DNA of 60,785 nt from a virus (taxonomy: Duplodnaviria > Caudoviricetes). The stretch is taken from the IMG/VR virus record IMGVR_UViG_3300046725_000023, positions 1-60,785 of that record. One strand, written 5' to 3'. Shown piece by piece: positions 1 to 60,785 of the stretch. The notes under the pieces were generated by a model. That model made no database searches. It was not told the origin of the DNA and saw nothing but the letters and a program-made list of their open reading frames with translations. How positions within the stretch are numbered: the first letter of the stretch is position 1; each line of letters starts with the position of its first letter. A program made the position numbers and the translations under genes.

Positions 1-140
1 TCAAGCGTTCAGCGACATCGAGGTCAGGAGTCCTATAGCCTCCGCCGCTGGCGTAGGGGTCTCTCCGCTACAGACGTAGGGCCAGCCCCGCTCAGCGGGT
101 CGCTGGCCCTACACAAACGCCGGGCCAACCCTCGGGGGAG
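1..140. repeat. Terminal direct repeat, left copy (probably circular-assembly overlap)
   Basis: 1-140 matches 60646-60785 except A127 vs T60772. Confidence 0.9.
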
Positions 141-152
141 GGTAGGCCCGGC
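119..152. terminator. Stem-loop after the metalloprotease gene
   Basis: GCCGGGCC(A/T)ACCCTC-gggg-GAGGGTAGGCCCGGC; a second hairpin lies at about 76-112. Confidence 0.6.
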
Positions 153-159
153 CCCGGCG

Positions 160-954
160 CTACGCGGCCGTGAACAGGCTCTCGCATCCGTCGCACCGGA
201 CCACGCCCATGTCGAGCACCTTCTGGCTGAGCCGGATGATCACCGGCTCGGCGCACGCACAGGTCGCCTTCATCGGGCCGCTCTTGGCGCCGCCCGCCTC
301 GCCGCCCTTGGTGGGCTTGCCGGTGATGCGCTCGCCGCCCCGCTCGTCCTCCTGGTCCGAGCCGCCCATCCACAAGGGGAGTAGGCCCGTCAGCTTGATC
401 TCGGTCTCCAGCTCGGCGATCAGGTCCGCGTACCGCTCTTTGGTCGCGGTGGTCAGCGTGACGAACGAGAACCCGTGGGACTTGTCGGCCGTGCTGCTCT
501 TGTGCTCCAGGCCCAGCTCGGCGGCGGCCTTCTTGAACTCCGCGTTGTGCCACCGGCCCTGGCGGCTGGTGTCCTTGATCCCCCGGACCCGGCTGATCGT
601 GTGGGCCGCCTCGTGGATCATGGTCTGGAGAACCTGGGTCGGACCCTTGGCCAGGGCCTCGCTCGCCAGGAACAGTTCGTGGCGGCGGCCGGGCTCGCCG
701 CTCACGGCCGCGCCCTCCTCGGCCCGGACCTTCCAGCTCTCGGCCCGGAAGTGCCCCCACTTGGTGCCCTCCCCGGAGCCGGTGATGATGACGACCTCGG
801 GCAGCTCCGGGTGGTTCGCCCGGATGCGGCTCCAGACCTTCTCCAGCACCTTGACCACGGTCGAGCCGGTGTGGTTCACGGGCTCCGCCGGTGTGGCGTT
901 CATGGCCTGCTCGCCCTCGGCGGGCTCGCGGTTGTCGTTCGGGAACGCGGTCAT
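160..954 (-). CDS. SprT-like zinc metalloprotease
   Basis: TMIHEAAH (HExxH), downstream GRWHNAEFK His, C-terminal CAC...CDGC; GGAGGA RBS before ATG 954; own promoter at 992-1020. Confidence 0.75.
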   Translation of the reverse strand: MTAFPNDNREPAEGEQAMNATPAEPVNHTGSTVVKVLEKVWSRIRANHPELPEVVIITGSGEGTKWGHFRAESWKVRAEEGAAVSGEPGRRHELFLASEALAKGPTQVLQTMIHEAAHTISRVRGIKDTSRQGRWHNAEFKKAAAELGLEHKSSTADKSHGFSFVTLTTATKERYADLIAELETEIKLTGLLPLWMGGSDQEDERGGERITGKPTKGGEAGGAKSGPMKATCACAEPVIIRLSQKVLDMGVVRCDGCESLFTAA

Positions 955-1548
955 CTCGGTCTCCTCCAGGTCGTCCGTGCTGTTGGTGTCAACCTTACCG
1001 TCTTGACTGTGAAGTGTCAACGTCAGAGCGATTTCGGCTCGGATGTCGGCCAGGTGGCGGAGGGCCAGACGACCCGCCGTGCCCTGCCCGTAGCTCGGGC
1101 GGGTACAGCGGACGGCCGCGTCGTGGGTCATGGTCAGCGCCTGGAACTGCTGGGTTCCGATCGTCCCGGCCTCGTGGGCCGCCTTGATCTCCTCGGCCAC
1201 GACCTCGGCCAGCGCCACAGCCTCGGCCACGGTGCGGGACTGCTCGATCTCCAGCGCCTCGACGTGAGCCCGCTTGACTCCGGCCGCGTCCTCCGGCGCC
1301 AGCCACATCGTCTGGATCGGCGCGGCATCGAACGTGCCAGACGTGGTCTCCACCGTGTACCGGTTGTTCCGGTAGACGTTTGACAGCCCGAATGTTTTGC
1401 CGGTGACCCGAGCGACGTGCACGCCCTCGCCGGTCTTGTTTACCGACGGGAACAGGCCCGTGGTCCCATCGGCGAAGGTCACGACCTGGACGATGATCCG
1501 CTCGTTGATCTGGACTCGGCTGGCGTTGGTCTTTCCGGCGGCGGGCAT
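160..1548 (-). CDS. Hypothetical early protein, in frame with no stop before the SprT-like domain
   Basis: GAGGAG RBS and ATG 1548 (MPAAGK...) downstream of promoter 1589-1617; ORF stays open to 160. Confidence 0.55.
   Translation of the reverse strand: MPAAGKTNASRVQINERIIVQVVTFADGTTGLFPSVNKTGEGVHVARVTGKTFGLSNVYRNNRYTVETTSGTFDAAPIQTMWLAPEDAAGVKRAHVEALEIEQSRTVAEAVALAEVVAEEIKAAHEAGTIGTQQFQALTMTHDAAVRCTRPSYGQGTAGRLALRHLADIRAEIALTLTLHSQDGKVDTNSTDDLEETEMTAFPNDNREPAEGEQAMNATPAEPVNHTGSTVVKVLEKVWSRIRANHPELPEVVIITGSGEGTKWGHFRAESWKVRAEEGAAVSGEPGRRHELFLASEALAKGPTQVLQTMIHEAAHTISRVRGIKDTSRQGRWHNAEFKKAAAELGLEHKSSTADKSHGFSFVTLTTATKERYADLIAELETEIKLTGLLPLWMGGSDQEDERGGERITGKPTKGGEAGGAKSGPMKATCACAEPVIIRLSQKVLDMGVVRCDGCESLFTAA
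992..1020 (-). promoter_or_regulatory. Sigma70-type promoter with TGAC-N8-GTCA site over -35
   Basis: TTGACA-17bp-TAAGGT. Confidence 0.8.
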
Positions 1549-1588
1549 CTCGTTCTCCTCTGTGTGGCGTGCGCTGCTGATATGGAGA

Positions 1589-1617
1589 ACATTACAGGCG
1601 TGACTGTGAACTGTCAA
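1589..1617 (-). promoter_or_regulatory. Promoter with palindromic site
   Basis: TTGACA-17bp-TAATGT. Confidence 0.8.
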
Positions 1618-1652
1618 CCCTGAAGGTCCGGCTGTGAAGTACTTCACAGGCG

Positions 1653-1681
1653 TTGACAGTGCACAGTCATGACTGTAAGGT
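1653..1681 (+). promoter_or_regulatory. Promoter with palindromic site, leaderless into ATG 1688
   Basis: TTGACA-17bp-TAAGGT-6nt-ATG. Confidence 0.8.
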
Positions 1682-1687
1682 TAGGGC

Positions 1688-1933
1688 ATGACAACGACAG
1701 CGAAGCTCAGCAAGACCCAGTTCGCCACGGCGGTCACGGTGCTCGGCCTGGCGGCGCTCAGCGAGACCGGGGAGGTCAGCGAGTACGCGGCCCGCACGAA
1801 CGGCGCCTGGGTCGCGGCCCTGGCGGCGCTGGTCAGCAAGGGCGTTCTGGTCGCCCGGCGCGGCGACTTCCTGATGCCGGAAGGCCCGTACGCGGGCCAG
1901 GTCGTCTCGCAGCTCTGGTACTCGGCGGCCTGA
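1688..1933 (+). CDS. Hypothetical protein (81 aa)
   Basis: Leaderless start after strong promoter, GC-rich third codon positions, downstream hairpin. Confidence 0.7.
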   Translation: MTTTAKLSKTQFATAVTVLGLAALSETGEVSEYAARTNGAWVAALAALVSKGVLVARRGDFLMPEGPYAGQVVSQLWYSAA

Positions 1934-1998
1934 TACGACAAGAGCCCGGCCCGGGTTTCCCCTGGTGCCAGGCTCTCGCCGGTCTCCCCCCCGGAGGT

Positions 1999-2268
1999 CT
2001 ATCCCGCGACGGACGCCAGGTCAGTCCGCGCGCCCTGGCCGGGCCGGGCCTCGCTCCACTCGTCCAGCGAGGCACGCGTGAACACGGGAAGGTTGTACTG
2101 CCCGTCGGCGTGCCGGTCCTCCTCGGCCTGGGGGCCGATGCCGCGCGCCACGTAGCTGGAGAGCGTGTTCCGCTTCAGCCCCAGATACTCGGCGGCTGGT
2201 CCGTAGCCCACGAACCGGTCAGGGATCTCGTCCTGGGTCGTCACGGTTTCACCTTCTCTCGTAGTCAT
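1999..2268 (-). CDS. Small helix-turn-helix DNA-binding protein (AlpA/Xis/MerR-like)
   Basis: GYGPAAEYLGLKRNTLSSYVARGIGP...PVFTRASLDEW; TATAGT -10 at 2275-2280, 6 nt before ATG. Confidence 0.75.
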   Translation of the reverse strand: MTTREGETVTTQDEIPDRFVGYGPAAEYLGLKRNTLSSYVARGIGPQAEEDRHADGQYNLPVFTRASLDEWSEARPGQGARTDLASVAG

Positions 2269-2329
2269 GTGCCGACTATACAGGCACGCCGTTCGTGACC
2301 ACAAGCGGCAGATCGCCAGGTCACGGCGC

Positions 2330-2358
2330 TTGACACTTCACAGTCATGCCGGTAATGT
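2330..2358 (+). promoter_or_regulatory. Promoter with palindromic site
   Basis: TTGACA-17bp-TAATGT. Confidence 0.8.
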
Positions 2359-2406
2359 TGGTGCTGTTGAGGGGGACAGCCCCTCCGGACGGAAGGAACA
2401 GCGATC

Positions 2407-2640
2407 ATGAGCAAGCCCGGGGACATCACCTACACGGCGATCATCGACGCGGACGAGATGATCATCCGCGAGGCCCGGTACGCCGGGATCGACGGGCCGT
2501 CCGACTGGTTCCAGCTCCCGGCCGACACGGACGAGGCGGACGCCGTGCTGATGGGCCGGGGCTTCACCCGGACGACGCCCTGGACGATCCGCAAGACGTA
2601 CGCGGGCATGGCGCTGGAGGCCAAGCTGGAGCGCGTCTGA
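2407..2640 (+). CDS. Hypothetical protein (77 aa)
   Basis: GGAAGGA RBS; promoter-gene-terminator cassette. Confidence 0.75.
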   Translation: MSKPGDITYTAIIDADEMIIREARYAGIDGPSDWFQLPADTDEADAVLMGRGFTRTTPWTIRKTYAGMALEAKLERV

Positions 2641-2650
2641 CCTCCCCGAA

Positions 2651-2674
2651 CGGCCGCCGGGAAACCGGCGGCCG
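2651..2674 (+). terminator. Intrinsic terminator
   Basis: CGGCCGCCGG-GAAA-CCGGCGGCCG then TCTCTTCTT. Confidence 0.8.
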
Positions 2675-2681
2675 TCTCTTC

Positions 2682-2710
2682 TTGACACTTCACAGTCAAG
2701 CCTGTAATGT
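2682..2710 (+). promoter_or_regulatory. Promoter with palindromic site
   Basis: TTGACA-17bp-TAATGT. Confidence 0.8.
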
Positions 2711-2760
2711 AGTTCATGTGAGGGGGACAAGCCCCCTCCACCACTGACCGGGAGGTCACC

Positions 2761-3240
2761 ATGAACCACTTCGCAGCCACCATCACCGGCGCTTCCATCG
2801 TCCTGGCGGAGCGCACCGGCTCCGGCCTGGTGGCCTGGACGATCGCCACGGAGGCCCGTCCGGCCTCGTTCGCAGCAGCGGACACCATGCTGGCGGCCAA
2901 CGGCTACGGCCGGACCGCAGCCTGGGAGCTGGACGAGGCGGGCAACGTCTCGGCGCCGGTGGCCCAGATCGACAACCTGTTCAACGGCACGCGGGCCGCC
3001 CGGCTCGACCAGGCCGTGGGCACCACTCACGAGGAGTTCGTGATGACGAACGCCAGCAAGGTCGAGAACGGTGACCTGATCTCGGACCGTGAGCTGAGCG
3101 CGCTCTACGTGGTGGCAGGGTCCTCGCTGGAAACCGGGATGAAGGTCCACATGGTCGCCGAGGGCAAGACCTGGAGCGACCGTTTCACGACGGAGTTCCT
3201 CCGCGAGGAGCTGGTGATGGTGGCGCGCCGCAAGGCGTAG
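2761..3240 (+). CDS. Hypothetical protein (159 aa)
   Basis: GGGAGG RBS; cassette context. Confidence 0.75.
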   Translation: MNHFAATITGASIVLAERTGSGLVAWTIATEARPASFAAADTMLAANGYGRTAAWELDEAGNVSAPVAQIDNLFNGTRAARLDQAVGTTHEEFVMTNASKVENGDLISDRELSALYVVAGSSLETGMKVHMVAEGKTWSDRFTTEFLREELVMVARRKA

Positions 3241-3251
3241 CCCGCAAGGGC

Positions 3252-3281
3252 GCGGCCCCGGACCGAAAGGTCCGGGGCCGC
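3252..3281 (+). terminator. Intrinsic terminator
   Basis: GCGGCCCCGGACC-GAAA-GGTCCGGGGCCGC then TTT. Confidence 0.8.
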
Positions 3282-3288
3282 TTTGCTG

Positions 3289-3317
3289 TTGACACTCCAC
3301 AGTCAAGGCTGTAACGT
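3289..3317 (+). promoter_or_regulatory. Promoter with palindromic site, facing the end of the late operon
   Basis: TTGACA-17bp-TAACGT. Confidence 0.7.
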
Positions 3318-3345
3318 AGTGGACGGTGGAGAAGGTGGCCGCGCG

Positions 3346-3609
3346 CTACGGGGAGGGACAATCCCGGCTCGCTCGGTACTTGACCAGCGCGTCCCGGACC
3401 ACGCGCGCCCGGTCACCGGCCGGACCGGCCACCGGCTCAGGTCCGGCCAGGAACACCGAGGTCATGGCGCACATGTCCGCGTCCTGCTGGCGTTGGTTGT
3501 TGTAGATCCACGCCGCGAACACGCCGGACATCACCAGCACGGCCGAGCCCCAGGAGAGCAGGACCAGCCAGACCGGCCGGGACATCGGTTCGCGGATTGC
3601 CCTTCTCAC
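3346..3609 (-). CDS. Single-TM membrane protein (possible lysis accessory)
   Basis: One hydrophobic helix and two Cys in the C-terminal part; coupled to upstream gene. Confidence 0.6.
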   Translation of the reverse strand: MRRAIREPMSRPVWLVLLSWGSAVLVMSGVFAAWIYNNQRQQDADMCAMTSVFLAGPEPVAGPAGDRARVVRDALVKYRASRDCPSP

Positions 3610-3875
3610 GGCTCAGCCCCAGGGTCCAGCGCTTGCGACGTAGGCGACGAGGAGGCCAACAGCTCCCCCGGCTCCGAGGGCGGCGACGAGAGACTGCCCG
3701 CGATACCGGGTCGTGAGAGCCAGAGTCGCAAGAATCCCGGCCCGAGCATCGTCGCGCTGGAGATCAGCATCAGCGGCCAGGGGCCGGACTTGTAGATGAT
3801 CCACGTCCCCCAACCACCGCCCAGGATGAGAAACAAAACGTCCCGCTGGAGCGGGGGCAGTGCTCGCCTGGTCAC
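3606..3875 (-). CDS. Two-TM membrane protein (holin-like)
   Basis: Two hydrophobic segments and a Ser/Pro tail; coupled start/stop. Confidence 0.55.
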   Translation of the reverse strand: MTRRALPPLQRDVLFLILGGGWGTWIIYKSGPWPLMLISSATMLGPGFLRLWLSRPGIAGSLSSPPSEPGELLASSSPTSQALDPGAEP

Positions 3876-4621
3876 GCACCATTCCTACCTTCCCCCGCAA
3901 GGGTGCTCGAACCGGAGCGTACCCGGCGGGGGCCGGACCTAAGCGGCATGCGGCGTGCCAGCATTGGATCAGTCACAGCGTGACCTGACCAGTCGATCCC
4001 CAATGCCGACCCTACGTGATGGCGCCGTGCCCGGCGGTCAGCCGCCCGGTGCTTTGTAAGGCTTGCTACCTGTAGATGATCAACCAGCGAGGGCCACGGG
4101 TACCAGACCTCGCGGCCGGTCTTCTCGGCCCAGCCCGCCACGCGCATATCGTCCGGCACCCCGGCTCGGCGGTCGCTGTACGTGATCATCTCGGGGATGA
4201 GAGGCACCGGCATCACGAGGCAGACGCCCCACATCAGTTTCAGCGACCGCACCCAGTGCGCGCCCGCCGTGTCGGCCGCCCTCGCCATGGCCTCCCAGCG
4301 GATCGGTACGGTCCGGCCGGTCCCGAGGTAGGGCGAGACCACCACGTCCTGGGGGACGAACGCCAGCGCCCTCTCCAGCCCGGCCAGCAGGTCGGCACAC
4401 GGCACGGCATCGTCCTGGAGGAGCACGTGCCAGTCGGCCGCCGGGTCGTGGAGCTGCCAGCCGGTACGCGCGTTGCGCCACACCCGATCGGCGTTGCCGC
4501 TCGGCGCGCCCTCGGTATCCCAGGTCACGCTGATCTCGTGGCTGTTGCCCAGGGCGACCAGCAGAGCGTCCACCTCGGCCCGCCGGACCGGGTGCGCCAT
4601 GATGCTGGCCGAGATCCTCAC
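3872..4621 (-). CDS. Glycosyltransferase (GT-A fold)
   Basis: ISASIMAHPVR, WHVLLQDDAVPC (DxD-like), WPSLVDH; GTG 4621 coupled to upstream stop. Confidence 0.75.
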   Translation of the reverse strand: MRISASIMAHPVRRAEVDALLVALGNSHEISVTWDTEGAPSGNADRVWRNARTGWQLHDPAADWHVLLQDDAVPCADLLAGLERALAFVPQDVVVSPYLGTGRTVPIRWEAMARAADTAGAHWVRSLKLMWGVCLVMPVPLIPEMITYSDRRAGVPDDMRVAGWAEKTGREVWYPWPSLVDHLQVASLTKHRAADRRARRHHVGSALGIDWSGHAVTDPMLARRMPLRSGPRRVRSGSSTLAGEGRNGA

Positions 4622-4707
4622 CGGACCAGCTCCACGACGATCGAGACCAGGCAGACCGCCAGCAGCGCGCAGCCCGCCCAGACCATGCCGACCTCGGCCC
4701 GGCTCAC
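4618..4707 (-). CDS. 29-aa hydrophobic peptide
   Basis: VSRAEVGMVWAGCALLAVCLVSIVVELVR; overlapping start/stop on both sides. Confidence 0.45.
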   Translation of the reverse strand: MSRAEVGMVWAGCALLAVCLVSIVVELVR

Positions 4708-6539
4708 TGGCCGGACCGGAGCGCGTCCAGCATCTCGGACCGCTTGTCCTTCCGGGTGCCCAGCACGATCTCGCGCGCCCGCGCAAGCTGGCGGAGCTGG
4801 ACCGTGTTCAGGTCCTCGATCTTGGTACCGGCCGCGATGCCCTCGACCTCCCCGGCCTGGACCCGCTCGCGGCCCGTCAGCGCGGCGGCCGACTCACGCA
4901 GCGCGGCCACGCCCTCCGGGTCCACCCGCTCCCACTCAGCAGCCAGCGCGTCCGTTGACAGTGCATCGTCATCCCCCGGCGCCAGCTCCACATCCACCAG
5001 GAACGGCGGCTCCGGGGAGGTGGCCATGGGCACGAAGTTCCGGACCGGAGAGGTCGAGACGCCCTCGGCCGTGATGGCCCGGACGCGCTCCGGCGGCGCG
5101 GCGATCTCGGTCACGGCCAGCCGGTCGTGGAAGATCTGAATCGGCGCCAGGAACCCCTCGGCCACCAGTTCGTCCACGGCCTCGCCCACGCCGGGCCAGT
5201 CCGGGTGACCGTAGTCGTCCACCGCGATGCGGGCGCCCGGTGCCAGGTACGGCGCCCACTCCACGATGTCCCGCTTCGCGCCGTCCTTCGTGTGGTCGCC
5301 GTCCACGAACAGCAGGCCCACGGGCTTACCGTCGTACGCGGCGGCCACCTCATGCGAGAACGCGTGCACGAGCGTGATGTCCTTCGCGTAGCCCAGGGCG
5401 ACCACGTGATGGAAGGCCCAGCGCCGGGACGCCTCGTCCGTGAACGGCGGATCGTAGACGTTGCCGGGGAGGTCCCACGGGTCGATGCCGGTCACGTGCG
5501 CGCCGTGGCCCTGCCTCGCTCCCCACGCCATCTGGAGGGCGGTCCGGCCGTGGAACACGCCCAGCTCCACGATCTCCTGATCCGCCGGGACGGCCGCCGC
5601 GAAGTCGGCCAGCGCCATCATGATGTCGTCCGGCGTCGCCGCCTGGACCCGCTTAAAGAACCTCGGGGGCTTCATACCCAATCCTCCTCGAATGCCCAGC
5701 CGGGTGGACCGGCCGGATCTCGCAACGGCGGGCCGCGCCGGGCGGCCGGACTTCGGTTCGGCGGCCGGGCGGATCTCGGGCATCCCCGGCCGCAGCTCTC
5801 GCACGGCGGCGATCTGCATCCCCAGGGTCTGCCCTTCCCTCCAGACCATGTACGCGGTCCGGTCCTTGCTGAACTGGTCGCGGTGGTTCACCCGCTGGTA
5901 CTGCTCGTCCGTCTTGGCCTTGCCCGCTACCGGGTGCATGTGCTCGATCCGGATCTCCGGCAGGTGCTTCATCGCACCGGCGCCGCCGTACAGGTCCATC
6001 ATCGAGTTGTCGCAGTACATGTGTTCGACCGGCGCCGGGACCATCCGGCCGAGCGCGCGGACCGCGTCCGCCGTGACAGCCCACTCGGTGCTCAGCTTGC
6101 GGCCCTGGTACCCGTCGTCCCCGTAGACCATGCCGGTGCCCAACTCGGCCAGCTCGGCGAGGTAGACCCTGGCCCAGCCGATCGTCTGGGGGAGGTGGTC
6201 GTCCCCGGCGAACGCCAGCGCGCGGTACGCCTTGACGTCCGCGAACAGCTTGGCCACCAGGTTGAGCTTGTGGACCATCGGCATCCACTCGTCCATCTCG
6301 ACCAGCTTGACCGCGCTGGTCCCCTCGGGCGCCTCCGCCGTGAACGACTCGACCACGCGCCGGTACCCGCCGATCTCCGGGTCGTCGGAGTCCGCGATGA
6401 GGATCAGGTCCGCGTGGTCCCACGCGTTCGTGAAGTCCCAGGCGCTGATGACCTTCTCGATGTTGCCGGGTCGGCCGCGCGTCGGGACCAGCACGCCCAG
6501 GCTGGACCGGCGGCCGGGCTCGGGCAGGGCGTCAGTCAT
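4704..6539 (-). CDS. GT2-like glycosyltransferase fused to class I SAM methyltransferase (Methyltransf_24-like) and a Rho-N/HeH-like tail
   Basis: VLVPTRGRP...FAGDDH; VELGVFHGRT, LLFVDGDH, IAVDDY; C-terminal DLNTVQLRQLARAREI...KRSEMLDAL. Confidence 0.8.
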   Translation of the reverse strand: MTDALPEPGRRSSLGVLVPTRGRPGNIEKVISAWDFTNAWDHADLILIADSDDPEIGGYRRVVESFTAEAPEGTSAVKLVEMDEWMPMVHKLNLVAKLFADVKAYRALAFAGDDHLPQTIGWARVYLAELAELGTGMVYGDDGYQGRKLSTEWAVTADAVRALGRMVPAPVEHMYCDNSMMDLYGGAGAMKHLPEIRIEHMHPVAGKAKTDEQYQRVNHRDQFSKDRTAYMVWREGQTLGMQIAAVRELRPGMPEIRPAAEPKSGRPARPAVARSGRSTRLGIRGGLGMKPPRFFKRVQAATPDDIMMALADFAAAVPADQEIVELGVFHGRTALQMAWGARQGHGAHVTGIDPWDLPGNVYDPPFTDEASRRWAFHHVVALGYAKDITLVHAFSHEVAAAYDGKPVGLLFVDGDHTKDGAKRDIVEWAPYLAPGARIAVDDYGHPDWPGVGEAVDELVAEGFLAPIQIFHDRLAVTEIAAPPERVRAITAEGVSTSPVRNFVPMATSPEPPFLVDVELAPGDDDALSTDALAAEWERVDPEGVAALRESAAALTGRERVQAGEVEGIAAGTKIEDLNTVQLRQLARAREIVLGTRKDKRSEMLDALRSGQ

Positions 6540-7200
6540 CGTGGCTCCAGGTCAGATACGGGGAGGCGACGGTCGAGCGGTCGCCCGGCCGGATGGCGGC
6601 CGGGTTGCGCCAGCGTGAGCCGGTCTCGCCGTCCGGTGTCGTGTGGAGGTAGTGGTACAGGATCCGGGGGATGACCACCTGGCTGCGCAGCACGCGAGAC
6701 CGGCGGAGCTGCTCGGCCCAGGCCCGATCTTCAGCGCCGCCAGCGCGCGACTGTGCGAAGTCGGCACGGCGCGCGAGCACCGTGCGGATCGGGTTGATGT
6801 GGCTGATGTCGCGCTCGAACCGGCCGGGCAGGTTGCGCCAGCGGCGGAACTCCAGCGAGTGGTAGGCGACCGCGATGGGCTTGCCGTTCGTGTAGCACTG
6901 GAGCTGGAACCCTACGTAGTCCGGCCGGGTCGCCAGGGCGGCCACGATGTCGTCCACGTAGCTCGGCGCCACCAGGTCGTCATCGTCCACGAACGAGAGG
7001 TACTCGCCCTGGCACCGGGTAACCAGCGCCTGGCGGATCCTGGGGAGCGAGGGCGTCCCGTTGTTGTGCCAGGCGACCACCTGGACCGCGCCGCCGTGGC
7101 GCTCGACCTGGGGCAGCAGCCCGGCCATGAGGCGCTCGAACAGCGGGCGCCGCTCGCCCAGGGTCGGAACCAGGATCGACCAAGTAGGCGCGGCTGTCAT
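6532..7200 (-). CDS. GT2 family glycosyltransferase
   Basis: WSILVPTL, YLSFVDDDDLV, AEDRAW; leaderless TACGGT-7nt-ATG. Confidence 0.8.
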   Translation of the reverse strand: MTAAPTWSILVPTLGERRPLFERLMAGLLPQVERHGGAVQVVAWHNNGTPSLPRIRQALVTRCQGEYLSFVDDDDLVAPSYVDDIVAALATRPDYVGFQLQCYTNGKPIAVAYHSLEFRRWRNLPGRFERDISHINPIRTVLARRADFAQSRAGGAEDRAWAEQLRRSRVLRSQVVIPRILYHYLHTTPDGETGSRWRNPAAIRPGDRSTVASPYLTWSHDD

Positions 7201-7248
7201 GTGTCCCACCGTACCAGGATCAGGGGGCATCTCGGCACCCGGTGGAAG

Positions 7249-7361
7249 CGGGGGGAGCGGGTGCCAGCCCCCGGAGGCTCGGCCCCTATCGCGCGTCGCG
7301 CGCCACATCAAAGAAAAAATCTCAACATGTGTAGGTGAGGGGCTGGCCCCCGCTCCCCCCG
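7249..7361. repeat. Inverted-repeat-flanked AT-rich element, copy A (origin-like)
   Basis: 23-bp arms 7249-7271 and 7339-7361 (1 mismatch) around CCACATCAAAGAAAAAA at 7303-7319. Confidence 0.7.
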
Positions 7362-7380
7362 ATGCCCCCGAGTATCAGGA

Positions 7381-7665
7381 CTATTCGGGCAATGGCGGCG
7401 GAGGCGGCGCGACGGGGTTGGTCGGCGTGATCGTGTAGAGCCAGGTCTCGTACTTCTGGCCGGTCACGTTCTGCCCCGGGTCGCGGCCGGTCCACTCCTG
7501 GAGGTAGTCCACCAGTTCCTGGATCGTGGCCTCCACGTCCTCGTCGGCCGCCGTGCCATCGAGCTGGATCTGGAGCGCGAGATACATCCCCGAGCCCGGA
7601 GGCAGCGGGATGATGATCTGGTTCGGCCACCCTTGGATGGCCTGCGGGTCGGGCAGGATGGGCAT
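7381..7665 (-). CDS. Small tail-associated hypothetical protein
   Basis: GGGGAGA RBS, ATG 7665 (MPILPDP...), end of tail module. Confidence 0.6.
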   Translation of the reverse strand: MPILPDPQAIQGWPNQIIIPLPPGSGMYLALQIQLDGTAADEDVEATIQELVDYLQEWTGRDPGQNVTGQKYETWLYTITPTNPVAPPPPPLPE

Positions 7666-7675
7666 TGTCTCTCCC

Positions 7676-8389
7676 CTATGCGGTAGGGACTTCCAGGGCG
7701 CCTGAGTACTTCGTGGCCGTGCCGATTCGCTGGATCTCCAGCCGGGTCCGCCGGGTGCTCGCCGCCTCCACGTCCATCGATGTGGGGCTTCCCGTGGTCG
7801 AGAACCCGCCGATGAGCACGATGGTCTGGGTCGTGTTGGCGGAGGTGCACTTGACCACCGTGGAGCCATCCATCCGGTGGAAGTTCGTCGTGATGGCGGT
7901 TCCGCCACCGATGTCATCGATGGCCGTTCCCGATGCGCTCGACCTGGCGATCTTGGTAAAGGGGACGAACGGGCTGGTCCCCCCGGTGAACTGCGCGCAC
8001 CACGTCCAGGAGATCCGATAGGCGAACCCGGCCTTGAACGCGTGCGACAGGGTGATGATCGAGGCGTTCGTGTTCGCGGCGGACACCAGCGGCGTGATGG
8101 CTGAAGTGCTGAAGGCGACCGAGCTGTCCAGGCTGGCCGCATTGGCCGTGGTCCCCAGGACCAGCATGGCGCCCTGCTGGACCAGCACCTGGACAACCGA
8201 GCCCACGGCAACGATCACGCCGTTGAGCACCGGTACGTCGGGCACCTCCACCTCGCTGACCGTGAGGTCCACCGTGCCGTCTGAGTTGACCGCAGCGACC
8301 ACGGCGGATCGGAGCCGGAGCTGGGGAGTACTGCCCACCTCGGGCTGCGGGAGGATCTTCTGGAGCAACCGCGTGTAGTCCGTCATCAC
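7676..8389 (-). CDS. Minor tail protein (spike-like N-terminus)
   Basis: SAVVAAVNSDGTVDL...VGSVVQVL...VLG pattern; follows hub gene. Confidence 0.6.
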   Translation of the reverse strand: MMTDYTRLLQKILPQPEVGSTPQLRLRSAVVAAVNSDGTVDLTVSEVEVPDVPVLNGVIVAVGSVVQVLVQQGAMLVLGTTANAASLDSSVAFSTSAITPLVSAANTNASIITLSHAFKAGFAYRISWTWCAQFTGGTSPFVPFTKIARSSASGTAIDDIGGGTAITTNFHRMDGSTVVKCTSANTTQTIVLIGGFSTTGSPTSMDVEAASTRRTRLEIQRIGTATKYSGALEVPTA

Positions 8390-9465
8390 AGCTCCCGTAC
8401 CTGAAGCGTCGTATCCCCGGCCAGGTCGAGCGTGACCGCGTCCACCGCGAGAATCTGCCCGTCGTGGCTGACCACATCCCCGGCGGAGATCGTCGGGTCG
8501 TACGAGCGGACCAGGTTGTATGTGGCGCCAGCGCCCTGTTCCTTGGCCATCACGGCCAGGGCGACGGCCTGAGCCAGCCCGGGGTAGTTCCAGTTCAGCG
8601 CCGCGTTCGTGTAGAACGCCGTGGACCGGCCGTACGGGCTGCCACCCGGGCCGGTGCCCGCGTACGTCGGGCTTGACGGATCACTGTCAACCACGACCGC
8701 GTGGACCGGTGTCGCCCCGTCCGGCGTCTCGCCGCGCGCCACGATCACGTTGGGCGGGCGGGTGTCGAAATCGGCGGACAAGCTGCTGACCATGTCCAGC
8801 GGGTACGCCGCGTTCGGGTCGGTCACGGTGGTGATCATCTGGAGCTGGCCCACCCGGCTGTAAACCAGCGTGCGCCGGTAGCCGATCAGGATGTCCTGGA
8901 GTTCCTTCCACGGGCCGGACCCGGTCTCCAGCCCCAGGATGCGCTTCTCGCCGACCGTCTCCCCCGCCGTCGGGATGTTCGGGTTGGAGCCGGTACGGCT
9001 CAGGATCACAGAGTTGACCATGGCGGCCAGATCGGTGGACGCCGCGATCACCTTGGGCGCCTCGAACTGGTATCGCTCCACCCGGTCCGAGAGGTCCACC
9101 AGCGACACATCGACCACGCGAGTGCCCGCGTCCAGGCGCGTACGCGACGAGGCGATATCGAACACGCCGTACGGCACCGTTGACACTGAACCGTCAAGCA
9201 GCTCCAGGCCCAGCTCCACCGTGACCTGGGTACCGAACGGTGTGAGCAGGTCGCGGGGGGACCTCGGGATCAGGTCCGCACCGGCGAACGACAGGCGCCC
9301 GTCCCACCGGGAGTTACGCCGGGTGTCCTGGGTGAGCGACCCGCTGACCGGCTCCAGCTCCAGGCTCACGCCTCCCCTGGAGACCGTGAACCGCGAGAAC
9401 CGGCGATAGCTGGTCGGCGTGCCGAGAGCCGCCTGGTGGCGGGCCGAGCTGAAACGACTGCTCAC
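8386..9465 (-). CDS. Minor tail protein, baseplate hub-like (DUF5047-like)
   Basis: SGSLTQD...LLTPFGTQVTVELG...VPYGVF; PNVIVARGE; YDPTISAGDVV. Confidence 0.7.
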   Translation of the reverse strand: MSSRFSSARHQAALGTPTSYRRFSRFTVSRGGVSLELEPVSGSLTQDTRRNSRWDGRLSFAGADLIPRSPRDLLTPFGTQVTVELGLELLDGSVSTVPYGVFDIASSRTRLDAGTRVVDVSLVDLSDRVERYQFEAPKVIAASTDLAAMVNSVILSRTGSNPNIPTAGETVGEKRILGLETGSGPWKELQDILIGYRRTLVYSRVGQLQMITTVTDPNAAYPLDMVSSLSADFDTRPPNVIVARGETPDGATPVHAVVVDSDPSSPTYAGTGPGGSPYGRSTAFYTNAALNWNYPGLAQAVALAVMAKEQGAGATYNLVRSYDPTISAGDVVSHDGQILAVDAVTLDLAGDTTLQVREL

Positions 9466-12278
9466 AGGAACTCCCCCGGCTCCACGGTGACCGGCCAGGG
9501 CTGGCGGATCATCTTGACCTGAACGACTTTCACGTCCGGCGCCGGTGCCCGTACGGTCCAGCCCTGGGGAGCGAACCAGCCCGGCGTTCCGGCGACCGGT
9601 GACCAGTAGACCAGGTCATTGCTGAGCATCGTCTCCAGTTGCGCGATGGCGGGCATCCCCTCGACCGCGATGGTCAGCGAGATGTCCTCACCGGCGGTCG
9701 TGACCGAGACCGAGGGCAACCCGCCGTCCAGCGGCACCGTGTCCGAGGTCAGCCGGGGGAACTCATGGTTGTGGTCGGTCGTGACCGCCATCCGGTCCGT
9801 GAAGCTGCTGAGCCGGTCGAGCCCATCGTCGTACTCCAGCGAGGGCACGGTGGCCTCGCTGAACTCCGTGATCTTCAGCTCGGGGATGGTCAGCGGGTCG
9901 GCGTCGATCGTGCCGTCCAGCCGGACGAAATGGACGTCATGGTACGGAGGCAGGTGGCTGGAGCTGCTCGTGTTGCCCGAGCTGCTGGTGGACACACCGG
10001 GGGAGGCGCTGCTCGTGCTGCCGGAGCTGTGCGTGTGCCCGGTCGTCGGGCTGCTCCCGAGGTCGCCGAACGAGGGCGCCTCGAACGATCCCGTGTTGCT
10101 CGTGCTCACGTTGGTGTCGTGGCTGTGAGCGTTGACCGAGTGGTCGTGCGCCGGGGTCGTGTGGCTGTGCGAACTGGAGCCGCCCGTGGAGTTCACGGAG
10201 TCCGAGCCCTTGTCACGGCAGAAGTAATTGCGCATGTCCGGCGTGCCGCTACCGCCGTTGCAGACGGTCAGCAGCGAGGAGATCGAGGCGACCGCGCTCA
10301 GGTGCAACCCGATGATGCGGGTCTGCTTTCCCCCGCCGGTGTTGCGCAGCACGCGCAACCGCCGGTGCGGCGGCTCCAGGTTCACGCTGCTGGTGGATCC
10401 TCCACTGCCTGAGTCCGTGGCGCCTGAGTTGATGCTCACCACGTCCATCGGGTGCGTGTGGCGCGGCAGCCAGCGCGGGGAGCTGGAGCCGTAGCCCGCT
10501 TCCTGGGAGCTGGACGGGTTGCTCTGCCCGGTGCTGCTGATCGAGTGGTCGTGACTGATCCCGGTATGGCTGTGCGAAGCGATCGAGTGCGTGTGGGTTG
10601 CGGCTCCGGACGTCGCGCCACCGTTGCCAGCAGCCGCCGCGCCCTTCAGGAACCGGCCCAGGCTGGTCGCGTCGTCGGTCCAGCCGGACACGGCCTCCGT
10701 GGCCCAGCCGAGCGCGCCCACCGGGTAGCCCGGCTCGGACCCGGCCGACTGAATCCAGATCACCTCGCGGGTGGCGGGCAGGTTGTTCGCCGCCGCCGCA
10801 CTGGGGGAGCTGGAACCGGACGTCATCGCCGCCTTAGAGCCGGTCGAGCTGGGGCGGCTGTGCGTGTGCGGCTGGTCCGCCTGGGGCTGGCTGGCGCCGT
10901 TGAACCGCGCGCTGGTGGTAGAGCTGTTCGAGCTGCCCGTGGAGCCGCCCAGCGAGTGGCTGTGCGCCGCGATGGTGTGCGTGTGGCCGCCGGTCGTGTG
11001 GCTGTGCGTCGTCGCTCCCCCGGTGGCCGTGGGCGCGGCCGTGCCGCTGGAGCCGCGAGGGTAGTAACCGTCCAGCGCCGTGACCCGCGTCCAGCCGGAC
11101 GGGATGCTGGCGGCCGTGCTCGGCCAGCCTAGGATCATGCCGCTCGGGATCGAGTCGGGCAGATCCACCAGGATGCCGATGTACCCGAAGTAACGAACCC
11201 GGTACGTGATGTCACAGGCGGCGCTTGACGTTTCACAGTCACCATCGACCTGGACCGGCTGGGGGTCGAGCTGCGGAATGGCCAGGTCCAGGTACGAACC
11301 GTTCAGCCCGTCCGGCACCACGGCGATGCGCTGGTCCCCGGTGCAATCCTCGCGCCAGACCTCGGCCACCACGTAGTCGTTGTCCCAGGTCTGGCCGCCC
11401 GGGTTGACCCATTCAACCCGGTACCCGCCGAACTCCGGTGTCACGCTGACCAGCGGCGGAGAGGGCGGGGGGACCGTGTTCAGGACGTCGAACGTGATCG
11501 TCTCGGCGTGCTCGAACGGGTCCGCTCCCCGGATGGTCGAACGGACCGAGAACACGGCGTAGTACGAACCGTCCTCCAGGACCACGGTCACCGGGATGGC
11601 CGCCGGTGGCGTGCCGCTCCCCGAGGAACCCATGAGCCCGTGGTCCGTGGAGTCGAATACCTCCACCGACCAGTCCAGCGCGGGCAGCCCGTCGTACGCG
11701 GGAACCCCGAAGAACAGCGTGGGCTGAGTCGTGTCCGTGACGGTGCCGCCGGACTGGTTCACCCCGGCGTTGTCGCGCACCTCGGGGGAGTAGTCCGGCT
11801 CGGCCCGGCAGTCGATATCGACGTAGACCTCGGCCGTGTGGAGCTGCGTACCGTCCGGGTTGACCCTCGGCCAGCCGCCTCCGATGTTGATGTCGTCCAG
11901 CGCGCCCGCCGTGCTCAGGCCGTAGGACGCCAGCGACGTCCAGTCGGTCACCTGCTCGGCGAACGATGACGTGACGTTGACGGTCTTGTACGTGAGGTAA
12001 GGGGTCGATCCCTTCCCCAGGTCGATGTCCTCCAGCATCGTGCCGGAGTCGCACTTCAGCCGGACCCGGCCCCGGATCAGGTGCCGCTGGTACCCGGCGG
12101 ACGGGGTGTGCGTCGCTACCCGCAAGCTCCAGTTGTCGCCGTAGCTGGCCAGGGGGAACGAGATGTACGTGGCGTCCGAGTCGTCCGCCGTGACCGCGTT
12201 CAGCGTGCCGGACGGCACGGTCGTGGCCGAGCCGGTCTCTTGGATCGAGACCGGACGGCGGACGTCGATTATCGCCAC
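9462..12278 (-). CDS. Minor tail protein with collar-like and HxH fibre repeats
   Basis: IPSGW...YYPRG, CNGGSGTPDMRNYF, many HTH/HSH tripeptides; paralogue of 12310-15720. Confidence 0.75.
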   Translation of the reverse strand: MAIIDVRRPVSIQETGSATTVPSGTLNAVTADDSDATYISFPLASYGDNWSLRVATHTPSAGYQRHLIRGRVRLKCDSGTMLEDIDLGKGSTPYLTYKTVNVTSSFAEQVTDWTSLASYGLSTAGALDDINIGGGWPRVNPDGTQLHTAEVYVDIDCRAEPDYSPEVRDNAGVNQSGGTVTDTTQPTLFFGVPAYDGLPALDWSVEVFDSTDHGLMGSSGSGTPPAAIPVTVVLEDGSYYAVFSVRSTIRGADPFEHAETITFDVLNTVPPPSPPLVSVTPEFGGYRVEWVNPGGQTWDNDYVVAEVWREDCTGDQRIAVVPDGLNGSYLDLAIPQLDPQPVQVDGDCETSSAACDITYRVRYFGYIGILVDLPDSIPSGMILGWPSTAASIPSGWTRVTALDGYYPRGSSGTAAPTATGGATTHSHTTGGHTHTIAAHSHSLGGSTGSSNSSTTSARFNGASQPQADQPHTHSRPSSTGSKAAMTSGSSSPSAAAANNLPATREVIWIQSAGSEPGYPVGALGWATEAVSGWTDDATSLGRFLKGAAAAGNGGATSGAATHTHSIASHSHTGISHDHSISSTGQSNPSSSQEAGYGSSSPRWLPRHTHPMDVVSINSGATDSGSGGSTSSVNLEPPHRRLRVLRNTGGGKQTRIIGLHLSAVASISSLLTVCNGGSGTPDMRNYFCRDKGSDSVNSTGGSSSHSHTTPAHDHSVNAHSHDTNVSTSNTGSFEAPSFGDLGSSPTTGHTHSSGSTSSASPGVSTSSSGNTSSSSHLPPYHDVHFVRLDGTIDADPLTIPELKITEFSEATVPSLEYDDGLDRLSSFTDRMAVTTDHNHEFPRLTSDTVPLDGGLPSVSVTTAGEDISLTIAVEGMPAIAQLETMLSNDLVYWSPVAGTPGWFAPQGWTVRAPAPDVKVVQVKMIRQPWPVTVEPGEFL

Positions 12279-12309
12279 AGTGCCCCCTCATCCTGAGTCA
12301 TGGTGACAC

Positions 12310-15300
12310 TCATACTCCCACGTCCGCGAGCTGGGGCGGCGGCTGCGAGCCGGTCCCGATGAACGTGGCGGTCACCCGGCGGATGCGGCCGACCTTGACC
12401 ACCTGGACCGACTCCGTCACCGGAGCCGCCCAGACCTCGGTGGCGTCGCTCGGCGAGATCAGGACCAGCGGCCGGGCGAGCACCTCGCGGAGCTGGGTCA
12501 GATCCTCCTCGCTCTCGACGGCCGCCGTCATCGACATGTCCCGGCCGCCCGGCGAAGCGCTGGTGACGAACCGGCCGCCGTTGATCCCGGTGGCCGCCGT
12601 GAACGGCCGGTCTACCGACCACTCGAACTTGCCCAGGATCGGCGCCCAGAGAGGGCCGTCCGGGCCGAGCGTGCGGATCAGGTGCTGGTCATCGGTCCAG
12701 GTGAAACAGAACGACGTCGGGTCTTCCGGCGGGCCGAACTCCTCCATCAGTTGGATGAACGCCACCTCCTCGTGGGGGAGGTCGGCGTCGGTGCTGGCCG
12801 GAGTGCCGGAGGCGGCGGCCGTGACGATCAGCCCGCTGGCGTCGGTCGCGCCGCCGGTGTGGGTGTGCGTCCCGGTGGACACGCTGACCGTGACCGTCGC
12901 ACTGGTGTTCGCCGTGGCCGCCCCGGCGGAGGCGATCGTCTCGGTATGGGTGTGCGTCGCCGCCGTGTGGGTGTGGGTCGCGTTCGTGTGCGCGTGGGTA
13001 GGGTCGGCGCCGCCCGTGGTGTCGATGCTGGCGGTCGCCGCCCTCGGGTACACGCCGAGCATGTTCGGCGTGCCGTTCGTCCCGTCACAGAGCTGCCAGT
13101 GCGCCGGGATGGTGCTCAGCGCTCCACGCCACGGGCAGATCAGACCCACGGGGAGGTCGGGCACGCCGCTGGTGTTCTGCCGCACCCGGAGGTTCCGGTA
13201 CGGCGGGAGCATCGAGGAACCGGACGCCCCGGTGTCGGCCGCGCCGCCGGACGCCAGGGCGCCCGAGGTGGACGAGACCGAGGTGATGACGTGGCTGTGC
13301 GCGGTCGTCCACAAGACCGCGTTCGGCCCGGCGAACAGAGACAGGTTCGATACCGCGCTGGAGGTCGTCGTGGTGCCGTGGTGGTGCGAGACGCCGGTGT
13401 GCGTGTGCGCGCCCATCGCGTGCACGTGGCTGTCCAGGGCGCTGGCGATCGTCGCTCCCCCGGAGGCGCCGATCACACCCTTCAGGAACCGGTCCGACGC
13501 GTCCGTGTAGGTCACCCATCCTGACGGTGCAATGTCAGGAAAGAAGCTGGCGGCGCCGTTCGGGATCCCGGTGGGTGTCCCGTCCGGCTCGATGAAGATC
13601 ACCTCCAGCCGCTCCACGTCGTTCGAGACCGAGGTGACGGTGGCGGTCGTGCCGCCGCTGTCGAACGTGGCCGTGTCGAAATTGTTCCGGGTGTGCGTGT
13701 GGGTGGTGGCGATGGCGGTCGTGCCCACGGCGCCGTTCGAGCTGGAGACCGCGCCGGACCCGGCCGACGTCGCGCCGGTGTGGCCGTGCCCGTGGGCCGT
13801 GCTGTGCGCGTGCGAGGCCACCGTGTGGCTGTGCGTCGCCGAGCCGCCCGCCGTGCCCGGGGAGGTGACCGCGTCCGGGATGCCCTTCAGGTAGAGCCCG
13901 TCCAGCGCCGAGACCCGGCTCCACCCGGCCGGGATGCTCGCGGCCGTGCTCGGCCACATCACGATCAGGTCCTCGGGGAGGCCGTCCTCGGCCACGTCGG
14001 ACCAGTCCGAGATCCGGAGTTCGCCATCGATCCGGCCGACGGTGCGCGCCCGGTAGTACGAGCAGCACTGAGCCGGGGTGTGCGTGCACGTGACGCCCAC
14101 GCCCGTGCGAGGGATCGTGTAGTCCACCCACTCGGCGCACTCATCGGTCGCCAGCGGCCCGAGGATCGCCAGGGTGGTGACCGAGGTGGGGGAGTAGACG
14201 GCGGCCGACCCGTTGACCGTCCAGGTGTTGCCCTGGGTGTCGTCGAACTCGCGGGTGCCGTCCAGGTGGTTCGTGAAGTCCGGCGACAGAACCGTGGTCG
14301 TACCGTCGCGCACCTCGACCGAGTAGATGTTCCCCTCGAACCGCTCGCTGGCGACGCCCGCCACCAGGACCGCACCGATCGTGTACGGCGCCGAGCTGGC
14401 GAAGATCGAGGTGGCCACCCCGTCGGCGTCCGTGCTGAACGCCACCCACTCGCCCTCGTCGGTCTCGCGGCTCCAGAACGTGATCTCGTCCAGGATCGGA
14501 TCGAACGTCACCCGTAGCCGGACGATGCCGTACGGGTCGATCGGGATCCGGTCGTCCGCGCGCCAGGCGTAGTTCACGATCCCGTTGTCCGACCACCCGA
14601 AGATCGGGCGGCCGATGATCGCCGGGTCGCCATCACCATCGGCATCGAGGTAGAGCCGCCAACCGCGCTGGTTGCTGCCGGTGTCGTAGTGCGCCACCAG
14701 GTTCTGGTTCGCGGCCGGGCGCCAGTCGTCATCGCGCTGTGCCTTGACGATGATCTCCAGGTTGCCGGACACCTGAGCCGGATCCGGGGAGCTGACATAG
14801 GCGCCCGAGGTCCCGGGTGAGATCAGGTACCCGCCCACCGGGCAGTCCACCCGCTGAACCTCGATATAGCCTACGGAGTCGTCCAGGTCGGCCACGTCCG
14901 GCGCGCACGCCTCGACCACGTAGAACGGTGAGTCCGCCTCCGGCGTGACGGTCGGGTTGGCCGGGCGGTCCACCGTGCCCACGGCCACCGTGAAGGCGAG
15001 CGACTCCTGGTCGCTCGGGTACTCCGTGTTCGCGCCGAGCGTGGACCACACGATCATGTTGGCGATATACGACCCGTTGTCCAGCGCGGTGGTCTGGCGG
15101 TTGACCGCCGGGCCGGAGGTGATGCCGGTGTCCCACACGGTCGCCCCGTTGAGGGTCACCCAGTAGCGGTACTGCCTGGCGTTGAGGTCGTCCAGGTCGA
15201 TCGAGGCAGCCCGGATGATCGGCTGTGCCGTGTCGGCCACCAGCACGGTGGAGGCGCCCGAGCCGTCCAGAACCTGGGGCGTCATCGTCGGTGCGTCGCG

Positions 15301-15720
15301 GCTGTCCACGTCCAGGTACAGCTCATTGATCTTGACGCCGGACGACTGGCCGGTGACGTAGGCGTACAGCACGGTGGACCCGGTGGCCGGTGCGCCGAAT
15401 CCCCACGATCCCGAGACCGTGCTCAGCGAGGTGTCGAACGACGCGGCAGCGTTCGCGGTCAGCACGCCGGAGTTGAGCCGGACCGCCCACCGGGCGTCGC
15501 CGTCCTCGCCGCGCACCCGGAGCCGGACCGCGTGGCGCCGCTCTCCGGCCGGGGGAGCATCGGCCGGGGTGGACAGCACCATGGCCGGGCCGGAGCCGCC
15601 CCAGGTCGCGTACGTCGCATCCGAGTTGTCGGACGTAACGCCGTGGAGCGTGCCCGCGCTCGGCGTCCAGCCGCTACCCGAGGAGGTCCCGGACGGCCTG
15701 AGTGTGGTGGTCGTGCCCAT
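12310..15720 (-). CDS. Minor tail protein with LamG-like, collar-like and HxH repeats
   Basis: Directly after tape measure; RGWRLYL...YTIGA...FEGNIYSVEV; WQLCDGTNGTPNM. Confidence 0.75.
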   Translation of the reverse strand: MGTTTTLRPSGTSSGSGWTPSAGTLHGVTSDNSDATYATWGGSGPAMVLSTPADAPPAGERRHAVRLRVRGEDGDARWAVRLNSGVLTANAAASFDTSLSTVSGSWGFGAPATGSTVLYAYVTGQSSGVKINELYLDVDSRDAPTMTPQVLDGSGASTVLVADTAQPIIRAASIDLDDLNARQYRYWVTLNGATVWDTGITSGPAVNRQTTALDNGSYIANMIVWSTLGANTEYPSDQESLAFTVAVGTVDRPANPTVTPEADSPFYVVEACAPDVADLDDSVGYIEVQRVDCPVGGYLISPGTSGAYVSSPDPAQVSGNLEIIVKAQRDDDWRPAANQNLVAHYDTGSNQRGWRLYLDADGDGDPAIIGRPIFGWSDNGIVNYAWRADDRIPIDPYGIVRLRVTFDPILDEITFWSRETDEGEWVAFSTDADGVATSIFASSAPYTIGAVLVAGVASERFEGNIYSVEVRDGTTTVLSPDFTNHLDGTREFDDTQGNTWTVNGSAAVYSPTSVTTLAILGPLATDECAEWVDYTIPRTGVGVTCTHTPAQCCSYYRARTVGRIDGELRISDWSDVAEDGLPEDLIVMWPSTAASIPAGWSRVSALDGLYLKGIPDAVTSPGTAGGSATHSHTVASHAHSTAHGHGHTGATSAGSGAVSSSNGAVGTTAIATTHTHTRNNFDTATFDSGGTTATVTSVSNDVERLEVIFIEPDGTPTGIPNGAASFFPDIAPSGWVTYTDASDRFLKGVIGASGGATIASALDSHVHAMGAHTHTGVSHHHGTTTTSSAVSNLSLFAGPNAVLWTTAHSHVITSVSSTSGALASGGAADTGASGSSMLPPYRNLRVRQNTSGVPDLPVGLICPWRGALSTIPAHWQLCDGTNGTPNMLGVYPRAATASIDTTGGADPTHAHTNATHTHTAATHTHTETIASAGAATANTSATVTVSVSTGTHTHTGGATDASGLIVTAAASGTPASTDADLPHEEVAFIQLMEEFGPPEDPTSFCFTWTDDQHLIRTLGPDGPLWAPILGKFEWSVDRPFTAATGINGGRFVTSASPGGRDMSMTAAVESEEDLTQLREVLARPLVLISPSDATEVWAAPVTESVQVVKVGRIRRVTATFIGTGSQPPPQLADVGV

Positions 15721-15733
15721 GTCTCGCCTCCCC

Positions 15734-18685
15734 TTACTTGACTAGGGCCGCTTGCGCCAGCCGCTCCAGCACGGCCTCCGCAGCCTGGACGCCCGCCTCT
15801 CGGCCTCCGCCGTTGATCACGATCGCACCCGGCGCGATGGTGATGGACGTCTGCCCGCCCATCTGGCTGGCCCCGTCGCCGCCGCGCGCCGCCGGTGCCT
15901 GCCCGGCCGGGGCCATGAACGTCGGGATGTCACCGGCCAGGGCGTTGATCGCCTTCTTGATCACCTTCCGGCGGGAGTCGATGCCGACCTCGTAGCCGCG
16001 CATCGTGTCGATGCCGATGTCCCGGAAGACCGTCGATGGGGAGTTGATGCCCAGGATCTTCTTGGCCCAGCCGGGGATCATCGCGGCCAGACTCTGGACC
16101 GCCGAGCGCACGGCCCCGGCGCCGCGCCGGATACCGGACGCCAGGCCCGAGACGATCGAGGCGCCGATGCTGACCAGCCAGCCGCCAGCTCCGGACAGCG
16201 CGCCGGTCACTAGGCCCTTGATCCCCCGGACGATTGAGATCGCGATATTGATCGCTCCCCGGATGCCGTTGGCCAGACCAGTGATGATGTTGCGGCCCGC
16301 CGAGACCAGCCATCCGGCCGCGCTCGCCATCGCGTTGATCATCGCGCTGTGAATCGAGGACACGGCCGATCGCGCACCGGCGACGCCCCGCGAGATCAGC
16401 GTGGCCGTGAAGCTGGTGGTGATCCGGACGGCGGCCGAGATCATCGAGCCGATGATGCTCAGCGTGGCCGAGATGATCGCCTGGTTGATCCGGAACACCG
16501 CGCTGATCATCGAGGGGATGGCCCGGATGAACGCCTGGTTCAGCGCGAGCATGATCTGGAACCCGGCCTGTGCGAGTTGCGGCGCGTTGGCGATGATCGC
16601 GTCCGTGACGGCCGGGATCACCACGGTTGAAATGACGTTGGCGATGAGCGCGGCGTTGTTCGCCATCCCCGTGATGATGGCTACCAGGACGTCGATACCA
16701 GCCTGGATGAGCTGCGGGTTGTCCTTCAGAATCTGCGTGATCTGGGGGAGCAAGGTGTCCGTGATGAACGTGGTCAACAGCGCCACGTTGTCGGCCCACG
16801 CCTGAACGAGAGACTTAAAGATCTCGATGGCGGCGGCGATGATCTCGGGGTTTTCCTTGAACAGGGTCGTGATGGCCGGGATGATCTGGTTCGTGATGAC
16901 ATCGGTGATAATGCCGATGTTGTCCACCCAGCCCTGCATCACCTGCTTCAGCATCGAGACGCCCTGCTCCAGCAGCTTGGGACCTTGGGTCTCCAGCGTG
17001 TTCAGCAGCGTGGGGATCACTTCGTTCTGGATCTTCTCGGCGATCTTGGGCATGGCCTCGCCGATGCCCTGGACGATCGCCGTGATGATGTTGATTCCGA
17101 GCAGCAGCAGATCAGGGGCCGCATCGAGGAACGCCGAGATGATCTGGGGCACGGCCTTGATCAGCGCGGTGGCGACGTCGGGCAGCGCGGTCAGGATGCC
17201 CGAGACAAGGCCCTTGATCAGCCGGAGCCCGGCGTTGATGATCACCGGGATCAGGCCGATGATCCCCGTGATCAGCGTGGTGGCCAGCTTCACGACCGCC
17301 GGGATCAGCGTGGGGAGCGCGTTCACGATCCCGTCCACCAGGCCGTTCACCAGCAGCCCGGCCGCCTCGACCACCTTGGGAGCGGTCCTGACCAGCGAGT
17401 TCACCAGCGCGGTCACCAGCGAGACCACGCCCGCGATGATCTTGGGGATCAGCGTGGGGAGCGCGTTCGCCAAACCCTCGACCATCCGGATGGCCGCGTC
17501 CTGGACCCGCTCGCGGAACGCGATGATCTTCTCGATGATCGACGGGAGGTTGTTTGCCAGGAATTGCAGACCGTTCTTTACGAAGTCCTGGAAGCTGTCG
17601 ATGGCACTCTGTGCGAACTCTTTGAAGCTCTCTTTCGAGCTGAAGATCTGCTTGATGGCGACATACGTCCGGCCGCTCCAGGCGATGAACTCGCCCAGCT
17701 TGGTGATCACCTTGGACACGCCCGTGAGCAAGTCCTCCAGGAACTCGCCCAGCTCGGGCGACGCGCTGGCGATCTTGTCGAACATCCCCCCGAGCGCGGA
17801 GCCGATCTTCTCCAGCCCGGCGCCGAGCCCGGCCATGACCGGCCCGCTGGACTTCACCAGGTTGACGAACCCGGGCAGCGCGTTGGTCACCAGCTTGCCC
17901 AGGCTCTCGGCGAACGGCACGATGGCCGGTGCCAGCCCGGCGAACGCCTCCCGGAGCTGGGGAGCGATCTGGCCTATCAGGCCCTGGAACACGCCCAGCG
18001 CGTCCACCAGCGGCTGGAGGAGAGGCTTTGCGGCGGCGCCGAACTCGGACTTGACGGAGTCCATCAGCGACTTCGCGGCGGCCTTCAGCTCCGGCTCGTT
18101 CTTCAGCAGCGAGACGCCCAGGCCCAGCGCGCCGAGCGCGCCACCGGCTGCGAGGGCGGCACCGATCAGCGAACCGATGGCGGGCGCGGCCACGGCCGCG
18201 ATACCGGCGGCGATGCCCAGCCCGGCCACGATCAGGGTCGGACCGATCAGCTTGGGCAGTACCTTCAGTCCGGCCTTCAGGCTGTGAGCGAACAGCGTGG
18301 CGGAGTCGGTGCCGGTCCGGCCGAACAGTCCGGCCAGGAACCGGCGGATCGAGCTGTCATCGGTGTTCTTCTTGAACGACTTCCCCAGGGACTTGCCTGC
18401 CTCGCGCCCGGCGGACTCCCCGATCTCGCGCCCGGTGTCGGCGCCCATCTTGGCGAACCGGCCCCGGTCGTCACGGAGTCTGCCGTCCGCTCCCCGAGTG
18501 ACTCCGCCGCCCATCTCGCGCCCGGCGTCCTCACCGGCGCGGCGTGCCGCGTCCTTGTCCACCGGGACCTCTACCGGGTCCAGGTTGATCCGTGACAATG
18601 CACGGTCAAGGTCCCGTTCGGTCTGACGGGCGAAGTTGCGTACGTCCCCCGTGACCTCTACCCGGGCGGAACCGACATCTGTCAC
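15734..18685 (-). CDS. Tape measure protein
   Basis: VGSARVEV N-terminus, GRLRDDRGRF, long amphipathic helical repeats, LGINSPSTVF. Confidence 0.9.
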   Translation of the reverse strand: MTDVGSARVEVTGDVRNFARQTERDLDRALSRINLDPVEVPVDKDAARRAGEDAGREMGGGVTRGADGRLRDDRGRFAKMGADTGREIGESAGREAGKSLGKSFKKNTDDSSIRRFLAGLFGRTGTDSATLFAHSLKAGLKVLPKLIGPTLIVAGLGIAAGIAAVAAPAIGSLIGAALAAGGALGALGLGVSLLKNEPELKAAAKSLMDSVKSEFGAAAKPLLQPLVDALGVFQGLIGQIAPQLREAFAGLAPAIVPFAESLGKLVTNALPGFVNLVKSSGPVMAGLGAGLEKIGSALGGMFDKIASASPELGEFLEDLLTGVSKVITKLGEFIAWSGRTYVAIKQIFSSKESFKEFAQSAIDSFQDFVKNGLQFLANNLPSIIEKIIAFRERVQDAAIRMVEGLANALPTLIPKIIAGVVSLVTALVNSLVRTAPKVVEAAGLLVNGLVDGIVNALPTLIPAVVKLATTLITGIIGLIPVIINAGLRLIKGLVSGILTALPDVATALIKAVPQIISAFLDAAPDLLLLGINIITAIVQGIGEAMPKIAEKIQNEVIPTLLNTLETQGPKLLEQGVSMLKQVMQGWVDNIGIITDVITNQIIPAITTLFKENPEIIAAAIEIFKSLVQAWADNVALLTTFITDTLLPQITQILKDNPQLIQAGIDVLVAIITGMANNAALIANVISTVVIPAVTDAIIANAPQLAQAGFQIMLALNQAFIRAIPSMISAVFRINQAIISATLSIIGSMISAAVRITTSFTATLISRGVAGARSAVSSIHSAMINAMASAAGWLVSAGRNIITGLANGIRGAINIAISIVRGIKGLVTGALSGAGGWLVSIGASIVSGLASGIRRGAGAVRSAVQSLAAMIPGWAKKILGINSPSTVFRDIGIDTMRGYEVGIDSRRKVIKKAINALAGDIPTFMAPAGQAPAARGGDGASQMGGQTSITIAPGAIVINGGGREAGVQAAEAVLERLAQAALVK

Positions 18686-18748
18686 GAGGCCCAGCCTACG
18701 TGCCCCATCGATCCGGACCTAGGGGGCACTTCAGCTAGGCTGTCCGTC

Positions 18749-19177
18749 ATGGATGTGTCTCGCGCGCAGCTCTCCAACCTCGGCGATGAGGTCGAGCTGG
18801 TGGACCCGGAGTTCCCGTGGACCGTCCGCGTCCGGCTCTCGGCGGATGCCGACCGGCCCGTGGTGCTCGACCTGACCGTGCTCGCGCGCAACGGCGACGC
18901 CATCACGTCCACCGCGCTGGCCCAGATTCCTGTGCGCCAGCTAGCCAGCGTGGCCGCCAGCGCCCTCGCGGGGGAGGGCGAGGCTCAGTACCGGATGCTG
19001 GCCGTGCCGCGCCCACACGGCTCTAGGACGTGGCCGGAGGATCACTTCCAGCGGGTTGCTCGCGTGGCCGCGTGGGCACGCGCGACCGGCCGGGCGGGCG
19101 GGGCCGCCGGAGCGGTCGCTGAGTTCTGGGGGGTTCACTACCGGACGGCTCGGCGCTGGCTCGGACGCCAGCAGTAG
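18749..19177 (+). CDS. DNA-binding regulator with C-terminal HTH (DUF6214-like), antisense within tail operon
   Basis: ITSTALAQIPV...FQRVARV...AVAEFWGVHYRTARRWL; leaderless TAGGCT-7nt-ATG. Confidence 0.7.
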   Translation: MDVSRAQLSNLGDEVELVDPEFPWTVRVRLSADADRPVVLDLTVLARNGDAITSTALAQIPVRQLASVAASALAGEGEAQYRMLAVPRPHGSRTWPEDHFQRVARVAAWARATGRAGGAAGAVAEFWGVHYRTARRWLGRQQ

Positions 19178-19709
19178 GCCGTGGTCCAGCCATCGCCTCG
19201 AACTCGCTGATCACCTTCTCGCGCTGGCGCGGTGAGGGCTTCTTCCCCTTGGTCGTCAGCGACTCGTTGCGGAGCACGGCCTCGAACTTGCGGCGGCCGT
19301 CCTCATCCATCCCCCTGAGCAGCACGAGGTGGATCGCGTCCAGGGCGGCGGCGAGCGGCATCACGTCCCACCGGAACCCCCGTAGCGCCAGCTCACCACC
19401 CACGGCGGCCCAGCTCATCCCGGCCACCACGGCGGTCACGTACGCGACGTGGAACGAGCGGCCCGCCACCTCCTCGATGGCCTCGATCAAGGTGTCGCCG
19501 ACCTCGGCGCTGGTGATCTCGCCGCCTAGGAGGCGTTCGTCCAGGTCGTCAGAACTTGACCCGATCATGTCAAGAATGCGGCCCAGGTCGTCCTCGGCCA
19601 GCACCGGCCACCAGTCGGCGGCCGGGAGGGCCGGGACGTCGTACATCCGGCCGCCCAGCTCGATCTCGATGGACCAGCAGCGCATGGACGCGAGCGGGTC
19701 CACGTCCAC
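19023..19709 (-). CDS. Tail assembly chaperone-like protein (second part)
   Basis: Position before tape measure; IELGGRMYDVP...GELALRGFRWDVMPLAAALD. Confidence 0.55.
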   Translation of the reverse strand: MDVDPLASMRCWSIEIELGGRMYDVPALPAADWWPVLAEDDLGRILDMIGSSSDDLDERLLGGEITSAEVGDTLIEAIEEVAGRSFHVAYVTAVVAGMSWAAVGGELALRGFRWDVMPLAAALDAIHLVLLRGMDEDGRRKFEAVLRNESLTTKGKKPSPRQREKVISEFEAMAGPRPTAGVRASAEPSGSEPPRTQRPLRRPRPPGRSRVPTRPREQPAGSDPPATS

Positions 19710-19711
19710 GG

Positions 19712-20107
19712 CTACGCCTGGGGGTTGTCGCGGATCGGGCGCGGCCGGACTACGGCGGCGCCGCCCTCGAACAGCGGCGGGTCCACGACCTCCTGGGGAC
19801 GCGGCACAGACCCGGCGCGGCCGGTGCTGGTCTTGATCCCGGCGCGCACGGCGGAGTCCTTGGCCTGGATCAGCAGGTTCAGCGAGGTGGTCAGTTCGGG
19901 GGAGTCGGACACCTCGGTCACGATGTCAGCGGCGGCCAGGTAGAACGGCGCCGAGTAGCGCTGGAGCTGTGCGGGGAGGTGAGAGTACGTGAGCCACTGC
20001 ATGGCGTCCTGGACGCCGGGGTGCCGGTTCTGGGTCAACAGCGCGGCGTGCTCGCGAGTGCCCAGGATCGTGCTCGGGTCCTGCTCGCGGCCCATTGACT
20101 GCATCAT
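19712..20107 (-). CDS. Helical-hairpin hypothetical protein (possible Acb2/Tad1-like fold)
   Basis: GGAGGAG RBS; YSHLPAQLQRYSAPF...SPELTTSLNLLIQAKDSAVRA. Confidence 0.6.
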   Translation of the reverse strand: MMQSMGREQDPSTILGTREHAALLTQNRHPGVQDAMQWLTYSHLPAQLQRYSAPFYLAAADIVTEVSDSPELTTSLNLLIQAKDSAVRAGIKTSTGRAGSVPRPQEVVDPPLFEGGAAVVRPRPIRDNPQA

Positions 20108-20253
20108 CGCTTTCTCCTCCTGACTCGAACCAGCGGGATGTCCGCCAGCGACAGTTCCGGGCGGGCCTCCTGGCGGCGGCGGCGCGCCTCCTCGATCCCC
20201 AGCTCCCGATGCTCGGCCTGGCGGCGCTGGGTCCGCCTGCCCCGGGACTTCAC
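20104..20253 (-). CDS. Small Arg-rich hypothetical protein
   Basis: Overlapping start/stop with both neighbours. Confidence 0.35.
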   Translation of the reverse strand: MKSRGRRTQRRQAEHRELGIEEARRRRQEARPELSLADIPLVRVRRRKR

Positions 20254-20666
20254 GCGCTCGGAGCCTTGCGGCGGGCCTTCTTGGCGGGCTTGACCGCGCG
20301 TCGGGTCTCGCGGTTGCCCTCGTTCTCGGCCGCGTCCGCGAACGCCTCGACAACCAGCGTGATCATCGGCGTGAGCTGCTGAAACGTGAGCGTGCCGTCC
20401 AGGAACTGATCGTCCAGCCAGGTCACATCGGCCTTGTTCACCAGCACCGAATCGATGATCCGGCGCAACCGCTCCAGGGCGGTCATCACGGAGTCGGCGG
20501 TCCAGTCGCCATCCACCACGGTCTGGAGCTGGGTCAGAGTGCGCTTCCACACGAGGAGCTGTTCCGGGCGCGGCATCCGCACCCACATGTTGCGTCCACG
20601 GAAGTCGATCTCCTGCTCGGGGACGATCTCCAGCGGCGCGGCCTGCTCGGCCGGGGCGTCAGTCAT
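20250..20666 (-). CDS. Tail assembly chaperone
   Basis: Position in tail module, size, ENEGNRETRRA ending; TATGGT-7nt-ATG. Confidence 0.65.
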   Translation of the reverse strand: MTDAPAEQAAPLEIVPEQEIDFRGRNMWVRMPRPEQLLVWKRTLTQLQTVVDGDWTADSVMTALERLRRIIDSVLVNKADVTWLDDQFLDGTLTFQQLTPMITLVVEAFADAAENEGNRETRRAVKPAKKARRKAPSA

Positions 20667-20698
20667 GGGTGCCACCATACTCCAGGGTTAGGGGGCAC

Positions 20699-21118
20699 TC
20701 AGCCGATGGTGACCGCGAATCCCTCGGCCGCCGCGACCTCGCGGAACGCGGTCGCCAGGAACGGGCGTCCGGCACGGGCGGGCTGGTGGACCTCGCGGGC
20801 GTAGACCACCTGGCCGTTGATCATGAACCGGAGCCGCCCGCCGGGCCGGGTCGGCCGGATGGTCAGCGCCCGGCGGCCCTCGTGCACGGCCGCCGCGTAC
20901 TCGGCCCCGTAGACCACGCCACCGATGACCAGCGCTCCCCGGTCCGAGCCCAACTCCATCCGGCCGCTGGCGCGCAGTAGGCCCTTGTCCACGGGGACCA
21001 GCACCTGGCTACGCGTGAAGGTCCGGCGCACCACGCGGTTGACCTTCTTACGGGCCAGGTCCATCCCCTCGCCCTGGAGCGCGGGGCGGTTGATCCGGAG
21101 CCGGTGCGCGACCATCAT
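20699..21118 (-). CDS. HK97 gp10-like neck/tail completion protein
   Basis: VPVDKGLLRAS...EYAAAVHEG...HQP...RPFL. Confidence 0.8.
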   Translation of the reverse strand: MMVAHRLRINRPALQGEGMDLARKKVNRVVRRTFTRSQVLVPVDKGLLRASGRMELGSDRGALVIGGVVYGAEYAAAVHEGRRALTIRPTRPGGRLRFMINGQVVYAREVHQPARAGRPFLATAFREVAAAEGFAVTIG

Positions 21119-21218
21119 CTCCCCTTGTGATCTAGGTAATGACGCCTGTAAAGTCCGAAGTGGAAACAGCGGAGGCCCCGGGCGCACCCAAGCTCCCCGG
21201 GGCTTCCTGCTGTCAGGA

Positions 21219-21761
21219 TCAGGCAACGCCTGTCTGGCCGCAATCGCATGTCGGGCCGGTCACCGTGATGGGCAGGATGCCGCCCACGCATCCGCCCTGG
21301 ACCTCCAGCGGCTGCCACTCCCCGGCCAGCACCCGCGTGGACCGGCCCGCCTTGGCATCGATGAAACAGCAGATCGCCCGGCGCATGGCCGCCGCGTCGT
21401 CCATCACAGCCTGGGTTACCGCCTGCCAGTCGGCCGCCGTGGGGATGTTGTCCTCGTCGCCCACGGGCGCGCACCGGACGGCGCCCAGTTCCAGCGTGAT
21501 AGCCCAGGCCCGTTGCCCGCCCTTGATCGGCTCCGTGTCCCGGATCGGGAACGGGCCGGAGCTGGGATAGAACCCGGCCGGGCGCACCCAGGCGAGCCCC
21601 TCGCAACACTCGTCCTCGGTGGTGCTGAGCAGGTGCGCGACGACGTTGCCCGCCCTCATCTGGACGTACTTGGGCGGATGCTCGACCTTGGCGACCTCGA
21701 CCGCATAGCAGTCCAGCAACTCCTCGGCGAGCGGCATCACCAGCGGGTCGGCAACGGCCAT
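21219..21761 (-). CDS. Tail terminator-like protein
   Basis: ECCEGLAWVR...ELGAVRCAP...QGGCVGG; synteny. Confidence 0.65.
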   Translation of the reverse strand: MAVADPLVMPLAEELLDCYAVEVAKVEHPPKYVQMRAGNVVAHLLSTTEDECCEGLAWVRPAGFYPSSGPFPIRDTEPIKGGQRAWAITLELGAVRCAPVGDEDNIPTAADWQAVTQAVMDDAAAMRRAICCFIDAKAGRSTRVLAGEWQPLEVQGGCVGGILPITVTGPTCDCGQTGVA

Positions 21762-22573
21762 CAGCTACCAGCCCCGATCACGGTCATCCGGTCGCACGAT
21801 TCGGGGAGGTCGGGCGAGAGCAGCAACGGCGGGCTCTTGCGCTTGCTCGGGTTGAGCACGGCCACCAGGTCGTCCACCTCGCGGATGCCGGTCTTGCCGT
21901 CCTCCCCGCTGGCGGGCTCCAGCTCGACCTCGACGCCCTGGCGGGACAGCCGGGTCATCTTGCTCGGGAGCTTGCACGGCCCGCCGGTCAGGCCCTTGGC
22001 GTACTCGCACGCGAGCATCGCCGCCGCGTCCAGCAGCGCGGCCGGGGGAGCGACGCCCAGGCCGTAGGTGACCTCGAACGCGCCGGGCTCGCCGGGCTCG
22101 GCCGTGTAGTTCTGGCACGCGGGCCAGCACAGGCCATCGATGCGGACCAGCAGGTACACGCCTCCGGTGATGTCCACCCGGTAGCTGCTCGGGGGGACCA
22201 CCTCGGCGCCCACCAGCACCTCATCGACGTACGCGACCGGACCGCGTAGCACGACCGCGCACGCCTGGTTACCGCAGCACGCCGTGGCGCACCCGGCGTT
22301 GAACCACTGGCCGGAGAACAGGAACGGGCCGCCGGGCACGCCGAGCCCGTCACCCGAGCGGACCTCGAACGTCTGGTATGCCAGCTCGGCGCCCCGGCCC
22401 TGGCTCGGCCGGACCGAGACCGGACAGACACCGTACCGGCGGCCGGTGGCGCCCCAGAGGTACGTGGAGGCGAACCGGATGGCCGCGTCCTGGACCTCGG
22501 GCGTGTAGTCGTTCCAGGGCGAGCACAGGCCCAGCGCTACCGGGTCCACGTCCCAATTGCATGGTGCGGCCAT
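21761..22573 (-). CDS. Head-to-tail adaptor
   Basis: LWGATGRRYG...CKLPSKMTRLSRQGV...TGIREVD. Confidence 0.75.
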   Translation of the reverse strand: MAAPCNWDVDPVALGLCSPWNDYTPEVQDAAIRFASTYLWGATGRRYGVCPVSVRPSQGRGAELAYQTFEVRSGDGLGVPGGPFLFSGQWFNAGCATACCGNQACAVVLRGPVAYVDEVLVGAEVVPPSSYRVDITGGVYLLVRIDGLCWPACQNYTAEPGEPGAFEVTYGLGVAPPAALLDAAAMLACEYAKGLTGGPCKLPSKMTRLSRQGVEVELEPASGEDGKTGIREVDDLVAVLNPSKRKSPPLLLSPDLPESCDRMTVIGAGS

Positions 22574-22613
22574 CCGGGCCTCCTCGTTCGTCTAGGGCCA
22601 GCGTACGGGACAC

Positions 22614-22650
22614 AACAGGCCCGCCGGTGAACATCCCCGGCGGGCCTGTT
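22614..22650 (-). terminator. Hairpin terminator after major tail gene
   Basis: AACAGGCCCGCCGG...CCGGCGGGCCTGTT, abutting palindromic site 22650-22665. Confidence 0.7.
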
Positions 22651-22662
22651 GACGGTGCATTG

Positions 22663-23355
22663 TCAGGAGCTGAGCGACTGGCAACCACACGACGCCACCG
22701 GCGGCGCAAGCTGGGTCCAGATCGGGAGGTGGTGCGTGTCGGTCGGGATCGCCGTGAACAACGGCGACGGGGCCGTGGTGAGGTCGCGAACGACGTCGTA
22801 CGGTCCCACTCCCCACGGCGTGCCCTTGCGGGTACGGCCGACCACCGTGAAGGTGATCAGATCGTTGGTGATCGTGATGTCCTCGGACAGCGCGCCCTCG
22901 ACCACCCAGGGCAGGAGGTTGTACCCGAAGAACGGGTACACGTCACCGGGGAGGCACTCCTCCTCGGCGTTGCCCATCCACGCCTCCAGAGCGAAGTTCG
23001 CCGTGGCGAAGTTCGTCTCCGTGACGGGGAACCCGATCACGTTGCCCTGGTCGTCCTCGTACGCGTCCAGGCCCGTGATGATGGTGAACAGCTCCGGGTC
23101 CACCTCCTGGAACTGCATCGAGACGTCGTACCAGTTCAGGCTCGGCGCGCTGCGCTGGTTGACGATCGCGCGGCCCTTGGCGTTGCGCTGGAGGAACCGC
23201 TCGCCCTCCTCGGCGTTCGGCGTGAGCACGACCTGGACGTATCCGTCCGAGACCGCGTACGCGCAGTCCCCGTACTCCGGGTTACCGCACTCGTCCAGGC
23301 GAGTGACACGGATGGTCTCCCCCTGGAGGGGCTTGGCACAGAGCAGATTGGTCAT
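22663..23355 (-). CDS. Major tail tube protein
   Basis: IRVTRLDECG...NFALEAW...YNLLPW...TPWGVGPYDV. Confidence 0.75.
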   Translation of the reverse strand: MTNLLCAKPLQGETIRVTRLDECGNPEYGDCAYAVSDGYVQVVLTPNAEEGERFLQRNAKGRAIVNQRSAPSLNWYDVSMQFQEVDPELFTIITGLDAYEDDQGNVIGFPVTETNFATANFALEAWMGNAEEECLPGDVYPFFGYNLLPWVVEGALSEDITITNDLITFTVVGRTRKGTPWGVGPYDVVRDLTTAPSPLFTAIPTDTHHLPIWTQLAPPVASCGCQSLSS

Positions 23356-24164
23356 CAGGACACCTCCAGCGGGTTGAACTCCGCCTCACCGGCGAAGCAC
23401 TCGAAAGCGACCGAGTAGGCGCGCTCGGCTACCAGCACGACCTCGTTCGTCTCACGATCGAACGAGTTGTAGACCTGGATCTCCGGAGCGCGCCACACGG
23501 CGGTCTGCCCGGTCACGAAGACCGAGCCCGCCGGGTAGGCGCCGAATGCCCAGACCGAGCCCATCGGCGTGACCTTGCGGTTGCCGTCGGGCAGGATCAG
23601 CCCGGCCTCCGCCGCGAACGCCGCGACCTCGACCGGTGCGTGGATGTACGCCGTGCCGCCGTAGCCCTGGACCGTGTAGGCGTACCGCTCCAGTGCGCCG
23701 AGCACGTCCGTGATCAGCGACGGGTCCTGCTCGCCGACTACGGGCTCCGCCTCACCGGACAGCGAGAGGATGCCCAGCGAGTTGCCCTCCAGGTCCAGCC
23801 CGGAGTAGAACGCGCGCTCCACGGCCGCCTGCTCGGCCATCTCCAGGCGACGCCGGACCTTGGCCTGGTACTCGGCGGTCGTGTAGCCCACGGCGCCACA
23901 GAGCAGCGTGGAGAGCGCGACGAACACGCCGGTCTCCACCTCGGCGTTGTCGCCGTCCAGGGGCTTTTCCGGCGCGGCCACCTCCCCGCCGTAGCACGTC
24001 ACGCCGTAGGCGTATGCCGTGCCGCAGGAGTTCGGGACGAACCGAACGCCACCACCTTCCCCATGATTGGGGAGGTCGATGGGTCCGCTGGCCGCGTCGA
24101 ACAGGCCGTACCGACGGCGGAGCGGTTCAGGCGCCGGGACTACCGGAGCCGGGATGATTGCCAC
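23355..24164 (-). CDS. Capsid-associated structural protein
   Basis: Directly after MCP; RYGLFDAA...NEVVLVAERAY. Confidence 0.6.
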   Translation of the reverse strand: MAIIPAPVVPAPEPLRRRYGLFDAASGPIDLPNHGEGGGVRFVPNSCGTAYAYGVTCYGGEVAAPEKPLDGDNAEVETGVFVALSTLLCGAVGYTTAEYQAKVRRRLEMAEQAAVERAFYSGLDLEGNSLGILSLSGEAEPVVGEQDPSLITDVLGALERYAYTVQGYGGTAYIHAPVEVAAFAAEAGLILPDGNRKVTPMGSVWAFGAYPAGSVFVTGQTAVWRAPEIQVYNSFDRETNEVVLVAERAYSVAFECFAGEAEFNPLEVS

Positions 24165-24233
24165 TCGTGATCACCACCTCAGTGAGTCGAGCCGGGCGGC
24201 CGGGCCGGAGCCCGGCCGCCAGCGAGGTGATCA

Positions 24234-25961
24234 TTACGGGCAGCAGCCGACGACGCCCGAGGTGTCGATGGTCGCCGAGTAGAGCCGGGAGTCGGCGCAC
24301 ATCTGGATGACGTTGAACCCGTCCTCCGCGAACAGCGCGGTGTACTGGTTCTGGGTGAGCAGCGCGTTGTCGTAGATGGTGTCCAGGCTGACCACGTCGC
24401 GGACCGGCTTCACCCAGGTACCCGCCGGGTAGACGAGGAACTGGACGGTGGCGGGCCAGGTGGTGATCGAGGCCGATGCACCGGGGCCGCCGGAGAGGCC
24501 GCTGTACGCGTCCTGCCAGTCGTAGACGAAACGCGGGACGGCCTTGCGGGTCGTGAACGCCGCGAGGATCTCGGCGTCCGAGACGTTGATCGCCGCGACA
24601 CCCTGGCGGCGAGCGAGGGCGGCCCGGATGGGCGCGAGCACCCAGGCGGGGAGCACGACCTCGATCGTGGCCGAGCGGGCCATCCGGTGCCGGTACTTCA
24701 TGTCCTCGATCGCCAGCTCCACGGCCGAGAGCAGCGCGCTGGCCGCGTCGTCGCCGGACGCGTCCGCCGCGATGGTGACCGGCGCGCCGGACTGCGCGAC
24801 GATCCGCGCGATGACCGACTCGTTCACCTTGTGGGCGAGCGCGACCATGGCGCCCCGCGAGAAGCGGGACACGGCCTCCGGGTAGCCCCGGCGCTGGAGC
24901 AGCGAGCCCGTGATGCAGACGTACGCGACGTCCAGGCGGACCTCCACGAAGTCCGGGCACGGGATCTCGACACAGACCTTGTCGGTGCCGTTGATGACGT
25001 CGTACTCCGTGAGGATGACGTCACCCTCATCGCCGATCGAGTCGTAGATCGTGCTGAAGTCCGGGCCGCCGTTCTCGGGGACGAAGAAACCGCCCCGGGT
25101 CGCCTGGACCTCGGCGATGTCCAGCATGCCGTCCAGGGTCTCCAGCTCACACAGGTCGTAGATCGTCTCGGACGGCGCACACCATCCGGCGGCGGCCGTG
25201 AGCGACTTGCCCGCCTTCACCTGAAGTTCCATCGACGCGATGAGCGAACCGCCCGGGAGGCGCTTCTCGCTGGTCGCGTACTCCAGGACCGACAGGGCCG
25301 ACTTCTCGTCGCGGATCCGCAGGTTGTCCGGGAACTCGCGGACGAACTGGACGTTGCCGTGACGCTGCATGGTCCGGCCGCCCACGGCGGTCCGGTTGCG
25401 GCCACGCACCCGCTGGACCATGTCGGTCAGGGCGCGCTTCGCGCCGCCGGTCGAGTAGCCGGAGAGGCGCCGCTCGATCAGTTCGCCGACAGCGGCGAAC
25501 GAGGCGAGCTGGCCGCCGGTGCCCGGCGCGTCCGCGCTGGCGACCATCGAGGCGTAGCGCTCGGGCTCGACCACCGGGGGAGTGTCCAGGGTGCTGGCGG
25601 GCGGAGCCGCCGGGGTGCCGGTGCCAGCGGTCACGCCGGGCGCCGGGTCGGTGCCGGGAGTGCCGGGCGCGGCCGGGGTCTCGACCGGCGGCACAACGGC
25701 CGGGGTCTCGACCGGCGCGGCAGGCGCGAGACCAGCGGCCAGCTCGGCGCGGGCAGCGGTCGCGGCGGCGGCCTGCTCGGTGCGCCGGGTGTCGTCGGCC
25801 GTGACGGCCGCGAACAGGTCGCGGGTGGCCAGCAGCAGCTCGGGGCTCGCGGCATCGTCGGCGGCGGTCGCGCTGGCGAACTCGCGCACCTTGGCCAGGA
25901 ACTCGGCGAACTCCGCCGCGCTGAGCGCGGTCAGATCGGCCGGGACCTCGAACGGGAACAT
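24234..25961 (-). CDS. Major capsid protein with N-terminal scaffold-like extension
   Basis: LTAAAGWCAPSETIYD, CVEIPCPDFVEVRLD, NQYTALFAEDG. Confidence 0.85.
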   Translation of the reverse strand: MFPFEVPADLTALSAAEFAEFLAKVREFASATAADDAASPELLLATRDLFAAVTADDTRRTEQAAAATAARAELAAGLAPAAPVETPAVVPPVETPAAPGTPGTDPAPGVTAGTGTPAAPPASTLDTPPVVEPERYASMVASADAPGTGGQLASFAAVGELIERRLSGYSTGGAKRALTDMVQRVRGRNRTAVGGRTMQRHGNVQFVREFPDNLRIRDEKSALSVLEYATSEKRLPGGSLIASMELQVKAGKSLTAAAGWCAPSETIYDLCELETLDGMLDIAEVQATRGGFFVPENGGPDFSTIYDSIGDEGDVILTEYDVINGTDKVCVEIPCPDFVEVRLDVAYVCITGSLLQRRGYPEAVSRFSRGAMVALAHKVNESVIARIVAQSGAPVTIAADASGDDAASALLSAVELAIEDMKYRHRMARSATIEVVLPAWVLAPIRAALARRQGVAAINVSDAEILAAFTTRKAVPRFVYDWQDAYSGLSGGPGASASITTWPATVQFLVYPAGTWVKPVRDVVSLDTIYDNALLTQNQYTALFAEDGFNVIQMCADSRLYSATIDTSGVVGCCP

Positions 25962-26088
25962 GTCGTTTCCTCACGGTCGTCGGAGTGTTACGCGACGCCC
26001 GGCCGGGTCGAATCCTGACACCGGTGTGTCAAGCGCGATCGTATCACCGGGGCGGACAACTGGCGCCGAATGTCCGTCGTCCCCGGTG

Positions 26089-26117
26089 TTGACACCTCAC
26101 AGTCAGGACTGTAACGT
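26089..26117 (+). promoter_or_regulatory. Promoter with palindromic site
   Basis: TTGACA-17bp-TAACGT. Confidence 0.8.
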
Positions 26118-26158
26118 ATCTCTTGTCAGCACGGAGCGAGCGAGAGGAACCACCAGCC

Positions 26159-26890
26159 ATGAGCACCCAGACGATCGAGCGGAACTACCGGAAGAACCCC
26201 CACAAGGCCACGTTCCTCCAGACCTTCCACTCTGGCATCTCCTCCACCGGCCGCAACTACCGCGCCGAGCTGGCCACCCAGGACGACAACGCAGCCGAGT
26301 ACAAGCTGGCCGCCGAGGAGTCCGGCGACCTGCTGAACCTGGTCGAGGAGCGCGACACGGTGGACTACCGGTCCCCCGCCCAGGCGGCCCTGATGACCAA
26401 GCTGCTCGCGGACATCGAGGCCCTGGACGCGGCGACCGGCGCGGCGGCCCGCAAGTGGACCAACGACGCCACGGCCGCCGGTCACTGGACCGCCGGTCGC
26501 AACGGCAACGCCAGCGCCTGGATCACCCGGATGATCGAGAAGGTCCGCGAGATGCGCGCGGCGGCCCCGGTCGCCGCTCCCCCCGCCCCGGCGGTCGAGG
26601 TGGCGGACGGCCGCTACGCGGTCGAGCACGAGGGCACCCTGAAGTTCTACCGGGTCAAGAACGGCCACCGCGCCGGGTTCGTGTTCCTGGACGTCCAGGC
26701 GAGCGATGACTGGTACGGCATCCGGAACCTGACCAGCATCCGCGAGATCCTGGCCCTGATCGCCATCGACCCGAACGCGGCTCAGGTCCGCTACGGCCAG
26801 AAGATCGGCCGTTGCTACCGCTGCAACCGCACGCTCACGGATCAGGTCAGCCGCGACCTGGGAATCGGGCCGGACTGCCGCACCAAGTAA
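26159..26890 (+). CDS. DUF6011-like zinc-finger protein
   Basis: RCYRCNRTLTDQVSRDLGIGPDC; GAGAGGA RBS. Confidence 0.75.
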   Translation: MSTQTIERNYRKNPHKATFLQTFHSGISSTGRNYRAELATQDDNAAEYKLAAEESGDLLNLVEERDTVDYRSPAQAALMTKLLADIEALDAATGAAARKWTNDATAAGHWTAGRNGNASAWITRMIEKVREMRAAAPVAAPPAPAVEVADGRYAVEHEGTLKFYRVKNGHRAGFVFLDVQASDDWYGIRNLTSIREILALIAIDPNAAQVRYGQKIGRCYRCNRTLTDQVSRDLGIGPDCRTK

Positions 26891-26949
26891 GAAACACCAG
26901 GTGGGGGACCTCCCGAGGAGGTCCCCCCAGACCCGTTAGGGGAGCAACA

Positions 26950-27231
26950 ATGGAAGTAATCAAGATCCGCCCGGCCCGCGTCAGCGCGGCGCTGGTCGCC
27001 ATCGGGGACATGCTGGTCGCCTCCCCGGTCGGTGCCGACGGACCGCGAGAGTCGCAATGGATCGGCGCCGTGACCGAGCACGTGATCGTGGAGGAGGTCA
27101 ACGGCGAGCCCGTCACGGCGGCTGAGTGGCGTCAATGGCGCATCGCCCGGCCGGACGGGCTCAGCGTGGAGAGCGCGCCGATCCCGGCGGACGGATGGGT
27201 CTGGGTGCACCTGCCCATGATCGAGTCGTGA
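26950..27231 (+). CDS. Hypothetical protein
   Basis: GGGGAG RBS, ATG 26950. Confidence 0.6.
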   Translation: MEVIKIRPARVSAALVAIGDMLVASPVGADGPRESQWIGAVTEHVIVEEVNGEPVTAAEWRQWRIARPDGLSVESAPIPADGWVWVHLPMIES

Positions 27232-27608
27232 CCGCGCTGGCGGTCCAGGTCGGCTCGACCATCACGAACGGGTCGAGCGCCATGCGCGTGACCGAGCGCG
27301 TGGAGCGCGAGGCCCGCTGGGGCACGGCGGGCTGGCGCGGCCTGAACATCGGCCTGGAGCGGTTCGGGGGGAACACCGGCACGACCGGGTTCGTCCCGGA
27401 CCACCTGCTCACCGGCTGGTATCACGTGCCGTTCGAGTGGCGGCCGTGCATCGGGGGAGGGGTCGAGGAGCGCTACGTGTGGAGCGCGAACTGGACGCAC
27501 CTCCAGCGCGAGGTCCGCCGGATCGAGACCGGCGTGACCACGGCGGGCGTGTGCCAGGTGGACAACGCGACCGGATGGTGCGCGACGCACGAGGAGGTGG
27601 AGGCGTGA
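27228..27608 (+). CDS. Hypothetical protein
   Basis: GTGA coupling. Confidence 0.55.
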   Translation: MTALAVQVGSTITNGSSAMRVTERVEREARWGTAGWRGLNIGLERFGGNTGTTGFVPDHLLTGWYHVPFEWRPCIGGGVEERYVWSANWTHLQREVRRIETGVTTAGVCQVDNATGWCATHEEVEA

Positions 27609-27889
27609 AGCACCTGGTGGGCCGGGGCTACGCGCTGACCGCGTGCGGGCTGACCTCGATCCTCCCCGGGGAGCTGACCGCCCGGCTGGAGAGCGTGACG
27701 CACGACGGGTGCCGCTCGGCGATCATCAATCGCGGGCAGTGCCCGGAGTGCGGCGAGCGGGGGCTGTCCTGGAACTACGCGGAGGCCGGGTTCTACCTCA
27801 CGTGCGATGCGTGCCTGGAGACCTTGCTGAACCACGTCCAGCCCGCCGTGGTGGCCGCCGCGCTGACCAAGGACGGGTGGCGGCCGTGA
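27605..27889 (+). CDS. Cys-rich zinc-ribbon hypothetical protein
   Basis: GGAGG RBS, CPEC...CDAC. Confidence 0.55.
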   Translation: MKHLVGRGYALTACGLTSILPGELTARLESVTHDGCRSAIINRGQCPECGERGLSWNYAEAGFYLTCDACLETLLNHVQPAVVAAALTKDGWRP

Positions 27890-28029
27890 GGCGCTGGTGG
27901 GCCGTCCTGGCGGTCGCGCTGGCCCTCGCGGGCGTGCTCGCGTGCGGGGGCCAGCGCCAGCAGCCGGGCGAGACCCGGTGCGTGGACGATCGCGGCCGGG
28001 CCACGCCGTGCCCGGACCGGTGGCGATGA
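27886..28029 (+). CDS. Small lipoprotein
   Basis: RRWWAVLAVALALAGVLA-C lipobox. Confidence 0.55.
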   Translation: MRRWWAVLAVALALAGVLACGGQRQQPGETRCVDDRGRATPCPDRWR

Positions 28030-28033
28030 GGAC

Positions 28034-28062
28034 TTGACACTTCACAGTCATGGCGGTAATGT
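28034..28062 (+). promoter_or_regulatory. Promoter with palindromic site
   Basis: TTGACA-17bp-TAATGT. Confidence 0.8.
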
Positions 28063-28102
28063 TCTCTTCAGTTGATAACTCCACAGAGGGGAACCACCAG
28101 CC

Positions 28103-28483
28103 ATGAACTTCACTCCGTACACCGCGATCGAGATCAGCACCGGTCGCCGGGTCCAGGTCGTCGGCAAGAACTACACCGGCGAGACCCTGGTGATCGGCTA
28201 CGCCGGGGAGACCGAGACGCACAACGTCCCGGCCAGCTCGATCCAGCCGAGCAAGACGGTCGAGGCCCGGGTGACGATCTCGACCAACCCGGCCACCGCG
28301 CACATCGGCCGATACTTCATCGACGTGCGGGACACGACCGGCGGCCGTAACCGCCAGCTCACCACCCGCGTGGCGGACGCGGCCGGGGTCGCGGACTTCC
28401 TGAGCGACCTCGCCGGGGTGGCCAAGACCCAGCACGTGGACCTGGTCAAGATCGATCAGACCGGCGGCGAACTGGCGCTGTGA
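28103..28483 (+). CDS. Hypothetical protein (126 aa)
   Basis: Promoter-RBS-gene-terminator cassette. Confidence 0.75.
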   Translation: MNFTPYTAIEISTGRRVQVVGKNYTGETLVIGYAGETETHNVPASSIQPSKTVEARVTISTNPATAHIGRYFIDVRDTTGGRNRQLTTRVADAAGVADFLSDLAGVAKTQHVDLVKIDQTGGELAL

Positions 28484-28487
28484 CACA

Positions 28488-28520
28488 CGAGAGGCCCGGA
28501 CCAATGGTCCGGGCCTCTCG
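28488..28520. terminator. Terminator between convergent genes
   Basis: CGAGAGGCCCGGACCA-A-TGGTCCGGGCCTCTCG. Confidence 0.75.
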
Positions 28521-28537
28521 CTGTTGACGGTGCAATG

Positions 28538-30097
28538 TCAGGCTTTCCACCCGGCCCAGTACGCCGTGACCAGCGTGGTCAGCAGCGTGCCGATGGCGTC
28601 CGGCGCGGCAGCGGCCGTGGTCAGCCCACCGGCGGCCGTGGCGTACCAGAGCTGACCGCCCGCGTTGATCGCCGCGTTCGAGCTGTTGCACCGGCGGCTG
28701 ACCGTCGGCAGGGCGCCGCCGCTGGTGGTCACCCAGAACCGCGCCCGGTAGAACGCGCCCGGCGTGACCGCCTGAGCGACGGTCAGCGGCATGGTCCGCT
28801 CCCCGCCGGTCTGGAGGTTGGTGGACTGGTCCGCGCTCTTGGCACCGGCGCCCAGGATGTCCCCGGCGTCGTTGTGCAACGTCCAGTAGGCGTTCGTCAG
28901 CAGCGTGCCCGGCGACGTCACATGGATGTTCATCGCGCTGACCGTGGGCTGATCGGCCCGGAACCGGAAGATCAGCGGCGTACCGCCGGACGCGATGATC
29001 AGGCCCGCCTGGATATCGGCCGGGTCGCCCATCCAACCGGAGAACCCGTGATCCACGGCCGTGCTCGCCTGGAGCCACACCCAGGTCCCGGGCTCACCCG
29101 CCACCGTGCAGCGGAACCGGCCGACCCGGGTATCCACGATGTCGCCCACGGCCCAGATCCCCGTGGTCGGCGCGGTCGTGATGTCCAGGTACCCGGCTAT
29201 CCCCAGGTTGGTCGCCGTGTTCTTGGCGCCCAGGTAGGCGACGTGCTGACCGGCCCGGCCGTCGATGCGCTGCTGGCCACCGAACGCGTTCGGCCCGAAC
29301 TCGGTCACGCCCGCCAGGGTGTTGCCGTCCGCGCGCAACCGCCGGAGATCGGTCTGGGTGCCGGTGAACCCGGCTCCGGACCAGCGCGACTCGATGACGT
29401 CGCCGACCACCTCCCAGTCGATGGCGCCGCCGGTCGAGCGCCAGCGCGCGGCGCCGCCCGCCGAGCGCGCCACGGTGAACGTGGAGTCCGTGACGACCGG
29501 CGACATCTTGGGGAGGTAGTCCGTCAGCGACTCCGTCAGCGTTTCGTAGCTGACCAGGTTGTCGATGTCGGCCGCGACCAGGTAGTCCCCGGCCGGTTGC
29601 TTGCCGTCGAGCTGGACCTGAAGATCGTTGATGTCCTCGATCTCGTGCGTGTGGTCGCCGCTCGCGTGCGTGTGCCCGATGTCCGACTTCGTGGCCAGCC
29701 CGGCGTTGAGCTGCGCCAGGGTGGCGTACGTGACGCCCGGGACGATGACCGAGCTGGTGAGGATCAGCCGGTCCGCCAGGTTCACGGTCGTGTCGTCCAC
29801 GAACAACTGGACGGTGCCCCGGATGGGGGTCAGCCCGTTCACGGCCGCCGTGACCGAGTACGCCCAGTTCTCCGGCGTCCAGCCGTCCACCGTGACCGGG
29901 GGCAGGCGGAACGTTGCCGACCCGGTGGCCGGATCGAGCCGGACCACCTGGTCGATGACCGGGACGATCGAGTCGTCATCCGGCCCCTGGAGAGGTTGCG
30001 GGCTGGTGATGCGCACCGACCCGAACGCCGCGCCGTCCGGCGGGGTGTCGAACTGGCACACCAAGGTCACCAGCGGCAGCCCCGCCGGGAACGGCAT
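28538..30097 (-). CDS. Fibre-like virion protein in head module
   Basis: GHTHASGDHTHEIEDINDLQVQLDGKQ phage fibre repeat; beta-rich C-terminal domain. Confidence 0.65.
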   Translation of the reverse strand: MPFPAGLPLVTLVCQFDTPPDGAAFGSVRITSPQPLQGPDDDSIVPVIDQVVRLDPATGSATFRLPPVTVDGWTPENWAYSVTAAVNGLTPIRGTVQLFVDDTTVNLADRLILTSSVIVPGVTYATLAQLNAGLATKSDIGHTHASGDHTHEIEDINDLQVQLDGKQPAGDYLVAADIDNLVSYETLTESLTDYLPKMSPVVTDSTFTVARSAGGAARWRSTGGAIDWEVVGDVIESRWSGAGFTGTQTDLRRLRADGNTLAGVTEFGPNAFGGQQRIDGRAGQHVAYLGAKNTATNLGIAGYLDITTAPTTGIWAVGDIVDTRVGRFRCTVAGEPGTWVWLQASTAVDHGFSGWMGDPADIQAGLIIASGGTPLIFRFRADQPTVSAMNIHVTSPGTLLTNAYWTLHNDAGDILGAGAKSADQSTNLQTGGERTMPLTVAQAVTPGAFYRARFWVTTSGGALPTVSRRCNSSNAAINAGGQLWYATAAGGLTTAAAAPDAIGTLLTTLVTAYWAGWKA

Positions 30098-30100
30098 GGC

Positions 30101-30250
30101 TCAGCCGCCCTTGACGACGGTCGAGCCCGGGTGCCGGGCCGCGAACGACTTGGCGGCGGCCTCGCTGCTCTTGACGACCTTCAGCCCGCCGGGCAACCGC
30201 ACGGTGTAGCTCTCCCGCGCGGCCCGGCCCTTGCCACATGAGCACGCCAT
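30101..30250 (-). CDS. Small MACSC-type phage protein (49 aa)
   Basis: MACSCGKGRAARESYTVRLPGG...; GGGAGG RBS. Confidence 0.6.
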   Translation of the reverse strand: MACSCGKGRAARESYTVRLPGGLKVVKSSEAAAKSFAARHPGSTVVKGG

Positions 30251-30253
30251 CGG

Positions 30254-31654
30254 TTACGCCCCTCCCCGTTCGAGCGCGGCCACCAGTGCCGCGCGTTCCT
30301 TGTCCGCCTCCACCTTGACCACGGCGGTCAGCAACTCACGGGCGGCGGTCGCCGCCGCGCGCCGTTCGGTCACGCGCACCACGGCCGCCGCGATGGCCTC
30401 CACGTCCAGCGTGACGGGCACAGCGGTCAGCAGGGTGCCCGCGTCCGGGTCCGGCCCCAGCGCCGCCGTGAGGGCGGTCTGACGGCCGTGCACGCTGAAC
30501 GTGCCGGGGATGGGGAAGCCAGGCTCCGAATGCCCGCGCGGTCCCGGCTCCAGGGCCAGCACCTCGATCAGGCTCAGCCCGGCCGCCGTCTCGCGCCAGT
30601 CGCCGGACACCTTGCGCCGGTCGAGGGTCGCGCGCTCCGGCGCGTCGGCCGCCAGCTCGATGACGCCCGCCACCGCGATGCCGTACTGGTCCTCGTACGC
30701 CCGCACGTGCGCGGCCACCGTCTTGTCGTCGTGCACGCGCATCGCACCGTCGGCCGCCAGCTCCAGCCCGGCGTGGCGCCCGCCCACGGTGAGCCGCCCG
30801 GCCCACACGGTCCCGTCGGCGGTCTCGACCGGGTAGCGGTTGAACGCCGCGTACCCGCCGGTCTCGTCCTTGGGCGCGGTCACGCACACATCGGCGTACC
30901 CGACGTGGCACGTCTTCCAGGTCGCGATGTGGCCGTACACGGTGCCCTTGTCCCAGTCGAACGTGATCGGCGTGGGACCGGCGAACAGGGGGAGGGCGAA
31001 CGCGTCGATGTCCGGGCGCGCCGGGGCCGCCACGCTGGCGATGAGCGCCGCCGTGACTGCCAGTTCAGCGGGCTCGCCAGCGATCAACTCCAGCGGGCGC
31101 GCGGTCTCGGCGAACGCCGGGATGCTCACCAGCGTGGCCGCGCGGACCCGGCCCTGGGTCACGAGCAGCTCGATCTTCGGTTCCTCGCCGTGCTCCTGGA
31201 AATGCTCCTCGATGTCCTCCCAGGTGATGGGCTGGTCCGAGCCCTCCATCACCGGGACGGCCTCGAACGAGTCGAGGTCCACCGACGGGCCGAGCGTGCC
31301 CGCGTTCATCAGGTGCATGGCCTCCGCCACGTCCTCGGCCAGGCGCGGCGTGACCTCGCGGTCCGCGTCGTCGAACATCTCGCCCTTGGCCCAGACGCCC
31401 ATCATCTTGGCGTCCATCCCCTTGGCCGCCTCCGGGCTCACCCACTCCCCGGCCAGGGCGTCCTTGACGGAGAGCACGGCGGCCTCCGTGACAACGCCGA
31501 TGCCCACGGCACCGTCGTGGCCGCCCTCGCGCACGCGGACCCACTCGAACGGCATCGGCGTAGCGTCCAGCTCGATGCCGCCGTCCTGGAACCGTCGGCC
31601 GTCCCCGGTGCTCAGGCCGATCGGTGCGAGCATGGTGCGGAACTTCGTACCCAT
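30254..31654 (-). CDS. Capsid maturation protease-like protein
   Basis: TGDGRRF...GHDGAVGIG...GPSVDLD...AATLVSIPAFAE; VYGHIATWKTCH; VSGDWR. Confidence 0.75.
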   Translation of the reverse strand: MGTKFRTMLAPIGLSTGDGRRFQDGGIELDATPMPFEWVRVREGGHDGAVGIGVVTEAAVLSVKDALAGEWVSPEAAKGMDAKMMGVWAKGEMFDDADREVTPRLAEDVAEAMHLMNAGTLGPSVDLDSFEAVPVMEGSDQPITWEDIEEHFQEHGEEPKIELLVTQGRVRAATLVSIPAFAETARPLELIAGEPAELAVTAALIASVAAPARPDIDAFALPLFAGPTPITFDWDKGTVYGHIATWKTCHVGYADVCVTAPKDETGGYAAFNRYPVETADGTVWAGRLTVGGRHAGLELAADGAMRVHDDKTVAAHVRAYEDQYGIAVAGVIELAADAPERATLDRRKVSGDWRETAAGLSLIEVLALEPGPRGHSEPGFPIPGTFSVHGRQTALTAALGPDPDAGTLLTAVPVTLDVEAIAAAVVRVTERRAAATAARELLTAVVKVEADKERAALVAALERGGA

Positions 31655-31700
31655 GGCTTCCTCCTCCGTGCTCAGGCTACCGGCTCGGCCGGGTTGGTGG

Positions 31701-31730
31701 TTGACACTTCACAGTCAAGCCTGGTACGTT
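31701..31730 (+). promoter_or_regulatory. Promoter with palindromic site, leaderless into ATG 31737
   Basis: TTGACA-18bp-TACGTT. Confidence 0.75.
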
Positions 31731-31736
31731 GTTGAC

Positions 31737-31976
31737 ATGACGAACAAGAGCGACTTCCGGTACCTCTGCCCCAGCTCCCAGGCCGAGATCATCGCCGCAG
31801 ACCACGCGGAGGCCCTGATGATGGACACGGCGCGCGGCATGCGGATCGTTGCGGTCACGGTCACCGGATACGCGATCACCCGCGACATGCTGGACACCGA
31901 GATCCGCTCGACCCGCGCGCCGCGCCCGGCCACCTCTCACGGGTACTTCCCCCGCAGCGTGACCGAGCTGGTCTGA
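31737..31976 (+). CDS. Hypothetical protein (79 aa)
   Basis: MTNKSDFRY...; leaderless start. Confidence 0.65.
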   Translation: MTNKSDFRYLCPSSQAEIIAADHAEALMMDTARGMRIVAVTVTGYAITRDMLDTEIRSTRAPRPATSHGYFPRSVTELV

Positions 31977-31979
31977 CCG

Positions 31980-32222
31980 ATGATCACCTACGACTTCCGG
32001 ATCGTGCTCCACTCGACGGGGTACGGTCCGGACGAACAGCCCCAGGAAGTGGTCTACGGGGTTCGCAAGCACACCGGGACCGCGACCACCGCAATGGCCG
32101 CCGCGCGTCGGACGCGTACCCGGGCGGACGCAGCGCGTATCGAACGGGTGGCGGTCCACGGCGGTCCGACCTTCCAGTCCCACGAGATCCAGGCATTCAC
32201 GATCGGCCTCGGCCGCCCCTGA
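31980..32222 (+). CDS. Hypothetical protein (80 aa)
   Basis: Fills the gap after 31737 gene. Confidence 0.55.
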   Translation: MITYDFRIVLHSTGYGPDEQPQEVVYGVRKHTGTATTAMAAARRTRTRADAARIERVAVHGGPTFQSHEIQAFTIGLGRP

Positions 32223-32239
32223 CCGGAGCGCGGCGCGGC

Positions 32240-33064
32240 TCACCGGCCGCGCCGCATCTGCCGGTTGCTCATGTCCACGTCCTCGCCGTGCTCTACCAGC
32301 AGCAATGTGCACCGGCACTGGATCACTTCCTGGGGAGGGCCGGACGGGTCGCCCGGGAACGCCAGCTCGAACCCGCCCACGATGAACGTGGAGTCCAGCG
32401 GCACGCGCTGGCCGTCGGCCGCCTCGTGCGTCTCGCGGGTGCGCGCGTCGTCGGTCGCCAGCCACAGCTTCTCGAACTGGACGTCCGGCTCCGCCTCCGC
32501 GATGGCCCGGAACGCCTCCGTGCGCCCCGCGTTCAGCGCGCCGATGGCCTCCGTGCGGGCGGCCACCGTGGCGCGGTTGGCCCATCGCTCACTGCCCGTC
32601 GTTGACAGTGTCCTGTCAACCCGCTCGGCCAGCTTGGGGATGCCCTCGCCCAGGTTGACGCCACTCGCCATCTGCCCGGCCACCAGGTCGTAGACCTCAT
32701 CGGGCAGGCGCACCATGCGGTTGCGCACCTCGGCCAGGTACTGGACCGCGAACGGCCGCTGGTCCCACCGGGAGTCGGCGCCCAGCAGGCGCTCGAACGC
32801 CAGGCCCATGGCCTTCCAGATCTCGCCGTGGAGGATCAGCTCCACGGCCTCGCGCCACGCGGGCGCACGCGCCCAGATCGCATCGAGGTCCGGCGGGTCG
32901 TCGCCGCGCAGCACCCGGCGCGACGTCTGGACCAGCCAGTCCGAGAGCGCCGCCCAGATCGCCGACCGGAGATCACGCTCCACCTTGACGATCTCCAGGC
33001 GCGCATCGAGGCGCTGGGGTAGCCACGGGTCGGTGCCCTTGCCGTCCCACGCCGGGTCAGCCAC
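32240..33064 (-). CDS. MuF-like minor head protein
   Basis: ARTEAIGALN, KLWLATDDARTRETH, FPGDPSGPPQEVIQCRC. Confidence 0.85.
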   Translation of the reverse strand: MADPAWDGKGTDPWLPQRLDARLEIVKVERDLRSAIWAALSDWLVQTSRRVLRGDDPPDLDAIWARAPAWREAVELILHGEIWKAMGLAFERLLGADSRWDQRPFAVQYLAEVRNRMVRLPDEVYDLVAGQMASGVNLGEGIPKLAERVDRTLSTTGSERWANRATVAARTEAIGALNAGRTEAFRAIAEAEPDVQFEKLWLATDDARTRETHEAADGQRVPLDSTFIVGGFELAFPGDPSGPPQEVIQCRCTLLLVEHGEDVDMSNRQMRRGR

Positions 33065-33422
33065 GGGGCACCTCCGGGTGGGTCACATAGTGCGGCCCAT
33101 TGACCTCGCAATCAGCCGGTTCGCACGGCTGACCATCGGCGGTCTGGCAGGTCTGAGGGATGGAAGCGTCGCGCTCCGCCTGGAGATCGTCCGGGCGCGG
33201 TTGGTTCTCGGGCATCAGCTTCCACGCAGACGGGACGATCCCGGCCTGCCCGGCGCGCTTCATGAAGCACACCGGGCATGTGATTCCCCCCGGATCACAC
33301 TGCGTGTCCGGTCCACCCATGACCAGGTTCCACAGAACAGAGTCCGTGAACCATACGGGGTTGGACTGGCCACAGTCCCCGCACACGGTGTCACCGTGGG
33401 TATCGAACGCTTGCCGGGTCAC
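33057..33422 (-). CDS. Cys-rich hypothetical protein between portal and MuF
   Basis: CGDC...WNLVM...CPVC; GTGA coupling. Confidence 0.55.
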   Translation of the reverse strand: MTRQAFDTHGDTVCGDCGQSNPVWFTDSVLWNLVMGGPDTQCDPGGITCPVCFMKRAGQAGIVPSAWKLMPENQPRPDDLQAERDASIPQTCQTADGQPCEPADCEVNGPHYVTHPEVPRG

Positions 33423-35359
33423 GCGGCCACCAGCCCTCGGCCCTGATTGGCGATCTTCAGCGCCGCGAACAGGAGATCGTCGTGGTGGCGCACGCCGCGC
33501 GTGAGCAGCTCGGCCACGTAGCCGGAGAGCAGCGCGCCCAGGGCGCTCTCGTCCACGCCCAGGTCGCTCGCCACCACCCCGATGTGGTTCCAGGCGCCCT
33601 CGGTCACCTTGGCCGCCTTGTCGGCCGTGATCGGTCCGACCCAATGGTGGAGTTCGTGGCGCGGCACCCCGGACCACCGGCCGTGCCGTTCCTGCGGCGT
33701 GGTCAGCCGCCCGCCCGCCAGCTCCAGGGCGCGCAACACGGTCAGCTTGGCCGCCGCGTTGAACACGCGCTCCGGGGAAGGCAAGGGCGCGGCCACCGTG
33801 CTGAGCGCGATCCGCCGGTCTAGCGCGGCCGTGATGGCGCGCGCCTTGTCGGCGTCCTCGTCGGGCACGTCCTCGGCCTCGCCATCGTTGGGGGGACCGT
33901 CGGCAGGCTCTCCCCCCGCCGGGTCGCCGTCCGCGTTCTGGTCGGCCGTGGCGGGCAGGCCCACGGACTTCACGGCGGGCAGTCCGAGCAACTGCTGGAC
34001 CGCCGGGTCCAGGATCAGATCGGGCTGGGTCTGGACCAGCGCGAGCAGGATCTGGGTCGCGCGCTCGGGCACCGAGGGCATCTGTTCCTCATCGAACGCG
34101 CCCGCCTTGACGGTCTCCACGTCGCTGAGCATGAACAGACCGCGCAGCTTCAGCGCGTCGTCCAGGCGGTTGGGCCGCGCCGCCAGGCGGCTGGTGTCGA
34201 ACGTGAAGGCGAACCGCTCGGGGTTGGCCACGTTCATCGACGTCAGGGCGAGCTGGAGGAAGCCCCGCGTGAGGGCGTCCGCCACCAGCCCGAGGTAACC
34301 CTTGATCCAGCGGATGCCCTCCTCGCTGATCAGCCAGGCGGTCCAGTGATTGGCGTCCGCGATGCCGGTCAGCACCTCGGCCGGGATCTCGGCCGACGAG
34401 GCCAGGCGCGTGATGGCCTTGTCCTTCATCGGCGTGATCTCGGCGGACAGCTCGGACCAGAAATTCAGCGGCTTGATCTTGTCGAGGTGCTCCATCATCG
34501 CGTCCGGCACGGTGGCGACGATCGGCACCATGCTGTTCGCCGTGCCCTGATCCTTCATCGAGGCACCGGCGGCGCGCGTCATGTAGGCCATGAACCCGGC
34601 GATCCCGGCCGGGTCCGTGTCCTCGCGGGGGAAGTCGATGCCCTCGGGCAGGAACATGATCCCGGCGCCGGTGAGCCGGGAGTCCAGCTCGGCGAACTCG
34701 CGCTTGGTCAGTAGCTCGATCTCGCGCAACGGCACGATGGCCGAGCGGGTGAACGAGTCGGCCTGGTCCGTGTCGTTCGGGTGCGGGCGCCAGCACCGGA
34801 TGAGGATGTCCTTGCCGTCCTCCAGCTCCAGCTTGCTACCGCCCTTGATCTGGGGCCGCTTCACGCTGACTTTGTCGCCCAGGCGGCTGAACGCTGCGCC
34901 GGTCACGACGAACCAGGAACCCTCGGCGCGCTCGGGGGAGGTAGCCGCGCCCTCGCCCACGATCCAGCACTCGCCGCCCACGGCCAGGTCGATGCCCGCC
35001 AGCCGGAGGTTGTCGTCGCGCTGTGAGCCGGTGCCGAGCGGCACGGCCGCCAGGCGCTGGATCGCCGCGTCCTGGACCTCGCCGGTCTCTTCGCCGGTCT
35101 CGTCCACCTCGGTCACGTACAGGCGCGCCTGTGCGATCGAGTCGCCGATGCGCCCGGCCAGCTTGTGCAGCTCGGGGACGATGTCGTACAGCCGCCAGCC
35201 CTCGGTCTGCCAGTCGCGGTTCCCGAACTTCCAGGTCTTCCAGGACCCGGCGCCGGTCAGGTCCACGATGGCGGTCGCGGCGGACAGCGACGCCGGGACG
35301 CGACGTAGGCCCAGCGGGTCGGGTGCGCGCTCGACGGCGCGTGGGCGGCGGAGGGCCAC
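33419..35359 (-). CDS. Portal protein
   Basis: WQTEGWRLYDIVPEL, IRCWRPHP...ADS, SRLTGAGI, ANHWTAWLISEE. Confidence 0.85.
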   Translation of the reverse strand: MALRRPRAVERAPDPLGLRRVPASLSAATAIVDLTGAGSWKTWKFGNRDWQTEGWRLYDIVPELHKLAGRIGDSIAQARLYVTEVDETGEETGEVQDAAIQRLAAVPLGTGSQRDDNLRLAGIDLAVGGECWIVGEGAATSPERAEGSWFVVTGAAFSRLGDKVSVKRPQIKGGSKLELEDGKDILIRCWRPHPNDTDQADSFTRSAIVPLREIELLTKREFAELDSRLTGAGIMFLPEGIDFPREDTDPAGIAGFMAYMTRAAGASMKDQGTANSMVPIVATVPDAMMEHLDKIKPLNFWSELSAEITPMKDKAITRLASSAEIPAEVLTGIADANHWTAWLISEEGIRWIKGYLGLVADALTRGFLQLALTSMNVANPERFAFTFDTSRLAARPNRLDDALKLRGLFMLSDVETVKAGAFDEEQMPSVPERATQILLALVQTQPDLILDPAVQQLLGLPAVKSVGLPATADQNADGDPAGGEPADGPPNDGEAEDVPDEDADKARAITAALDRRIALSTVAAPLPSPERVFNAAAKLTVLRALELAGGRLTTPQERHGRWSGVPRHELHHWVGPITADKAAKVTEGAWNHIGVVASDLGVDESALGALLSGYVAELLTRGVRHHDDLLFAALKIANQGRGLVAA

Positions 35360-35362
35360 GGG

Positions 35363-35668
35363 TTACCTCCCCAGGTTGTGGATGGCGCCAGTCACCTGGC
35401 TGAAGGCCATTGCCATGGCCGGTATCAGCATGACCGGGTGGTCCCCCCAGAACCAGACAAGGGGAGCGGCGACGCCACCGACCCACACGCTGGCGCACCA
35501 CGGACAGTCGAGCACGGCGGCCACGAATGCCCCGGCCGTGTTCGGCCGGTCGTCCAGCCAGGCGATGAGCCGGTCTCTCGGGCCTTCCGTGATGGCGTCC
35601 TGGACCAGCAGTCCGGTCACGCGCGCCACGGCCAGGGCGTACACCACGAGCAGCACCGGAGCAATCAT
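35363..35668 (-). CDS. DUF1360-like membrane protein
   Basis: LAVARVTGLLVQDAI...CPWCASVWV; TAGGAT-7nt-ATG. Confidence 0.75.
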   Translation of the reverse strand: MIAPVLLVVYALAVARVTGLLVQDAITEGPRDRLIAWLDDRPNTAGAFVAAVLDCPWCASVWVGGVAAPLVWFWGDHPVMLIPAMAMAFSQVTGAIHNLGR

Positions 35669-35767
35669 GTCCGCCATCCTACGGTGCGGGCGGACATCCC
35701 GGCTGGGATGTCCACCTTGGAACTTCGCAGTCATGAGGTTAGAGGGTCTAACAGAAGTTACAAGGGG

Positions 35768-36199
35768 TCACAGTTCGTCGGCGCTGGCCCACAAGTCCTC
35801 GGCGGCCGGAGCGGGCCGAGCCACCGGCGGAGCGGGCCGGACCACCGGAACGAACGGGCGGTCCACCGGCGGAGCGGGCCGGGTAACCGGCGGGGAAGTG
35901 ATCGACTCCGGGTCCACGAACCAGTCCCGCCCGGCCACCGCATCGGGCGTCACCCGGAACTGGACCACGTTGCCCTTGCTCCGGCGCTTGTCCAGCATCA
36001 TGACCCGGCTGATCGTCTCGCCCAGGGTCTTGATCGTGACCGGCGTTCGGCCCTTTCTCTCTGCCCAAACCAGGTACCTCGGGTGGAGGTCACGCGACCG
36101 GTACCAGCCCGGCGCCAGCCCGGTCAGCAGCTCGATCAGGTCCTCTCGCGTGGGCGGGTCGGCAATCTGGGTGGGTGGGACGTAGGGGAGGTCATCCAT
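35768..36199 (-). CDS. Hypothetical protein, possible winged helix
   Basis: SRDLHPRYLVWAERKG...TLGETI; leaderless TACGGT-7nt-ATG. Confidence 0.55.
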   Translation of the reverse strand: MDDLPYVPPTQIADPPTREDLIELLTGLAPGWYRSRDLHPRYLVWAERKGRTPVTIKTLGETISRVMMLDKRRSKGNVVQFRVTPDAVAGRDWFVDPESITSPPVTRPAPPVDRPFVPVVRPAPPVARPAPAAEDLWASADEL

Positions 36200-36275
36200 A
36201 CCCGGGACCGTACCACACGTCCACCCCGGCCCCTACGTTCCTTGCGCGCGGGCGCGTGCGCGCGTCACTGGAACG

Positions 36276-36407
36276 CCGTGGGGACTAGGGGACCGGGGAG
36301 ACCACCCCTCCCTACGCACAAGGAATTTTTTTCTTTGATGTGGGGCGCCGCGATATATAGAGGACTAGGGGACCGGGGTGGTCTCCCCGGTCCCCTAGTC
36401 CCCACGG
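36276..36407. repeat. Inverted-repeat-flanked AT-rich element, copy B (origin-like)
   Basis: Perfect 33-bp arms 36276-36308 and 36375-36407 around TTTTTTCTTTGATGTGG at 36327-36343. Confidence 0.75.
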
Positions 36408-36626
36408 TCAATCGTCCCGTACGTCCGACCCAAAGTCAGGGTCGTAGTGCTGCCGGTACGACCGGTCCAGCTCGGTCCGCCACCCCTGGAGGTTCTGGAC
36501 GGGCTGTACGCGCTCGATGCGCCGCCCGCACCACGGGCACCGGCCCTGTACGTCCGTGCGCCCATGACCCGTGACCGACTCCGGGCATTCGTTCCAGACC
36601 CGCTGACTACCGCCCTCGTCGCTCAT
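36408..36626 (-). CDS. Hypothetical protein
   Basis: CPWC; chain of overlapping small ORFs. Confidence 0.5.
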   Translation of the reverse strand: MSDEGGSQRVWNECPESVTGHGRTDVQGRCPWCGRRIERVQPVQNLQGWRTELDRSYRQHYDPDFGSDVRDD

Positions 36627-36840
36627 CGCGCGCCCTCTCCGAGCGCCCCGGCTCGCGCTGGTCCTGATCCGCCGTGCACCAGAACGTCCCGAGCGAATCC
36701 GACTCGTGCAGGTGCGCCGGGTGCTCGGCGCGGTCGCCGCACAGTCCGTCCGGCTCCGCCCCGGTGCCGACCCCGGCCGCGTCCAGCGCCTCCAGCAGCA
36801 CGCCGGGCGACACGTACCAGGCCGTGCCCTTCTGGATCAT
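36607..36840 (-). CDS. Hypothetical protein
   Basis: MIQKGTAW...; ATGA coupling. Confidence 0.5.
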   Translation of the reverse strand: MIQKGTAWYVSPGVLLEALDAAGVGTGAEPDGLCGDRAEHPAHLHESDSLGTFWCTADQDQREPGRSERARDERRGR

Positions 36841-37154
36841 GTCGTCGCCCCGGGGTGTGTGTCCGGCGGGTAGCCGCACCGGATGCGCATCGTGACCACG
36901 CCGACCTCGGGCGACCCGCTGAACGTCGGCCCCTGCCAGGCCCGGCAGTACGGCCCATCGCCCTCGAACGGGTGGTCCCGCATCGCCTGCTGACGGATGC
37001 GCTCCGCCCGCTGTGCCGCCTCCAGCCGCTCCGCCGGGCTACTGCCCATGACCGGGTGCCCGCCGGGCGTCAGCTCCCGCACGTGCCAGCCCACCGGGTC
37101 GCCCGGCTCCGCCCGGATCGAGTCGTACGGGCTCGGCCAGTTGTTCCGGTCCAT
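36837..37154 (-). CDS. Hypothetical protein
   Basis: GAGGGG RBS, TGATG coupling. Confidence 0.5.
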   Translation of the reverse strand: MDRNNWPSPYDSIRAEPGDPVGWHVRELTPGGHPVMGSSPAERLEAAQRAERIRQQAMRDHPFEGDGPYCRAWQGPTFSGSPEVGVVTMRIRCGYPPDTHPGATT

Positions 37155-37426
37155 CACTTCCCCCTCGCGCTCATGCATCCGTCACAGATCGGCCGGGCGG
37201 CCGGTCCGGCCCCGTCCATCCCCACGGTCTCGGCGGTCAGCAGTCGCCCGCACCGGTAGCACCGGCAGGCCATCGCCGCGCCCTCGGTACCGAGGTCCAC
37301 CTCCACGGGCAGAGAGCCCGAGTGACTCCAGGCCAGGACGATCAGGTCCTTGTCCGCCCGGTACCGCTCGACCAGCGCGTCCGCCCAGGTCAGGGGAGCG
37401 ACGCCCGGTCCCCCCGCCGTGATCAC
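37154..37426 (-). CDS. Degenerate HNH-like zinc protein
   Basis: CRCYRCGRLLTAETVGMD...ARPICDGC with no HNH loop. Confidence 0.45.
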   Translation of the reverse strand: MITAGGPGVAPLTWADALVERYRADKDLIVLAWSHSGSLPVEVDLGTEGAAMACRCYRCGRLLTAETVGMDGAGPAARPICDGCMSARGK

Positions 37427-37656
37427 TGGGTGTCCAGGTGGCGGGGCGTGTTCTTGGCTGTGGTCCGGTTCTTGCCTCGCGGCGTGCCGTTCATCCGCCC
37501 CGCGTGCCAGTGCCCGCAGACGTTGCACCAGTACGTGTTCGAGCTGGCCGCCCGCCAGACGCCCGCCTTGATCAGGCTGGCCCGTTGCCTCTCGGCCAGT
37601 TCTTGTGTCAGGTGCTGGCGCTTGCGCGCGCACTTGGCCAGGTATCCGACTGCCAT
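37423..37656 (-). CDS. Hypothetical zinc-binding protein
   Basis: YWCNVCGHWHAG; AAGG RBS; promoter 37706-37734 (TTGAAC-17-TACGTT). Confidence 0.65.
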   Translation of the reverse strand: MAVGYLAKCARKRQHLTQELAERQRASLIKAGVWRAASSNTYWCNVCGHWHAGRMNGTPRGKNRTTAKNTPRHLDTQ

Positions 37657-37786
37657 GATCGTGTGCCTTTCTCCAGGTGAGGGGACCTTCTTCCCCGCTC
37701 CCCCCAACGTACCAGGTGTGCCTGTGAAGTTCAACCCGAGAGTGGCGCGGCCCAGCGCGGACCGCGCCACTCGTGACAGTGCATTG

Positions 37787-38431
37787 TCAGGTCCGGTCGA
37801 TTCCCCGTGTCTCGGCCGGGCGCACGTCCTCGTCCACCCAGGAGTCGGTGGCCGCCGGTCCACGGGTCAGCGGGTACGTGCTCAGCGGGCGGCCCGCGAG
37901 GTCAACCACCGTCACGGTGTCCGCCGGGTCCGGCTCACCTCGCAGCTCCCGGCCCGCCCGCTGGACCTCGCGGACGTCCTCGCGGACCAGCGGCACGGCG
38001 AGCGACCGCAGCCCGGCGACCGAGGGGATGATCTGGGTGTCCGCCTCCGTGCACGGGAGCACGTCCTGGAACGGCTCGGCGGGCGGCACCGGCTGGGTGG
38101 CCATCGGATCGTCCTCCACGTCCGCCCAGCGGTACCGTGCGGCCCGCTGAGCCGCCAGGGTGGCCGAGTGCGCGGCATCGCGTGCCTGGCGCTCAGCGGC
38201 CCGCACAGCCCGGTCCCGGGCCAGGCGGCGATCGGCGCACATGAACACGGTCCGGAAGACCACCAGGACCATCAGGATGACCACCGCGACGGTGCCCACC
38301 ATCGCCTGGGGCGTCGCCTGCCCGGTCTGGGTCCAGATCGCCAGGGCGAACAGCGCCGGTGCCATGGCGCCGGTCGCGATGATGGCCGCCCACGGCGGGC
38401 CGACCTTGGTACGGTGTGCGTGCTGACTCAT
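37787..38431 (-). CDS. Two-TM membrane protein
   Basis: GGAGAGGA RBS, two hydrophobic helices. Confidence 0.65.
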   Translation of the reverse strand: MSQHAHRTKVGPPWAAIIATGAMAPALFALAIWTQTGQATPQAMVGTVAVVILMVLVVFRTVFMCADRRLARDRAVRAAERQARDAAHSATLAAQRAARYRWADVEDDPMATQPVPPAEPFQDVLPCTEADTQIIPSVAGLRSLAVPLVREDVREVQRAGRELRGEPDPADTVTVVDLAGRPLSTYPLTRGPAATDSWVDEDVRPAETRGIDRT

Positions 38432-38489
38432 GGTGCGAGTTCCTCTCCTCCAGTGGCGGCCCCCGGCGGATCCCGGGGGCCGTTGCCGT

Positions 38490-38690
38490 TTACAGACCTG
38501 ATTCGTGGCTGTCCACGTGGCGCTGTGCGCCCCGCACGGCCCGGTCCTTGTCCCACCGGTGCATCGTCTTGCCGCACTCCGTACAGCGGCCGTGGAAGCC
38601 CCGGGCGACGCCGGGCACGCCCGGCAGGGTCTCGGTCAGGACGATGGCGATCCCCGGGTCCACGCTGTGCTGAACGATGTGCTTCGCCAC
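38490..38690 (-). CDS. Hypothetical zinc-finger-like protein
   Basis: CTEC...H...H; GGGGAG RBS. Confidence 0.6.
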   Translation of the reverse strand: MAKHIVQHSVDPGIAIVLTETLPGVPGVARGFHGRCTECGKTMHRWDKDRAVRGAQRHVDSHESGL

Positions 38691-38722
38691 GGTGTCGCTC
38701 CCCTGGTAGGCCGGTGTGTCGA

Positions 38723-38756
38723 TTGCACGTTACCGTCATGACTGCTAGGTTGGCAA
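38723..38756. promoter_or_regulatory. Overlapping divergent promoters
   Basis: + TTGCAC-17-TAGGTT; - TTGCCA-18-TAACGT. Confidence 0.65.
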
Positions 38757-38790
38757 CTGCCCGAACGGTTCGGGTCTGGAGGGGAGCACG

Positions 38791-39141
38791 ATGCGAGCGG
38801 CAGTGACGCACGACCAGACGGTCCGCACGGTCACCATCGAGGTGGCGGGCGCACCGGACATCGACATCACCCGGAGCTGGCACCGTAAGCCCCGGCTCAT
38901 CCGGCCGGTGACCGCCGTCCTGGAGATCGTGGACGGCGCGGCCGGGACCGTCACGGTGCACGGTGACCTGGTCCTGAAGAACGGCAACGCGTCCGGCGCG
39001 GCCGGTGGCAACGCCCAGTGGTCGGCTACCGGCGGGTACATGAGCCCGTCCATCACGGAGGCGCCCGAGTGGGTCCGCCTGATCTGGAACACGGCGCCCG
39101 GCGGTCAGCGGGACTGGACCATCGAGACTGAGGTGGCATGA
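38791..39141 (+). CDS. Hypothetical protein
   Basis: GGAGGGGAG RBS. Confidence 0.7.
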   Translation: MRAAVTHDQTVRTVTIEVAGAPDIDITRSWHRKPRLIRPVTAVLEIVDGAAGTVTVHGDLVLKNGNASGAAGGNAQWSATGGYMSPSITEAPEWVRLIWNTAPGGQRDWTIETEVA

Positions 39142-39248
39142 CCGTGGACATCGGGGACAACCTGCTGTGCCTGCTCCTCGTGATCGCCGTGCTGGCCGCC
39201 CTCGTGGCGCTGGTCTACATCGGCCGGGACAAGAGCGACAAGTCCTGA
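39138..39248 (+). CDS. 36-aa membrane peptide
   Basis: ATGA coupling; LLCLLLVIAVLAALVALVYI. Confidence 0.5.
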   Translation: MTVDIGDNLLCLLLVIAVLAALVALVYIGRDKSDKS

Positions 39249-39319
39249 GTGGACAACCTCCCCGTCATGCCTGTAAGGTATCAGGTGTGGCGGGGAGGTC
39301 CCGTTCAGGGGAGGGAAGA

Positions 39320-39478
39320 ATGGCCAGCAGCGGCAACAGCGGGCAGGGCACGAACGGCAACGCGGGCACCGGCTCGGGCAGCAACGGCCAGGGCAAGCCC
39401 GGCGGCACCCGGCCGGGCAACGGCGGCACGAACGGCGGACGTCAGCCGCGCGGCGGCGGCGCGAAGGGCGGGCACTGA
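39320..39478 (+). CDS. Gly/Asn/Ser-rich peptide
   Basis: GGGAGGG RBS; promoter TGGACA-18-TAAGGT at 39250-39279. Confidence 0.55.
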   Translation: MASSGNSGQGTNGNAGTGSGSNGQGKPGGTRPGNGGTNGGRQPRGGGAKGGH

Positions 39479-39648
39479 TGAGCAGCCCCGGGACTCCGGG
39501 CTCCGGCCCGGCCCGGGGCGTCCCGTGGTGGCGGCACTGGCGCGGCAAGCTGCGCACCTGGCGCCACGAGACCGGCGCTCCGCCGATGGTCGGGCTCACC
39601 CGGCCCGGCAGGGTCATCCACACGATCAGAGAGGCAGGCAGGCGATGA
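39478..39648 (+). CDS. Small basic Trp-rich hypothetical protein
   Basis: TGATG and ATGA coupling. Confidence 0.4.
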   Translation: MSSPGTPGSGPARGVPWWRHWRGKLRTWRHETGAPPMVGLTRPGRVIHTIREAGRR

Positions 39649-39830
39649 GACACCGGCTGTACCGGTACGCGACCTGGGGCGACCGCAAGCACTGGGACGT
39701 GACCGTGGGCCGCACGAACGTGTCGCGGTGGTGCTCCAGCTCCCCGTGCGGCGCGAGCGGCCAGGCGACCGGGCGGCACCGTATCCGGCTCCGCCGGTGG
39801 GCGCGGTCGTGGTCGGCGGCCGACCGATGA
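39645..39830 (+). CDS. Small basic hypothetical protein
   Basis: ATGA coupling at both ends. Confidence 0.4.
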   Translation: MRHRLYRYATWGDRKHWDVTVGRTNVSRWCSSSPCGASGQATGRHRIRLRRWARSWSAADR

Positions 39831-40093
39831 GCACGCCGCGCGAGGTCCACCTCCAGGTGGTGCACTCGGCCCGCGTGATGGTCGAGCAGCTCCAGAACAA
39901 CCTCGCGGTGGACCGGGGCCGCCACGACGAGATCCTGGAGCTGGTGGCCGATGCCGTCGGTCACCAGCCGGTCAGCGACTCCGGCCGGGCCGCCCTGGAG
40001 GGCATGATCGCCGCCGGTACCCGGACCGATGAGCTGCTCGGGCTGCTGGAGGAGATCAAGAACCGGCTGGAGGAGTACGGCGGCACCTTCTGA
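39827..40093 (+). CDS. Helical-hairpin protein, paralogue 1 (WXG100-like)
   Basis: REVHLQVV...AVGHQPVSDSGRAALE...YGGTF. Confidence 0.7.
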   Translation: MSTPREVHLQVVHSARVMVEQLQNNLAVDRGRHDEILELVADAVGHQPVSDSGRAALEGMIAAGTRTDELLGLLEEIKNRLEEYGGTF

Positions 40094-40187
40094 TCCTGAC
40101 ACTTTCGTGTCAACCGCTTGTGACCTTGGAGTCACGACTGTAAGGTAGTACGTAACGGCGCGAGGTACGCGCCGGGAATGGGGAGAC

Positions 40188-40457
40188 ATGGCAGGCGGAC
40201 GCGAAGACCACGTTCAGGCCGTAGGGTTTGCGGGCCTGAAGATCCAGGAGGTCGAGAACGTCCTGATGCAGGCCCGGGAGATGCTGAACAACGAGGCGCT
40301 CCCGCTGGTCCTGGTCGCGGTCGGGGACAACCCGATCATCGACAGTGCGCGTAACGCCCTGGAGTTCACGCAGCTCATGGATCAGAAGATCGAGGAACTG
40401 CTGGGGATCGCCGAGCAGGCGAAAGCCGAGATGAACCGGTACTCCGGAGGGTTCTGA
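40188..40457 (+). CDS. Helical-hairpin protein, paralogue 2 (WXG100-like)
   Basis: REDHVQAV...AVGDNPIIDSARNALE...YSGGF. Confidence 0.75.
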   Translation: MAGGREDHVQAVGFAGLKIQEVENVLMQAREMLNNEALPLVLVAVGDNPIIDSARNALEFTQLMDQKIEELLGIAEQAKAEMNRYSGGF

Positions 40458-40515
40458 CCGACAGGCGGGCGGCCGGATCACCGGCCGCCCGTTCCGTTCC
40501 TGGGGAGGGGACACG

Positions 40516-40782
40516 ATGGCAGGCGGAAGAGACGAACACCTGGAAGTGGTCCAGCAGGCCCAGCTCTACACGCTGGACTTCCGGGAGCTGGTCGAGTCGT
40601 GCCGGGAGCGCAAGCGCTACCTGGTCAACCTGATTCACGAGGCCGTGGGGGAAGACCCGTCGGTCGATGCGGCGCGTACCGCCCTGGAGGCGGCCGTCCT
40701 GATCGGCCCGGCACTGGTCACCGTGGCCGAGCTGACCGACGTGGTGGACCACGCGCTCCGCCGGTACCTGACCGCCCTGTAG
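40516..40782 (+). CDS. Helical-hairpin protein, paralogue 3 (WXG100-like)
   Basis: RDEHLEVV...AVGEDPSVDAARTALE...YLTAL. Confidence 0.75.
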   Translation: MAGGRDEHLEVVQQAQLYTLDFRELVESCRERKRYLVNLIHEAVGEDPSVDAARTALEAAVLIGPALVTVAELTDVVDHALRRYLTAL

Positions 40783-40793
40783 ACCGCAGACAC

Positions 40794-40832
40794 AGAGCAG
40801 CCCCCCGTTCACCATGGCGGGGGGGCTGCTCT
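40794..40832. terminator. Terminator between convergent genes
   Basis: AGAGCAGCCCCCCG...CGGGGGGGCTGCTCT. Confidence 0.7.
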
Positions 40833-40862
40833 TGCGCGCGGGGCCACTTCTCGATCGAGAGG

Positions 40863-41207
40863 CTACCGCACCGGCCGGGGATCGTACGAGGGCGTCACCT
40901 GGTCGCGGATGCCGAACAGCGCGAACGCGGTCAGGATGATCGTCCCCAGGCCCGTCACGGCCGCGTCGGACCAGTGGAGCCCGTACTCGGCGAACACGGC
41001 CGCACCGGCCGACACGGCGCCCGCGTACAGCGCCGGGGCGATCGGCCGCGTGGTCGCCGCGATCACGATGGCCGTGAGAGCCGTGACGATCGCGGTCGCC
41101 TGCCCGGCGTTGAGCCACTCGAACCCGAGCGACACCAGCCAGGTGATGACCGCGCCGATGACGGCCAGCCAGAGAGCGGGCTCACGCCCGAAGATCTTGC
41201 CGTTCAT
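40863..41207 (-). CDS. Holin
   Basis: MNGKIFGREPALW..., about 4 TM segments, IRDQVTP; coupled to endolysin stop. Confidence 0.75.
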   Translation of the reverse strand: MNGKIFGREPALWLAVIGAVITWLVSLGFEWLNAGQATAIVTALTAIVIAATTRPIAPALYAGAVSAGAAVFAEYGLHWSDAAVTGLGTIILTAFALFGIRDQVTPSYDPRPVR

Positions 41208-42094
41208 CGTCCTACCCCCGTGCCCTCGTCCACGGCCTCCAGCGTGCCGCTGGTGACCGTCAGCGTGCCGCTGAACACTCCGTCCTGACCGGCGGGGCCA
41301 GCGGGGCCAGCCGGACCGGCGGGGCCGGGCGTGCCGGGCGTACCGGCCGCCCCGGTGGCGCCCTTGGCACCGGCGGGACCGGCCGGGCCGGGCTTGCCGA
41401 ACTTGGCCGCGATCTCCTTGGTCATGGTCGCGCCGGACCACCCGGAGATGTAGTTCGTGTGGTTCTGCCCGTGGGCGTCACGCCACTTGTCGTACGCCTT
41501 CTGGGTGTCGTCGCCGTACTGGCCATCGGCCTCGCACGAGTAGCCCAGCCACGTCAGGATGTTCTGCCAGTACTTGACGTGCTCGCCGCTGTCGCCCTTG
41601 GCAGGCAGGAAACTGCCCATACCGTCCCCCCACTCCTCGGCGATCCCCCACGGGCGCCTGTCGTTCTCCAGCTTGCCGCTGTCGGCTTTCGCCCCGAAGT
41701 GGGCGTGTTTGTCGTGCGGGTTGGACCCGGTGTAGTCCTTCTCTTTCCAACCGTTCGACGCGTACCAGCACTTGCGGTTGTAGATGACCTCGACCAGGCG
41801 GTCCTCGGCGCCGGACCGGCACCGGCCGACGATCTTGTCCACGCCCTTCTGCATGGTGAAGCCGTTCTTCCACGGCCCCTTGTCCGTGATGTCCACGGCC
41901 CTGATGTCGGGCTCTCCGTCGCTGTCGGTCTGCGGCGTGCTGGAGCCAGACGTGTCGTCCTTGTTGTGGTTGCTCGACCGCTCGGCGTGGTCCTGATCGC
42001 CGATCGATCCGTCCGACTCCGTGCTCCGGTCGTCGCCGACTTCATCGAACTCTTCGGTCAGCTCCAGCAGGCACGGAACAGTGTCAGCGTGCAT
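41204..42094 (-). CDS. Endolysin: Zn-peptidase-like domain, PG-binding domain and collagen-like tail
   Basis: DGSIGDQDH...SNHN...AVDI...NPHDKHAHF; KGDSGEHVKYWQ...DGQYGDDT; 13 Gly-X-Y triplets. Confidence 0.8.
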   Translation of the reverse strand: MHADTVPCLLELTEEFDEVGDDRSTESDGSIGDQDHAERSSNHNKDDTSGSSTPQTDSDGEPDIRAVDITDKGPWKNGFTMQKGVDKIVGRCRSGAEDRLVEVIYNRKCWYASNGWKEKDYTGSNPHDKHAHFGAKADSGKLENDRRPWGIAEEWGDGMGSFLPAKGDSGEHVKYWQNILTWLGYSCEADGQYGDDTQKAYDKWRDAHGQNHTNYISGWSGATMTKEIAAKFGKPGPAGPAGAKGATGAAGTPGTPGPAGPAGPAGPAGQDGVFSGTLTVTSGTLEAVDEGTGVGR

Positions 42095-42127
42095 ATACCC
42101 TCCCCTCGTCGTACTTCACAGTAACAG

Positions 42128-42316
42128 CTACCCCCGCCGTGACCGGCGGGTCCGCGCGGCCTTGCGTGCCATCCTGGACCGCGCCGCGCCGGTGACTCCG
42201 GCGTTCGCGATGCGCGCGGCCTTGCTCTTGCTGGCACCCTTGCGCCGCAGCGCGCGGTACGCCCGGTGCCGCGACCGCGCCACGTAGCCCTTGCGTCCTC
42301 CGGCCGAGCTGACCAT
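42128..42316 (-). CDS. Small very basic protein
   Basis: YRALRRKGASKSKAARIANA; GGAGG RBS. Confidence 0.65.
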   Translation of the reverse strand: MVSSAGGRKGYVARSRHRAYRALRRKGASKSKAARIANAGVTGAARSRMARKAARTRRSRRG

Positions 42317-42359
42317 GGTCACCACCTCCACACCCATCGTCTACCCGTCCGGGCACACG

Positions 42360-42390
42360 AGAAAGCCCCCGCCGGTAGCGGGGGCTTTCT
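42360..42390 (-). terminator. Intrinsic terminator
   Basis: AGAAAGCCCCCGC-CGGTA-GCGGGGGCTTTCT. Confidence 0.75.
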
Positions 42391-42403
42391 TGACGGTGCA
42401 CTG

Positions 42404-42616
42404 TCAGTACCGGGTGCGGAGCCGAACCTCGCGCTTCCAGATCTCGTTCGCCTTGGCGCGGGCCGCCTGCTCGGTGGTCCGGTTGGCCAGGTCCACCACC
42501 ATCGTGTTGCGGCTCATCTCGATGACCGTGTAGCCCCGGCGGCCGACCAGCTTCTCCGCCACCGCGATGTCCCCGTGCCGAACGATGATCCGGAAGTCCT
42601 TGGCGTTCGCGATCAT
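42404..42616 (-). CDS. Hypothetical protein (70 aa)
   Basis: Cassette with promoter 42665-42693, AAAGGA RBS and terminator. Confidence 0.75.
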   Translation of the reverse strand: MIANAKDFRIIVRHGDIAVAEKLVGRRGYTVIEMSRNTMVVDLANRTTEQAARAKANEIWKREVRLRTRY

Positions 42617-42664
42617 GGCCGCTGGTCCTTTCGTCCCCGGGGGCTTGTCCCCCTTACGAGAACT

Positions 42665-42693
42665 ACATTACAGCCATGACGGTGAAGTGTCAA
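42665..42693 (-). promoter_or_regulatory. Promoter with palindromic site
   Basis: TTGACA-17bp-TAATGT. Confidence 0.8.
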
Positions 42694-42812
42694 CGGTTGT
42701 GGTTCGCCCGGCAGCACTCACACAGGTTGTCGTTCGGCACCTGGCCGCACCGGCCCAGTGAGCAGGCCCAGCACAGATCGCGGCGCCGGATCCAGGCCAG
42801 CACCCGGCTCAC
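42690..42812 (-). CDS. Cys-rich peptide
   Basis: GTGA coupling; CWAC...C...CECC. Confidence 0.4.
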   Translation of the reverse strand: MSRVLAWIRRRDLCWACSLGRCGQVPNDNLCECCRANHNR

Positions 42813-43225
42813 GGCCGGAGGCCCAGCTCCGGCGCCGCCACGTCCAGCACGACCCTTGCCATGTCGAACCCGGCGTCCTCGGTCGCGCCCACGATGCTCG
42901 GGTGCTTGGCCACGTGCTCGGTCAGCTCGGTCAGCGTGGGGAGGTCGGCGCCGATCATCCGCATGAACCACCCGGCCGCCGTGTCCACGCCCGAGCCTCC
43001 GGCGCCGCGCGGGCCGGTGTACTTCTCGGCGATGGCGGCGGCCATGGCGTACTCCAGGGTGGCGTACAGCTCCCCGAACTTGGGCAGGCCCATCCGGTTC
43101 AGGACTTCAGGCCCGGTGCTGAACCCGTAGAACGGGCGATCGTCGCCCCGCTGGCCGGTGAACCCGTGGTCATCGACCTGGTAGAACGTCCACTCGCCGA
43201 CCGTCCAGCGTGCCGAGATCCTCAT
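42809..43225 (-). CDS. Hypothetical protein
   Basis: GGAGG RBS, ATGA coupling. Confidence 0.7.
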   Translation of the reverse strand: MRISARWTVGEWTFYQVDDHGFTGQRGDDRPFYGFSTGPEVLNRMGLPKFGELYATLEYAMAAAIAEKYTGPRGAGGSGVDTAAGWFMRMIGADLPTLTELTEHVAKHPSIVGATEDAGFDMARVVLDVAAPELGLRP

Positions 43226-43461
43226 CGCTTGACCTCCTGCATCGTCGTGGGCTCTCCGAACTTATCGACGTACCGATCCGGCTCGAACCTGCGCGCCCGG
43301 GTGAACGCGTCGTGCGGGGTATCCCCCCAGGTCCACCGGCCGTCGGCTAGCTCCCACACGAAATCGCCCGCGTCGTCCTCGCCCAGGAACCTGGGGTAGG
43401 TCACCCGGGCGGCCACCTTGGCCACGATCTCGGCCGTCGTCTCGGGCGTCGTCTCGCTCAT
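43222..43461 (-). CDS. Hypothetical protein
   Basis: GGAGG RBS, ATGA coupling. Confidence 0.7.
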   Translation of the reverse strand: MSETTPETTAEIVAKVAARVTYPRFLGEDDAGDFVWELADGRWTWGDTPHDAFTRARRFEPDRYVDKFGEPTTMQEVKR

Positions 43462-43937
43462 CGCTTGACCTCCAGTCCGGCCTCGCGGGCCACGTCATCG
43501 ATCATCCGCATGATGTCCGAGAGCACGAACTCCTGGTCCTCGGCGGGCTTAGGGTTGCGGGCACCATCGTTCGCGTGCGCGCCATCGGCCCAGCCCTTGA
43601 CCACCTCGCGCAAGCTGTCCAGCAGCTCGGGCCGCCGGTCTACCGGGACCAGCTCGGCCGCCTTGCTCCACGCCTCCTGGCGGGCCGACTGTGCGTCGTT
43701 GGCCGCGTCCAGCACGGTGCCCAGGTTCAGGTTCGCCACTCCCCAGGTGACCGAGTGGACCACGGCGGCGGCCACCGGCACGTACGAACGGCCCGGCCGG
43801 TCCACGACCGCCTGGAGGTTGTACCGGCCCTCGGTCTCGATCTCGTCGGCCAGCTTGCGCAGCCGCTCGGCCACGCCGGTCACGAGGCGCTCCAGCCGCT
43901 TACGGGCCGCCGCCTCCCAATCGCGCTCGATGCTCAT
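43458..43937 (-). CDS. Hypothetical protein
   Basis: ATGA coupling. Confidence 0.7.
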   Translation of the reverse strand: MSIERDWEAAARKRLERLVTGVAERLRKLADEIETEGRYNLQAVVDRPGRSYVPVAAAVVHSVTWGVANLNLGTVLDAANDAQSARQEAWSKAAELVPVDRRPELLDSLREVVKGWADGAHANDGARNPKPAEDQEFVLSDIMRMIDDVAREAGLEVKR

Positions 43938-44362
43938 CGCTTCCCCACTCCCACCACGCGCGCCGCGTGGCTGATCATGTCGGCCAGCTCGACCTCACGG
44001 CCGCGCCAGGGCGACTCGTAGTCCAGCCGGATGCCGTTGTCCCGGAGCACGCCGTGCGCCCAGTTCCGGGCCTTGTCCCACTCGTGCTGGTCGAGCGTGG
44101 CGAAACTGGCGTTCGAGCCGCTGTACTGGGTGGCCTCGTCCTGGGTGTCGCGGCGCATCCGCCAGTAGCGGTGGCCGATCGCGCTCTCGGGCAGGTCCGC
44201 ACGTGCCAGCTCCACCCACACGCGGGCGGCCTTGACCACCACGGCGGGGATGTACCGGTCCTCGGGCTTGCGCCCTCGCTGGTCATTCGGGCTGCGCCGG
44301 ATCATCACCTTCTGGCCCGGCTCCAGGTCGCCCAGCTCCGGCCGGGCGTTCGTTGTAGTCAT
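43934..44362 (-). CDS. Hypothetical beta-barrel-like protein
   Basis: Leaderless TGGACA-17-TAAGGT (44370-44398) then ATG. Confidence 0.7.
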   Translation of the reverse strand: MTTTNARPELGDLEPGQKVMIRRSPNDQRGRKPEDRYIPAVVVKAARVWVELARADLPESAIGHRYWRMRRDTQDEATQYSGSNASFATLDQHEWDKARNWAHGVLRDNGIRLDYESPWRGREVELADMISHAARVVGVGKR

Positions 44363-44401
44363 GGCTGTTACCTTACCGCCACGACTGCAATGTGTCCAGT
44401 C

Positions 44402-45877
44402 CTATCGCCCGAGCGGGGACAGCCCGGTCACGGGGAGCGAGCCCACCGGCGCGGCCACCTTGGAACTGCCTTGGTGCCGGTCCGCCCAGAACGCCATGGC
44501 GATGGCGTCGCCCCGGTCCGGCGAGCGGCCGAGCCGCTCCACCACTTTGTCCTTCTGCTCCACCTGGTACTTCGGAGGCGTGCCGGTCGTGACCATCCAC
44601 TTCGGGGTGGTCAGGTCCGAGATCATCAGGTTGTCCGGGGGGAGCGCGATCTGGGGGCCGTACTCCGGATCGAGCAGCTCCCGCAGGTTCCAGTACGCGG
44701 CCGACCGGACGTTGACGAACCCGTACTTGCCGGACCGGTCCCGCACGGTGGTCTTGCCCGAGCCGGTGTACGCCAGCGGCAGGGCGTGAAGCTCGCGGAG
44801 GCGGTCGTACACACCGGCGCCCAGGCCGATCACGTCGATGATCGCCCGGCCGTCCATCCCCTGGAGGGCGGCCACCTGGCTCATGGTGTCCCGGCGCCGG
44901 TTGCCCTCCAGCGTGACCGCCCACCCGTCCCGGGTCGCCAGCACCGACTCGTCGCCGCCCCGGCCGACGTCGACACCGTTCCAGAGCGGGCCGCCAGGGG
45001 AGGGCCGACCGGCCCGGTCCCACACGTGCCAGCGCTCGATGGCGTCCTCCAGCCAGGCGAGCGGGATCACGCTGTCCTCATCACTGGCGTGGAACTGGCC
45101 CAGCACGCGGTTGTGGTAGACCGCGCTGTCCTCGCCCCATTGCTGGCGGCGCTGCTCGGCCCAGGCGGCCGAGATCCGGCCGGACGCCACGGCCTCCTCC
45201 AGCGTGACCCAGCGGGTCCACCAGTCCTCGTATCCGGCCGCCTTGCGGTGGATGTCGTAGAACCGGCCGGACGGCGGGCCGGGCGTGCTCATCGCGAACG
45301 CGTACGCGTTGTCCGAGGTGTCGGGACCGGCGTTCGAGAACGCGCCCTCGATCGAGTCCCAGGTGGCGGGCGGCACGATCTTCGCCTCATCGAGGAGATA
45401 GAGCAGCTCCTCGGCGTGCGCGCCCTCGATGCGTTCCGGCTGGTTGGAGGCGACCGCCGTAGCGGCGCCGTGGCTCAGCTTCAGCCGCAGATCCAGCAGC
45501 TCGGTCCGCTGGTTGTACGGCGCCATCCCCAGGGTGGTGAAGTCGATCCGCCCGGCCCACTTGTGGATCTCTGGCCAGAGGTAGACCTCCAGGTGCCGCC
45601 AGGCGCTGGCGGTCGTGATGATCTTCCAGTCGCGCCCGGCCAGGTTGCGGGTCGTGGCGAACCAGTTGACCAGCACGGCGCCCATGAACGACTTGCCCAG
45701 GCCGTGAGGGCCACGTACGGCCACCCGCTTGCGCTCCGGCAGTGCGTCCAGCACCTCGCCCTGGTAGCCCGCCAGGTCCACGTTCAGGCACTCGCGCGCC
45801 CAGGTCGTGGGGGAGTCCATCCACCGTGACAGCTTGGTCCGGGCCAGGTACTTGCCCGCCAGGTCCAGGGCGACCAC
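44402..45877 (-). CDS. terL: Terminase large subunit
   Basis: Walker A GPHGLGKS, Walker B YLLDEA, nuclease GVDVGRGGDES and SPDRGDA. Confidence 0.9.
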   Translation of the reverse strand: MVALDLAGKYLARTKLSRWMDSPTTWARECLNVDLAGYQGEVLDALPERKRVAVRGPHGLGKSFMGAVLVNWFATTRNLAGRDWKIITTASAWRHLEVYLWPEIHKWAGRIDFTTLGMAPYNQRTELLDLRLKLSHGAATAVASNQPERIEGAHAEELLYLLDEAKIVPPATWDSIEGAFSNAGPDTSDNAYAFAMSTPGPPSGRFYDIHRKAAGYEDWWTRWVTLEEAVASGRISAAWAEQRRQQWGEDSAVYHNRVLGQFHASDEDSVIPLAWLEDAIERWHVWDRAGRPSPGGPLWNGVDVGRGGDESVLATRDGWAVTLEGNRRRDTMSQVAALQGMDGRAIIDVIGLGAGVYDRLRELHALPLAYTGSGKTTVRDRSGKYGFVNVRSAAYWNLRELLDPEYGPQIALPPDNLMISDLTTPKWMVTTGTPPKYQVEQKDKVVERLGRSPDRGDAIAMAFWADRHQGSSKVAAPVGSLPVTGLSPLGR

Positions 45878-45881
45878 GGCG

Positions 45882-46574
45882 TTACGCCCCGATCTCGATC
45901 TGCCCGAGGTGCGCCTGGATCAGCTCGGGTACCTTGGCCTGCTGCTCGGGCGTGAGGTCCAGCTCCCCGATCACGATCATGATCCGGCCCACCACCAGGT
46001 CCCCCCACTTCTCGGCCAGGCCGATGACGCGGTCCGAGATCCCCATGTCGTGAGCGACCTTGGCGTAACGCACCACGCGGTCGCGCTCCTCGGCCTCCAG
46101 CTTGACGAGGGCGCGCGCCTCCTCGGACACGGCGTAGATGTGCCCGTCCTTCCCGGCGGCGCCGTAGCGGAACCCGATCAGCCCGTCCGCCTGGACGGCC
46201 CCGTCCGGGTTGAACCCGTTCGGATCCACCGTCGGCTCATCGAGGGCGACCTGGCGCCGGAGCAGCTCCCCGTACGCGGCGGCCCTGATCCACGCCTGCT
46301 GGAGCATGCCGAGCGCGGCCACGCCGGGATCGACGCGCTTGCCGTCCTGGGGCTCGCCCTCGGCAGACCAGGCCGTGATGACCGCCTGGCCCCGGGCCTT
46401 CAGCACGGACAGCTTGCGCCCGCTGTGCCGGGTGCACGAGTCGGTCCCCTTGATCGCCGGGCCGTGGCACTTCCCCCGGCCCTTGGTCCGGTTCTTGGTG
46501 CACTCCAGCCGGGTGTGGTCCGGGCACCACCAGGCATCGCCGGGGTTGTTGGTAGGACCGAGTTTCGTCGCCAT
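45882..46574 (-). CDS. Terminase small subunit candidate
   Basis: Directly upstream of terL; C...CTRHSG zinc knuckle; helical C-terminus. Confidence 0.65.
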   Translation of the reverse strand: MATKLGPTNNPGDAWWCPDHTRLECTKNRTKGRGKCHGPAIKGTDSCTRHSGRKLSVLKARGQAVITAWSAEGEPQDGKRVDPGVAALGMLQQAWIRAAAYGELLRRQVALDEPTVDPNGFNPDGAVQADGLIGFRYGAAGKDGHIYAVSEEARALVKLEAEERDRVVRYAKVAHDMGISDRVIGLAEKWGDLVVGRIMIVIGELDLTPEQQAKVPELIQAHLGQIEIGA

Positions 46575-46850
46575 GGTGTCAGCCTATCCTGGAGTGAGGG
46601 GGCATCTCGACCTGACCGCCATGACAGTGAAGTGTCAACGCACCGTGGCCCGCTCGGGAACGGGGAGGTCAACCGAGCGGGCCACGGGCGGGGCAGCACA
46701 CCACGTCCCAGGCAGGCGCGCCGCGACTGTGATGTTACCTGGTCCTCCGCGTCCGGCGCTGACACCAGCACAGGCCGATCATGCCCAGGCTCGGGGAGTG
46801 TCCGAAGATCCAGTGACCGATCCGGCCGCGCTTGTACCAGGTCCGGCGCA

Positions 46851-47381
46851 TCACCGGGACTTCAGCGCCGAGCGCTGCCCGGTGCTCAGGACCAGCTTGT
46901 ACCGGTTCACGTACTGGTTCATCACGTTACGGCCGGTGCTGTGCCCGAGCCCGTGCTGGTGGCCCAGCTCATGGATCAGCAACCAGGTCCGGTTCCGCTC
47001 GAACCGGTAGTACCGGCGCATCGAGCCGCTGGCCTTGCCGGTGTCGATCGTGATCGTGCTCCCCTGGCTCCAGCCCACCGGCGCGCCCTTGACCTTGCCG
47101 GTCTTCACGGTCACGCACCGGTACGCCTTCCCCGAGCAGCGCGACACCAGCCGCATGTCCGATGCCGTGTAGCGGTCCAGCCAGGTCACGGCCGCGCCGA
47201 TCTTCCAGGCGCCGGGGACCTTGTCCACCACCTCGATGACGCGCTTGTTCGCCGGTGGCGGGCCGAACACCGGCCACTCGACCGGGGTTGCGGCCTTCGC
47301 CGGTCCGGCACCGGCCAGCGCCAGCATCACGGCGGCCACGGCCAGCAGCGCCACCACGGCCAGATCTCTCGCCAGCTTCAC
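46851..47381 (-). CDS. Secreted metzincin (matrixin-like) metalloprotease
   Basis: Signal peptide ending AKA; HELGHQHGLGH and Met-turn NVMN; GAGGAGG RBS. Confidence 0.8.
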   Translation of the reverse strand: MKLARDLAVVALLAVAAVMLALAGAGPAKAATPVEWPVFGPPPANKRVIEVVDKVPGAWKIGAAVTWLDRYTASDMRLVSRCSGKAYRCVTVKTGKVKGAPVGWSQGSTITIDTGKASGSMRRYYRFERNRTWLLIHELGHQHGLGHSTGRNVMNQYVNRYKLVLSTGQRSALKSR

Positions 47382-47426
47382 TTCGTCCTCCTCGTTTTGA
47401 CTTACATTACAGCACAGACTGTCAAG

Positions 47427-48008
47427 TCAGCGTGAGGTCCAGCCCATCGTGCACTGGCCGGTCTGGTACCAGGTCTCGGCGTTGACCGGCTCACTGACCG
47501 GGAACTCCACGGACTCGCCGGGGCTGAGCGTGGCGGTCTTGCTGAACGTCCGAGCCGCTTCGCCGGTGACCGGCCAGCTCACCCAGACCTCGCCGGTCTG
47601 CTTCTCGCCGGTGCCGTTGCGGGCGGTCACCGTGGCGATGAGCGCGTACGAACCGATGAGCCGCTTCTTGCACTCGCCCGAGGTCGTCACGGCCTGAACC
47701 GGGAAGCGCACCGGGGAGGTGTCGCTCGGCGGCGCCACGATGATGCCCACGATCCCGCAGCTCATCAGCAGCGTTCCCACGGCCGCCAGCGCCCAGACCC
47801 ACGGCGATACCCCCGTCTCGCGCGTCATGGGCGGCACCCACGGCGGGCGGCCGGGCGACCGGTACGCCTCCGGCGTGTCGATGCCGGGCACCACGTCGTC
47901 CGGCGGCGGCTGCCCCCATTCGGCCAGTGCCTCCATCGCCGCGAACGGCTCACGCTGCGGCAGCGGGCCGCCTCCGGGGTGGAACGTCGCCTCGAACTTC
48001 TCGCTCAT
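47427..48008 (-). CDS. Single-TM protein with extracellular beta-sandwich-like domain
   Basis: GGAGGAG RBS; WVWALAAVGTLLMSCGIVGIIV. Confidence 0.65.
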   Translation of the reverse strand: MSEKFEATFHPGGGPLPQREPFAAMEALAEWGQPPPDDVVPGIDTPEAYRSPGRPPWVPPMTRETGVSPWVWALAAVGTLLMSCGIVGIIVAPPSDTSPVRFPVQAVTTSGECKKRLIGSYALIATVTARNGTGEKQTGEVWVSWPVTGEAARTFSKTATLSPGESVEFPVSEPVNAETWYQTGQCTMGWTSR

Positions 48009-48061
48009 CGTGATCTCCTCCAGGTCGATGGGGGCCGGACGGTCGCCCGGCCCCCGGTGCG

Positions 48062-51000
48062 TCACTTGGTGTAGCACATCCCCCAGGACGTGCCGGTCTT
48101 GCTGACGTCCGCCATGATCGGGACGCCCTTCCAGTCGAACGTGAGTGCCTCGACCACGGCCCGGCCGATCTCCTCGGCCCGCTCGACCGGCGCCGAGAAC
48201 ACGATCTCGTCGTGCACCTGAGCCCGCAGCATCGGCAGGATCTCAGCGGGCAGGCGGAGCAACCCCTCCATCATGATGTCCCGGGCCGCGCCCTGGCCCA
48301 TCAGCGCCGGACCCTGGGTGTGCGCCCGCCGGGGATCGGCGCGCATGAGCCGCCCGAACCCGTTGTCCAGCAGGTCGCCGGACTCCGCGATGGCGCGTAC
48401 CTCGGTCTGCCACTCCACGAGGCGGGGGAACCGCTCGCGCATCGAGGTGTCGAACTGGCGGACCAGCCGGGGCTCGATCTCTTCCATCTGGCTGATGGCC
48501 GCCAGGCCGCGCCCGTAGTTCCAGCCGTGGCCGATGGCCTTGGCCTTCTCCCGGTGCTTCACATCCCCGAACAGCGCGATGGCGATCTCGGCGTGCGGGT
48601 CGTCGTGCTTCAGCATCTCGATGTACGCCTGGTCCTGGCTGAGTCCGGCGACCGCCCGCATGTCGACCTGGCTCAGGTCGGCGGACATGAGTACCTCGCC
48701 CTCGTCGGGCAGGAACACGTCGCGCTCGACGTGACGGCCGCCGCGCTTGCCGAACACGGTCAGCCCCGGGGAGGTGACGGACCAGCGGCCGGTGGCCTGC
48801 TCGAACCCGATCTTGGGGTGGACCCGGCCGTCCGGGCAGAGGTGATCGAGCGCGGTCTGGTAGACCGAGCGGGCGCCCACGATGCGGTAGACGTCCTTCG
48901 CGATGGCGACCACGCCGGGCAGGTGGTGGTACTCGCGGCCCAGGTGGAGCATGTGGTCCGAGCCGACCTGGAACTCTCCGGACTTCTCGGTCCTCCAGAA
49001 CGACGTGGCGCCCTCGCGCCGGAGCGCCTCCTCCAGGGCGGCCTTGCCCGCCTTGGTGGCCAGCGGGCTGGCGTACGCCTTCCCCTTGGCGTCCGTCGTG
49101 GGGATGCCGTAGTTCTCGGCCAGCCGGGCCATGGCGTCCGCCTTGACCTTGCGGACGCCCTCGACCCGTTCGGTCAGCAGCTCCTGATCCACCTTGAAAC
49201 CGTTGTGCCGGATCTGTGCGGCGATGGCGGCCACCCGGTGCTCGCGCACCAGGTAGTCCGGCACGGTGCCGCCCAGCCGCTCCAGCAGCGCGGCGTGCAG
49301 GCGCCGGGACAGCTCGACGTCCTGGCGCATGTAGCCGATGAAGTCGGCCGCGTCGCTGGCCCGCTCCGGGTCCGGGTCGCTGGTGTCGTACGGGATGGCG
49401 TCCCAGCCGCCGTACCTCTTGGCCAGCAGGCCGGACACGTCGGTCAGCTTGTCGCCGAGCCCGTACGCCGGGCCGAGCGTGCCCAGGTCGTACCGGCGCT
49501 GTTGGTCCACGCCCTTGTCCCGGGCCATCGGCGGGTCCACGAACCGCGCCGCCAGCAGCGCATCGAACAGCTTGCCCTCGGCCGCCATCCGGTGGATCTC
49601 CGGCATGGTGATGGTTCCGGCCCGGACCAGCGCGGGGAGGTCGAACGCCATGATGTTGTGGCCGGTGACGGTCGCCGCTCCCCAGAACCGCGAGGTGACG
49701 TTCTCGGCCACCGTGCGGGTGTCCGGGCCGGTGAAGTCCTGGACCGGCTGGTCGTCGGCCGCCGTGGCGCCGATGTGCACGTACTCGGCGCCGGGCACCC
49801 GGTAGAGGTCCGCCGCGTCGCCGGTCTCCAGGTCGAACGTCAGCAGCTCACTTGACGGTGCATTGTCAGACCAGGCCATCCCGTCGCCGCCGTCATCGCC
49901 GGTCGGGTGCTGGATCTTCTCCTGGCGGCCGACCGGCGGCCGGACCTCCTCGTGACCTTCCCCGTCCGTGTCCGACTCGTCGGCGCCGCGCGCCTCGCCG
50001 TGCTCGTTCTCCGGCGCCGGGTCGGGCTGCGGCTCATGCCCGCACACGTTCGGGTGGCAGGCGATCCACCCACTGGCGTCCGCCACGCCACCATGCAGCG
50101 AGCAACCCAGCTTTCCGTCCCAGGCCGGTGACTCCGGCTCGGGCTCGGGCGTCACCGGCGGCGGCTCGGGCGGCTGGGGAGCGGCACCGTCGGCGCCCTC
50201 CTCGAACACGCGCCACACGCTGACGTGGCCGTGAGCGAACCCCTGGCGCTCCACCCAGAGCTTGCCGTACCGGCGACCGCTCAGCCGCGAGTACGCCTCC
50301 CCCAGGGCCTTGCCGTACGCCTTGTCCTCCGGGTCGTCCAGCTTGGGCGGCGCCATGTACCCGGCCACGTTGGCGCGAGCCTTCGCCTTGACGTCGGCGG
50401 TCTTGAACGGGTTGTTGCCGAACGTGCGCCGCAGCCACTCCAGGTGACCGGCCCAGTACTGGGTATCGAAATCGGACTCCGAACGCCACACCTTCAGGTT
50501 GTCCAGGAACCCGGTCATCCCGGCCACCTCCAGGATGCCGCCGGTGATCTTCTCCCAGGTCTCGAACGATCCGAACGACACGCCGCGTTTGGGCCGGGGC
50601 TGGCCCTTGGCGAACCAGGCCCGGACCAAGGTCAGGATGGCGGTCATGATCTCGGCGCGGTTCTTCCGGGTCCACTCCGGCAGTTCCAGGCCGGACTGAC
50701 CGGGGTGACGGAACGAGGAGGACGGCCGGTCCTGCGGGTTGGCGTACTTGGGCCGCAGCGCGATCCGGTAGACCCGGCGCGTGAGGTCCCCCCGGACCTG
50801 GACCTGGTTGCCCAGCGAGATCCACGTGATGACGTTGGGGAAGTTCGCCATGGTCGAGACGCCCAGGATGCGGTCCTGCCAGGTGGCCGCCGTGAGGGCC
50901 TGTGCCAGCGGCGCGCCCTCGACCGTGTGGGCCTCATCGAACACGAAAAACTCGGCGCCGGTGCGGAACGCGGCCGTGATCTGCTTACGGAGTTCGTCGG

Positions 51001-52435
51001 CCTCCGGCACCCAGTTCATCGGCTCGGCGGCCGACCCGGTGTAGACGGTCAGCAGGCTGTCCGCGAGCAGGTTCTTGCCCACGCCCATCTGGAGCCCGTC
51101 CACCACGGCAAGCGGCACCTTGGGCACCATCCCCCGGATGGCCGGGGTGAGGATCAGCGCCATCATGTTGGCCCGGTCCACGTCGGAGTCGAACGGGAAG
51201 TCCCCGAGCCACTCGTCCAGGATCAGCTTGCGGGCGGCCGAGATCTCGTCCGGGCTCGGGTCCTCGGGGACCTTGATCCCCTCGAACACCGGGTCCGGCA
51301 TGAGCATGGTCTGGGTGCTCTCGTCGTACCCGGGCTCGGTCACCACCGTGCCGTCGGGCCGGACGTACGGGGCGTGGCTGATCCGGGCCAGGGGAGCGAA
51401 GTGGTCGGCGCGGCTGAGCACGGCGGCCATCGTGTTCGGGTCCGGCCAGGCGTAGCCGTAGGTGGTGCCGTTCGCGCCCTCGTTCTCGTTCACCGTGATG
51501 GCGGTTTCCTGAATCACGTCGTTGAACGTGCCCTTGTCGATCGGCTTCATCGTGGCGGTCTTGCGGCGGCTGAGCACTCCGCCGTGGCAGAACAGCTCGA
51601 CCGCGTTCCACTTCTCCAGCAGCGCGGTGGTCAGATCGTTGATGACCGAGAACCGGTCACGGTTGACGATGACGGTCGCCCGTCCGTCGTCCGCCTCCGG
51701 CGCGCCCTTGGCCTTGCCCTTCCCCTTGGGTGCCTTGTCGGCGGGCTTGGGCTTGGCGTCGTTCACGATGCGGGCCATGTAGGTGGCCCGCCGGTCGGCG
51801 CCCTTGGAGCCCAGCACGTCGTCCAGGCCGGACTTCCCCGTAGCCACCAGGCGACCGAACCGGACCTTGGTGGCGCCCTCGGACACCAGCACGGCGGCCA
51901 GCTCCGTCCCGGCCTCGTACACCTGGGGGTTGTCGGACGCGTCGGCGTCCAGGATCACCACGACCTCGCGGCCGTCCACAACCTCCAGATCGGGGATGGG
52001 CATCCCGTCCTTCTGCCACGACCGGCAGCCCGCGATGCCGTAGACGGACCAGCCGTCCGGCGCGTAGCTGGCACCGGCGAGGCATTGCTTGGTCCCCTCG
52101 ATGATCAGGACCTTGGTCGAGCCGGGCACCACGCGGACGCCCCAGAGAACCGGCGTCATCTCGCGGGCGAACACGTACTTGCGATCCCGGCCCCGGCTGT
52201 CCTGGGTCGGGTCGTCCGGGCGCACCTGGTACTCGATCCGGCCGTCCGGGCTGGTCCAGGGGAACAGGATGGCCGGGTGGTTCGCCCAGTTGCCCCAGAC
52301 GCCCTCGGTCGGGTTGTCCTCGCGGGTGAGCAGCGAGCGGACACCCAGCGATAGAGCCAGCTCGATATTCACGGCCTGAGCCGCCAGGTACTCGGCGTGC
52401 TCGGGGGTCAGTCGGGCTGTGTTATCGTCGGCCAC
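48062..52435 (-). CDS. Fused TOPRIM primase (DUF3854-like), P-loop helicase-like domain, 3'-5' exonuclease and family A DNA polymerase
   Basis: IIEGTKQ...ILDADA...GLDD; GLQMGVGKNLL and FVFDEA; TFDLET, GHNIMAFDLP, YMRQDV; QATGRWS, DLSQVDMR, KAKAIGHGWNYG, QVHDE. Confidence 0.9.
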   Translation of the reverse strand: MADDNTARLTPEHAEYLAAQAVNIELALSLGVRSLLTREDNPTEGVWGNWANHPAILFPWTSPDGRIEYQVRPDDPTQDSRGRDRKYVFAREMTPVLWGVRVVPGSTKVLIIEGTKQCLAGASYAPDGWSVYGIAGCRSWQKDGMPIPDLEVVDGREVVVILDADASDNPQVYEAGTELAAVLVSEGATKVRFGRLVATGKSGLDDVLGSKGADRRATYMARIVNDAKPKPADKAPKGKGKAKGAPEADDGRATVIVNRDRFSVINDLTTALLEKWNAVELFCHGGVLSRRKTATMKPIDKGTFNDVIQETAITVNENEGANGTTYGYAWPDPNTMAAVLSRADHFAPLARISHAPYVRPDGTVVTEPGYDESTQTMLMPDPVFEGIKVPEDPSPDEISAARKLILDEWLGDFPFDSDVDRANMMALILTPAIRGMVPKVPLAVVDGLQMGVGKNLLADSLLTVYTGSAAEPMNWVPEADELRKQITAAFRTGAEFFVFDEAHTVEGAPLAQALTAATWQDRILGVSTMANFPNVITWISLGNQVQVRGDLTRRVYRIALRPKYANPQDRPSSSFRHPGQSGLELPEWTRKNRAEIMTAILTLVRAWFAKGQPRPKRGVSFGSFETWEKITGGILEVAGMTGFLDNLKVWRSESDFDTQYWAGHLEWLRRTFGNNPFKTADVKAKARANVAGYMAPPKLDDPEDKAYGKALGEAYSRLSGRRYGKLWVERQGFAHGHVSVWRVFEEGADGAAPQPPEPPPVTPEPEPESPAWDGKLGCSLHGGVADASGWIACHPNVCGHEPQPDPAPENEHGEARGADESDTDGEGHEEVRPPVGRQEKIQHPTGDDGGDGMAWSDNAPSSELLTFDLETGDAADLYRVPGAEYVHIGATAADDQPVQDFTGPDTRTVAENVTSRFWGAATVTGHNIMAFDLPALVRAGTITMPEIHRMAAEGKLFDALLAARFVDPPMARDKGVDQQRRYDLGTLGPAYGLGDKLTDVSGLLAKRYGGWDAIPYDTSDPDPERASDAADFIGYMRQDVELSRRLHAALLERLGGTVPDYLVREHRVAAIAAQIRHNGFKVDQELLTERVEGVRKVKADAMARLAENYGIPTTDAKGKAYASPLATKAGKAALEEALRREGATSFWRTEKSGEFQVGSDHMLHLGREYHHLPGVVAIAKDVYRIVGARSVYQTALDHLCPDGRVHPKIGFEQATGRWSVTSPGLTVFGKRGGRHVERDVFLPDEGEVLMSADLSQVDMRAVAGLSQDQAYIEMLKHDDPHAEIAIALFGDVKHREKAKAIGHGWNYGRGLAAISQMEEIEPRLVRQFDTSMRERFPRLVEWQTEVRAIAESGDLLDNGFGRLMRADPRRAHTQGPALMGQGAARDIMMEGLLRLPAEILPMLRAQVHDEIVFSAPVERAEEIGRAVVEALTFDWKGVPIMADVSKTGTSWGMCYTK

Positions 52436-52515
52436 AGTTTGGTCTTCCTCTCCAGGTCGATCTACTCCGGGCCGGTTCCCCTCGCGGGGTTCCGGCCCGG
52501 CTCCGTTCTCAGACC

Positions 52516-53262
52516 TTACGCCTGGGTCTCGGACTGGACGGGGGGAGTGGGGGGACCGTACGGGAACGGAGCGCCCACGATGTCACGGACCTTGCGGACC
52601 GAGCTGGCCAGCCGCTCCGGGTTGGTCTCGCCGCCGTCCAGGATGATCCGGATGTCGTTGCCCATCACCACGCCCGCCACCCGGCCGATGGTGCGGCTCA
52701 ACTTCTGGATCTCGTGCTGAGCCTCGTGGAGCGCGGTCTCGGCGGACTCCGTCCGGTGGCCCGCCACGGCGACCTGTGCCAGCGCGGTGGCCTCGTTCTT
52801 CTTGCTGATCTCCAGCAGCCGGTCCCGATCGCGGCGCTGGCTGACCAATGCGGCCAGGTCGTCGGTCGCCTGGTCCAGGGCCTTGTCCCGCTGAGCGACG
52901 AGGGCGCGCGACTCCTCCAGCTCGGTCCGCAGCTTGGCCGCCACCTTCTCGGCGCTCTCGGCCCAGGTCTGGTTCTTGTCGGCGCGCTGCTGCTCGGTCT
53001 TGCGGTCCACGTCGTACAGGTGGACCTGTCGCTCCAGGGTGGCGCGTGCGGCCTCGCGCTGGTCGCGCTCGATAGTCCGGCGAACCAGTTCGCTCTCCAG
53101 CTCGGCGATCCGGCGCTGGAGGGGCTTAGCCACCAGCTCGGCCTCCCCGGCCTGTGCGTCGCCCACCTCGGCGGCCGTGTAGAGCCGCTCTGACATTGCA
53201 TCGTCAAAGGTGACCGTCACGGTCACGCGGTCCGCGTGGACCTCCGCCAACGTCCTCACCAT
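52516..53262 (-). CDS. Coiled-coil protein
   Basis: GGGGAGG RBS, heptad pattern; promoter TTGCCA-17-TAAGGT at 53330-53358. Confidence 0.7.
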   Translation of the reverse strand: MVRTLAEVHADRVTVTVTFDDAMSERLYTAAEVGDAQAGEAELVAKPLQRRIAELESELVRRTIERDQREAARATLERQVHLYDVDRKTEQQRADKNQTWAESAEKVAAKLRTELEESRALVAQRDKALDQATDDLAALVSQRRDRDRLLEISKKNEATALAQVAVAGHRTESAETALHEAQHEIQKLSRTIGRVAGVVMGNDIRIILDGGETNPERLASSVRKVRDIVGAPFPYGPPTPPVQSETQA

Positions 53263-53360
53263 GTCTGGACCTCCCCGTCCTCTGGTGTGTGAGGCGGGGG
53301 AACTGACCGTCCCCCCGCCTGGGAAGTGAACCTTACAGCCGTGCCGGTCTGGTGGCAAGC

Positions 53361-55034
53361 CTAGACCGTGATGCCCATCCGCTTCGCCGCCCGGCGGCCC
53401 TGGATCCGGGTCAGCAGGTCGGCCGCCTGGCCCTTGGTCTTCACCCGGGGGAGCGCGGCGGCGGGCAGCCCCTCGGCCATGAGCTTGTTCCGCTGTGCCG
53501 GAGAGGCGGGCTCATTGCGCCACCGGGCCTTGCGCTCGGCCAGCTTCTGGAACGCCTTAGCCCGGTCCTCCCCGATGCCCATCGCCCAGTCGGACGGCAG
53601 GGCCTCGTGGAGCACGGTCAGCCGGTTGTCCGCGTAGCTCGCCAGCCGCCAGGTGTCCTCCAGGGTCGGAGCCATGATGACGATCTCCTGACCGGCGCCG
53701 AGCACCCAGGCCGGGCCTACGGGCAGCCAGGAGAGCCGGGAAGACCCGAACACGTCCACGGTGCCCTTGCGGCCAGCCTGGCAGTTGTCGTGCCGTGTGC
53801 CGCCGTCCCGGGTCACGCCCACGGGGAGGTAACGATGGCACAGCGCGCACCGGTGGGTCACCACCTCGCACGGGACCTCGCACGTCGGGCACGCCTGGCG
53901 CTCGGTCTCGCCCTCTTTCTTCTTGCGCTGGTCGTCCAGGTCCAGCCCGAGGTCCACCACGCCGATCAGTTCGTGGCGCTGGCTGGCGCCCACGATGTCG
54001 ATGACCAGCAGGTTGGTCTTCCCCGGGGACAGCCGCGTACCCCGGCCGACCATCTGGACGTAGAGCCCGTGGAACTTGGTCGGGCGGCCGATGAGCACGC
54101 ACTCGATCGACGGCTCATCGAACCCTTCCGTGAGCACGGCGCAGTTCGTCACCCACTGGGTGGTGCCGTGCTTCAGCCGGGTCAGGATGGCCTTGCGCTC
54201 CTCGGTCGGCGTGTTGCCGTCCACGTGCTCGGCCCGGATGCCGCGAGCCACCAGCGCGGCGGCGAGCAGCTCCGAAGTCTTGATCGTGGGGAGGAACGCC
54301 AGCCCCTTACGGTCGGCCGCGTGCTCGATGACCGCGTCCGCCATCTGCTCGATGGCGCCGGAGTCCTCCAGCTCCCGGCCCAGGTCGCCGTCCGAGTAGT
54401 CGCCGCCGGTCTTGCGGACCTTGGTCATGTCCATCCGGGTCTCGACCACCACGGCGGGCAGGATCGGGACCAGGAACCCCCGGAAGATCGCCTCCCGGAT
54501 GGACATGAAGTCCACGACCTTCTGCCAGACGCCCAGGGTCTTGCCGTTGTCGCGCTCCGGCGTGGCCGTGAACCCGACGGCCAGGGGACCGTACGGGTTG
54601 AACGCGCCCAGCGCGGTCAGTACCTTGGTCCAGCTCGGGCTCGGTGCGTGGTGCGCCTCGTCAGCGATGATCGTGGCCAGCGGGCGGCGCCGGAGCGACT
54701 CCAGAAGCTGAGCCATCCGGCCGTCCCGCTGGATCGTCGGCACGGACGCCACGATGATGTCGGCGTCCAGATCGTTGTGCTCGGCCTTGACCAGCCCGGT
54801 CCGCAGCTCGGGCGCCTGCCAGGCCAGCTTCTCGCGGGCCTGGGTCGCCAGCTCCTCCCGGTGGGTCAGAACGATGGACCGGCCCCGGTCGGCGCGCCGG
54901 TGCACGGCCGCCGCGAACGTCACGGTCTTGCCGGTGCCGGTCGGGTGGACCACGAGCGGGCGCCGGACGCCCTCGCGCTCGGCCTGGTCCACCGCGTCCA
55001 GGGTCCGCTCCTGGTAGTCGCGCAGCTCCAACAT
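53361..55034 (-). CDS. SF2 DEAH-box DNA helicase
   Basis: LRDYQ, PTGTGKT, DEAHH, TATP, VLTEGFD, QMVGRGTR, Cys cluster. Confidence 0.9.
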   Translation of the reverse strand: MLELRDYQERTLDAVDQAEREGVRRPLVVHPTGTGKTVTFAAAVHRRADRGRSIVLTHREELATQAREKLAWQAPELRTGLVKAEHNDLDADIIVASVPTIQRDGRMAQLLESLRRRPLATIIADEAHHAPSPSWTKVLTALGAFNPYGPLAVGFTATPERDNGKTLGVWQKVVDFMSIREAIFRGFLVPILPAVVVETRMDMTKVRKTGGDYSDGDLGRELEDSGAIEQMADAVIEHAADRKGLAFLPTIKTSELLAAALVARGIRAEHVDGNTPTEERKAILTRLKHGTTQWVTNCAVLTEGFDEPSIECVLIGRPTKFHGLYVQMVGRGTRLSPGKTNLLVIDIVGASQRHELIGVVDLGLDLDDQRKKKEGETERQACPTCEVPCEVVTHRCALCHRYLPVGVTRDGGTRHDNCQAGRKGTVDVFGSSRLSWLPVGPAWVLGAGQEIVIMAPTLEDTWRLASYADNRLTVLHEALPSDWAMGIGEDRAKAFQKLAERKARWRNEPASPAQRNKLMAEGLPAAALPRVKTKGQAADLLTRIQGRRAAKRMGITV

Positions 55035-55420
55035 CAGTGCCCCCGCTGGACGTTCGCGCTGAACCGCTTGTACGGGCGGCCCCTCATTGCGCCGTGCTCG
55101 ATGATCGTCTCCCCGTCGAACCAGACCTGGAGCCGGTCCCCGATCTGGGGAGCGCCGCCGGACAGCGCGTGCCGCAGCGAGGAGGCGAACGCCTTGATGC
55201 GGACCCGGCCGGTCCCGCCGGTCCAGAGGTCCACGAACGGGACCGGCCCAACCAGACCGGCGGTCTCGCCCATCCGCAGGACCACGCCGGAGATCGTGGC
55301 GCCCGGCTCGGACGGGAACCAGGTCACGGCCGGGTCGCCCTCGGTCAGCGCGCGGACGGCGCACATGAGGCACGTGGCCTCGTGGTCCGTCGCGTTCGTG
55401 TCGTGCTCGGTTGTCGTCAT
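55034..55420 (-). CDS. OB-fold ssDNA-binding-like protein, paralogue 2
   Basis: WFPSEPGATISGVV...PQIGDRLQVWFDGE...GRPYKRF; leaderless promoter TTGACA-17-TAAGGT at 55428-55456. Confidence 0.6.
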   Translation of the reverse strand: MTTTEHDTNATDHEATCLMCAVRALTEGDPAVTWFPSEPGATISGVVLRMGETAGLVGPVPFVDLWTGGTGRVRIKAFASSLRHALSGGAPQIGDRLQVWFDGETIIEHGAMRGRPYKRFSANVQRGH

Positions 55421-55490
55421 GGCAGTTACCTTACCGTCCCGCCTGTGAAGTGTCAAAGAGTGGTGCCGGTCAGTTCGTGACAGTGCACTG

Positions 55491-55793
55491 TCAGGGGGTC
55501 GGCACCTCGGGGAGGTCGGCCGGATAGACCGCGTCCCACGAACCGGCGACACGGACCCACTCGACCACGCGGCCGTGCTTCTCCAGCCAGCGCTCGACGG
55601 CGGGCCACCCGGCGGCCGTGGGCACCTGGCCCGAGCCGGTCAGGTACCAGAGTCCGCCGGTCTTCAGCGCGGCGTAGGTGAACACCTTGGGCGGCGCCAT
55701 GCCGCGCGTGTCCTGTGCGTCCTCCTGGCGGTCGTACCGGATGCCGAGCACCAGCACGGTGCCGTTCGGGAACTTGCGGGTCAGCTTGAACAT
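55491..55793 (-). CDS. Hypothetical protein
   Basis: GGAGAGG RBS; FTYAALKTGGLWYLTG. Confidence 0.7.
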   Translation of the reverse strand: MFKLTRKFPNGTVLVLGIRYDRQEDAQDTRGMAPPKVFTYAALKTGGLWYLTGSGQVPTAAGWPAVERWLEKHGRVVEWVRVAGSWDAVYPADLPEVPTP

Positions 55794-55876
55794 GAGGGCC
55801 TCTCCAGGGGATGAACGGGAACGGGCCGCCCGGTGTGAACCACGCCGGACGGCCCGAGAGGTGATGCGAGCCTGGG

Positions 55877-56368
55877 TCAGCTCTTGTGGCGGACCACGAT
55901 CCCGAAGTGCTTGTACGGGCGGCCCTGGAACTTGCCGGTCTTCAGGATCTTCTCGCCCCAGTACTTGACGGCCATCAGGTCGCCCACCTGGGGGTTCTGC
56001 TCCTGGAGTTCCCGCTTCAGCACGGAGCCGTAGCCGATCACGCGGTACTTGATCGTCTTACCCGAGTTCTCCGGGTCCTTGCACTCCAGCGTGACGGTCG
56101 GGCACATCGGGTCCTCGCCGTCCTTGGCGAAGTCCGAGCGGGTCTGGCTGATCTTGACGACCACCCCGGCGATGCCCTCGCCCTTCTCCTTGGGCACCCA
56201 GCCCTCGGAGTCGTCCTCCTCGACCGTGTCCAGCAGGTCGTCCACCCCGGCGAACAGGTCCTCCTCGGTGGAGGTGGCCTTCACACCGTCGGTGCCGAGC
56301 TGATCGAACAGGCCATCCGCCTCGTCCAGGGGAGCAGTCGAAACGGTCTTGCTGGCGGTACCGGCCAC
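55877..56368 (-). CDS. OB-fold ssDNA-binding-like protein, paralogue 1
   Basis: GAGGAGG RBS; acidic N-terminus; WVPKEKGEGIAGVV...PQVGDLMAVKYWGE...GRPYKHF. Confidence 0.65.
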   Translation of the reverse strand: MAGTASKTVSTAPLDEADGLFDQLGTDGVKATSTEEDLFAGVDDLLDTVEEDDSEGWVPKEKGEGIAGVVVKISQTRSDFAKDGEDPMCPTVTLECKDPENSGKTIKYRVIGYGSVLKRELQEQNPQVGDLMAVKYWGEKILKTGKFQGRPYKHFGIVVRHKS

Positions 56369-56585
56369 GAGGGCCTCCTCTGTTTGTGCGCTGCGCTGTG
56401 TGCTGTCAGTTGTTGGTGCGACCCGGCCGGGCTTGGGTCTGCGTCCCGTGGAGACCGGCCCGGCCGGGCCGAGCAGATTCTGGCGGGCTGCTCCCCCTGT
56501 CGTGCATCGGCTCTCTTAACCCCAGCCGCATAGGGCGTCCGCATTGAGTTGATCAGACCGGTCTTGTGCGAACCTCGGACCGCTC

Positions 56586-56654
56586 GCGCTACGCCGGGAC
56601 TCGAACCCGGACATCCCCCGTGCACGGGGTGCTCTGCCGTTGAGCTACGTAACG
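56586..56654 (-). tRNA. tRNA-like RNA with non-canonical anticodon arm (identity undetermined)
   Basis: Acceptor CGTTACG/CGTAGCG, TA-GCTC-AACGGCA-GAGC D arm, CCGGG-TTCGAGT-CCCGG T arm, anticodon arm CCCCG-TGCA-CGGGG; no CCA. Confidence 0.75.
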
Positions 56655-56720
56655 CCGGGCCAGCCGCGAAACAGGCCCGGGGTTGCTCGGCCTAGGGGGT
56701 CCGTCGGCCTTGCGGGGACT

Positions 56721-56749
56721 ACGTTACAGGCATCGCTACCTGGTCGCAA
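56721..56749 (-). promoter_or_regulatory. Promoter for tRNA-like/SSB region
   Basis: TTGCGA-17bp-TAACGT. Confidence 0.65.
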
Positions 56750-56765
56750 CCTTGACACATCACGG

Positions 56766-57944
56766 TCAAGAGCTGGGGTTCTTCGCCTTCAGGTGCTTGG
56801 GAACCGTGATCGTCATCCGCCGGTAGGACGACCGTTCCGTGACCGCCTCCGCCACCTCGGGGTAGTCGCGCTTCAGCGCCTCCACGCTGATCCGGGTGGA
56901 GCTGACCGCCGGGTAGCTGACCACCTTGCTGTCGCCCAAGTAGGCCGCTGCCGCGTCGCCGGTCCACATGCGGAACATGTTCTTCAGTTCGTCCAGGTCG
57001 GCCTCCGCCTTCTTGCTGGCGGCGAGGGCCTTCTGGTAGTCCTTCAGCCACTCCTCGGCATCCGAGGGGAGGTCGGTAACGGGCCTCACGACCACCGGGC
57101 TGATCTGCTTCAGCAGTTCCTCGGTCTTGGGGTGCCGGAAGTCGTGCATGGGGATCTCGTCCCCCAGGATGTTGGTCACCCAGAACCGCTCGGCTTCGTC
57201 GGCCAGCTCCCGGAACCACTCCGGATCGAAGTGGATCTCCACCGTGAAGAACTCCCGCTCGCGGCCCATCACGAGGCACCCGAGGTAGGCGCGGTCCAGG
57301 CCGATGATGCCCATCTGCCACTGGCACTGAGCCTGGTAGTTCAGCGGCGCCGAGCCGGTGCCGAGCCCGCCCGGCCGGATCGTGCCGGACTGCCACTCGG
57401 ACCCGTCCCCGGCGGTCTTGCACTCGATGAGCGCCTCCGCCTTCCAGCTCCGGGCCTTCGTGGCGAACCGGTCCGGCGTCACCCGGAGGAACGGTTTCTC
57501 CGGGTTGGCCCAGAGACCTCCCCCGAACCGCGACACCATGCCGATCTCGTCCGCGATCTTCTCGGCCACGACGTCCTCCAGCCGGTGCCCCCACTCGATG
57601 GGCGCGCCGGTCAGCTCGGCGTCCGGCTCGGTCGCGGTCTTCTTGCGGTAGATCGAAAACGCCGTGTCGTACTCGGAGATCCCGACGAGGGCGGCCACCT
57701 CGGACCCGCCGATGCCGTCCAGCCGGGCGGCCAGCCACGCCTCACGACCGGCGCACTCGGGGAGGATCAGCCGGGCCGGGCTGTCGCGGACCTGTGCGAA
57801 CCGGTGCACCGGGTGCTGGCAACCCAGCCGCCCGCCGGACCGCGCCAGATAGTTGTCCACCTGGCGAGCCTGGAGGGCGGCGCGGCCAGCCCGCTCGCGC
57901 GCCCGGATCTCGGTAGGGGTGTACGCCACGGACACGTCGCTCAC
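56766..57944 (-). CDS. YqaJ-like (lambda exonuclease family) recombination exonuclease
   Basis: WLAARLDGIGGSE, WGHRLE, TPDR...IECKT, YQAQCQWQM. Confidence 0.9.
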   Translation of the reverse strand: MSDVSVAYTPTEIRARERAGRAALQARQVDNYLARSGGRLGCQHPVHRFAQVRDSPARLILPECAGREAWLAARLDGIGGSEVAALVGISEYDTAFSIYRKKTATEPDAELTGAPIEWGHRLEDVVAEKIADEIGMVSRFGGGLWANPEKPFLRVTPDRFATKARSWKAEALIECKTAGDGSEWQSGTIRPGGLGTGSAPLNYQAQCQWQMGIIGLDRAYLGCLVMGREREFFTVEIHFDPEWFRELADEAERFWVTNILGDEIPMHDFRHPKTEELLKQISPVVVRPVTDLPSDAEEWLKDYQKALAASKKAEADLDELKNMFRMWTGDAAAAYLGDSKVVSYPAVSSTRISVEALKRDYPEVAEAVTERSSYRRMTITVPKHLKAKNPSS

Positions 57945-58183
57945 TTCGTGACTCCGATTCCGGCCTTGTTAAACGCCATCTTGAGGGACTCTTCCAGGTC
58001 CCGGGTCGCGGTCAGAGTGGAGACGAACGCGTCCAGGACATCCCCCGTGATCTGGACCTGGGTCGCCTCCAGGATCGTCCGGGTCAGCGCTCGGGCCGTT
58101 GTCTCACCGGCCTTGCGCTGGGTGAAAAAGAGCTGCTGGAGATCCTCTCGCCGCCGGTGGACGTAGCCCCGGTCTCGGCTCAT
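57941..58183 (-). CDS. Hypothetical protein
   Basis: ATGA/GTGA coupling. Confidence 0.55.
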   Translation of the reverse strand: MSRDRGYVHRRREDLQQLFFTQRKAGETTARALTRTILEATQVQITGDVLDAFVSTLTATRDLEESLKMAFNKAGIGVTK

Positions 58184-58380
58184 GCCTTCACCGGGTCCGC
58201 GACCTGGACGGTCACCGTGATCTCGGCGGGCCAGTCGCCCTCGAACCCGGCGGCGCGCAGCTTGTCCTTGCGGACGTACACGCTCGACACGATCGTGTTC
58301 TTCATGTCGGGCAGCGCGTAGAGCAGCGCGCCCGGCGTGGCCCGTTTGAACGGCAGGGTCACGGTCACAGCGGTCATCAT
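58180..58380 (-). CDS. Hypothetical protein
   Basis: Coupled start/stop. Confidence 0.6.
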   Translation of the reverse strand: MMTAVTVTLPFKRATPGALLYALPDMKNTIVSSVYVRKDKLRAAGFEGDWPAEITVTVQVADPVKA

Positions 58381-58742
58381 CAGAAGTGCCCACCCATCGG
58401 TACGTCGTCCGGCCAGCTCTCGGTGGCCATAGCCATCACTCGGGCGCGCATCGAGCGGCGCCCGGTCATCGGGTATTCCTCGATCGAGTCGAGCAGCATG
58501 TCCGCCTCGTCGCGGACGGTGCCGGACTCGATCTCTTTCAGCAGAGCGGCCAGCGCGGCCGGGTCCGGCCGGTGATCACACGGGACCATCCCCAGCCCTC
58601 GCGCGCAGCACCCGAACCACGGCGGCGCCGTCGGGTCCTTCCCCCGCTGTGCCTTGCAGGACGCCAGGGTGGACCCGCAACCGACGCACGGGGCCGCCTG
58701 CTCGATCGCCTTACGGCGCCGCTTGATCAGCTTCAGGTCCAC
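58380..58742 (-). CDS. Cys-rich hypothetical protein
   Basis: CVGC...C...CC...CDH. Confidence 0.6.
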   Translation of the reverse strand: MDLKLIKRRRKAIEQAAPCVGCGSTLASCKAQRGKDPTAPPWFGCCARGLGMVPCDHRPDPAALAALLKEIESGTVRDEADMLLDSIEEYPMTGRRSMRARVMAMATESWPDDVPMGGHF

Positions 58743-58745
58743 CTC

Positions 58746-59252
58746 TCACGCCTCCAACTTGATCTTGGTCAAGGACTCTCGGTTCACCATGGGGAGCACG
58801 AACGGGGCCTGGTCGAACTGGTCGCTGGCGGCCACCCACAACCACCAGGCGTCACAGGTGTTGTCGTCCCCGCCGAACTCCACTCCGCCGCGCTTGTACG
58901 CCTCCACGGACATGACCAGCTTGTTCGAGCCGACTCCGCCCGATCCGGTGGCGTACTTCTTCAGGCTGCTCGGGGGCAGCGTGGCGTACGGGATGCCCTC
59001 CTCGATGAGCATCGAGCGGACGGCGCCGTGCACCATCCCGGTGATACCGGCGCTCATGCTCTTGTTCAGGTAGCCCTCGATGAGCACGAACCCGTGGCCC
59101 ATCACGTACTCGCGGACCTGGTTGCGGATCACCACGAGCCGGTCGTCCCGCGTGCCCTTGGTCTTGATCAGGTGCCAGCACGGGCCGCCGTCCGGGTCCG
59201 TGTGGCAGACGCCGGTACCGGTCATCGAGAGGTCCAGCCCGGCGACCTTCAC
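58746..59252 (-). CDS. RuvC-like Holliday junction resolvase
   Basis: VAGLDLSMTGTGV, VLIEG, PSSLKKYATGSG...K, DDNTCDA. Confidence 0.85.
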   Translation of the reverse strand: MKVAGLDLSMTGTGVCHTDPDGGPCWHLIKTKGTRDDRLVVIRNQVREYVMGHGFVLIEGYLNKSMSAGITGMVHGAVRSMLIEEGIPYATLPPSSLKKYATGSGGVGSNKLVMSVEAYKRGGVEFGGDDNTCDAWWLWVAASDQFDQAPFVLPMVNRESLTKIKLEA

Positions 59253-59674
59253 CGGCTCGGACGACAGTCGTAGAAGTGCGGCGGCACGTGGTGCTGGCAC
59301 CGGTAGCCCTCCGCCGGGACCTGAACGCGGGCCTCGCCGATCGATCCGTCCGACGCCCGATCGCGGTTCATCTCGACCGCGAGCTGTGCCGCGTCCTTCG
59401 CGCTCAGGTTGCGGACCATCTCCGGCGTGGGCAGGACCGGCCGCCGCGCGGTCGCCAGCTCCTCGGCCATGCCGAGCGAGTGAAGCACCATCATCAGGCC
59501 CACGAACGCCGGGAGCGGCATCTCCACGTGGCGCACCTCGGCCTGTGGCGCCAGCTCGAACTCGGCGCAAGCGCGCGGCTCGAACGAGGCGAACTGGTAC
59601 TCCACCTGAAGCTGTCCCTGGAGCCAGTCCCACTGGCGCCTGGTCAGATCCTTGACTCTGATTCGGGTCCGCAT
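59249..59674 (-). CDS. Hypothetical protein
   Basis: GGAGGGG RBS; promoter TTGCAT-18-TAAGGT at 59714-59743. Confidence 0.6.
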   Translation of the reverse strand: MRTRIRVKDLTRRQWDWLQGQLQVEYQFASFEPRACAEFELAPQAEVRHVEMPLPAFVGLMMVLHSLGMAEELATARRPVLPTPEMVRNLSAKDAAQLAVEMNRDRASDGSIGEARVQVPAEGYRCQHHVPPHFYDCRPSR

Positions 59675-59774
59675 TCGGTCCCCTCCCCTGTTCGGTTCTT
59701 GCTGTCTGGTAAAACCTTACCGTACCGACTGCAAGGTATGCAACCCAGGGGAGGGGTCAACCTGTTTGGGCTGC

Positions 59775-60095
59775 TCAGTACGCTTGCTCTCCCAGGACGA
59801 ACGCGCGCCACTCGGGGTTGCACTCGCGCGTGATGCGCTCCAGGACCGCGCGTGCCGCCGGGCTGGCGTGCTCCTCGTCGGCCGCGACCTCGCGCAGCAT
59901 TTCCGCCAGCGGGGAGCGCTCCGGCGGGCTCTCGGTCAGCGCCAGCGTGGCCAGGCCCAGCCGCTGTTCCTCGGCTCCTCCGCCCTCGGTCACGTAGATC
60001 GACGGGCTGTCGGACCCGTCGCTGGCGGCGCGCACCTCGATGACCGTGTACGGCGTGAGCCCGAGCCAGAACTCCCGGAGTTCGACATCGGCCAT
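59775..60095 (-). CDS. Hypothetical protein
   Basis: MADVELREFW...; TGATG coupling. Confidence 0.6.
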   Translation of the reverse strand: MADVELREFWLGLTPYTVIEVRAASDGSDSPSIYVTEGGGAEEQRLGLATLALTESPPERSPLAEMLREVAADEEHASPAARAVLERITRECNPEWRAFVLGEQAY

Positions 60096-60580
60096 CAGAC
60101 GGTCACCTTGCTCAGCACGCCGCGCCCGATCAGGTCCGAGATCGTGGCCGCCGCGAGGGCGTGCTCCTCGTCGCTCAGCTCCTCCCACGGGACCACCTCG
60201 CGCGGTTCCTGGCGCACGTACGCCCGGTGGATCTCGCGGGCCAGTTCCTCGGCGCCGGGCACGCCCGGCCACCGGTGCCGCAGCAACGCGCTCAGGTCGC
60301 CCACGATGCCGTCCCGGGGCACGATCTCGTCCCGGCCCTCCAGGACGTCCACGTACCGGCTCAGCGCGTCCACGAGGGTCGTGGGCTCGCCCTCGGTCAG
60401 GTCCAGGATGGCCTCGCGATCCATCGAGTCCAGGGCGTCCATCGTGTCCACGACGTGCCGCCTCTCCTCGCCGGTCTCGGCCACGATCGCGCGGATGGCC
60501 TGCTCTCGGACGAGGGCGCGCTGGACCGTGCCCAGCTCGGTGGTCTCGGAGAGCCACTTCTCCAGGTCGATCTCGGTCAT
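60095..60580 (-). CDS. Hypothetical protein
   Basis: GGGGAGG RBS, MTEIDLEKW... Confidence 0.65.
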   Translation of the reverse strand: MTEIDLEKWLSETTELGTVQRALVREQAIRAIVAETGEERRHVVDTMDALDSMDREAILDLTEGEPTTLVDALSRYVDVLEGRDEIVPRDGIVGDLSALLRHRWPGVPGAEELAREIHRAYVRQEPREVVPWEELSDEEHALAAATISDLIGRGVLSKVTV

Positions 60581-60620
60581 ATCTGCCTCCCCTAAAAGTG
60601 GGCCTCTCCCACCATGGATT

Positions 60621-60649
60621 ACATTACCGTCATGACTGTGATGTGTCAA
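60621..60649 (-). promoter_or_regulatory. Promoter with palindromic site
   Basis: TTGACA-17bp-TAATGT. Confidence 0.8.
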
Positions 60650-60785
60650 GCGTTCAGCGACATCGAGGTCAGGAGTCCTATAGCCTCCGCCGCTGGCGTA
60701 GGGGTCTCTCCGCTACAGACGTAGGGCCAGCCCCGCTCAGCGGGTCGCTGGCCCTACACAAACGCCGGGCCTACCCTCGGGGGAG
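60646..60785. repeat. Terminal direct repeat, right copy
   Basis: Matches 1-140 with one mismatch. Confidence 0.9.

Follow-up and report, generated by a model that had tools for sequence, protein, structure and literature searches.

Dispersed TGAC-N8-GTCA dyads in a relative of Actinoplanes phage phiAsp2 as possible docking sites for a dimeric protein

The Streptomyces phage phiC31 is temperate, encodes a serine integrase and has an identified repressor gene; its conserved inverted repeats (CIRs) are an inverted-repeat operator that recurs intergenically across the genome. In Cluster A mycobacteriophages, the available part of the source proposes that stoperators block both initiation and elongation (PMC9283540). 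In Bacillus subtilis, the accessible text describes RacA as a host chromosome-anchoring protein that acts on ram sites (PMC4914108). The closest published analogue of the sites described here is a dyad repeat of 17 bp, TGTTCGGNNNCCGAACA, in Cluster O mycobacteriophages (Corndog and its relatives) (PMC4351075; PMC6439249); in the portion of the report at hand, its authors predict a dimeric binder and its function is unknown (PMC4351075).

Here, we analysed a window that is a whole 60.8-kb genome, syntenic with that of Actinoplanes phage phiAsp2 (36 copies of the motif). A sequence-only reading of this DNA had proposed that 30 dyads form a network for one dimeric protein in a phage with no integrase, by analogy with stoperators, and had named two candidate binders and suggested a plasmid state or a host factor. 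We retain the dimer-site network, the lack of an integrase and the analogy; the network is not explained by the presence of the named candidates alone, the plasmid state finds no support and a host factor is unlikely.

Non-random occurrence and conservation of the sites

An exact-pattern scan of the whole genome found TGAC-N8-GTCA 30 times, and the start positions are precisely those listed by hand in the sequence-only reading, which makes that list complete. The network is thereby confirmed as real. Dinucleotide-preserving shuffles (n=100) gave a mean of 1.05 copies and at most 4, none reaching 30. Only this spacing is enriched: against 30 copies with N8, each other spacing from N0 to N15 yields 0-3. 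Fragments of the motif are the genome's most over-represented 8-, 10- and 12-mers. As described earlier, copies are often extended to TTGAC...GTCAA (both flanks in 9/30, one flank in 18/30), with two spacer types, RRTGCAYY and ACTTCACA. The sites are spread genome-wide, at spacings of 53 to 5171 bp, and 20 of the 30 are mostly non-coding, the non-coding share of the genome being 9%. By context, 11 lie in P-type promoters, one in a promoter with a poor -10, ten in genes, three just ahead of terminator hairpins and five next to other promoters. The sites in genes and at gene ends, apart from those listed with the promoters below, have no assigned strand and are the following:

4956..4971, within g8 (methyltransferase-domain protein); none at this position in alignable relatives
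8674..8689, within tail gene g12; kept in 5/10 network genomes
9181..9196, within g12 (CTT GAC GGT TCA GTG TCA); kept in 9/10 network genomes
11226..11241, within g13; relatives' alignments gapped here
13522..13537, within g14; kept in 6/10 network genomes
18593..18608, N-terminal codons of g15 if its start is 18685, as in phiAsp2 pas27; kept in 6/10 network genomes; 140 nt upstream of the 18749 gene
19557..19572, within g16
22650..22665, intergenic, starting with the g22 (major tail gene) TGA stop; G+C-rich hairpin 1 nt on
28525..28540, intergenic, starting with the g31 TGA stop, then a hairpin between convergent genes
32603..32618, within g36 (Mu F-like head protein), GTT GAC ... CTG TCA; kept in 10/10 network genomes and 0/3 alignable network-free relatives
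37774..37789, intergenic, starting with the g46 TGA stop, then a hairpin, after which stands a P-like promoter without GTCA (37706-37734)
42391..42406, intergenic, starting with the g57 TGA stop; terminator-like hairpin 2 nt on
49853..49868, within g67 (primase-polymerase fusion); none at this position in relatives compared
53191..53206, near the g68 start; none at this position in relatives compared

A codon-preserving control, which had been suggested as a check, set the 10 sites strictly within gene calls against a mean of 0.34 (maximum 3) in 300 synonymous-codon shuffles; in three relatives it gave 13 against 0.26, 12 against 0.73 and 15 against 0.20. Late-gene sites sit at the same codons across relatives and are kept by rare A/T-ending codons. 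Those of g36 (10/10) and g12 (9/10) use the rare codons xxT GAC ... xxG TCA, and in four relatives (G013, G015, G017 and G021) GC-ending codons specify these residues, LLDGSIS at the 9181 position of g12 included, and neither site is present. At coding sites, selection acts on the DNA itself. For five others (4956, 11226, 19557, 49853 and 53191), alignments to relatives gave no demonstrated conservation.

The sequence-only reading had also called for a comparison with related phages, which shows that the network is family-wide, in phiAsp2 and in related records. Among network-carrying related records, complete or partial, 12 of 13 hold 16-32 copies. A reversed-pattern control gives 0-1 copies in ten records found through the promoter 17-mer, which hold 16-32 of the motif; of ten found through protein homology only, five have 13-29. 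Four complete relatives, the same G013, G015, G017 and G021, have 1-3 sites each and are termed network-free. Intergenic positions are conserved as well: sites occur between g1 and g3 in 9/9 relatives, g24-g25 in 7/7, g21-g22 in 8/9, g56-g59 in 7/7 and g64-g67 in 9/9, and in none of these intervals in network-free relatives. The latter have 59-68% G+C and the network genome G003 has 64%, so base composition fails to separate the two groups.

Across 172 sites outside promoters, Watson-Crick pairing was counted at positions 5:12, 6:11 and 8:9, with 64, 52 and 45 pairs against 75.8, 54.1 and 55.6 expected. Only four of these sites are perfect palindromes. The halves do not covary, and each is therefore read on its own. 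The orientation of the asymmetric core flips between homologous sites.

Sites in and beside promoters

The actinobacterial promoter consensus is TTGACA-N17-TAnnnT. From this consensus and their position before genes, many sites are read as parts of putative promoters; a generic promoter scan reported none. These P-type promoters are near-identical and SigA-type (TTGACACTTCACAGTCA-N6-TAAnGT), 11 sites supplying both the -35 box and spacer. The pattern gTTGACACTTCACAGTCAwGsCkGTAAnGT fits 76 sites in 8 genomes, with a 17-nt spacer in 72, and when promoters were defined independently of GTCA, 91/129 had GTCA at +13 to +16. Constraint also extends to the inner positions A5 and T7 and their mirrors. 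In the spacer, G14, C21 and G23 are even more constant than GTCA and are common to the network-free G021; a further cause must therefore account for some of the promoter conservation. Twelve sites had been said to overlap a -35: this holds for 11, which have TAnnnT at 16-18 nt, and the twelfth, 46622, has a degenerate -10. The sites in or next to promoters, with one related palindrome, are:

1004..1019, minus strand, in the g1 coding sequence, also reading as a P-type promoter (TTGACACTTCACAGTCAagacggTAAGGT); same place in G007
1601..1616, minus strand, P-type promoter (-35 and spacer) of g1
1632..1649, no strand, perfect palindrome of 18 bp, CTGTGAAGTACTTCACAG, in the gap between the divergent promoters of g1 and g2, made of the spacer word CTTCACAG as an inverted pair; also in G002
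1654..1669, plus strand, P-type promoter with near-palindromic core; TAAGGT at 1676-1681 and g2 ATG at 1688, so the g2 transcript would be leaderless
2331..2346, plus strand, P-type promoter of g4, divergent from g3
2683..2698, plus strand, P-type promoter of g5
3290..3305, plus strand, P-type promoter, antisense into the late operon end (g6); no convincing plus-strand ORF downstream
26016..26031, minus strand, at roughly +1 of the promoter of capsid gene g24, which is conserved and of the extended -10 type (GGTGaTACGAT, 26038-26048)
26090..26105, plus strand, P-type promoter of g25
28035..28050, plus strand, P-type promoter of g30
31702..31717, plus strand, P-type promoter with 18-nt spacer and -10 TACGTT
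40097..40112, no strand, intergenic, 6 nt upstream of the -35 of a TTGTGA-N17-TAAGGT promoter (40119-40147)
42677..42692, minus strand, P-type promoter of g57
46622..46637, minus strand, P-like, upstream of g64, poor -10 (TCAGGT)
55478..55493, no strand, perfect 16-bp palindrome starting with the g71 TGA stop, 21 nt upstream of a P-like promoter without GTCA (55428-55456)
56753..56768, no strand, starting with the g73 TGA stop, 3 nt upstream of the -35 of TTGCGA-N17-TAACGT (56721-56749), which precedes tRNA-Cys and g72
60633..60648, minus strand, P-type promoter of g80

Candidate binders and competing explanations

Three proteins bear on the question of what might read the sites:

g1, 160..1548, minus strand, 462 aa, with a HExxH SprT-like region and a C-terminal Cys cluster
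g3, 1999..2268, minus strand, small MerR/excisionase-type winged-HTH protein with a leaderless ATG; candidate binder
18749 gene, 18749..19177, plus strand, phiAsp2 pas26 homologue with an N-terminal beta domain and a C-terminal three-helix HTH-like end; candidate binder

The only sizeable protein whose presence follows the network is g1. The two binders proposed earlier, g3 and the 18749 protein, are real, conserved HTH-like proteins and the sole two with DNA-binding folds; g3 has its own site-free promoter (TTGTGG-N18-TATAGT, 2275-2304), and the 18749 gene is leaderless, with a -10 TAGGCT at 18736-18741. All 13 records with a completeness of 90% or more encode both, the four that have just 1-3 sites among them, and the HTH helices are nearly the same in G017 and G021; the mere presence of either protein therefore does not explain the network.

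We give roughly even odds to the best reading, that of the 30 sites as DNA docking sites for a dimer encoded by the phage lineage and acting mainly in transcription control. The network is under selection and family-wide and, in agreement with the sequence-only reading, is best understood as a set of binding sites for one dimeric protein. Each would present, on double-stranded DNA, two independently constrained half-sites (TTGAC-A-s-T-k) to one dimer. At 11-12 sites the left half coincides with the -35 hexamer TTGACA and the right half falls within the 17-nt spacer of a SigA-type promoter, so that a bound dimer would be expected to compete with region 4 of sigma and could shut the P-type promoters. 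Five sites adjoin promoters that have none inside them: four stand upstream of the -35, by 3, 6, 21 and 39 nt, and one at +1 of the promoter of the capsid operon. At gene ends and in late genes the bound protein may be a roadblock, an insulator or a reservoir titrated as the genome replicates. The data show non-random occurrence, specific spacing, nucleotide-level selection, conserved positions, a link to promoters and absence from host genomes; protein binding, repression over activation and any timing role are what we infer. Against the docking model, a repressor on nearly every promoter, the capsid +1 included, is odd without an integrase, partition genes or known lysogens, and the two candidates with their near-identical helices also occur in relatives with 1-3 sites.

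It is appreciably less probable that the sites dock a protein that organises, condenses or anchors the genome, as RacA does on ram sites or KorB/ParB on palindromes, with promoter overlap secondary. The sites are indeed genome-wide, and the g3 model has matches to winged helices of MerR type, the RacA-DNA complex 5i44 ranking 15th; in the accessible text, RacA reads TGACGCCGGCGTCA, that is TGAC-N6-GTCA, in 25 dispersed regions (PMC4914108), and the Cluster O authors, as far as their report is available, drew a similar conclusion for their repeat (PMC4351075). The best structural match to the C-terminal part of the 18749 protein is the DNA-binding domain of Spo0J/ParB (Z 6.0, rmsd 2.4, 56 residues), with KorB as a further match (Z 4.6), but Z values below 8 fall in the search tool's own stated background range. 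Moreover, about 17 of the 30 sites lie in or beside promoters, searches for a ParB_N domain and a ParA-type ATPase found neither, and network-free relatives have both proteins too. A plasmid or carrier state likewise finds no support in these searches or among 185,579 species genomes, where the promoter 17-mer gave only 16 single matches and revealed no multi-copy prophage. Six-frame searches of the window and five complete relatives found no tyrosine or serine integrase, as the sequence-only reading had supposed. It is unlikely that a host protein reads the sites, whether a transcription factor or region 4 of the sigma factor of host RNA polymerase, to which each half offers a -35 hexamer. 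Each half-site matches the consensus TTGACA, no phage binder is pinned down, and the network-free relatives may infect other hosts, given their range of G+C, but that of G003 falls inside it, and a bare -35 would not need the constraint on A5, T7 and their mirrors. Two 11.3-Mb Actinoplanes genomes hold TTGAC-N8-GTCAA 2 times and once, against 0 and 1 for a control pattern; such near-control counts argue against a host regulon, and the motif does not belong to the host's own vocabulary. Of the 4 sites in a 120-kb stretch of an Actinoplanes genome, 3 lie in a satellite-like island, which fits a trans-acting phage factor.

We consider it very unlikely that the sites are targets of a DNA-processing enzyme of the phage (for example a site-specific nickase or an enzyme of HNH type, one that modifies DNA, or a primase at its start site). 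The homologue of the phiAsp2 HNH endonuclease, g44, is present in 8/9 network relatives and 0/4 network-free ones, and the genome has a methyltransferase and glycosyltransferase gene cluster, but these methyltransferase and glycosyltransferase genes also occur in network-free relatives, symmetric cutting would break the genome, and the word's place in promoter -35 and spacer would be left unexplained. Action as an RNA hairpin in processing, stability or termination is disfavoured and more improbable still: although several sites stand directly 5' of terminator hairpins and the capsid-promoter site would fall at a transcript 5' end, the halves show no compensatory pairing, an Rfam search matched nothing but a tRNA, and the 11-12 promoter sites, being located ahead of the transcription start, are not transcribed from their own promoter. 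As improbable, and contradicted by the coding sites, is a count made up of copies of one promoter cassette and chance look-alikes, with no binder. The 11-12 near-identical promoters with shared leaders would suit this idea, but not the 10 sites within genes against 0.34 expected, kept at the same codons through rare codons in up to 10/10 genomes and with no -10 element.

Comparison with known systems

The likeness between the sites and the phiC31 CIRs is that of an actinophage inverted-repeat operator recurring through the genome. With RacA, as described in the available text, the network shares dispersal and a palindrome with TGAC/GTCA ends, and the MerR-like winged helix of RacA belongs to the fold class that the g3 model resembles; the spacing differs, N6 there and N8 here, and g3 also occurs in network-free relatives (PMC4914108). 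Gp36 of the lytic mycobacteriophage D29 is likewise a small MerR-family protein, which represses early and late genes; in the part of that source consulted, however, it binds GC-rich direct repeats at few places and not a dispersed dyad (PMC12266134).

The analogy with stoperators and similar arrays, already drawn in the sequence-only reading, is apt. In the accessible portions of these reports, Cluster A operators and stoperators (L5 gp71 type) also occur in more than 20 copies at promoters and in short intergenic gaps (PMC9283540; PMC6550527). Stoperators, however, are described there as asymmetric 13-mers read by a monomer and oriented with transcription, in temperate phages with an integrase and an immunity repressor (PMC9283540), whereas the sites here are dyads without fixed orientation, many of them within genes, in a phage in which neither a gp71-like repressor nor an integrase was found.

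The resemblance to Cluster O, as far as the available parts of its descriptions go, extends to more than 30 dyad copies between and inside genes through an actinophage genome of roughly 60-70 kb, to the lack of an integrase, of parAB and of stable lysogens, and to the presence of genes for methyltransferases and glycosyltransferases amid the structural ones. The two repeats differ in sequence and in spacing, 7-N3-7 there and 4/5-N8-4/5 here. Most Cluster O sites are reported away from predicted promoters, whereas here about a third of the sites form a promoter -35 and spacer and five more adjoin promoters.

Occurrence and conservation of the dyad array

The window is estimated to be 100% complete, and our own codon-usage gene calls place 80 genes, mostly on the minus strand, on its 60,785 bp of about 70% G+C, with 9% of non-coding DNA. 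Its nearest named relative is the Actinoplanes phage phiAsp2 (76.5% identity over 42% of the window's first 20 kb), the genome of which was reportedly described by Jarling et al. in 2004. The two genomes have the same gene order over their full length, one being reverse complemented and circularly permuted with respect to the other, and none of the 162 features of the phiAsp2 GenBank record annotates a site.

All 30 exact copies of the 16-bp TGAC-N8-GTCA dyad located by the sequence-only reading were recovered, against a mean of 1.05 in shuffled sequence. They are separated by 53 to 5171 bp, the enrichment in the window is restricted to the N8 spacing, and the most over-represented k-mers are pieces of this motif. 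No genome tested is enriched in one-mismatch copies (9 in the window vs 23.4 in shuffles). The array also withstands a codon-preserving control, which the sequence-only reading had seen as a possible way to dissolve it: ten sites are intragenic, vs 0.34 in synonymous-codon shuffles, and ratios are similar in three relatives.

Comparison with related phages, suggested along with the original observation, bears the array out in phiAsp2-like relatives, where positions and codons are kept. The 17-base word of the promoter sites is found in 89 IMG/VR stretches, and ten of these records carry 16-32 sites each, vs 0-1 for a reversed-pattern control, these records being biased toward carrying sites since they were retrieved by the word itself. 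Ten more records, retrieved by protein homology only and thus unbiased as to sites, comprise five with 13-29 sites and five with 0-3. The site-poor records G013, G014, G015 and G017 are 99-100% complete. Network-free relatives have structural genes in common with the network genomes, and neither variant half-sites nor other inverted repeats are enriched in them.

The site codons GTT GAC ... CTG TCA of g36 (Mu F-like head gene) are found in 10/10 network genomes, and the codons CTT GAC GGT TCA GTG TCA of g12 (tail gene) in 9/10, while network-free relatives encode the same or similar residues at these places with GC-ending codons. Intergenic sites keep their position across network genomes, the same intervals being site-free in other relatives. 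Codon use in g36 and g12 and the conservation of the intervals provide strong evidence for selection acting on the DNA word itself. We regard the network as real, selected and family-wide.

In the network-bearing genome G016 (loci L216-L219), a second palindromic word around GCATCCTAGGATGC is over-represented, with 7-11 copies and up to about 800-fold; it may form a second docking-site array.

Promoters, gene ends and coding sites

Placed on the gene map, all 30 sites, on both strands, fall into three settings: promoter, other intergenic and coding. Eleven sites, to which 46622 can be added with a poor -10, form the -35 hexamer and spacer of gTTGACACTTCACAGTCAwGsCkGTAAnGT (P-type promoters), which is oriented toward the following gene. 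Eleven window sites thereby have the make-up of a SigA-type promoter (TTGACA, spacer of 16-18 nt, TAnnnT, in front of genes), and the spacer is 17 nt long in 72 of the 76 promoter sites of eight genomes. Start codons follow promoter sites at 18-71 nt, and the predicted transcripts from two of these sites are leaderless or nearly so, for instance that of g2 at 1688. A generic TATAAT-based scan returned neither a promoter nor a surplus of terminators in the window; it is uninformative here because the -10 element TAAnGT scores only 3/6.

Ten sites are coding, chiefly in late genes, an eleventh (1004, in g1) being counted among the promoter sites. The remaining nine are intergenic and non-promoter. 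In six of them the first bases are the TGA stop of the upstream gene, and five (56753, 40097, 55478, 37774 and 26016) adjoin promoters without an internal site. Intergenic sites are placed as follows:

Site 56753: ends 3 nt upstream of a -35
Site 40097: ends 6 nt upstream of a -35
Sites 55478 and 37774: 21 and 39 nt upstream of P-like promoters with another sequence in place of GTCA
Site 26016: at about +1 of the capsid gene's promoter, which is conserved and of the extended -10 type
Sites 22650, 28525 and 42391: 1-5 nt upstream of G+C-rich hairpins

In three genes, the -10 element lies 6-7 nt upstream of the start codon and all three are apparently leaderless:

2275-2304, minus strand: promoter of g3 (MerR/excisionase-type)
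18736-18748, plus strand: promoter of the 18749 gene (HTH-like homologue of phiAsp2 pas26)
1653-1688, plus strand: promoter of g2

Downstream of P-type promoters, at about 2368-2390, 2720-2745 and 42625-42650, there is a common leader that includes a small hairpin, G(A)GGGGGACA(A)GCCCC(C)TC, possibly a 5' element with a role in stability or regulation. The divergent promoters of g1 and g2 are separated by a perfect palindrome of 18 bp, CTGTGAAGTACTTCACAG (1632-1649), composed of the spacer word CTTCACAG and found at the same place in G002. At 3290-3330 (plus strand), a full P-type promoter runs antisense into the last late-operon genes (g6 and upstream), an arrangement also present in phiAsp2; no credible ORF follows it on the plus strand, and it may drive an antisense RNA. 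The ORF at 3283-3795 (plus strand) was rejected as a gene, as the protein that it would encode resembles an out-of-frame translation and GC3 is 0.90 in g6 on the opposite strand.

A tRNA-Cys (anticodon GCA; 56585-56655, minus strand), detected by ARAGORN and Rfam (46.6 bits), lies just 3' of the promoter adjoining site 56753. Site 28525 flanks g31 (28538-30097, minus strand), the 519-aa product of which includes a phage tail repeat-like domain. None of the 13 relatives compared has a homologue of g31, and the gene looks like a lineage-specific insertion.

Reading of the word and candidate binders

When 139 non-promoter sites from eight genomes were pooled, their symmetrised consensus was TTGACAsT(G/T)(C/A)AsTGTCAA. 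Promoter sites match it except at one or two positions, and promoter and non-promoter sites were therefore treated as one family. Among relatives, the outer TGAC/GTCA and the spacing are constant and the inner eight bases vary, being RRTGCAYY in the window and phiAsp2 and ACTTAAGY or ACGTAAGY in G002, G007 and G016; TTGACAGTGCACTGTCAA is an example of a site duplex with intact half-sites. Asymmetric cores flip their orientation between homologous sites of the window and phiAsp2. An RNA hairpin was rejected, since the two halves do not covary and Rfam has no family for the site. This lack of covariation, together with the location of promoter sites upstream of their own transcription start and with an Rfam search of the window that matched only a tRNA, argues for a duplex-DNA word, each half-site of which appears to be read separately, in the manner of a dimeric protein.

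Which protein might read it? DNA-binding-like Pfam signals were obtained for only two of the 70 window proteins scanned, g3 (1999-2268, minus strand) and the product of the 18749 gene (18749-19177, plus strand), the very binders proposed by the sequence-only reading. For g3, HTH_17 scores 21.6 bits, under the cut-off of 27, and PHROG 597 'DNA binding protein' matches at 2.9e-15. With its model (pLDDT 72.9), Foldseek ranked RdfS 8dgl on top (E 0.011, prob 1.0), followed by NmlR, Pukovnik Xis, RacA and BldC, and the predicted fold is that of a winged helix of the Xis/MerR N-domain class. In the model of the 18749 protein (pLDDT 84.7), the C-terminal end is made of three helices, the best, weak match of which is the ParB/Spo0J DNA-binding domain, and its fold likeness to the HTH of ParB and KorB is weak (Z 6.0 and 4.6). 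Foldseek gave no match with this model (best E 0.36) and a PDB sequence profile search with the protein gave 0 matches.

Each of the two genes has a leaderless promoter of its own that contains no site and is conserved in every relative examined, network-free ones included. Each gene is present in 13/13 records of at least 90% completeness, and the helices of both proteins are virtually identical in G017 (three sites) and G021 (one site). As both genes occur in site-poor relatives, their presence does not predict the network and is insufficient for it. As candidate binders, the two proteins could nonetheless bind the few promoter sites kept in G017, where two of three P-type promoters carry GTCA. 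The product of g2 (1688-1933) was also considered as a specificity-determining binder and rejected, at least three unrelated families occupying this position among relatives with no link to the site core type.

A different lead comes from gene content. Genes g1, g6 (small membrane protein) and g44 (HNH) are each found in at least 8/9 network relatives and in 0/4 network-free genomes, these representing perhaps three lineages that are a whole early-gene module apart from the network genomes. The cleanest case is g1, a SprT-like protein with HExxH and a Cys cluster, present in 9/9 complete network records (11/11 with the window and phiAsp2) and in 0/4 complete network-free ones. The partial records G009 and G019 have sites, and g1 is absent from the sequence covered. 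The homologue search with g1 returned 311 matches, nearly all unnamed or hypothetical and with 0 informative names, and the Atlas search with its N-terminus gave nothing usable. The correlation between g1 and the network is suggestive as a lead and is not proof.

Proposed transcription control, lifestyle and known arrays

In the six-frame translation of the window, no match at E<=1 was found for PF00589, PF00239, PF07508, PF02195 or PF13614, and PF00589 and PF00239 were also not found in five complete relatives. A repressor family was matched by 0/70 window proteins (Pfam). The sequence-only reading had allowed for an integrase and a classical repressor that would make the array an ordinary stoperator system; Pfam profiles detected neither, and the phages of this family are apparently lytic or, at the least, do not integrate. 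Nothing favours the carrier or plasmid state that the sequence-only reading had envisaged, with no ParA/ParB domain and no full prophage found. The sequence-only reading had also considered a host transcription factor. In 596 Gb of species genomes, the promoter 17-mer has only 16 single matches, two of them in Actinoplanes, and these two 11.3-Mb Actinoplanes genomes hold 2 and 1 copies of TTGAC-N8-GTCAA; such low numbers argue against a host regulon and a full prophage and make this proposal unlikely.

Two Actinoplanes loci are of interest:

G011:C4:175600-186200 (loci L130-L131): island of about 10.5 kb adjoining ychF, with one of the two Actinoplanes 17-mer matches
L112:5878-5947: second Actinoplanes 17-mer match

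Besides an XRE-type HTH regulator and a large serine recombinase, the island encodes homologues of g23 (67% identity) and of the N-terminal half of g67 (primase-polymerase fusion). Of the four TGAC-N8-GTCA sites in a 120-kb stretch, three fall within it. The island resembles a satellite of phiAsp2-like phages and, if it is one, the sites that it bears argue for a trans-acting phage factor.

Altogether, transcription control by a predicted phage-encoded dimer is the best-supported reading. At P-type promoters such a dimer would cover the -35, and at five other promoters it would work from adjoining positions; at gene ends and within late genes it would serve as a roadblock, insulator or reservoir. 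Since the promoters as they stand combine a consensus -35 with the right spacing, repression is preferred over activation. Near-global repression is odd in a lytic phage and is a weak point of the transcription-control reading. Another is that the extra spacer constraints G14, C21 and G23 are common to the network-free G021 and must thus have a cause other than the network. A bolder proposal, which we consider improbable, is that an obligately lytic family runs its whole programme via one self-encoded dimer, with 16-36 genomic sites as a copy-number timer. The protein would shut the stereotyped early promoters and act as a roadblock in late operons until, with the genome replicating, the growing number of sites titrates it off; the small integrase-bearing Actinoplanes island would bear sites to eavesdrop, as satellites do on helper phages, and the binder would have no recognisable DNA-binding family, as for example the N-terminal domain of g1.

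With its many sequenced relatives, the family is an unusually clean handle on dispersed dyad arrays. It offers a natural control group that lacks the sites but shares the two HTH proteins as well as the late genes, sites fixed by rare codons at known positions that can be silently recoded, promoters with a built-in site, and a cultured member, phiAsp2 on Actinoplanes. The identity of the binder would explain the coordination of about 12 identical promoters in a lytic actinophage and might reveal a general role of such arrays. The stereotyped 29-bp promoter also combines a strong promoter and an operator in one part, ready for use in Actinoplanes and related producers.

The CIRs of phiC31 are an analogous array. 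As in stoperator systems, one word is found at promoter and non-promoter positions. However, the sites described here are dyads for which a symmetrised consensus holds and are not oriented with transcription, in a phage that does not show the integrase and immunity repressor of a temperate one, whereas Cluster A stoperators are asymmetric, oriented, monomer-read and belong to temperate phages (PMC9283540). ParB/KorB networks rely on an element-encoded ParB_N protein, and PF02195 had 0 matches in the window. RacA and its ram sites indicate that a MerR-like winged helix is able to read dispersed TGAC...GTCA palindromes (PMC4914108), and D29 Gp36 that a MerR-like repressor is functional in a lytic actinophage (PMC12266134). 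The closest published case is the 17-bp dyad repeat of Cluster O, with more than 30 copies, without integrase or lysogens and with no function assigned (PMC4351075); dispersed dyad repeats in such non-lysogen-forming phages have been in print since 2015 with neither a function nor a binder known. The phages studied here resemble Cluster O in their tens of dyad copies genome-wide, far above chance, in the conservation of the array across a phage cluster and in lacking an integrase and a partition system; new here are the network-free control group, the insufficiency of the two HTH candidates, the correlation of g1 with the network and the island that resembles a satellite.

Follow-up and report, generated by a model that had tools for sequence, protein, structure and literature searches.

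The genomes of Cluster A mycobacteriophages (L5, Bxb1) are dotted with more than 20 copies of a repressor-binding sequence that is the operator of the early lytic promoter and, where no promoter is present, blocks elongation (PMC9283540, PMC6550527). Each of these stoperators is an asymmetric 13-mer that is bound by a two-domain monomer and oriented with transcription; they lie mostly in short intergenic gaps, and the phages are temperate, with an integrase or parABS. Cluster O phages carry a 17-bp palindrome, TGTTCGGNNNCCGAACA, in more than 30 copies genome-wide, about one third of them in coding sequence. As described (PMC4351075), the host lacks the repeat, neither an integrase nor parAB is present in the phages, and a dimeric DNA-binding protein was predicted, with the function still unexplained. 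In Bacillus subtilis, the MerR-like winged-helix domain of RacA recognises the ram palindrome TGACGCCGGCGTCA in 25 regions dispersed over the chromosome, and the purpose of this binding is not transcriptional (PMC4914108).

The window analysed here, the whole stretch of 60,785 nucleotides, is a complete 60.8-kb phiAsp2-like soil actinophage. An earlier note had listed ten palindromic copies within coding sequences, and all ten coordinates carry the motif TGAC-N8-GTCA. The window contains 30 exact copies vs. 1.05 expected (sd 0.94, maximum 4; 100 dinucleotide-preserving shuffles) and no match to the reversed control pattern. Comparisons were made among seven genomes, the window and six relatives at 71–75% nucleotide identity, including phiAsp2; gene calls followed a simple GC3 rule, unreliable for relative G003. 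The relatives had 16–36 copies apiece and 0–1 control matches; relative G005, with just 16 exact copies, has lost several conserved sites. The family consensus is cTTGACAnTGCAnTGTCAAg, within which TGAC-N8-GTCA is invariant. Eleven of the 30 copies in the window form the -35 and spacer of strongly conserved sigma70-type promoters, and 19 have no -10. The inner bases differ, ACTTCACA in promoter-type copies vs. AnTGCAnT in the others, and the two types could be read by different factors. TTGAC-N8-GTCAA was found once and twice in two 11.3-Mb Actinoplanes genomes (control counts 1 and 0); since these are essentially without the motif, a phage-encoded factor is likely. A 17-mer search of 185,579 species-representative genomes gave 16 single matches, approximately the chance level by a rough estimate, and no prophage-like cluster, so the phage may be lytic. 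The lysogenic silencing rationale that explains the Cluster A stoperators would then fall away.

Among known systems, the stoperators of Cluster A and the still unexplained palindromes of Cluster O come nearest. As in Cluster A, one site is used both in and out of promoters, and the L5 stoperator site also has a CTTGACA-like -35 sequence. Unlike a stoperator, the window site is a 16–20-bp palindrome with one third of its copies intragenic; no integrase, ParA/ParB (parABS), or classical, L5-type repressor was found among the 60 ORF translations scanned, and no prophage was seen. With Cluster O the window shares dispersed dyad-symmetric copies, about one third of them in genes, a host apparently without the motif, and no integrase or parAB found. 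The sequence and the spacing are different, and most Cluster O sites lie off promoters, whereas 11 of 30 window copies are promoter core. Conservation in Cluster O says little because its five genomes are close relatives; the window sites are conserved across genomes of 71–75% identity, in a fixed frame and with rare codons. The ram sites share the TGAC...GTCA ends but have a spacing of 6 and a GC-rich centre vs. a spacing of 8 and an A/T-preferring centre in the window, and they cluster near the replication origin, unlike the window sites. In the Streptomyces phage phiC31, the repressor binds a 17-bp inverted repeat (CIR) that recurs genome-wide in numerous, highly conserved copies, frequently close to early promoters. 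However, phiC31 is a temperate phage that has an integrase and whose large repressor gene gives nested products, and CIR was described as intergenic, whereas ten window copies are intragenic and no integrase was found.

Table 1. Motif copies, promoter-type elements, and the gene of the candidate binding protein in the window.
Positions	Strand	Class	ORF or location	Codons or other detail
1003..1031	-	promoter-type	inside ORF 160-1647	TTGACA, N17, TAAGGT
1589..1617	-	promoter-type	upstream of ATG near 1535, SprT-like ORF	
1653..1681	+	promoter-type	for ORF 1688-1933	
2002..2268	-	candidate binder		89-aa Xis/MerR-type winged-helix protein, homologue of phiAsp2 Pas39
2330..2358	+	promoter-type	for ORF 2407-2640	divergent from HTH gene
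2682..2710	+	promoter-type	for ORF 2761-3240	
3289..3317	+	promoter-type		
4956..4971		intragenic, no -10	ORF 4704-6539, aa 523	sense codons GAT GAC GAT GCA CTG TCA
8674..8689		intragenic	tail/hub ORF 8386-9465, aa 259	GTT GAC AGT GAT CCG TCA
9181..9196		intragenic	DUF5047 ORF 8386-9465, aa 90	CTT GAC GGT TCA GTG TCA
11226..11241		intragenic	large tail ORF 9462-12278, aa 346	GGT GAC TGT GAA ACG TCA
13522..13537		intragenic	large tail ORF 12310-15720, aa 728	CCT GAC ATT GCA CCG TCA
18593..18608		intragenic, 26 codons in	ORF 15734-18685	CTT GAC CGT GCA TTG TCA
19557..19572		intragenic	ORF 19023-19709, aa 46	CTT GAC ATG ATC GGG TCA
22650..22665		non-promoter	TGA = stop codon of ORF 22663-23355	GC hairpin directly after
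26016..26031		non-promoter palindrome	at capsid gene	spans roughly +1 to +17 (putative promoter)
26089..26117	+	promoter-type	for ORF 26123-26890	divergent from capsid promoter (putative)
28034..28062	+	promoter-type	for ORF 28103-28483	
28525..28540		non-promoter	TGA = stop codon of ORF 28538-30097	then 16-bp hairpin
31701..31730	+	promoter-type	antisense to surrounding structural genes	18-nt spacer, TACGTT
32603..32618		intragenic	MuF-like ORF 32240-33064, aa 149	GTT GAC AGG ACA CTG TCA
37774..37789		non-promoter	TGA = stop codon of ORF 37787-38431	then 14-bp hairpin
40097..40112		intergenic, no -10		
42391..42406		non-promoter	TGA = stop codon of ORF 42404-42616	then 14-bp hairpin and U-rich tail
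42665..42693	-	promoter-type	for ORF 42404-42616	
46622..46637	-	promoter-like	upstream of ORF 45882-46574	degenerate -10 (TCAGGT)
49853..49868		intragenic	primase-polymerase ORF 48062-52435, linker, aa 856	TCT GAC AAT GCA CCG TCA
53191..53206		intragenic, ~codon 22 after likely ATG	ORF 52516-53271	TTT GAC GAT GCA ATG TCA
55478..55493		perfect palindrome TGACAGTGCACTGTCA	TGA = stop codon of ORF 55491-55793	
56753..56768		non-promoter	TGA = stop codon of ORF 56766-57944	YqaJ-like exonuclease
60621..60649	-	promoter-type	for ORF 60095-60600	

All ten listed sites are in real coding sequences, with GC3 periodicity continuing on both sides of each. The host of the 4956 site, called GT-MTase in the earlier note, is a methyltransferase (Methyltransf_24); no glycosyltransferase part was seen in this ORF, the Glycos_transf_2 match belonging to the neighbouring ORF 6532-7311. 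ORF 8386-9465 is a DUF5047 protein, homologous to the phiAsp2 virion protein pas30, and ORF 15734-18685, in the tape-measure position, is a homologue of pas27, whose translation was confirmed by N-terminal sequencing according to the phiAsp2 annotation. ORF 32240-33064 matches Pfam Phage_Mu_F. The placement of the 49853 site in a polymerase linker was correct, as it lies between the DUF3854 and DNA_pol_A domains. The absence of a -10 box also held: none of the ten sites had TAnnnT at 16–18 nt on either strand.

The ten sites are all read in the same frame, as nnT GAC nnn nnn nnG TCA. This frame puts six motif bases at wobble positions and fixes only Asp and Ser; the wobble placement, together with the stop codon TGA that the third frame would contain, accounts for the single frame. 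Across the seven genomes, 53 non-promoter intragenic copies were in this frame vs. 7 in the other open frame. As a consequence of the wobble placement, four of six codons end in A or T at 8/10 sites (three at one site, two at another) vs. 8.0% of the 17,586 codons genome-wide, which agrees with the rare codons seen by the earlier note. Only 0.8% of all 6-codon windows have at least four such codons, and 11 of the genome's 43 TCA codons fall in the ten sites. Shuffling of synonymous codons with proteins and codon pools kept (2,000 runs) yielded 0.14 in-frame sites on average and never more than 2, vs. 10 observed. Where the amino acid was unchanged in a relative, rare codons were retained in 91/119 cases inside sites vs. 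910/3,829 elsewhere (Fisher p = 2e-32, phylogeny uncorrected).

Seven of the ten sites were found at the same codons in 6/6, 6/6, 5/6, 5/6, 4/6, 4/6, and 3/6 relatives. In an unbiased synonymous-constraint scan of 13,446 windows, six sites ranked 5 (18593; 4/6 relatives), 6 (9181; 5/6), 7 (13522; exact in 4/6, one mismatch in G005), 8 (11226; 5/6), 11 (19557), and 18 (32603; 6/6). At 19557, the outer TTGAC/GTCAA was present in 6/6 relatives, while inner bases and amino acids varied. The 18593 site is 77 nt inside the gene in the window phage and phiAsp2 alike. The 8674 site was present in 3/6 relatives; the three that lost it retain D-x-D-P-S-S with CCC/CCT and TCC codons, G/C-ending again in G001 and G002 and with two T-ending codons still in G005. 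Loss of the 9181 site in G004 left CTG GAC GGC TCG CTG GCG (L-D-G-S-L-A), with 4/6 residues the same. The 4956 site had the same codons in 1/6 relatives, phiAsp2 only, and G004 and G002 have sites 8–30 codons off. The 53191 site was present in 1/4 relatives with an alignable homologue. In the polymerase linker, a site occurs in 7/7 genomes at shifting positions (aa 763–859, window numbering). The alignments showed no flanking gaps, indels, or rearrangements at the conserved intragenic sites, whose origin is therefore substitution rather than insertion. Thus, the gene-internal copies are positionally conserved and under DNA-level selection, which strongly supports the earlier proposal of dual-coded DNA. 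Since related phages retain the rare synonymous codons, the sites are most likely bound by a phage regulator.

The promoters are built around the site, in addition to its over-representation and near-absence from the two Actinoplanes genomes. gTTGACACTTCACAGTCAnGnCtGTAAnGT is common to 65 promoter-type copies, and when promoters were sought without requiring the right half-site, GTCA was present in 61/86. The palindrome at 26016 begins 6 nt past the extended -10 (TGA TACGAT, 26046-26038, minus strand) of the putative capsid promoter, which is conserved across the 7-genome alignment; the exact site is there in 6/7 genomes. Judged from sequence, sites that overlap the -35 or, in the case of the putative capsid promoter, +1 point to a repressor.

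The best candidate for the motif binder is the protein encoded at 2002-2268, although only circumstantial evidence connects it with the motif. No other small non-structural protein is as conserved (68–82% identity, 6/6 relatives), and the recognition helix and C-terminal RPGQGARTDL of the candidate are invariant in 30/30 aligned homologues. It matched phrog_597 'DNA binding protein' (E = 2.9e-15) and, below the gathering score, Pfam HTH_17. The predicted fold is beta-alpha-alpha-beta-beta-alpha, nearest to RdfS, NmlR, Pukovnik Xis, GlnR, and RacA, with every structural match in Foldseek at E ≥ 0.013; the match to the RacA DNA-binding domain was weak (rank 13, E = 0.12, 13% identity). The promoter of this gene (TATAGT) has no palindrome.

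We infer that the sites are bound by a protein, with this one as the leading candidate, and that binding represses initiation or obstructs elongation. We give a probability of about one in two to the reading that the ten intragenic sites belong to a genome-wide family of approximately 30 binding sites for a phage-encoded repressor acting as a symmetric dimer, with gene-internal copies as roadblocks or auxiliary sites. At early promoters, the site overlies the -35 hexamer and spacer, and at the putative capsid promoter approximately +1 to +17; from both positions the binder would repress initiation. Copies without a -10 lie at gene ends, often just ahead of terminator hairpins, and, for long late and replication genes with no intergenic room, inside the genes. 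Intragenic copies may function like stoperators, as roadblocks or attenuators, or alternatively as auxiliary sites keeping the repressor along the whole genome. The cost of an intragenic site is rare A/T-ending codons, with only Asp and Ser fixed. No relief mechanism for roadblocks in late genes, needed for virion production, was seen.

The earlier note had proposed either elongation blocks or parS/matS-like organisation sites, and the site positions in promoters would favour a repressor with roadblocks. In the organisational alternative, which we consider rather unlikely, the copies are RacA ram/parS/matS-like sites at which a small winged-helix protein compacts, anchors, compartmentalises, or partitions replicating DNA, transcriptional effects being secondary. 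Spacing more even than random in 5/7 genomes (CV 0.62–0.73 vs. 0.95) speaks for it, as do the symmetry of the sites, which gives them no orientation, and the turnover in the polymerase linker, which leaves one site in every genome and suggests a density requirement. The dispersed RacA palindrome with the same TGAC/GTCA ends (PMC4914108) and the RacA match of the candidate point the same way, and the Cluster O authors thought a transcriptional role of the palindromes unlikely (PMC4351075). However, the 11/30 copies in promoters and the one at the putative capsid +1 are placed as operators typically are, the 60 ORF translations revealed no ParA/ParB, SMC-like, or anchoring partner, the 89-aa protein has no RacA-like coiled-coil (anchoring) domain, and both the spacing and the weakness of the match separate it from RacA and ram. 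Even dispersal, about every 2 kb, would also fit sites for a primase-polymerase, nickase, or recombination function, e.g., dispersed priming or initiation; the phage encodes a large primase-polymerase, a helicase, and a YqaJ-like exonuclease, and GTC-containing primase sites are known in T7. This is quite improbable: nothing ties these enzymes to a 16–18-bp palindrome, such a role does not explain why promoters incorporate the site, and conserved intragenic sites show no indels or rearrangements.

A host transcription factor binding the sites is improbable, and so is their use as decoys for sigma region 4 of the host RNA polymerase, an idea that comes from TTGACA-like -35 hexamers on both strands. 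The consensus TTGACA does lie inside the half-site, but the two Actinoplanes genomes, maybe not those of the true host, hold no regulon on TTGAC-N8-GTCAA beyond the one and two copies, and the spacing and inner T7/A10 preference are conserved beyond the needs of a lone -35. An mRNA hairpin (stem UUGAC/GUCAA) for processing, stability, or translational pausing would account for the fixed frame of the ten sites; the motif is a small stem in predicted structures, and several copies at 3' ends adjoin terminator hairpins. We regard it as very improbable because the inner pairs do not covary beyond the half-site consensus (Watson-Crick fractions 0.30–0.57, equal to the expectation under independence), promoter copies lie upstream of the transcript start and are not transcribed, the stem has just 5–6 A/U-rich pairs in a genome of 70% GC, and the frame is already explained by wobble placement and the TGA stop. 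The chance that the sites have no DNA-level function is negligible. They encode Asp-x-x-x-Ser, many are in virion proteins, and the phage carries glycosyl- and methyltransferases, so a conserved x-D-x-x-x-S peptide (e.g., a glycosylation or cleavage signal) was considered along with chance and mobile-element footprints. This is contradicted by the codon shuffle, the constraint scan, rare-codon retention, and the lineages that lost a site by altering codons while largely keeping the peptide; moreover, the proteome has 65 x-D-x-x-x-S peptides, the motif is also abundant outside genes, and the absence of flanking gaps indicates substitution and not insertion.

The promoter-type copy at 1003..1031 (motif at 1004) is also intragenic and was not listed in the earlier note; its frame differs from that of the ten, and it is read L-T-L-H-S-Q. 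Among the copies at gene ends, the 55478 palindrome is on the upstream side of a promoter-type element at 55456 (-), approximately 20 nt away, and a promoter-like element and a tRNA gene are located downstream of the 56753 site.

All ten gene-internal sites carry an exact copy of the palindrome TGAC-N8-GTCA (see the table), and the window holds 30 exact copies in total, compared with 1.05 expected (sd 0.94, maximum 4; 100 shuffles) and no occurrence of the reversed control pattern. The window is a single complete virus record of 60,785 bases (CheckV: 100% complete) with a GC content of 69.7% and nearly all genes on the minus strand. The nearest relative in culture is Actinoplanes phage phiAsp2, syntenic in reversed orientation, the genome of which was reportedly described in Virus Genes in 2004. 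Relatives were reached by a scan for the 17-base motif in IMG/VR, where the exact 17-mer of the promoter-type motif was found in 89 stretches; relatives of full length number several dozen. A search of viral contigs with the hub protein alone found no related loci. The six relatives compared here (phiAsp2 and five complete IMG/VR genomes, G001–G005) share 71.0–74.5% nucleotide identity with the window over 33–45 kb. They contain 36 copies (phiAsp2) and 28, 24, 21, 32, and 16 copies (G001–G005, with 0–1 for the controls). Genes were called by a simple GC3 rule, which was poor for G003 (64% GC). In five of the seven genomes the sites were spaced more evenly than at random (CV 0.62–0.73 vs. about 0.95, nominal p 0.003–0.05). 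Contigs from four sequencing runs represented strain variants, with about 1,100 differences. Among the 12 sequencing runs listed, none was an RNA run with the phage; all were soil, rhizosphere, root, freshwater, or unspecified metagenomes marked 'DNA?'.

The copies were of two kinds. Eleven of the 30 window copies were promoter-type, with TAnnnT 17–18 nt downstream and pointing along the downstream gene. The 65 promoter-type copies of the seven genomes gave the consensus gTTGACACTTCACAGTCAnGnCtGTAAnGT, much longer than the core motif, and are read here as putative sigma70-type promoters with the palindrome serving as the -35 element and spacer. The right half-site GTCA was present in 61 of 86 promoters found without requiring it, and most of the others were one or two bases off. 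A consensus promoter scan of the window recovered none of the promoter-type copies as TAAnGT, their -10, differs strongly from TATAAT. The other 19 copies, lacking a -10, were more symmetric, with the consensus cTTGACAnTGCAnTGTCAAg, and included all ten gene-internal sites, just as the earlier note had seen no obvious -10 box at these. At the gene ends, where the upstream gene uses the motif TGA as its stop codon, four of the six non-promoter copies were followed 0–5 nt further on by GC hairpins of 14–16 bp, which were very stable (-36 to -43 kcal/mol fold energy in 73-nt stretches). The copy at 26016 would cover about +1 to +17 of the presumed capsid promoter, given its distance from the -10. 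When the inner bases of the two classes were compared genome by genome, G002 had moved both towards TTAA/GTAA centres, which can be taken as a hint.

Several further features lie close to these promoters. The element upstream of the capsid gene, 26032–26075 (-), has an extended -10 (TGA TACGAT) and blocks GGACAT and TTGnCCG that are also conserved in the seven genomes; it is probably a late promoter and may have an activator site of its own. A complete promoter-type copy at 1003–1031 (-) lies within the SprT-like ORF 160–1647, with the in-frame reading L-T-L-H-S-Q; G001, phiAsp2, and G004 retain it. The counterpart of this ORF region in phiAsp2 is annotated as three genes (pas41–43) with a copy before each, so the region may give nested or split products. 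Between the divergent promoters 1617 (-) and 1653 (+) there is a perfect 18-base palindrome, CTGTGAAGTACTTCACAG (1632–1649), composed of the inner bases of the promoter-type motif; it may represent an operator of a second type. Right after three promoter-type copies, the 5' leaders contain a small hairpin, GGGGGACA(A)GCCCC, at 2371–2384, 2722–2735 (+), and 42640–42653 (-); with two mismatches allowed, this pattern was not enriched (6 found vs. 9.3 expected in shuffles).

Motif copies and a tRNA gene in the window, with the number of relatives that have the exact motif at the same codons.
Position	Strand	Feature	Exact motif kept	Remark
4956		copy inside methyltransferase ORF 4704–6539	1/6
8674		copy inside hub ORF 8386–9465	3/6
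9181		copy inside hub ORF 8386–9465	5/6
11226		copy inside tail ORF 9462–12278	5/6
13522		copy inside tail ORF 12310–15720	4/6	a fifth relative one base off
18593		copy inside pas27 homologue 15734–18685	4/6
19557		copy inside ORF 19023–19709	6/6
32603		copy inside MuF ORF 32240–33064	6/6
49853		copy inside primase-polymerase ORF 48062–52435	no relative	one copy shifted by a codon
53191		copy inside ORF 52516–53271	1/4	four relatives with alignable homologue
22650		motif TGA is stop codon of upstream gene		non-promoter
28525		motif TGA is stop codon of upstream gene		non-promoter
37774		motif TGA is stop codon of upstream gene		non-promoter
42391		motif TGA is stop codon of upstream gene		non-promoter
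55478		motif TGA is stop codon of upstream gene		non-promoter
56753		motif TGA is stop codon of upstream gene		non-promoter
31702		motif TGA is stop codon of upstream gene		promoter-type
26016		copy starting 6 nt past -10 of putative extended -10 promoter upstream of capsid gene		promoter conserved in all seven genomes
56586–56654	-	tRNA gene (Rfam RF00005, 46.6 bits)		downstream of promoter-like element that comes after site 56753

The location of the ten sites inside coding sequences, as claimed earlier, was upheld: GC3 periodicity runs through each, and Pfam or phiAsp2 supports the host ORFs. Ten of the 30 copies are clearly inside genes, to which the promoter-type copy at 1004 can be added. 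Site 18593 lies 77 nt inside its gene in the window and phiAsp2 alike, and according to the phiAsp2 annotation translation of the gene holding its counterpart was confirmed by N-terminal sequencing. Site 53191 is at about codon 22, counting from the likely start ATG at 53271. All ten sites share the frame nnT GAC nnn nnn nnG TCA, in which motif bases 1, 4, 7, 10, 13, and 16 are wobble positions and only Asp and Ser are fixed. In a second frame, the motif would presumably set two bases of every one of six codons; in the third frame TGA is a stop, which appears to be exactly the use made of it by the gene-end copies. The 187 copies of the seven genomes comprised 83 intergenic copies, 29 in which the motif supplies a stop codon, 55 in the nnT-GAC frame, and 20 in the nTG-ACn frame; 13 of the latter had a -10, and they were mostly promoters inside ORFs called too long. 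Codons ending in A or T account for 8.0% of 17,586 codons in the window. That the sites carry such rare codons was confirmed: in eight of the ten, four of six codons end in A/T, and genome-wide 0.8% of six-codon windows attain this share. Eleven of the genome's 43 TCA codons fall in the ten sites.

Synonymous codons were shuffled within each gene, with the proteins and each gene's codon pool unchanged. This gave a mean of 0.14 in-frame copies (maximum 2, 2,000 runs) vs. 10 observed; the window proteome contains 65 x-D-x-x-x-S peptides. Synonymous-site conservation across homologues, the check proposed in the earlier note, came out in favour of selection: most sites are kept at the same codons in relatives at 71.0–74.5% identity. 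Site mapping between genomes by tblastx gave noisy results for promoter-type copies, as these match each other, and was applied to intragenic copies only. Loss of a site went with reversion of its codons. Site 9181 was lost in G004, which has CTG GAC GGC TCG CTG GCG (L-D-G-S-L-A) vs. CTT GAC GGT TCA GTG TCA (L-D-G-S-V-S) in the others, with four of six residues kept. The three genomes without site 8674 retain D-x-D-P-S-S through CCC/CCT and TCC, and G005 still has GAT and CCT. Where a relative had the same amino acid, the rare window codon was unchanged in 91 of 119 cases in the sites vs. 910 of 3,829 elsewhere (Fisher p = 2e-32, uncorrected for shared ancestry); the host genes alone gave 319 of 1,610. 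In an unbiased z-score scan for an excess of synonymous identity (13,446 six-codon windows), sites 18593, 9181, 13522, 11226, 19557, and 32603 took ranks 5, 6, 7, 8, 11, and 18, respectively, when overlapping windows were counted once. Sites 4956, 8674, 49853, and 53191 were outside the top 30, which fits their weaker positional conservation. Overall synonymous identity (0.787 in the sites vs. 0.631 outside) was weakly informative because codon bias makes background identity high. The polymerase linker (aa 763–859, window numbering) has a site in all seven genomes at five or more different positions, a pattern of turnover with retention. No gaps flank the conserved intragenic sites in alignments with the relatives; therefore, the sites arose via substitution and not insertion. 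A peptide motif, a mobile element, and chance were rejected as sources of the sites on the basis of the codon shuffle and the alignments.

Taken at the level of sequence comparison, these data are the clearest comparative evidence so far for selection on gene-internal copies in their own right: the copies are retained for their DNA sequence, paying in rare codons, although the genomes have diverged to ~72% identity. Recoding or codon-optimising such phage genes would destroy functional sites, and embedded regulatory DNA in high-GC phages can be found through rare-codon clusters.

Complementarity of the inner pairs in 122 copies (observed/expected) was 0.40/0.44 for positions 5–12, 0.32/0.30 for 6–11, 0.57/0.53 for 7–10, and 0.30/0.34 for 8–9, which does not exceed the expectation for half-sites with independent preferences. 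This result, along with the occurrence of the site in promoter DNA, speaks for double-stranded DNA, recognised by a symmetric protein, as the functional form. The extended motif TTGAC-N8-GTCAA had one and two copies in two 11.3-Mb Actinoplanes genomes (controls one and zero) and at least eight in the 61-kb window. This scarcity makes a host regulon using the site unlikely, with the qualification that these genomes may not be those of the true host.

A candidate for the binding protein is the 89-aa Xis/MerR-type winged-helix protein encoded at 2002–2268 (-), a homologue of phiAsp2 Pas39. It is present in all six relatives with 68–82% identity, above every other small non-structural gene, and the protein collection contains 325 homologues, many of them from 55–61 kb contigs. 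It matched phrog_597 'DNA binding protein' with E = 2.9e-15, and its Pfam HTH_17 match was under the gathering score. In 30 aligned rows the stretch YLGLKRNTLSSYVARGIGP was nearly invariant (16 of 19 residues identical in all), and the C-terminal tail RPGQGARTDL was invariant in 30/30 homologues. The AlphaFold model (pLDDT 74.9) has the order beta-alpha-alpha-beta-beta-alpha, with the tail at pLDDT below 50; this arginine/glycine-rich tail might insert into the minor groove where the site centre prefers A/T. The best Foldseek matches were RdfS excisionase, MerR-type NmlR, Pukovnik Xis, GlnR, RacA, and BldC, all with E >= 0.013, and a sequence search returned RdfS only (E = 0.015). The candidate's own promoter (TATAGT) lacks a palindrome, and the mRNA made from it may be leaderless. 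We consider this protein a candidate site binder. ORF 160–1647 was tried as a phiC31-like repressor and rejected, being SprT/metalloprotease-like.

The best-supported reading of the sites is that a phage repressor would bind those at promoters, while the extra sites would act genome-wide as stoperator-like roadblocks, attenuators, or reservoirs. A site over the -35 and spacer and over +1 gives the promoter geometry of a repressor, and the -10-less copies lie at the ends of transcription units and inside genes, in the long tail and replication genes. Dispersed operator-like repeats are already known in actinophages, and the stoperators of Cluster A are understood. As described in PMC9283540 and PMC6550527, these are asymmetric 13-mers of temperate phages that follow the direction of transcription and are recognised by a monomeric, two-domain immunity repressor, which halts elongating RNA polymerase; the same site is the operator of the early lytic promoter, and the phages carry an integrase or parABS. 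The window family resembles them in its many dispersed copies, mostly off promoters (19 of 30 without a -10), and, at the sequence level only, in the overlap of sites with promoters (11 in the window, 65 across the seven genomes). Unlike the Cluster A stoperators, the window site is a symmetric palindrome also in its non-promoter copies, orientation being seen only in promoter-type copies because of their -10, and no homologue of the two-domain monomeric repressor was detected. In further contrast to Cluster A, a Pfam search of 60 ORF translations (59 of 67 gene calls, the remainder <=180 aa) found no integrase, recombinase, or ParA/ParB at E <= 0.01, nor a MatP match. Among 185,579 species-representative GTDB genomes there was no multi-copy prophage-like cluster of the promoter-type 17-mer; its 16 single matches were about chance by rough estimate. 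The phage group may thus be lytic. The lytic phage D29 is described as having a small MerR-like repressor, so such proteins can regulate lytic phages (PMC12266134).

The main rival is an organising role like that of RacA, which, by the account in PMC4914108, binds TGACGCCGGCGTCA via a MerR-like winged helix in 25 dispersed regions, has a C-terminal coiled coil for anchoring, and has ram sites clustered near the origin. The TGAC/GTCA ends of ram and window sites match, with a spacing of 6 in ram and 8 in the window, and RacA is a weak fold match of the candidate. Unlike RacA, the 89-aa candidate is modelled with only a short helix (65–74) after the wing and no coiled-coil domain, and unlike ram sites, the window sites are evenly dispersed. 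We consider it rather improbable that a tiny winged-helix protein organises the genomes of widespread, apparently non-temperate soil actinophages from ~30 evenly spaced sites, including those written into structural and replication genes, such that its loading compacts, compartmentalises, or times the chromosome and promoters built around the site couple transcription to that state. Within such a scheme, late genes might be switched on as replication produces new site copies that titrate the protein. Cluster O phages, whose authors suspected them to be lytic, offer a second comparison: PMC4351075 describes 34 copies of a 17-bp palindrome, TGTTCGGNNNCCGAACA, about a third of them in genes and most away from promoters, absent from host genomes and, by that account, without an assigned function since the 2015 description. 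The window family likewise has ~30 dyad-symmetric copies throughout, about one third intragenic, and is near-absent from Actinoplanes (1–2 per 11.3-Mb genome, possibly not the true host). The motifs themselves differ, and although 19 of 30 window copies are off promoters, 11 form the promoter core. The window family combines the symmetry of the Cluster O repeats with the promoter linkage of the Cluster A sites. An open-literature search for the motif's 14-base words found no paper containing them, and 12-base matches were unrelated primers; the 2004 phiAsp2 genome paper was outside that search. The family offers a phage in culture (phiAsp2, on Actinoplanes), one strong candidate for the binder, and defined synonymous changes, and thereby a direct route to the role of genome-wide palindromes in seemingly non-lysogenising phages.

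Other features of the window were also observed. The 519-aa ORF 28538–30097 (-), with a 'Phage tail repeat like' domain, lies between a plus-strand block and the structural genes, with a site and a terminator as its boundaries; none of the six relatives has a homologue, and the ORF was likely inserted recently. Synonymous constraint around AACCCCCCA, at 19122–19139 (-) and 19044–19187, near the 3' end of ORF 19023–19709, is the third-strongest of the genome and fits a programmed frameshift or an overlapping frame of a tail assembly chaperone pair. Several of the strongest synonymous-constraint windows fall at 55038–55349 (-), within the initial 110 codons of the helicase ORF at its longest (53361–55373), where probably either the start was called too long or another gene overlaps in a different frame.

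Follow-up and report, generated by a model that had tools for sequence, protein, structure and literature searches.

TGAC-N8-GTCA palindromes that supply gene stop codons in a phiAsp2-like phage: candidate regulator sites at the start of short intergenic regions

The window, the whole stretch of 60,785 nucleotides analysed here, is the complete genome (60.8 kb) of a soil phage that is a relative of Actinoplanes phage phiAsp2. Copies of the palindrome TGAC-N8-GTCA number 30 against 1.05 expected (100 shuffles; largest shuffle count 4), and this motif is the top palindrome in 13/13 motif-rich genomes, 12 of which, including the window, have between 16 and 36 copies (36 in phiAsp2). Four motif-poor relatives have 1–3 copies, the chance level; they have the structural genes in common with the others, lack the DNA polymerase/RecE early module, and did not yield a substitute palindrome when searched for one. 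The network of sites goes together with the early/replication module of phiAsp2-like phages. Intragenic copies make up 10 of the 30 window sites and 125 of the 329 sites in 14 genomes, and three of them are kept at the homologous position in 9/15, 10/15 and 11/16 aligned relatives, where the motif-poor genomes G012–G014 have G+C-rich sequence. The outer TGAC/GTCA is palindromic in every site, and intragenic sites occur in both orientations. Conservation at homologous positions inside genes argues that the sites are functional DNA elements. Three other readings (restriction sites, primase sites and REP elements) were set aside: the motif shows enrichment and not avoidance, it is associated with –35 boxes, and the hairpins beside it differ from site to site.

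Seven minus-strand genes had been predicted to end on the TGA of this palindrome, and at all seven coordinates we find an exact TGAC-N8-GTCA whose TGA ends a coding ORF. Four of these sites are followed by a hairpin. At 22650..22665 (TGACAATGCACCGTCA, minus strand), the TGA at 22665..22663 ends the major tail protein gene 22663..23355 (phrog_792), a GC hairpin at 22615..22649 on the same strand (MFE about –30 to –32) starts at the very next base and recurs at this junction in relatives, and the head-tail adaptor gene starts beyond it at 22573. The minus-strand palindrome at 28525..28540 (TGACATTGCACCGTCA) terminates gene 28538..30097 (519 aa, phage tail repeat), which converges with the plus-strand gene 28103..28483; a hairpin at 28487..28521 (MFE –36) lies between the two gene ends, so that the plus-strand gene meets stop, hairpin and palindrome in that order. 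The third site, 37774..37789 (TGACAATGCACTGTCA, minus strand), ends gene 37787..38431 (214 aa) and has 1 nt past it a minus-strand hairpin at 37740..37772 (MFE –31.5) that was missing from the original prediction; downstream of this hairpin and upstream of gene 37423..37656 there is a degenerate promoter-class site, TTGAACTTCACAGGCA-N6-GTACGT, at 37706..37734 (minus strand). In the same region, gene 37154..37426 corresponds to phiAsp2 pas75, an HNH endonuclease. The fourth, at 42391..42406 (TGACAGTGCACCGTCA, minus strand), is the end of gene 42404..42616 (70 aa, basic), for which no relatives were found among the 17 genomes compared, and its minus-strand hairpin at 42360..42390 (MFE about –31) again starts at the base after the palindrome; in phiAsp2 a homologous site and hairpin follow pas63.

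The three remaining sites, also on the minus strand, are linked to promoters. The site at 42677 forms the –35 box and spacer of a TTGACA-17-TAATGT promoter for the 70-aa gene (TTGACACTTCACCGTCA-tggctg-TAATGT, 42665..42693), and the TGA within the –35 box is the stop of gene 42690..42812, a 40-aa CxxC ORF whose GTG start overlaps the previous stop (GTGA); a 93-aa ORF ending at 42690 was rejected in favour of this shorter one. The only perfect palindrome, TGACAGTGCACTGTCA at 55478..55493, ends gene 55491..55793 (100 aa) and is followed 22 nt later by a minus-strand promoter, TTGACACTTCACAGGCG-ggacgg-TAAGGT at 55428..55456, that relatives share at this junction. Gene 55034..55420 has its ATG 7 nt after the –10 box of that promoter, so its mRNA is probably leaderless. 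Finally, TGACCGTGATGTGTCA at 56753..56768 supplies the stop of the RecE/YqaJ-like exonuclease gene 56766..57944 and is followed after 3 nt by a minus-strand promoter-like TTGCGA-17-TAACGT (56721..56749), with an identical 3-nt gap in G001, G003 and G015; the first gene downstream is a minus-strand tRNA-Cys (GCA) gene at 56585..56655. By their sequence context, the seven sites are thus not one functional class: one is a promoter, two lie upstream of a promoter, and four lie between a stop codon and a hairpin, filling the 13 bases from one to the other. The suggestion that gene-end sites have a role separate from that of promoter-class sites consequently fits 4/7, which have no –10 box and a strong hairpin directly after, and does not fit the 3/7 that are promoter-linked (42677, 55478, 56753).

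Promoter-class sites are a defined subset of the motif. Thirteen window sites match TGACACTTCACAGTCA-N5-GTAANGT with at most 3 mismatches, against 0 expected, and where a downstream gene was called, its start mostly comes about 50–60 bp after the site. The –10 form in actinobacteria is TAnnnT, and 42665..42693 and the 12 other promoter-class sites combine it with a TTGACA-like –35 and a 16–18 bp spacer. A consensus scanner returned 0 promoter-like sites in 22500..60785; it asks for a match of at least 4/6 to the E. coli TATAAT, of which TAATGT has 3/6. Likewise, none of the four hairpins was called by a scanner that needs 5 T in 8 after the stem. We take these misses as a limit of E. coli criteria, yet they count against calling the promoters or the hairpins canonical. 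Of 22 RNA runs looked through, none was listed as containing the phage. Across the family, stop-overlapping sites that lead into a hairpin have a more symmetric interior than promoter-class sites and do not have their conserved ACTTCACA spacer.

The coincidence of motif and stop codon far exceeds chance. Genes were called with our own codon-bias caller, except in phiAsp2, for which the depositors' annotation was used. In the window, 7/20 intergenic sites overlap a stop against 0.29 expected under uniform placement over eligible non-coding starts (P = 9e-9), and in phiAsp2 seven deposited CDS end on a site TGA (pas2, pas18, pas41, pas60, pas63, pas67 and pas74). Over 14 related genomes, 56 of 329 sites fall exactly on the stop codon (offset 0), as compared with 16 at offsets 1–30 combined, which is 56/204 or 27% of intergenic sites. 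Sorted by eye, these 56 comprise 24 that are followed by a hairpin, 8 that are themselves a –35 box, 10 with a promoter just downstream, 6 placed before a conserved GCCGAGATG..CCGTAGGATGG element, 7 that overlap the start of the next gene, and 1 other, so that stop overlap is found in promoter, terminator and gene-junction architectures alike.

The promoter that follows 55478 is retained at the equivalent junction in relatives, but the position of the upstream stop varies between genomes: it lies in the –35 TTGA in G003 and G011, in the spacer in phiAsp2, upstream of a hairpin in G002, G004, G015 and G007, and in an extra palindrome in the window. The RecE junction varies as well: three genomes stop at the motif TGA, two at the TAA within the –10 TAAGGT, and two at the TAG of TAGACA. 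Homologous gene ends in relatives take as stop the first A/T-containing signal they reach, be it a –35 box, a spacer or the TAA of a –10 box. For the major tail protein, among 46 loci the stop follows directly after the last aligned residue in 41, and it is TGA in 27, TAG in 11 and TAA in 8; five loci have the motif at offset 0, and none has it at offsets 1–22.

On these grounds we lean, by a little better than an even chance, to the view that the palindromes are candidate regulator sites placed at the first base of short intergenic regions, and that the stop overlap is a consequence of this placement and not a termination device. The seven sites would be part of a genome-wide TTGAC-N8-GTCAA set common to phiAsp2-like phages with the same early/replication module and most likely bound by one putative dimeric regulator, a reading as regulator sites that we infer from symmetry, copy number and conservation. 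At the 13 promoter-class window sites the left half coincides with the –35 box (TTGACA) of a predicted host-type promoter whose –10 reads TAAnGT, and bound protein would occlude that promoter; the other sites are plain palindromes within genes and at gene ends. The overlap would be a by-product because the motif must begin with TGA, because TGA ends about 70% of genes in this genome of 70% G+C, because stop-derived TGAC accounts for about 12% of non-coding TGAC tetramers in motif-poor relatives, and because short intergenic regions leave only the first post-gene base free for a 16-bp site. Two routes would lead there: a site may arise on a TGA stop that was already in place, for which the major tail protein gene is the example, or an ORF whose tail is under little constraint may extend as far as the first A/T-containing signal belonging to the transcription unit that follows. 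Under the same reading, the two sites just upstream of a promoter would be upstream operators of that promoter, and protein bound at the four sites between stop and hairpin, at operon ends, would insulate neighbouring transcription units. The stop overlap as such needs no termination role.

A null model of seeding and compaction, built on the stop-derived TGAC/GTCA tetramers of motif-poor genomes (43/347 of those in non-coding DNA, or 12.4%), predicts 12–23% overlap against the 27% observed, which we count in favour of a by-product. Some of the evidence nevertheless resists a pure by-product. Outside the promoter class 47/105 intergenic sites (45%) overlap a stop, with P = 7e-7 even against 23%, a calculation that ignores the kinship of the genomes and gives values that are too small because related genomes are not independent. 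This null does not absorb all of the overlap excess. Besides the 45%, we count against the by-product reading the excess of TGCA cores (in the window, 5/6 TGCA-core intergenic sites overlap a stop against 2/14 others; Fisher P = 0.007), the near-absence of gapped sites between stop and hairpin (27 at offset 0 against two with a gap that we noticed, G001 2284 and G004 4781), and the 7/56 offset-0 sites that lie at convergent junctions, where there is no downstream gene to regulate. A half-site bias is likewise not predicted by a pure by-product: position 5 is A in 24/25 stop-plus-hairpin sites, and the mirror position 12 is T in only 11/25.

A role in termination would concern the hairpin-linked sites. 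A hairpin had been reported within a few bases of 22650, 28525 and 42391; all three are there, and 37774 brings the number to four (MFE about –31 to –36 kcal/mol), each a G+C-rich stem-loop starting 0–3 nt past the site. Their tails (TTGTGTCC, CGTGTGTC, TCGGGTTG and CGTGTGCC after 22650, 28525, 37774 and 42391, respectively) have no T-rich tract by the scanner's measure. With a family-wide threshold of MFE <= –28 in the next 48 nt, a hairpin follows 27/56 offset-0 sites, 18/148 other intergenic sites and 3/125 intragenic sites. This enrichment is what one would expect if a phage protein bound to the stop-codon palindrome blocks or slows RNA polymerase at operon ends and reinforces U-poor hairpins, a palindromic counterpart of stoperators confined to the hairpin-linked sites, and hairpins without a T-rich tail could make use of such help. 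Conservation of sites within late genes and at junctions of convergent genes, positions that have no promoter to serve, points the same way, as do a site count and spread like those of stoperators (24 in L5 and 34 in Bxb1 in the available text of PMC3029335) and the arrangement at 28525, where the plus-strand operon reaches the hairpin and then a palindrome that could stop antisense read-through into the late gene. Nevertheless, polymerase coming from the gene that ends on a site passes the site before the hairpin, so that a block would precede transcription of the hairpin and make it redundant. Moreover, 3/7 sites are promoter-linked, a rough scan finds about 19 gene ends with hairpins in the window and the motif at only 4 of them, stoperators are asymmetric and single-oriented as far as the accessible part of PMC9283540 describes them, in contrast to the palindromes here, and a phage that looks lytic, with no integrase, repressor family or integrated relative found, has no prophage to silence. 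We therefore regard a polymerase block at these sites as rather unlikely. Should they be protein-operated barriers after all, the stoperator idea would extend to palindromes in an apparently non-lysogenic phage.

A more elaborate form of this idea, to which we give a low probability, is that a dimeric early protein uses the stop-codon palindromes as switchable insulators that turn U-poor operon-end hairpins into barriers. Because the operator contains the stop codon, a transcript halted before it would lack a stop, and the last gene of the blocked unit would also be silenced via ribosome rescue; both the half-site bias and the scarcity of gapped sites would then be functional and not historical. 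That the gene-end copies act in RNA, as a small UGAC..GUCA stem beside the terminator hairpin or as the site of an RNA-binding protein at the mRNA 3' end, strikes us as highly improbable: the motif is transcribed at gene ends 0–3 nt from a hairpin, its orientation relative to the gene is biased, and one phage protein (43934..44362) has a ProQ C-terminal-like domain, but the motif also occurs at untranscribed promoter positions and is conserved in both orientations inside genes. Its interior is often not self-complementary (mean 2.1/4 pairs), and with only the outer four pairs constant, the stem would be 4 bp.

In yet another proposed history the palindromes are crossover points at which gene cassettes are gained and lost, each composed of site (–35), –10, gene and the TGA of the next site, exchange within sites always leaving a gene that ends on a site. 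Different genes, each ending on the site TGA, do precede a conserved site and hairpin: the major tail protein gene in the window and pas18 in phiAsp2 and G004, and, in a second indel case, the 70-aa gene 42404..42616 in the window and pas63 in phiAsp2. That relative-less 70-aa gene has a site on either side (42677 and 42391, 286 bp apart), the half next to the stop reads TGACA in 24/25 stop-plus-hairpin sites, like the –35 half of promoter sites, and the phage encodes a RecE-like exonuclease. Against this, other window-specific genes (28538..30097, 37787..38431, 57941..58183 and 59775..60095) do not have two flanking sites, 16 bp is short for homologous exchange, and selection for intact stops would yield precise junctions anyway. 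We consider such cassette exchange very unlikely.

We looked for the regulator put forward in our preferred reading, in which the sites are operators and the overlap a consequence. A phylogenetic profile showed only the early module as a whole to track the motif, and the candidate binders within it are 160..1548, 2761..3240, 3346..3585, 55034..55420, 55491..55793 and 55877..56368. Pfam searches of 30 small proteins at E values up to 5 gave no DNA-binding family, and the ESM Atlas gave no usable match for 160..1548 (residues 1–200) or 55491..55793. The HTH_17 protein 1999..2244, the only Pfam DNA binder, was rejected because G008 has a homologue 79% identical and only 3 sites. No integrase or repressor family was seen in 74 + 30 proteins, no homologue of the Cluster A stoperator repressor was detected, and a scan of genome contigs for an integrated relative gave one weak match only, to an unrelated Flavobacterium record. 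On these results, the phage looks lytic and apparently non-lysogenic.

Streptomyces phage phiC31, a temperate actinophage, has conserved inverted repeats (CIRs) that are the operator of its repressor. Like the window sites, the CIRs are present in many conserved intergenic copies in an actinophage, but phiC31 is temperate and the CIR binder is known. The stoperators of Cluster A mycobacteriophages, bound by L5 gp71 and Bxb1 gp69, are likewise a single short site repeated tens of times over the genome, chiefly within narrow intergenic gaps; as in the window, one version coincides with an early promoter, and a halt of elongating polymerase is proposed for the others, according to the available portions of PMC3029335 and PMC9283540. 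The L5 stoperator consensus GGTGGMTGTCAAG ends in TGTCAA, as does the right half of the window motif, which is a resemblance only. In temperate Cluster A phages a monomer binds each stoperator, an asymmetric site of 13 bp that works in a single orientation, whereas the window sites are 16–18-bp palindromes with only a partial half-site bias at gene ends, in a phage where the search for an integrase, a repressor family or an integrated relative found none. Alike in kind, though not homologous, are the 17-bp palindromic repeats TGTTCGGNNNCCGAACA of Cluster O mycobacteriophages, which number dozens of copies, many intergenic and about one third intragenic, in phages that do not form lysogens and with a repeat function that the available text of PMC4351075 gives as not established. 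The window phage, too, appears not to lysogenise, and both groups of phages carry a methyltransferase gene plus two glycosyltransferase genes; the Cluster O repeats differ in sequence and spacing, and the part of PMC4351075 at hand does not connect them with stop codons, –35 boxes or hairpins.

Our literature search, outside which lay the genome paper of phiAsp2 and the CIR papers on phiC31, found no description of this ~30-site network, in which promoter-class sites are combined with plain palindromes and with intragenic sites that are conserved, and queries with the motif strings returned no relevant paper. With the network now defined, phiAsp2 lends itself as the model for tests, since its record is deposited and names the host strain. 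More generally, the window offers a worked example of how a TGA-containing regulatory motif may become the stop of many genes without a termination function in a compact genome of high G+C, and it cautions against equating a motif at a gene end with a terminator device. Gene ends in other compact genomes, with their ATGA/GTGA overlaps and stops inside Shine-Dalgarno sequences, also draw the stop from a downstream signal (PMC2784483, available text); unlike in those Shine-Dalgarno overlaps, the signal here would be a putative transcription-factor palindrome or a –35 box and not a ribosome-binding site. In the window and its relatives the stop comes from TTGACA, the TAA of TAAGGT, TAGACA or GTGA.

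Our data confirm that stop codons lie in the palindrome TGAC-N8-GTCA far more often than chance allows. The window holds 30 copies against 1.05 expected, and those at 22650, 28525, 37774, 42391, 42677, 55478 and 56753 each supply the stop codon of a minus-strand gene, all seven as in the original prediction; uniform placement would give 0.29 such overlaps among the 20 intergenic sites, against 7 observed (P = 9e-9). The gene truly ending at 42690 is a 40-codon CxxC ORF (42690..42812, minus strand) with high third-position G+C, which replaces the ORF first assumed and whose GTG start overlaps the preceding stop as GTGA; it has one homologue, in the related phage genome G001. Its 40-aa product has a CxxC..CxCC pattern, and the gene is easily missed in annotation. 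Strong hairpins directly follow 22650, 28525 and 42391, as had been proposed, and 37774 brings their number to four.

The whole IMG/VR virus record (60,785 bp, ~70% G+C) has as its closest named relative the Actinoplanes phage phiAsp2 (79% identity over 35% of a 20-kb query), relative to which it is inverted and circularly permuted, so that most of its genes lie on the minus strand. Pfam and PHROGs assign it the structural genes typical of a siphovirus (portal, MuF-like protein, major head and major tail proteins, tape measure, tail proteins), a terminase, a holin, a methyltransferase and glycosyltransferase trio, and an early module comprising a 1,457-aa primase-polymerase, a helicase, a RecE/YqaJ-like exonuclease and a RuvC-like resolvase; the same searches found no integrase or repressor family among its proteins. 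An A/T-rich stretch at 36280-36420 (ctctatatatcg, aaagaaaaaaatt), bounded by repeated ggggaccgggg/ccccggtcccctagtcc arms and situated between small early genes and the portal operon, is probably the cos or packaging end and, if so, would account for the circular permutation between the two phages.

Orienting and aligning all 30 sites distinguished two kinds. Thirteen sites of a promoter kind fit TGACACTTCACAGTCA-N5-GTAANGT at ≤3 mismatches (0 expected) and, with the preceding T, read TTGACA, a 17-bp spacer and TAAnGT; where a downstream gene was called, the site mostly precedes the gene start by ~50-60 bp. Sites of the other kind carry a TGCA core (TGACAnTGCACnGTCA), lack the -10 box and come close to a perfect palindrome, the form that 55478 has. 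They number eleven in the window: one that is also a promoter (1654), five intragenic and five stop-overlapping (22650, 28525, 37774, 42391 and 55478). A role separate from the promoter-class sites had been proposed for all seven gene ends; most of these sites are indeed not promoters, but 42677 is itself promoter-class, with the stop codon inside its -35 box. The palindrome at 56753 lies 3 nt upstream of TTGCGA-17-TAACGT, and the first gene past this abutting promoter is a tRNA-Cys (GCA) gene (56585-56655, minus strand) in the 384-bp gap after the RecE-like gene. Downstream of 55478, after 22 nt, comes a promoter-class site; 7 nt separate its -10 from the next ATG. Because the ATG is only 6-7 nt past the -10 box in the genes at 1688 (+) and 55420 (-), their mRNAs are probably leaderless. 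Between the divergent promoters 1601 and 1654, a perfect, single-copy 18-bp palindrome, CTGTGAAGTACTTCACAG (1632-1649), repeats in both arms the CTTCACAG spacer conserved among promoter-class sites and may be a site for a second regulator.

A major tail protein search yielded 46 related viral loci, and 16 whole relatives were compared. Across 14 genomes, 56 of 329 sites start exactly on a called stop (offset 0), 16 lie at offsets 1-30 combined and 125 are intragenic; the window contributes 6 of the 56 because its 40-aa gene was added later. Independently of our gene calls, the deposited phiAsp2 annotation has 7 CDS ends on the motif TGA. Grouped by eye, 24 offset-0 sites are immediately followed by a hairpin (27 by an MFE threshold of -28), 8 form the -35 box of a promoter, 10 have a separate promoter just downstream (seven with a 3-nt gap, at two non-homologous junctions), 6 lie upstream of a conserved GCCGAGATGnCCCC..CCGTAGGATGG element, 7 overlap the start of the next gene and 1 is of another type; 7 of the 56 are at convergent junctions. 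Given this spread of architectures, the overlap is a property of the motif at any abutted gene end, not of a single functional class; the original prediction is upheld as to the overlap and partly supported as to its interpretation. The element GCCGAGATGnCCCC..CC(G/A)TAGGAT(G/A)G, conserved ~35 nt past a palindrome upstream of portal-side and terminase-side operons (window 46575-46637, minus strand; phiAsp2 638-700; G002, G004, G009, G010 and G016), may represent a second class of promoter, one lacking a -35 box.

Two routes that place a stop in the motif can be discerned. In the major tail protein gene, 41 of 46 loci have the stop directly after the last aligned residue (stop codons over the 46: TGA 27, TAG 11, TAA 8), and a palindrome sits at offset 0 in 5 loci and the window, never at offsets 1-22. 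Its interior varies among phages while the flanks and the downstream hairpin are homologous, and relatives without the site have a stop-to-hairpin spacer of 8-33 nt. Here the palindrome probably arose on a pre-existing TGA, and it fills that spacer. Elsewhere, an upstream ORF with a variable-length tail would run on into the signals of a conserved downstream promoter. The junction homologous to 55478 keeps its promoter, but the tail of the upstream gene varies in length, with the stop lying in the -35 TTGA (G003, G011), in the spacer (phiAsp2), before the hairpin (G002, G004, G015, G007) or in an extra palindrome (window). The stop at the RecE junction is likewise the motif TGA (window, G003, G015), the TAA of the -10 TAAGGT (G001, G004) or the TAG of TAGACA (phiAsp2, G002). 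Since 43 of 347 non-coding TGAC/GTCA tetramers (12.4%) in motif-poor genomes are stop-derived, seeding on such pre-existing tetramers predicts that 12-23% of sites overlap a stop; we observed 56/204 (27%) overall and 7/20 in the window (P = 0.008 to 0.16). We judge a by-product to be the likeliest account of the overlap, with moderate confidence.

Seeding does not account for three features, whose statistics are inflated by kinship among the compared genomes: stop overlap in 9 of 99 promoter-type sites and 47 of 105 other intergenic sites; among sites between a stop and a hairpin, 27 directly on the stop versus two gapped from it; and, in stop+hairpin sites, a better stop-side half (A at position 5 in 24/25, T at position 12 in 11/25) together with greater symmetry (2.12 of 4 interior pairs versus 1.19 in promoter sites). 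Compaction and a stop-anchored half-site unable to decay would be sufficient, if unproven, explanations. A stoperator-like roadblock or termination role for the four hairpin-linked sites (22650, 28525, 37774, 42391) would also fit the association with hairpins, the poor T tails of these hairpins, the conservation of sites within late genes and their presence at convergent junctions, but we consider it less likely: for a gene ending on the site the order is site then hairpin, of ~19 gene ends with a hairpin in the window only 4 have the motif (rough scan), and Pfam, PHROGs and a search for integrated relatives in genome contigs gave no sign of lysogeny. Moreover, stoperators are asymmetric and orientation-dependent (PMC9283540), whereas the phage's own sites are palindromic. 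A phylogenetic profile over relatives, Pfam on small proteins and ESM Atlas for two candidates yielded no site-binding protein. The sole Pfam DNA binder, an HTH_17 protein (1999..2244), was excluded because the relative G008 has a 79% identical copy yet only 3 sites.

The motif is the highest-scoring palindrome in 13/13 motif-rich genomes, with 16-36 copies in 12 of them, window included, and 8 in G006. Four relatives (G008, G012-G014) have 1-3 copies, which is chance level, and no substitute palindrome; they share structural genes with the window, lack the polymerase/RecE early module and have a different early/replication module, making them natural controls. Motif-rich genomes keep the intragenic sites 9181, 11226 and 32603 at homologous positions (in 9/15, 10/15 and 11/16 aligned relatives, respectively); G012-G014 have G+C-rich sequence at these positions instead of the motif. 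As the motif tracks the early module and intragenic sites are conserved, comparative sequence evidence argues that the sites are selected DNA elements whose upkeep depends on some component of that module.

We place the system in an established category, regulator sites repeated across actinophage genomes, the regulator role here being putative. The phiC31 CIRs are among the closest kinds. So too are Cluster A stoperators (PMC3029335, PMC9283540) and the 17-bp palindromes of Cluster O, which are described as lying in non-lysogenic phages, intragenic in about a third of cases and with no assigned function (PMC4351075). Our literature search found no earlier description of the motif strings, including on phiAsp2, although the phiAsp2 genome paper possibly mentions them.

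A TGCA-core palindrome at 18593-18608 (phiAsp2 16399-16414) is conserved ~26 codons into the tape-measure gene; for phiAsp2, a note in the deposited record states that N-terminal sequencing confirmed where this gene starts. A promoter-class site with its -10 box (992-1019), conserved in 8 relatives with 77-97% flank identity, lies inside the 462-aa SprT-like ORF 160..1548, a region that is three separate genes, pas41-43, in phiAsp2.
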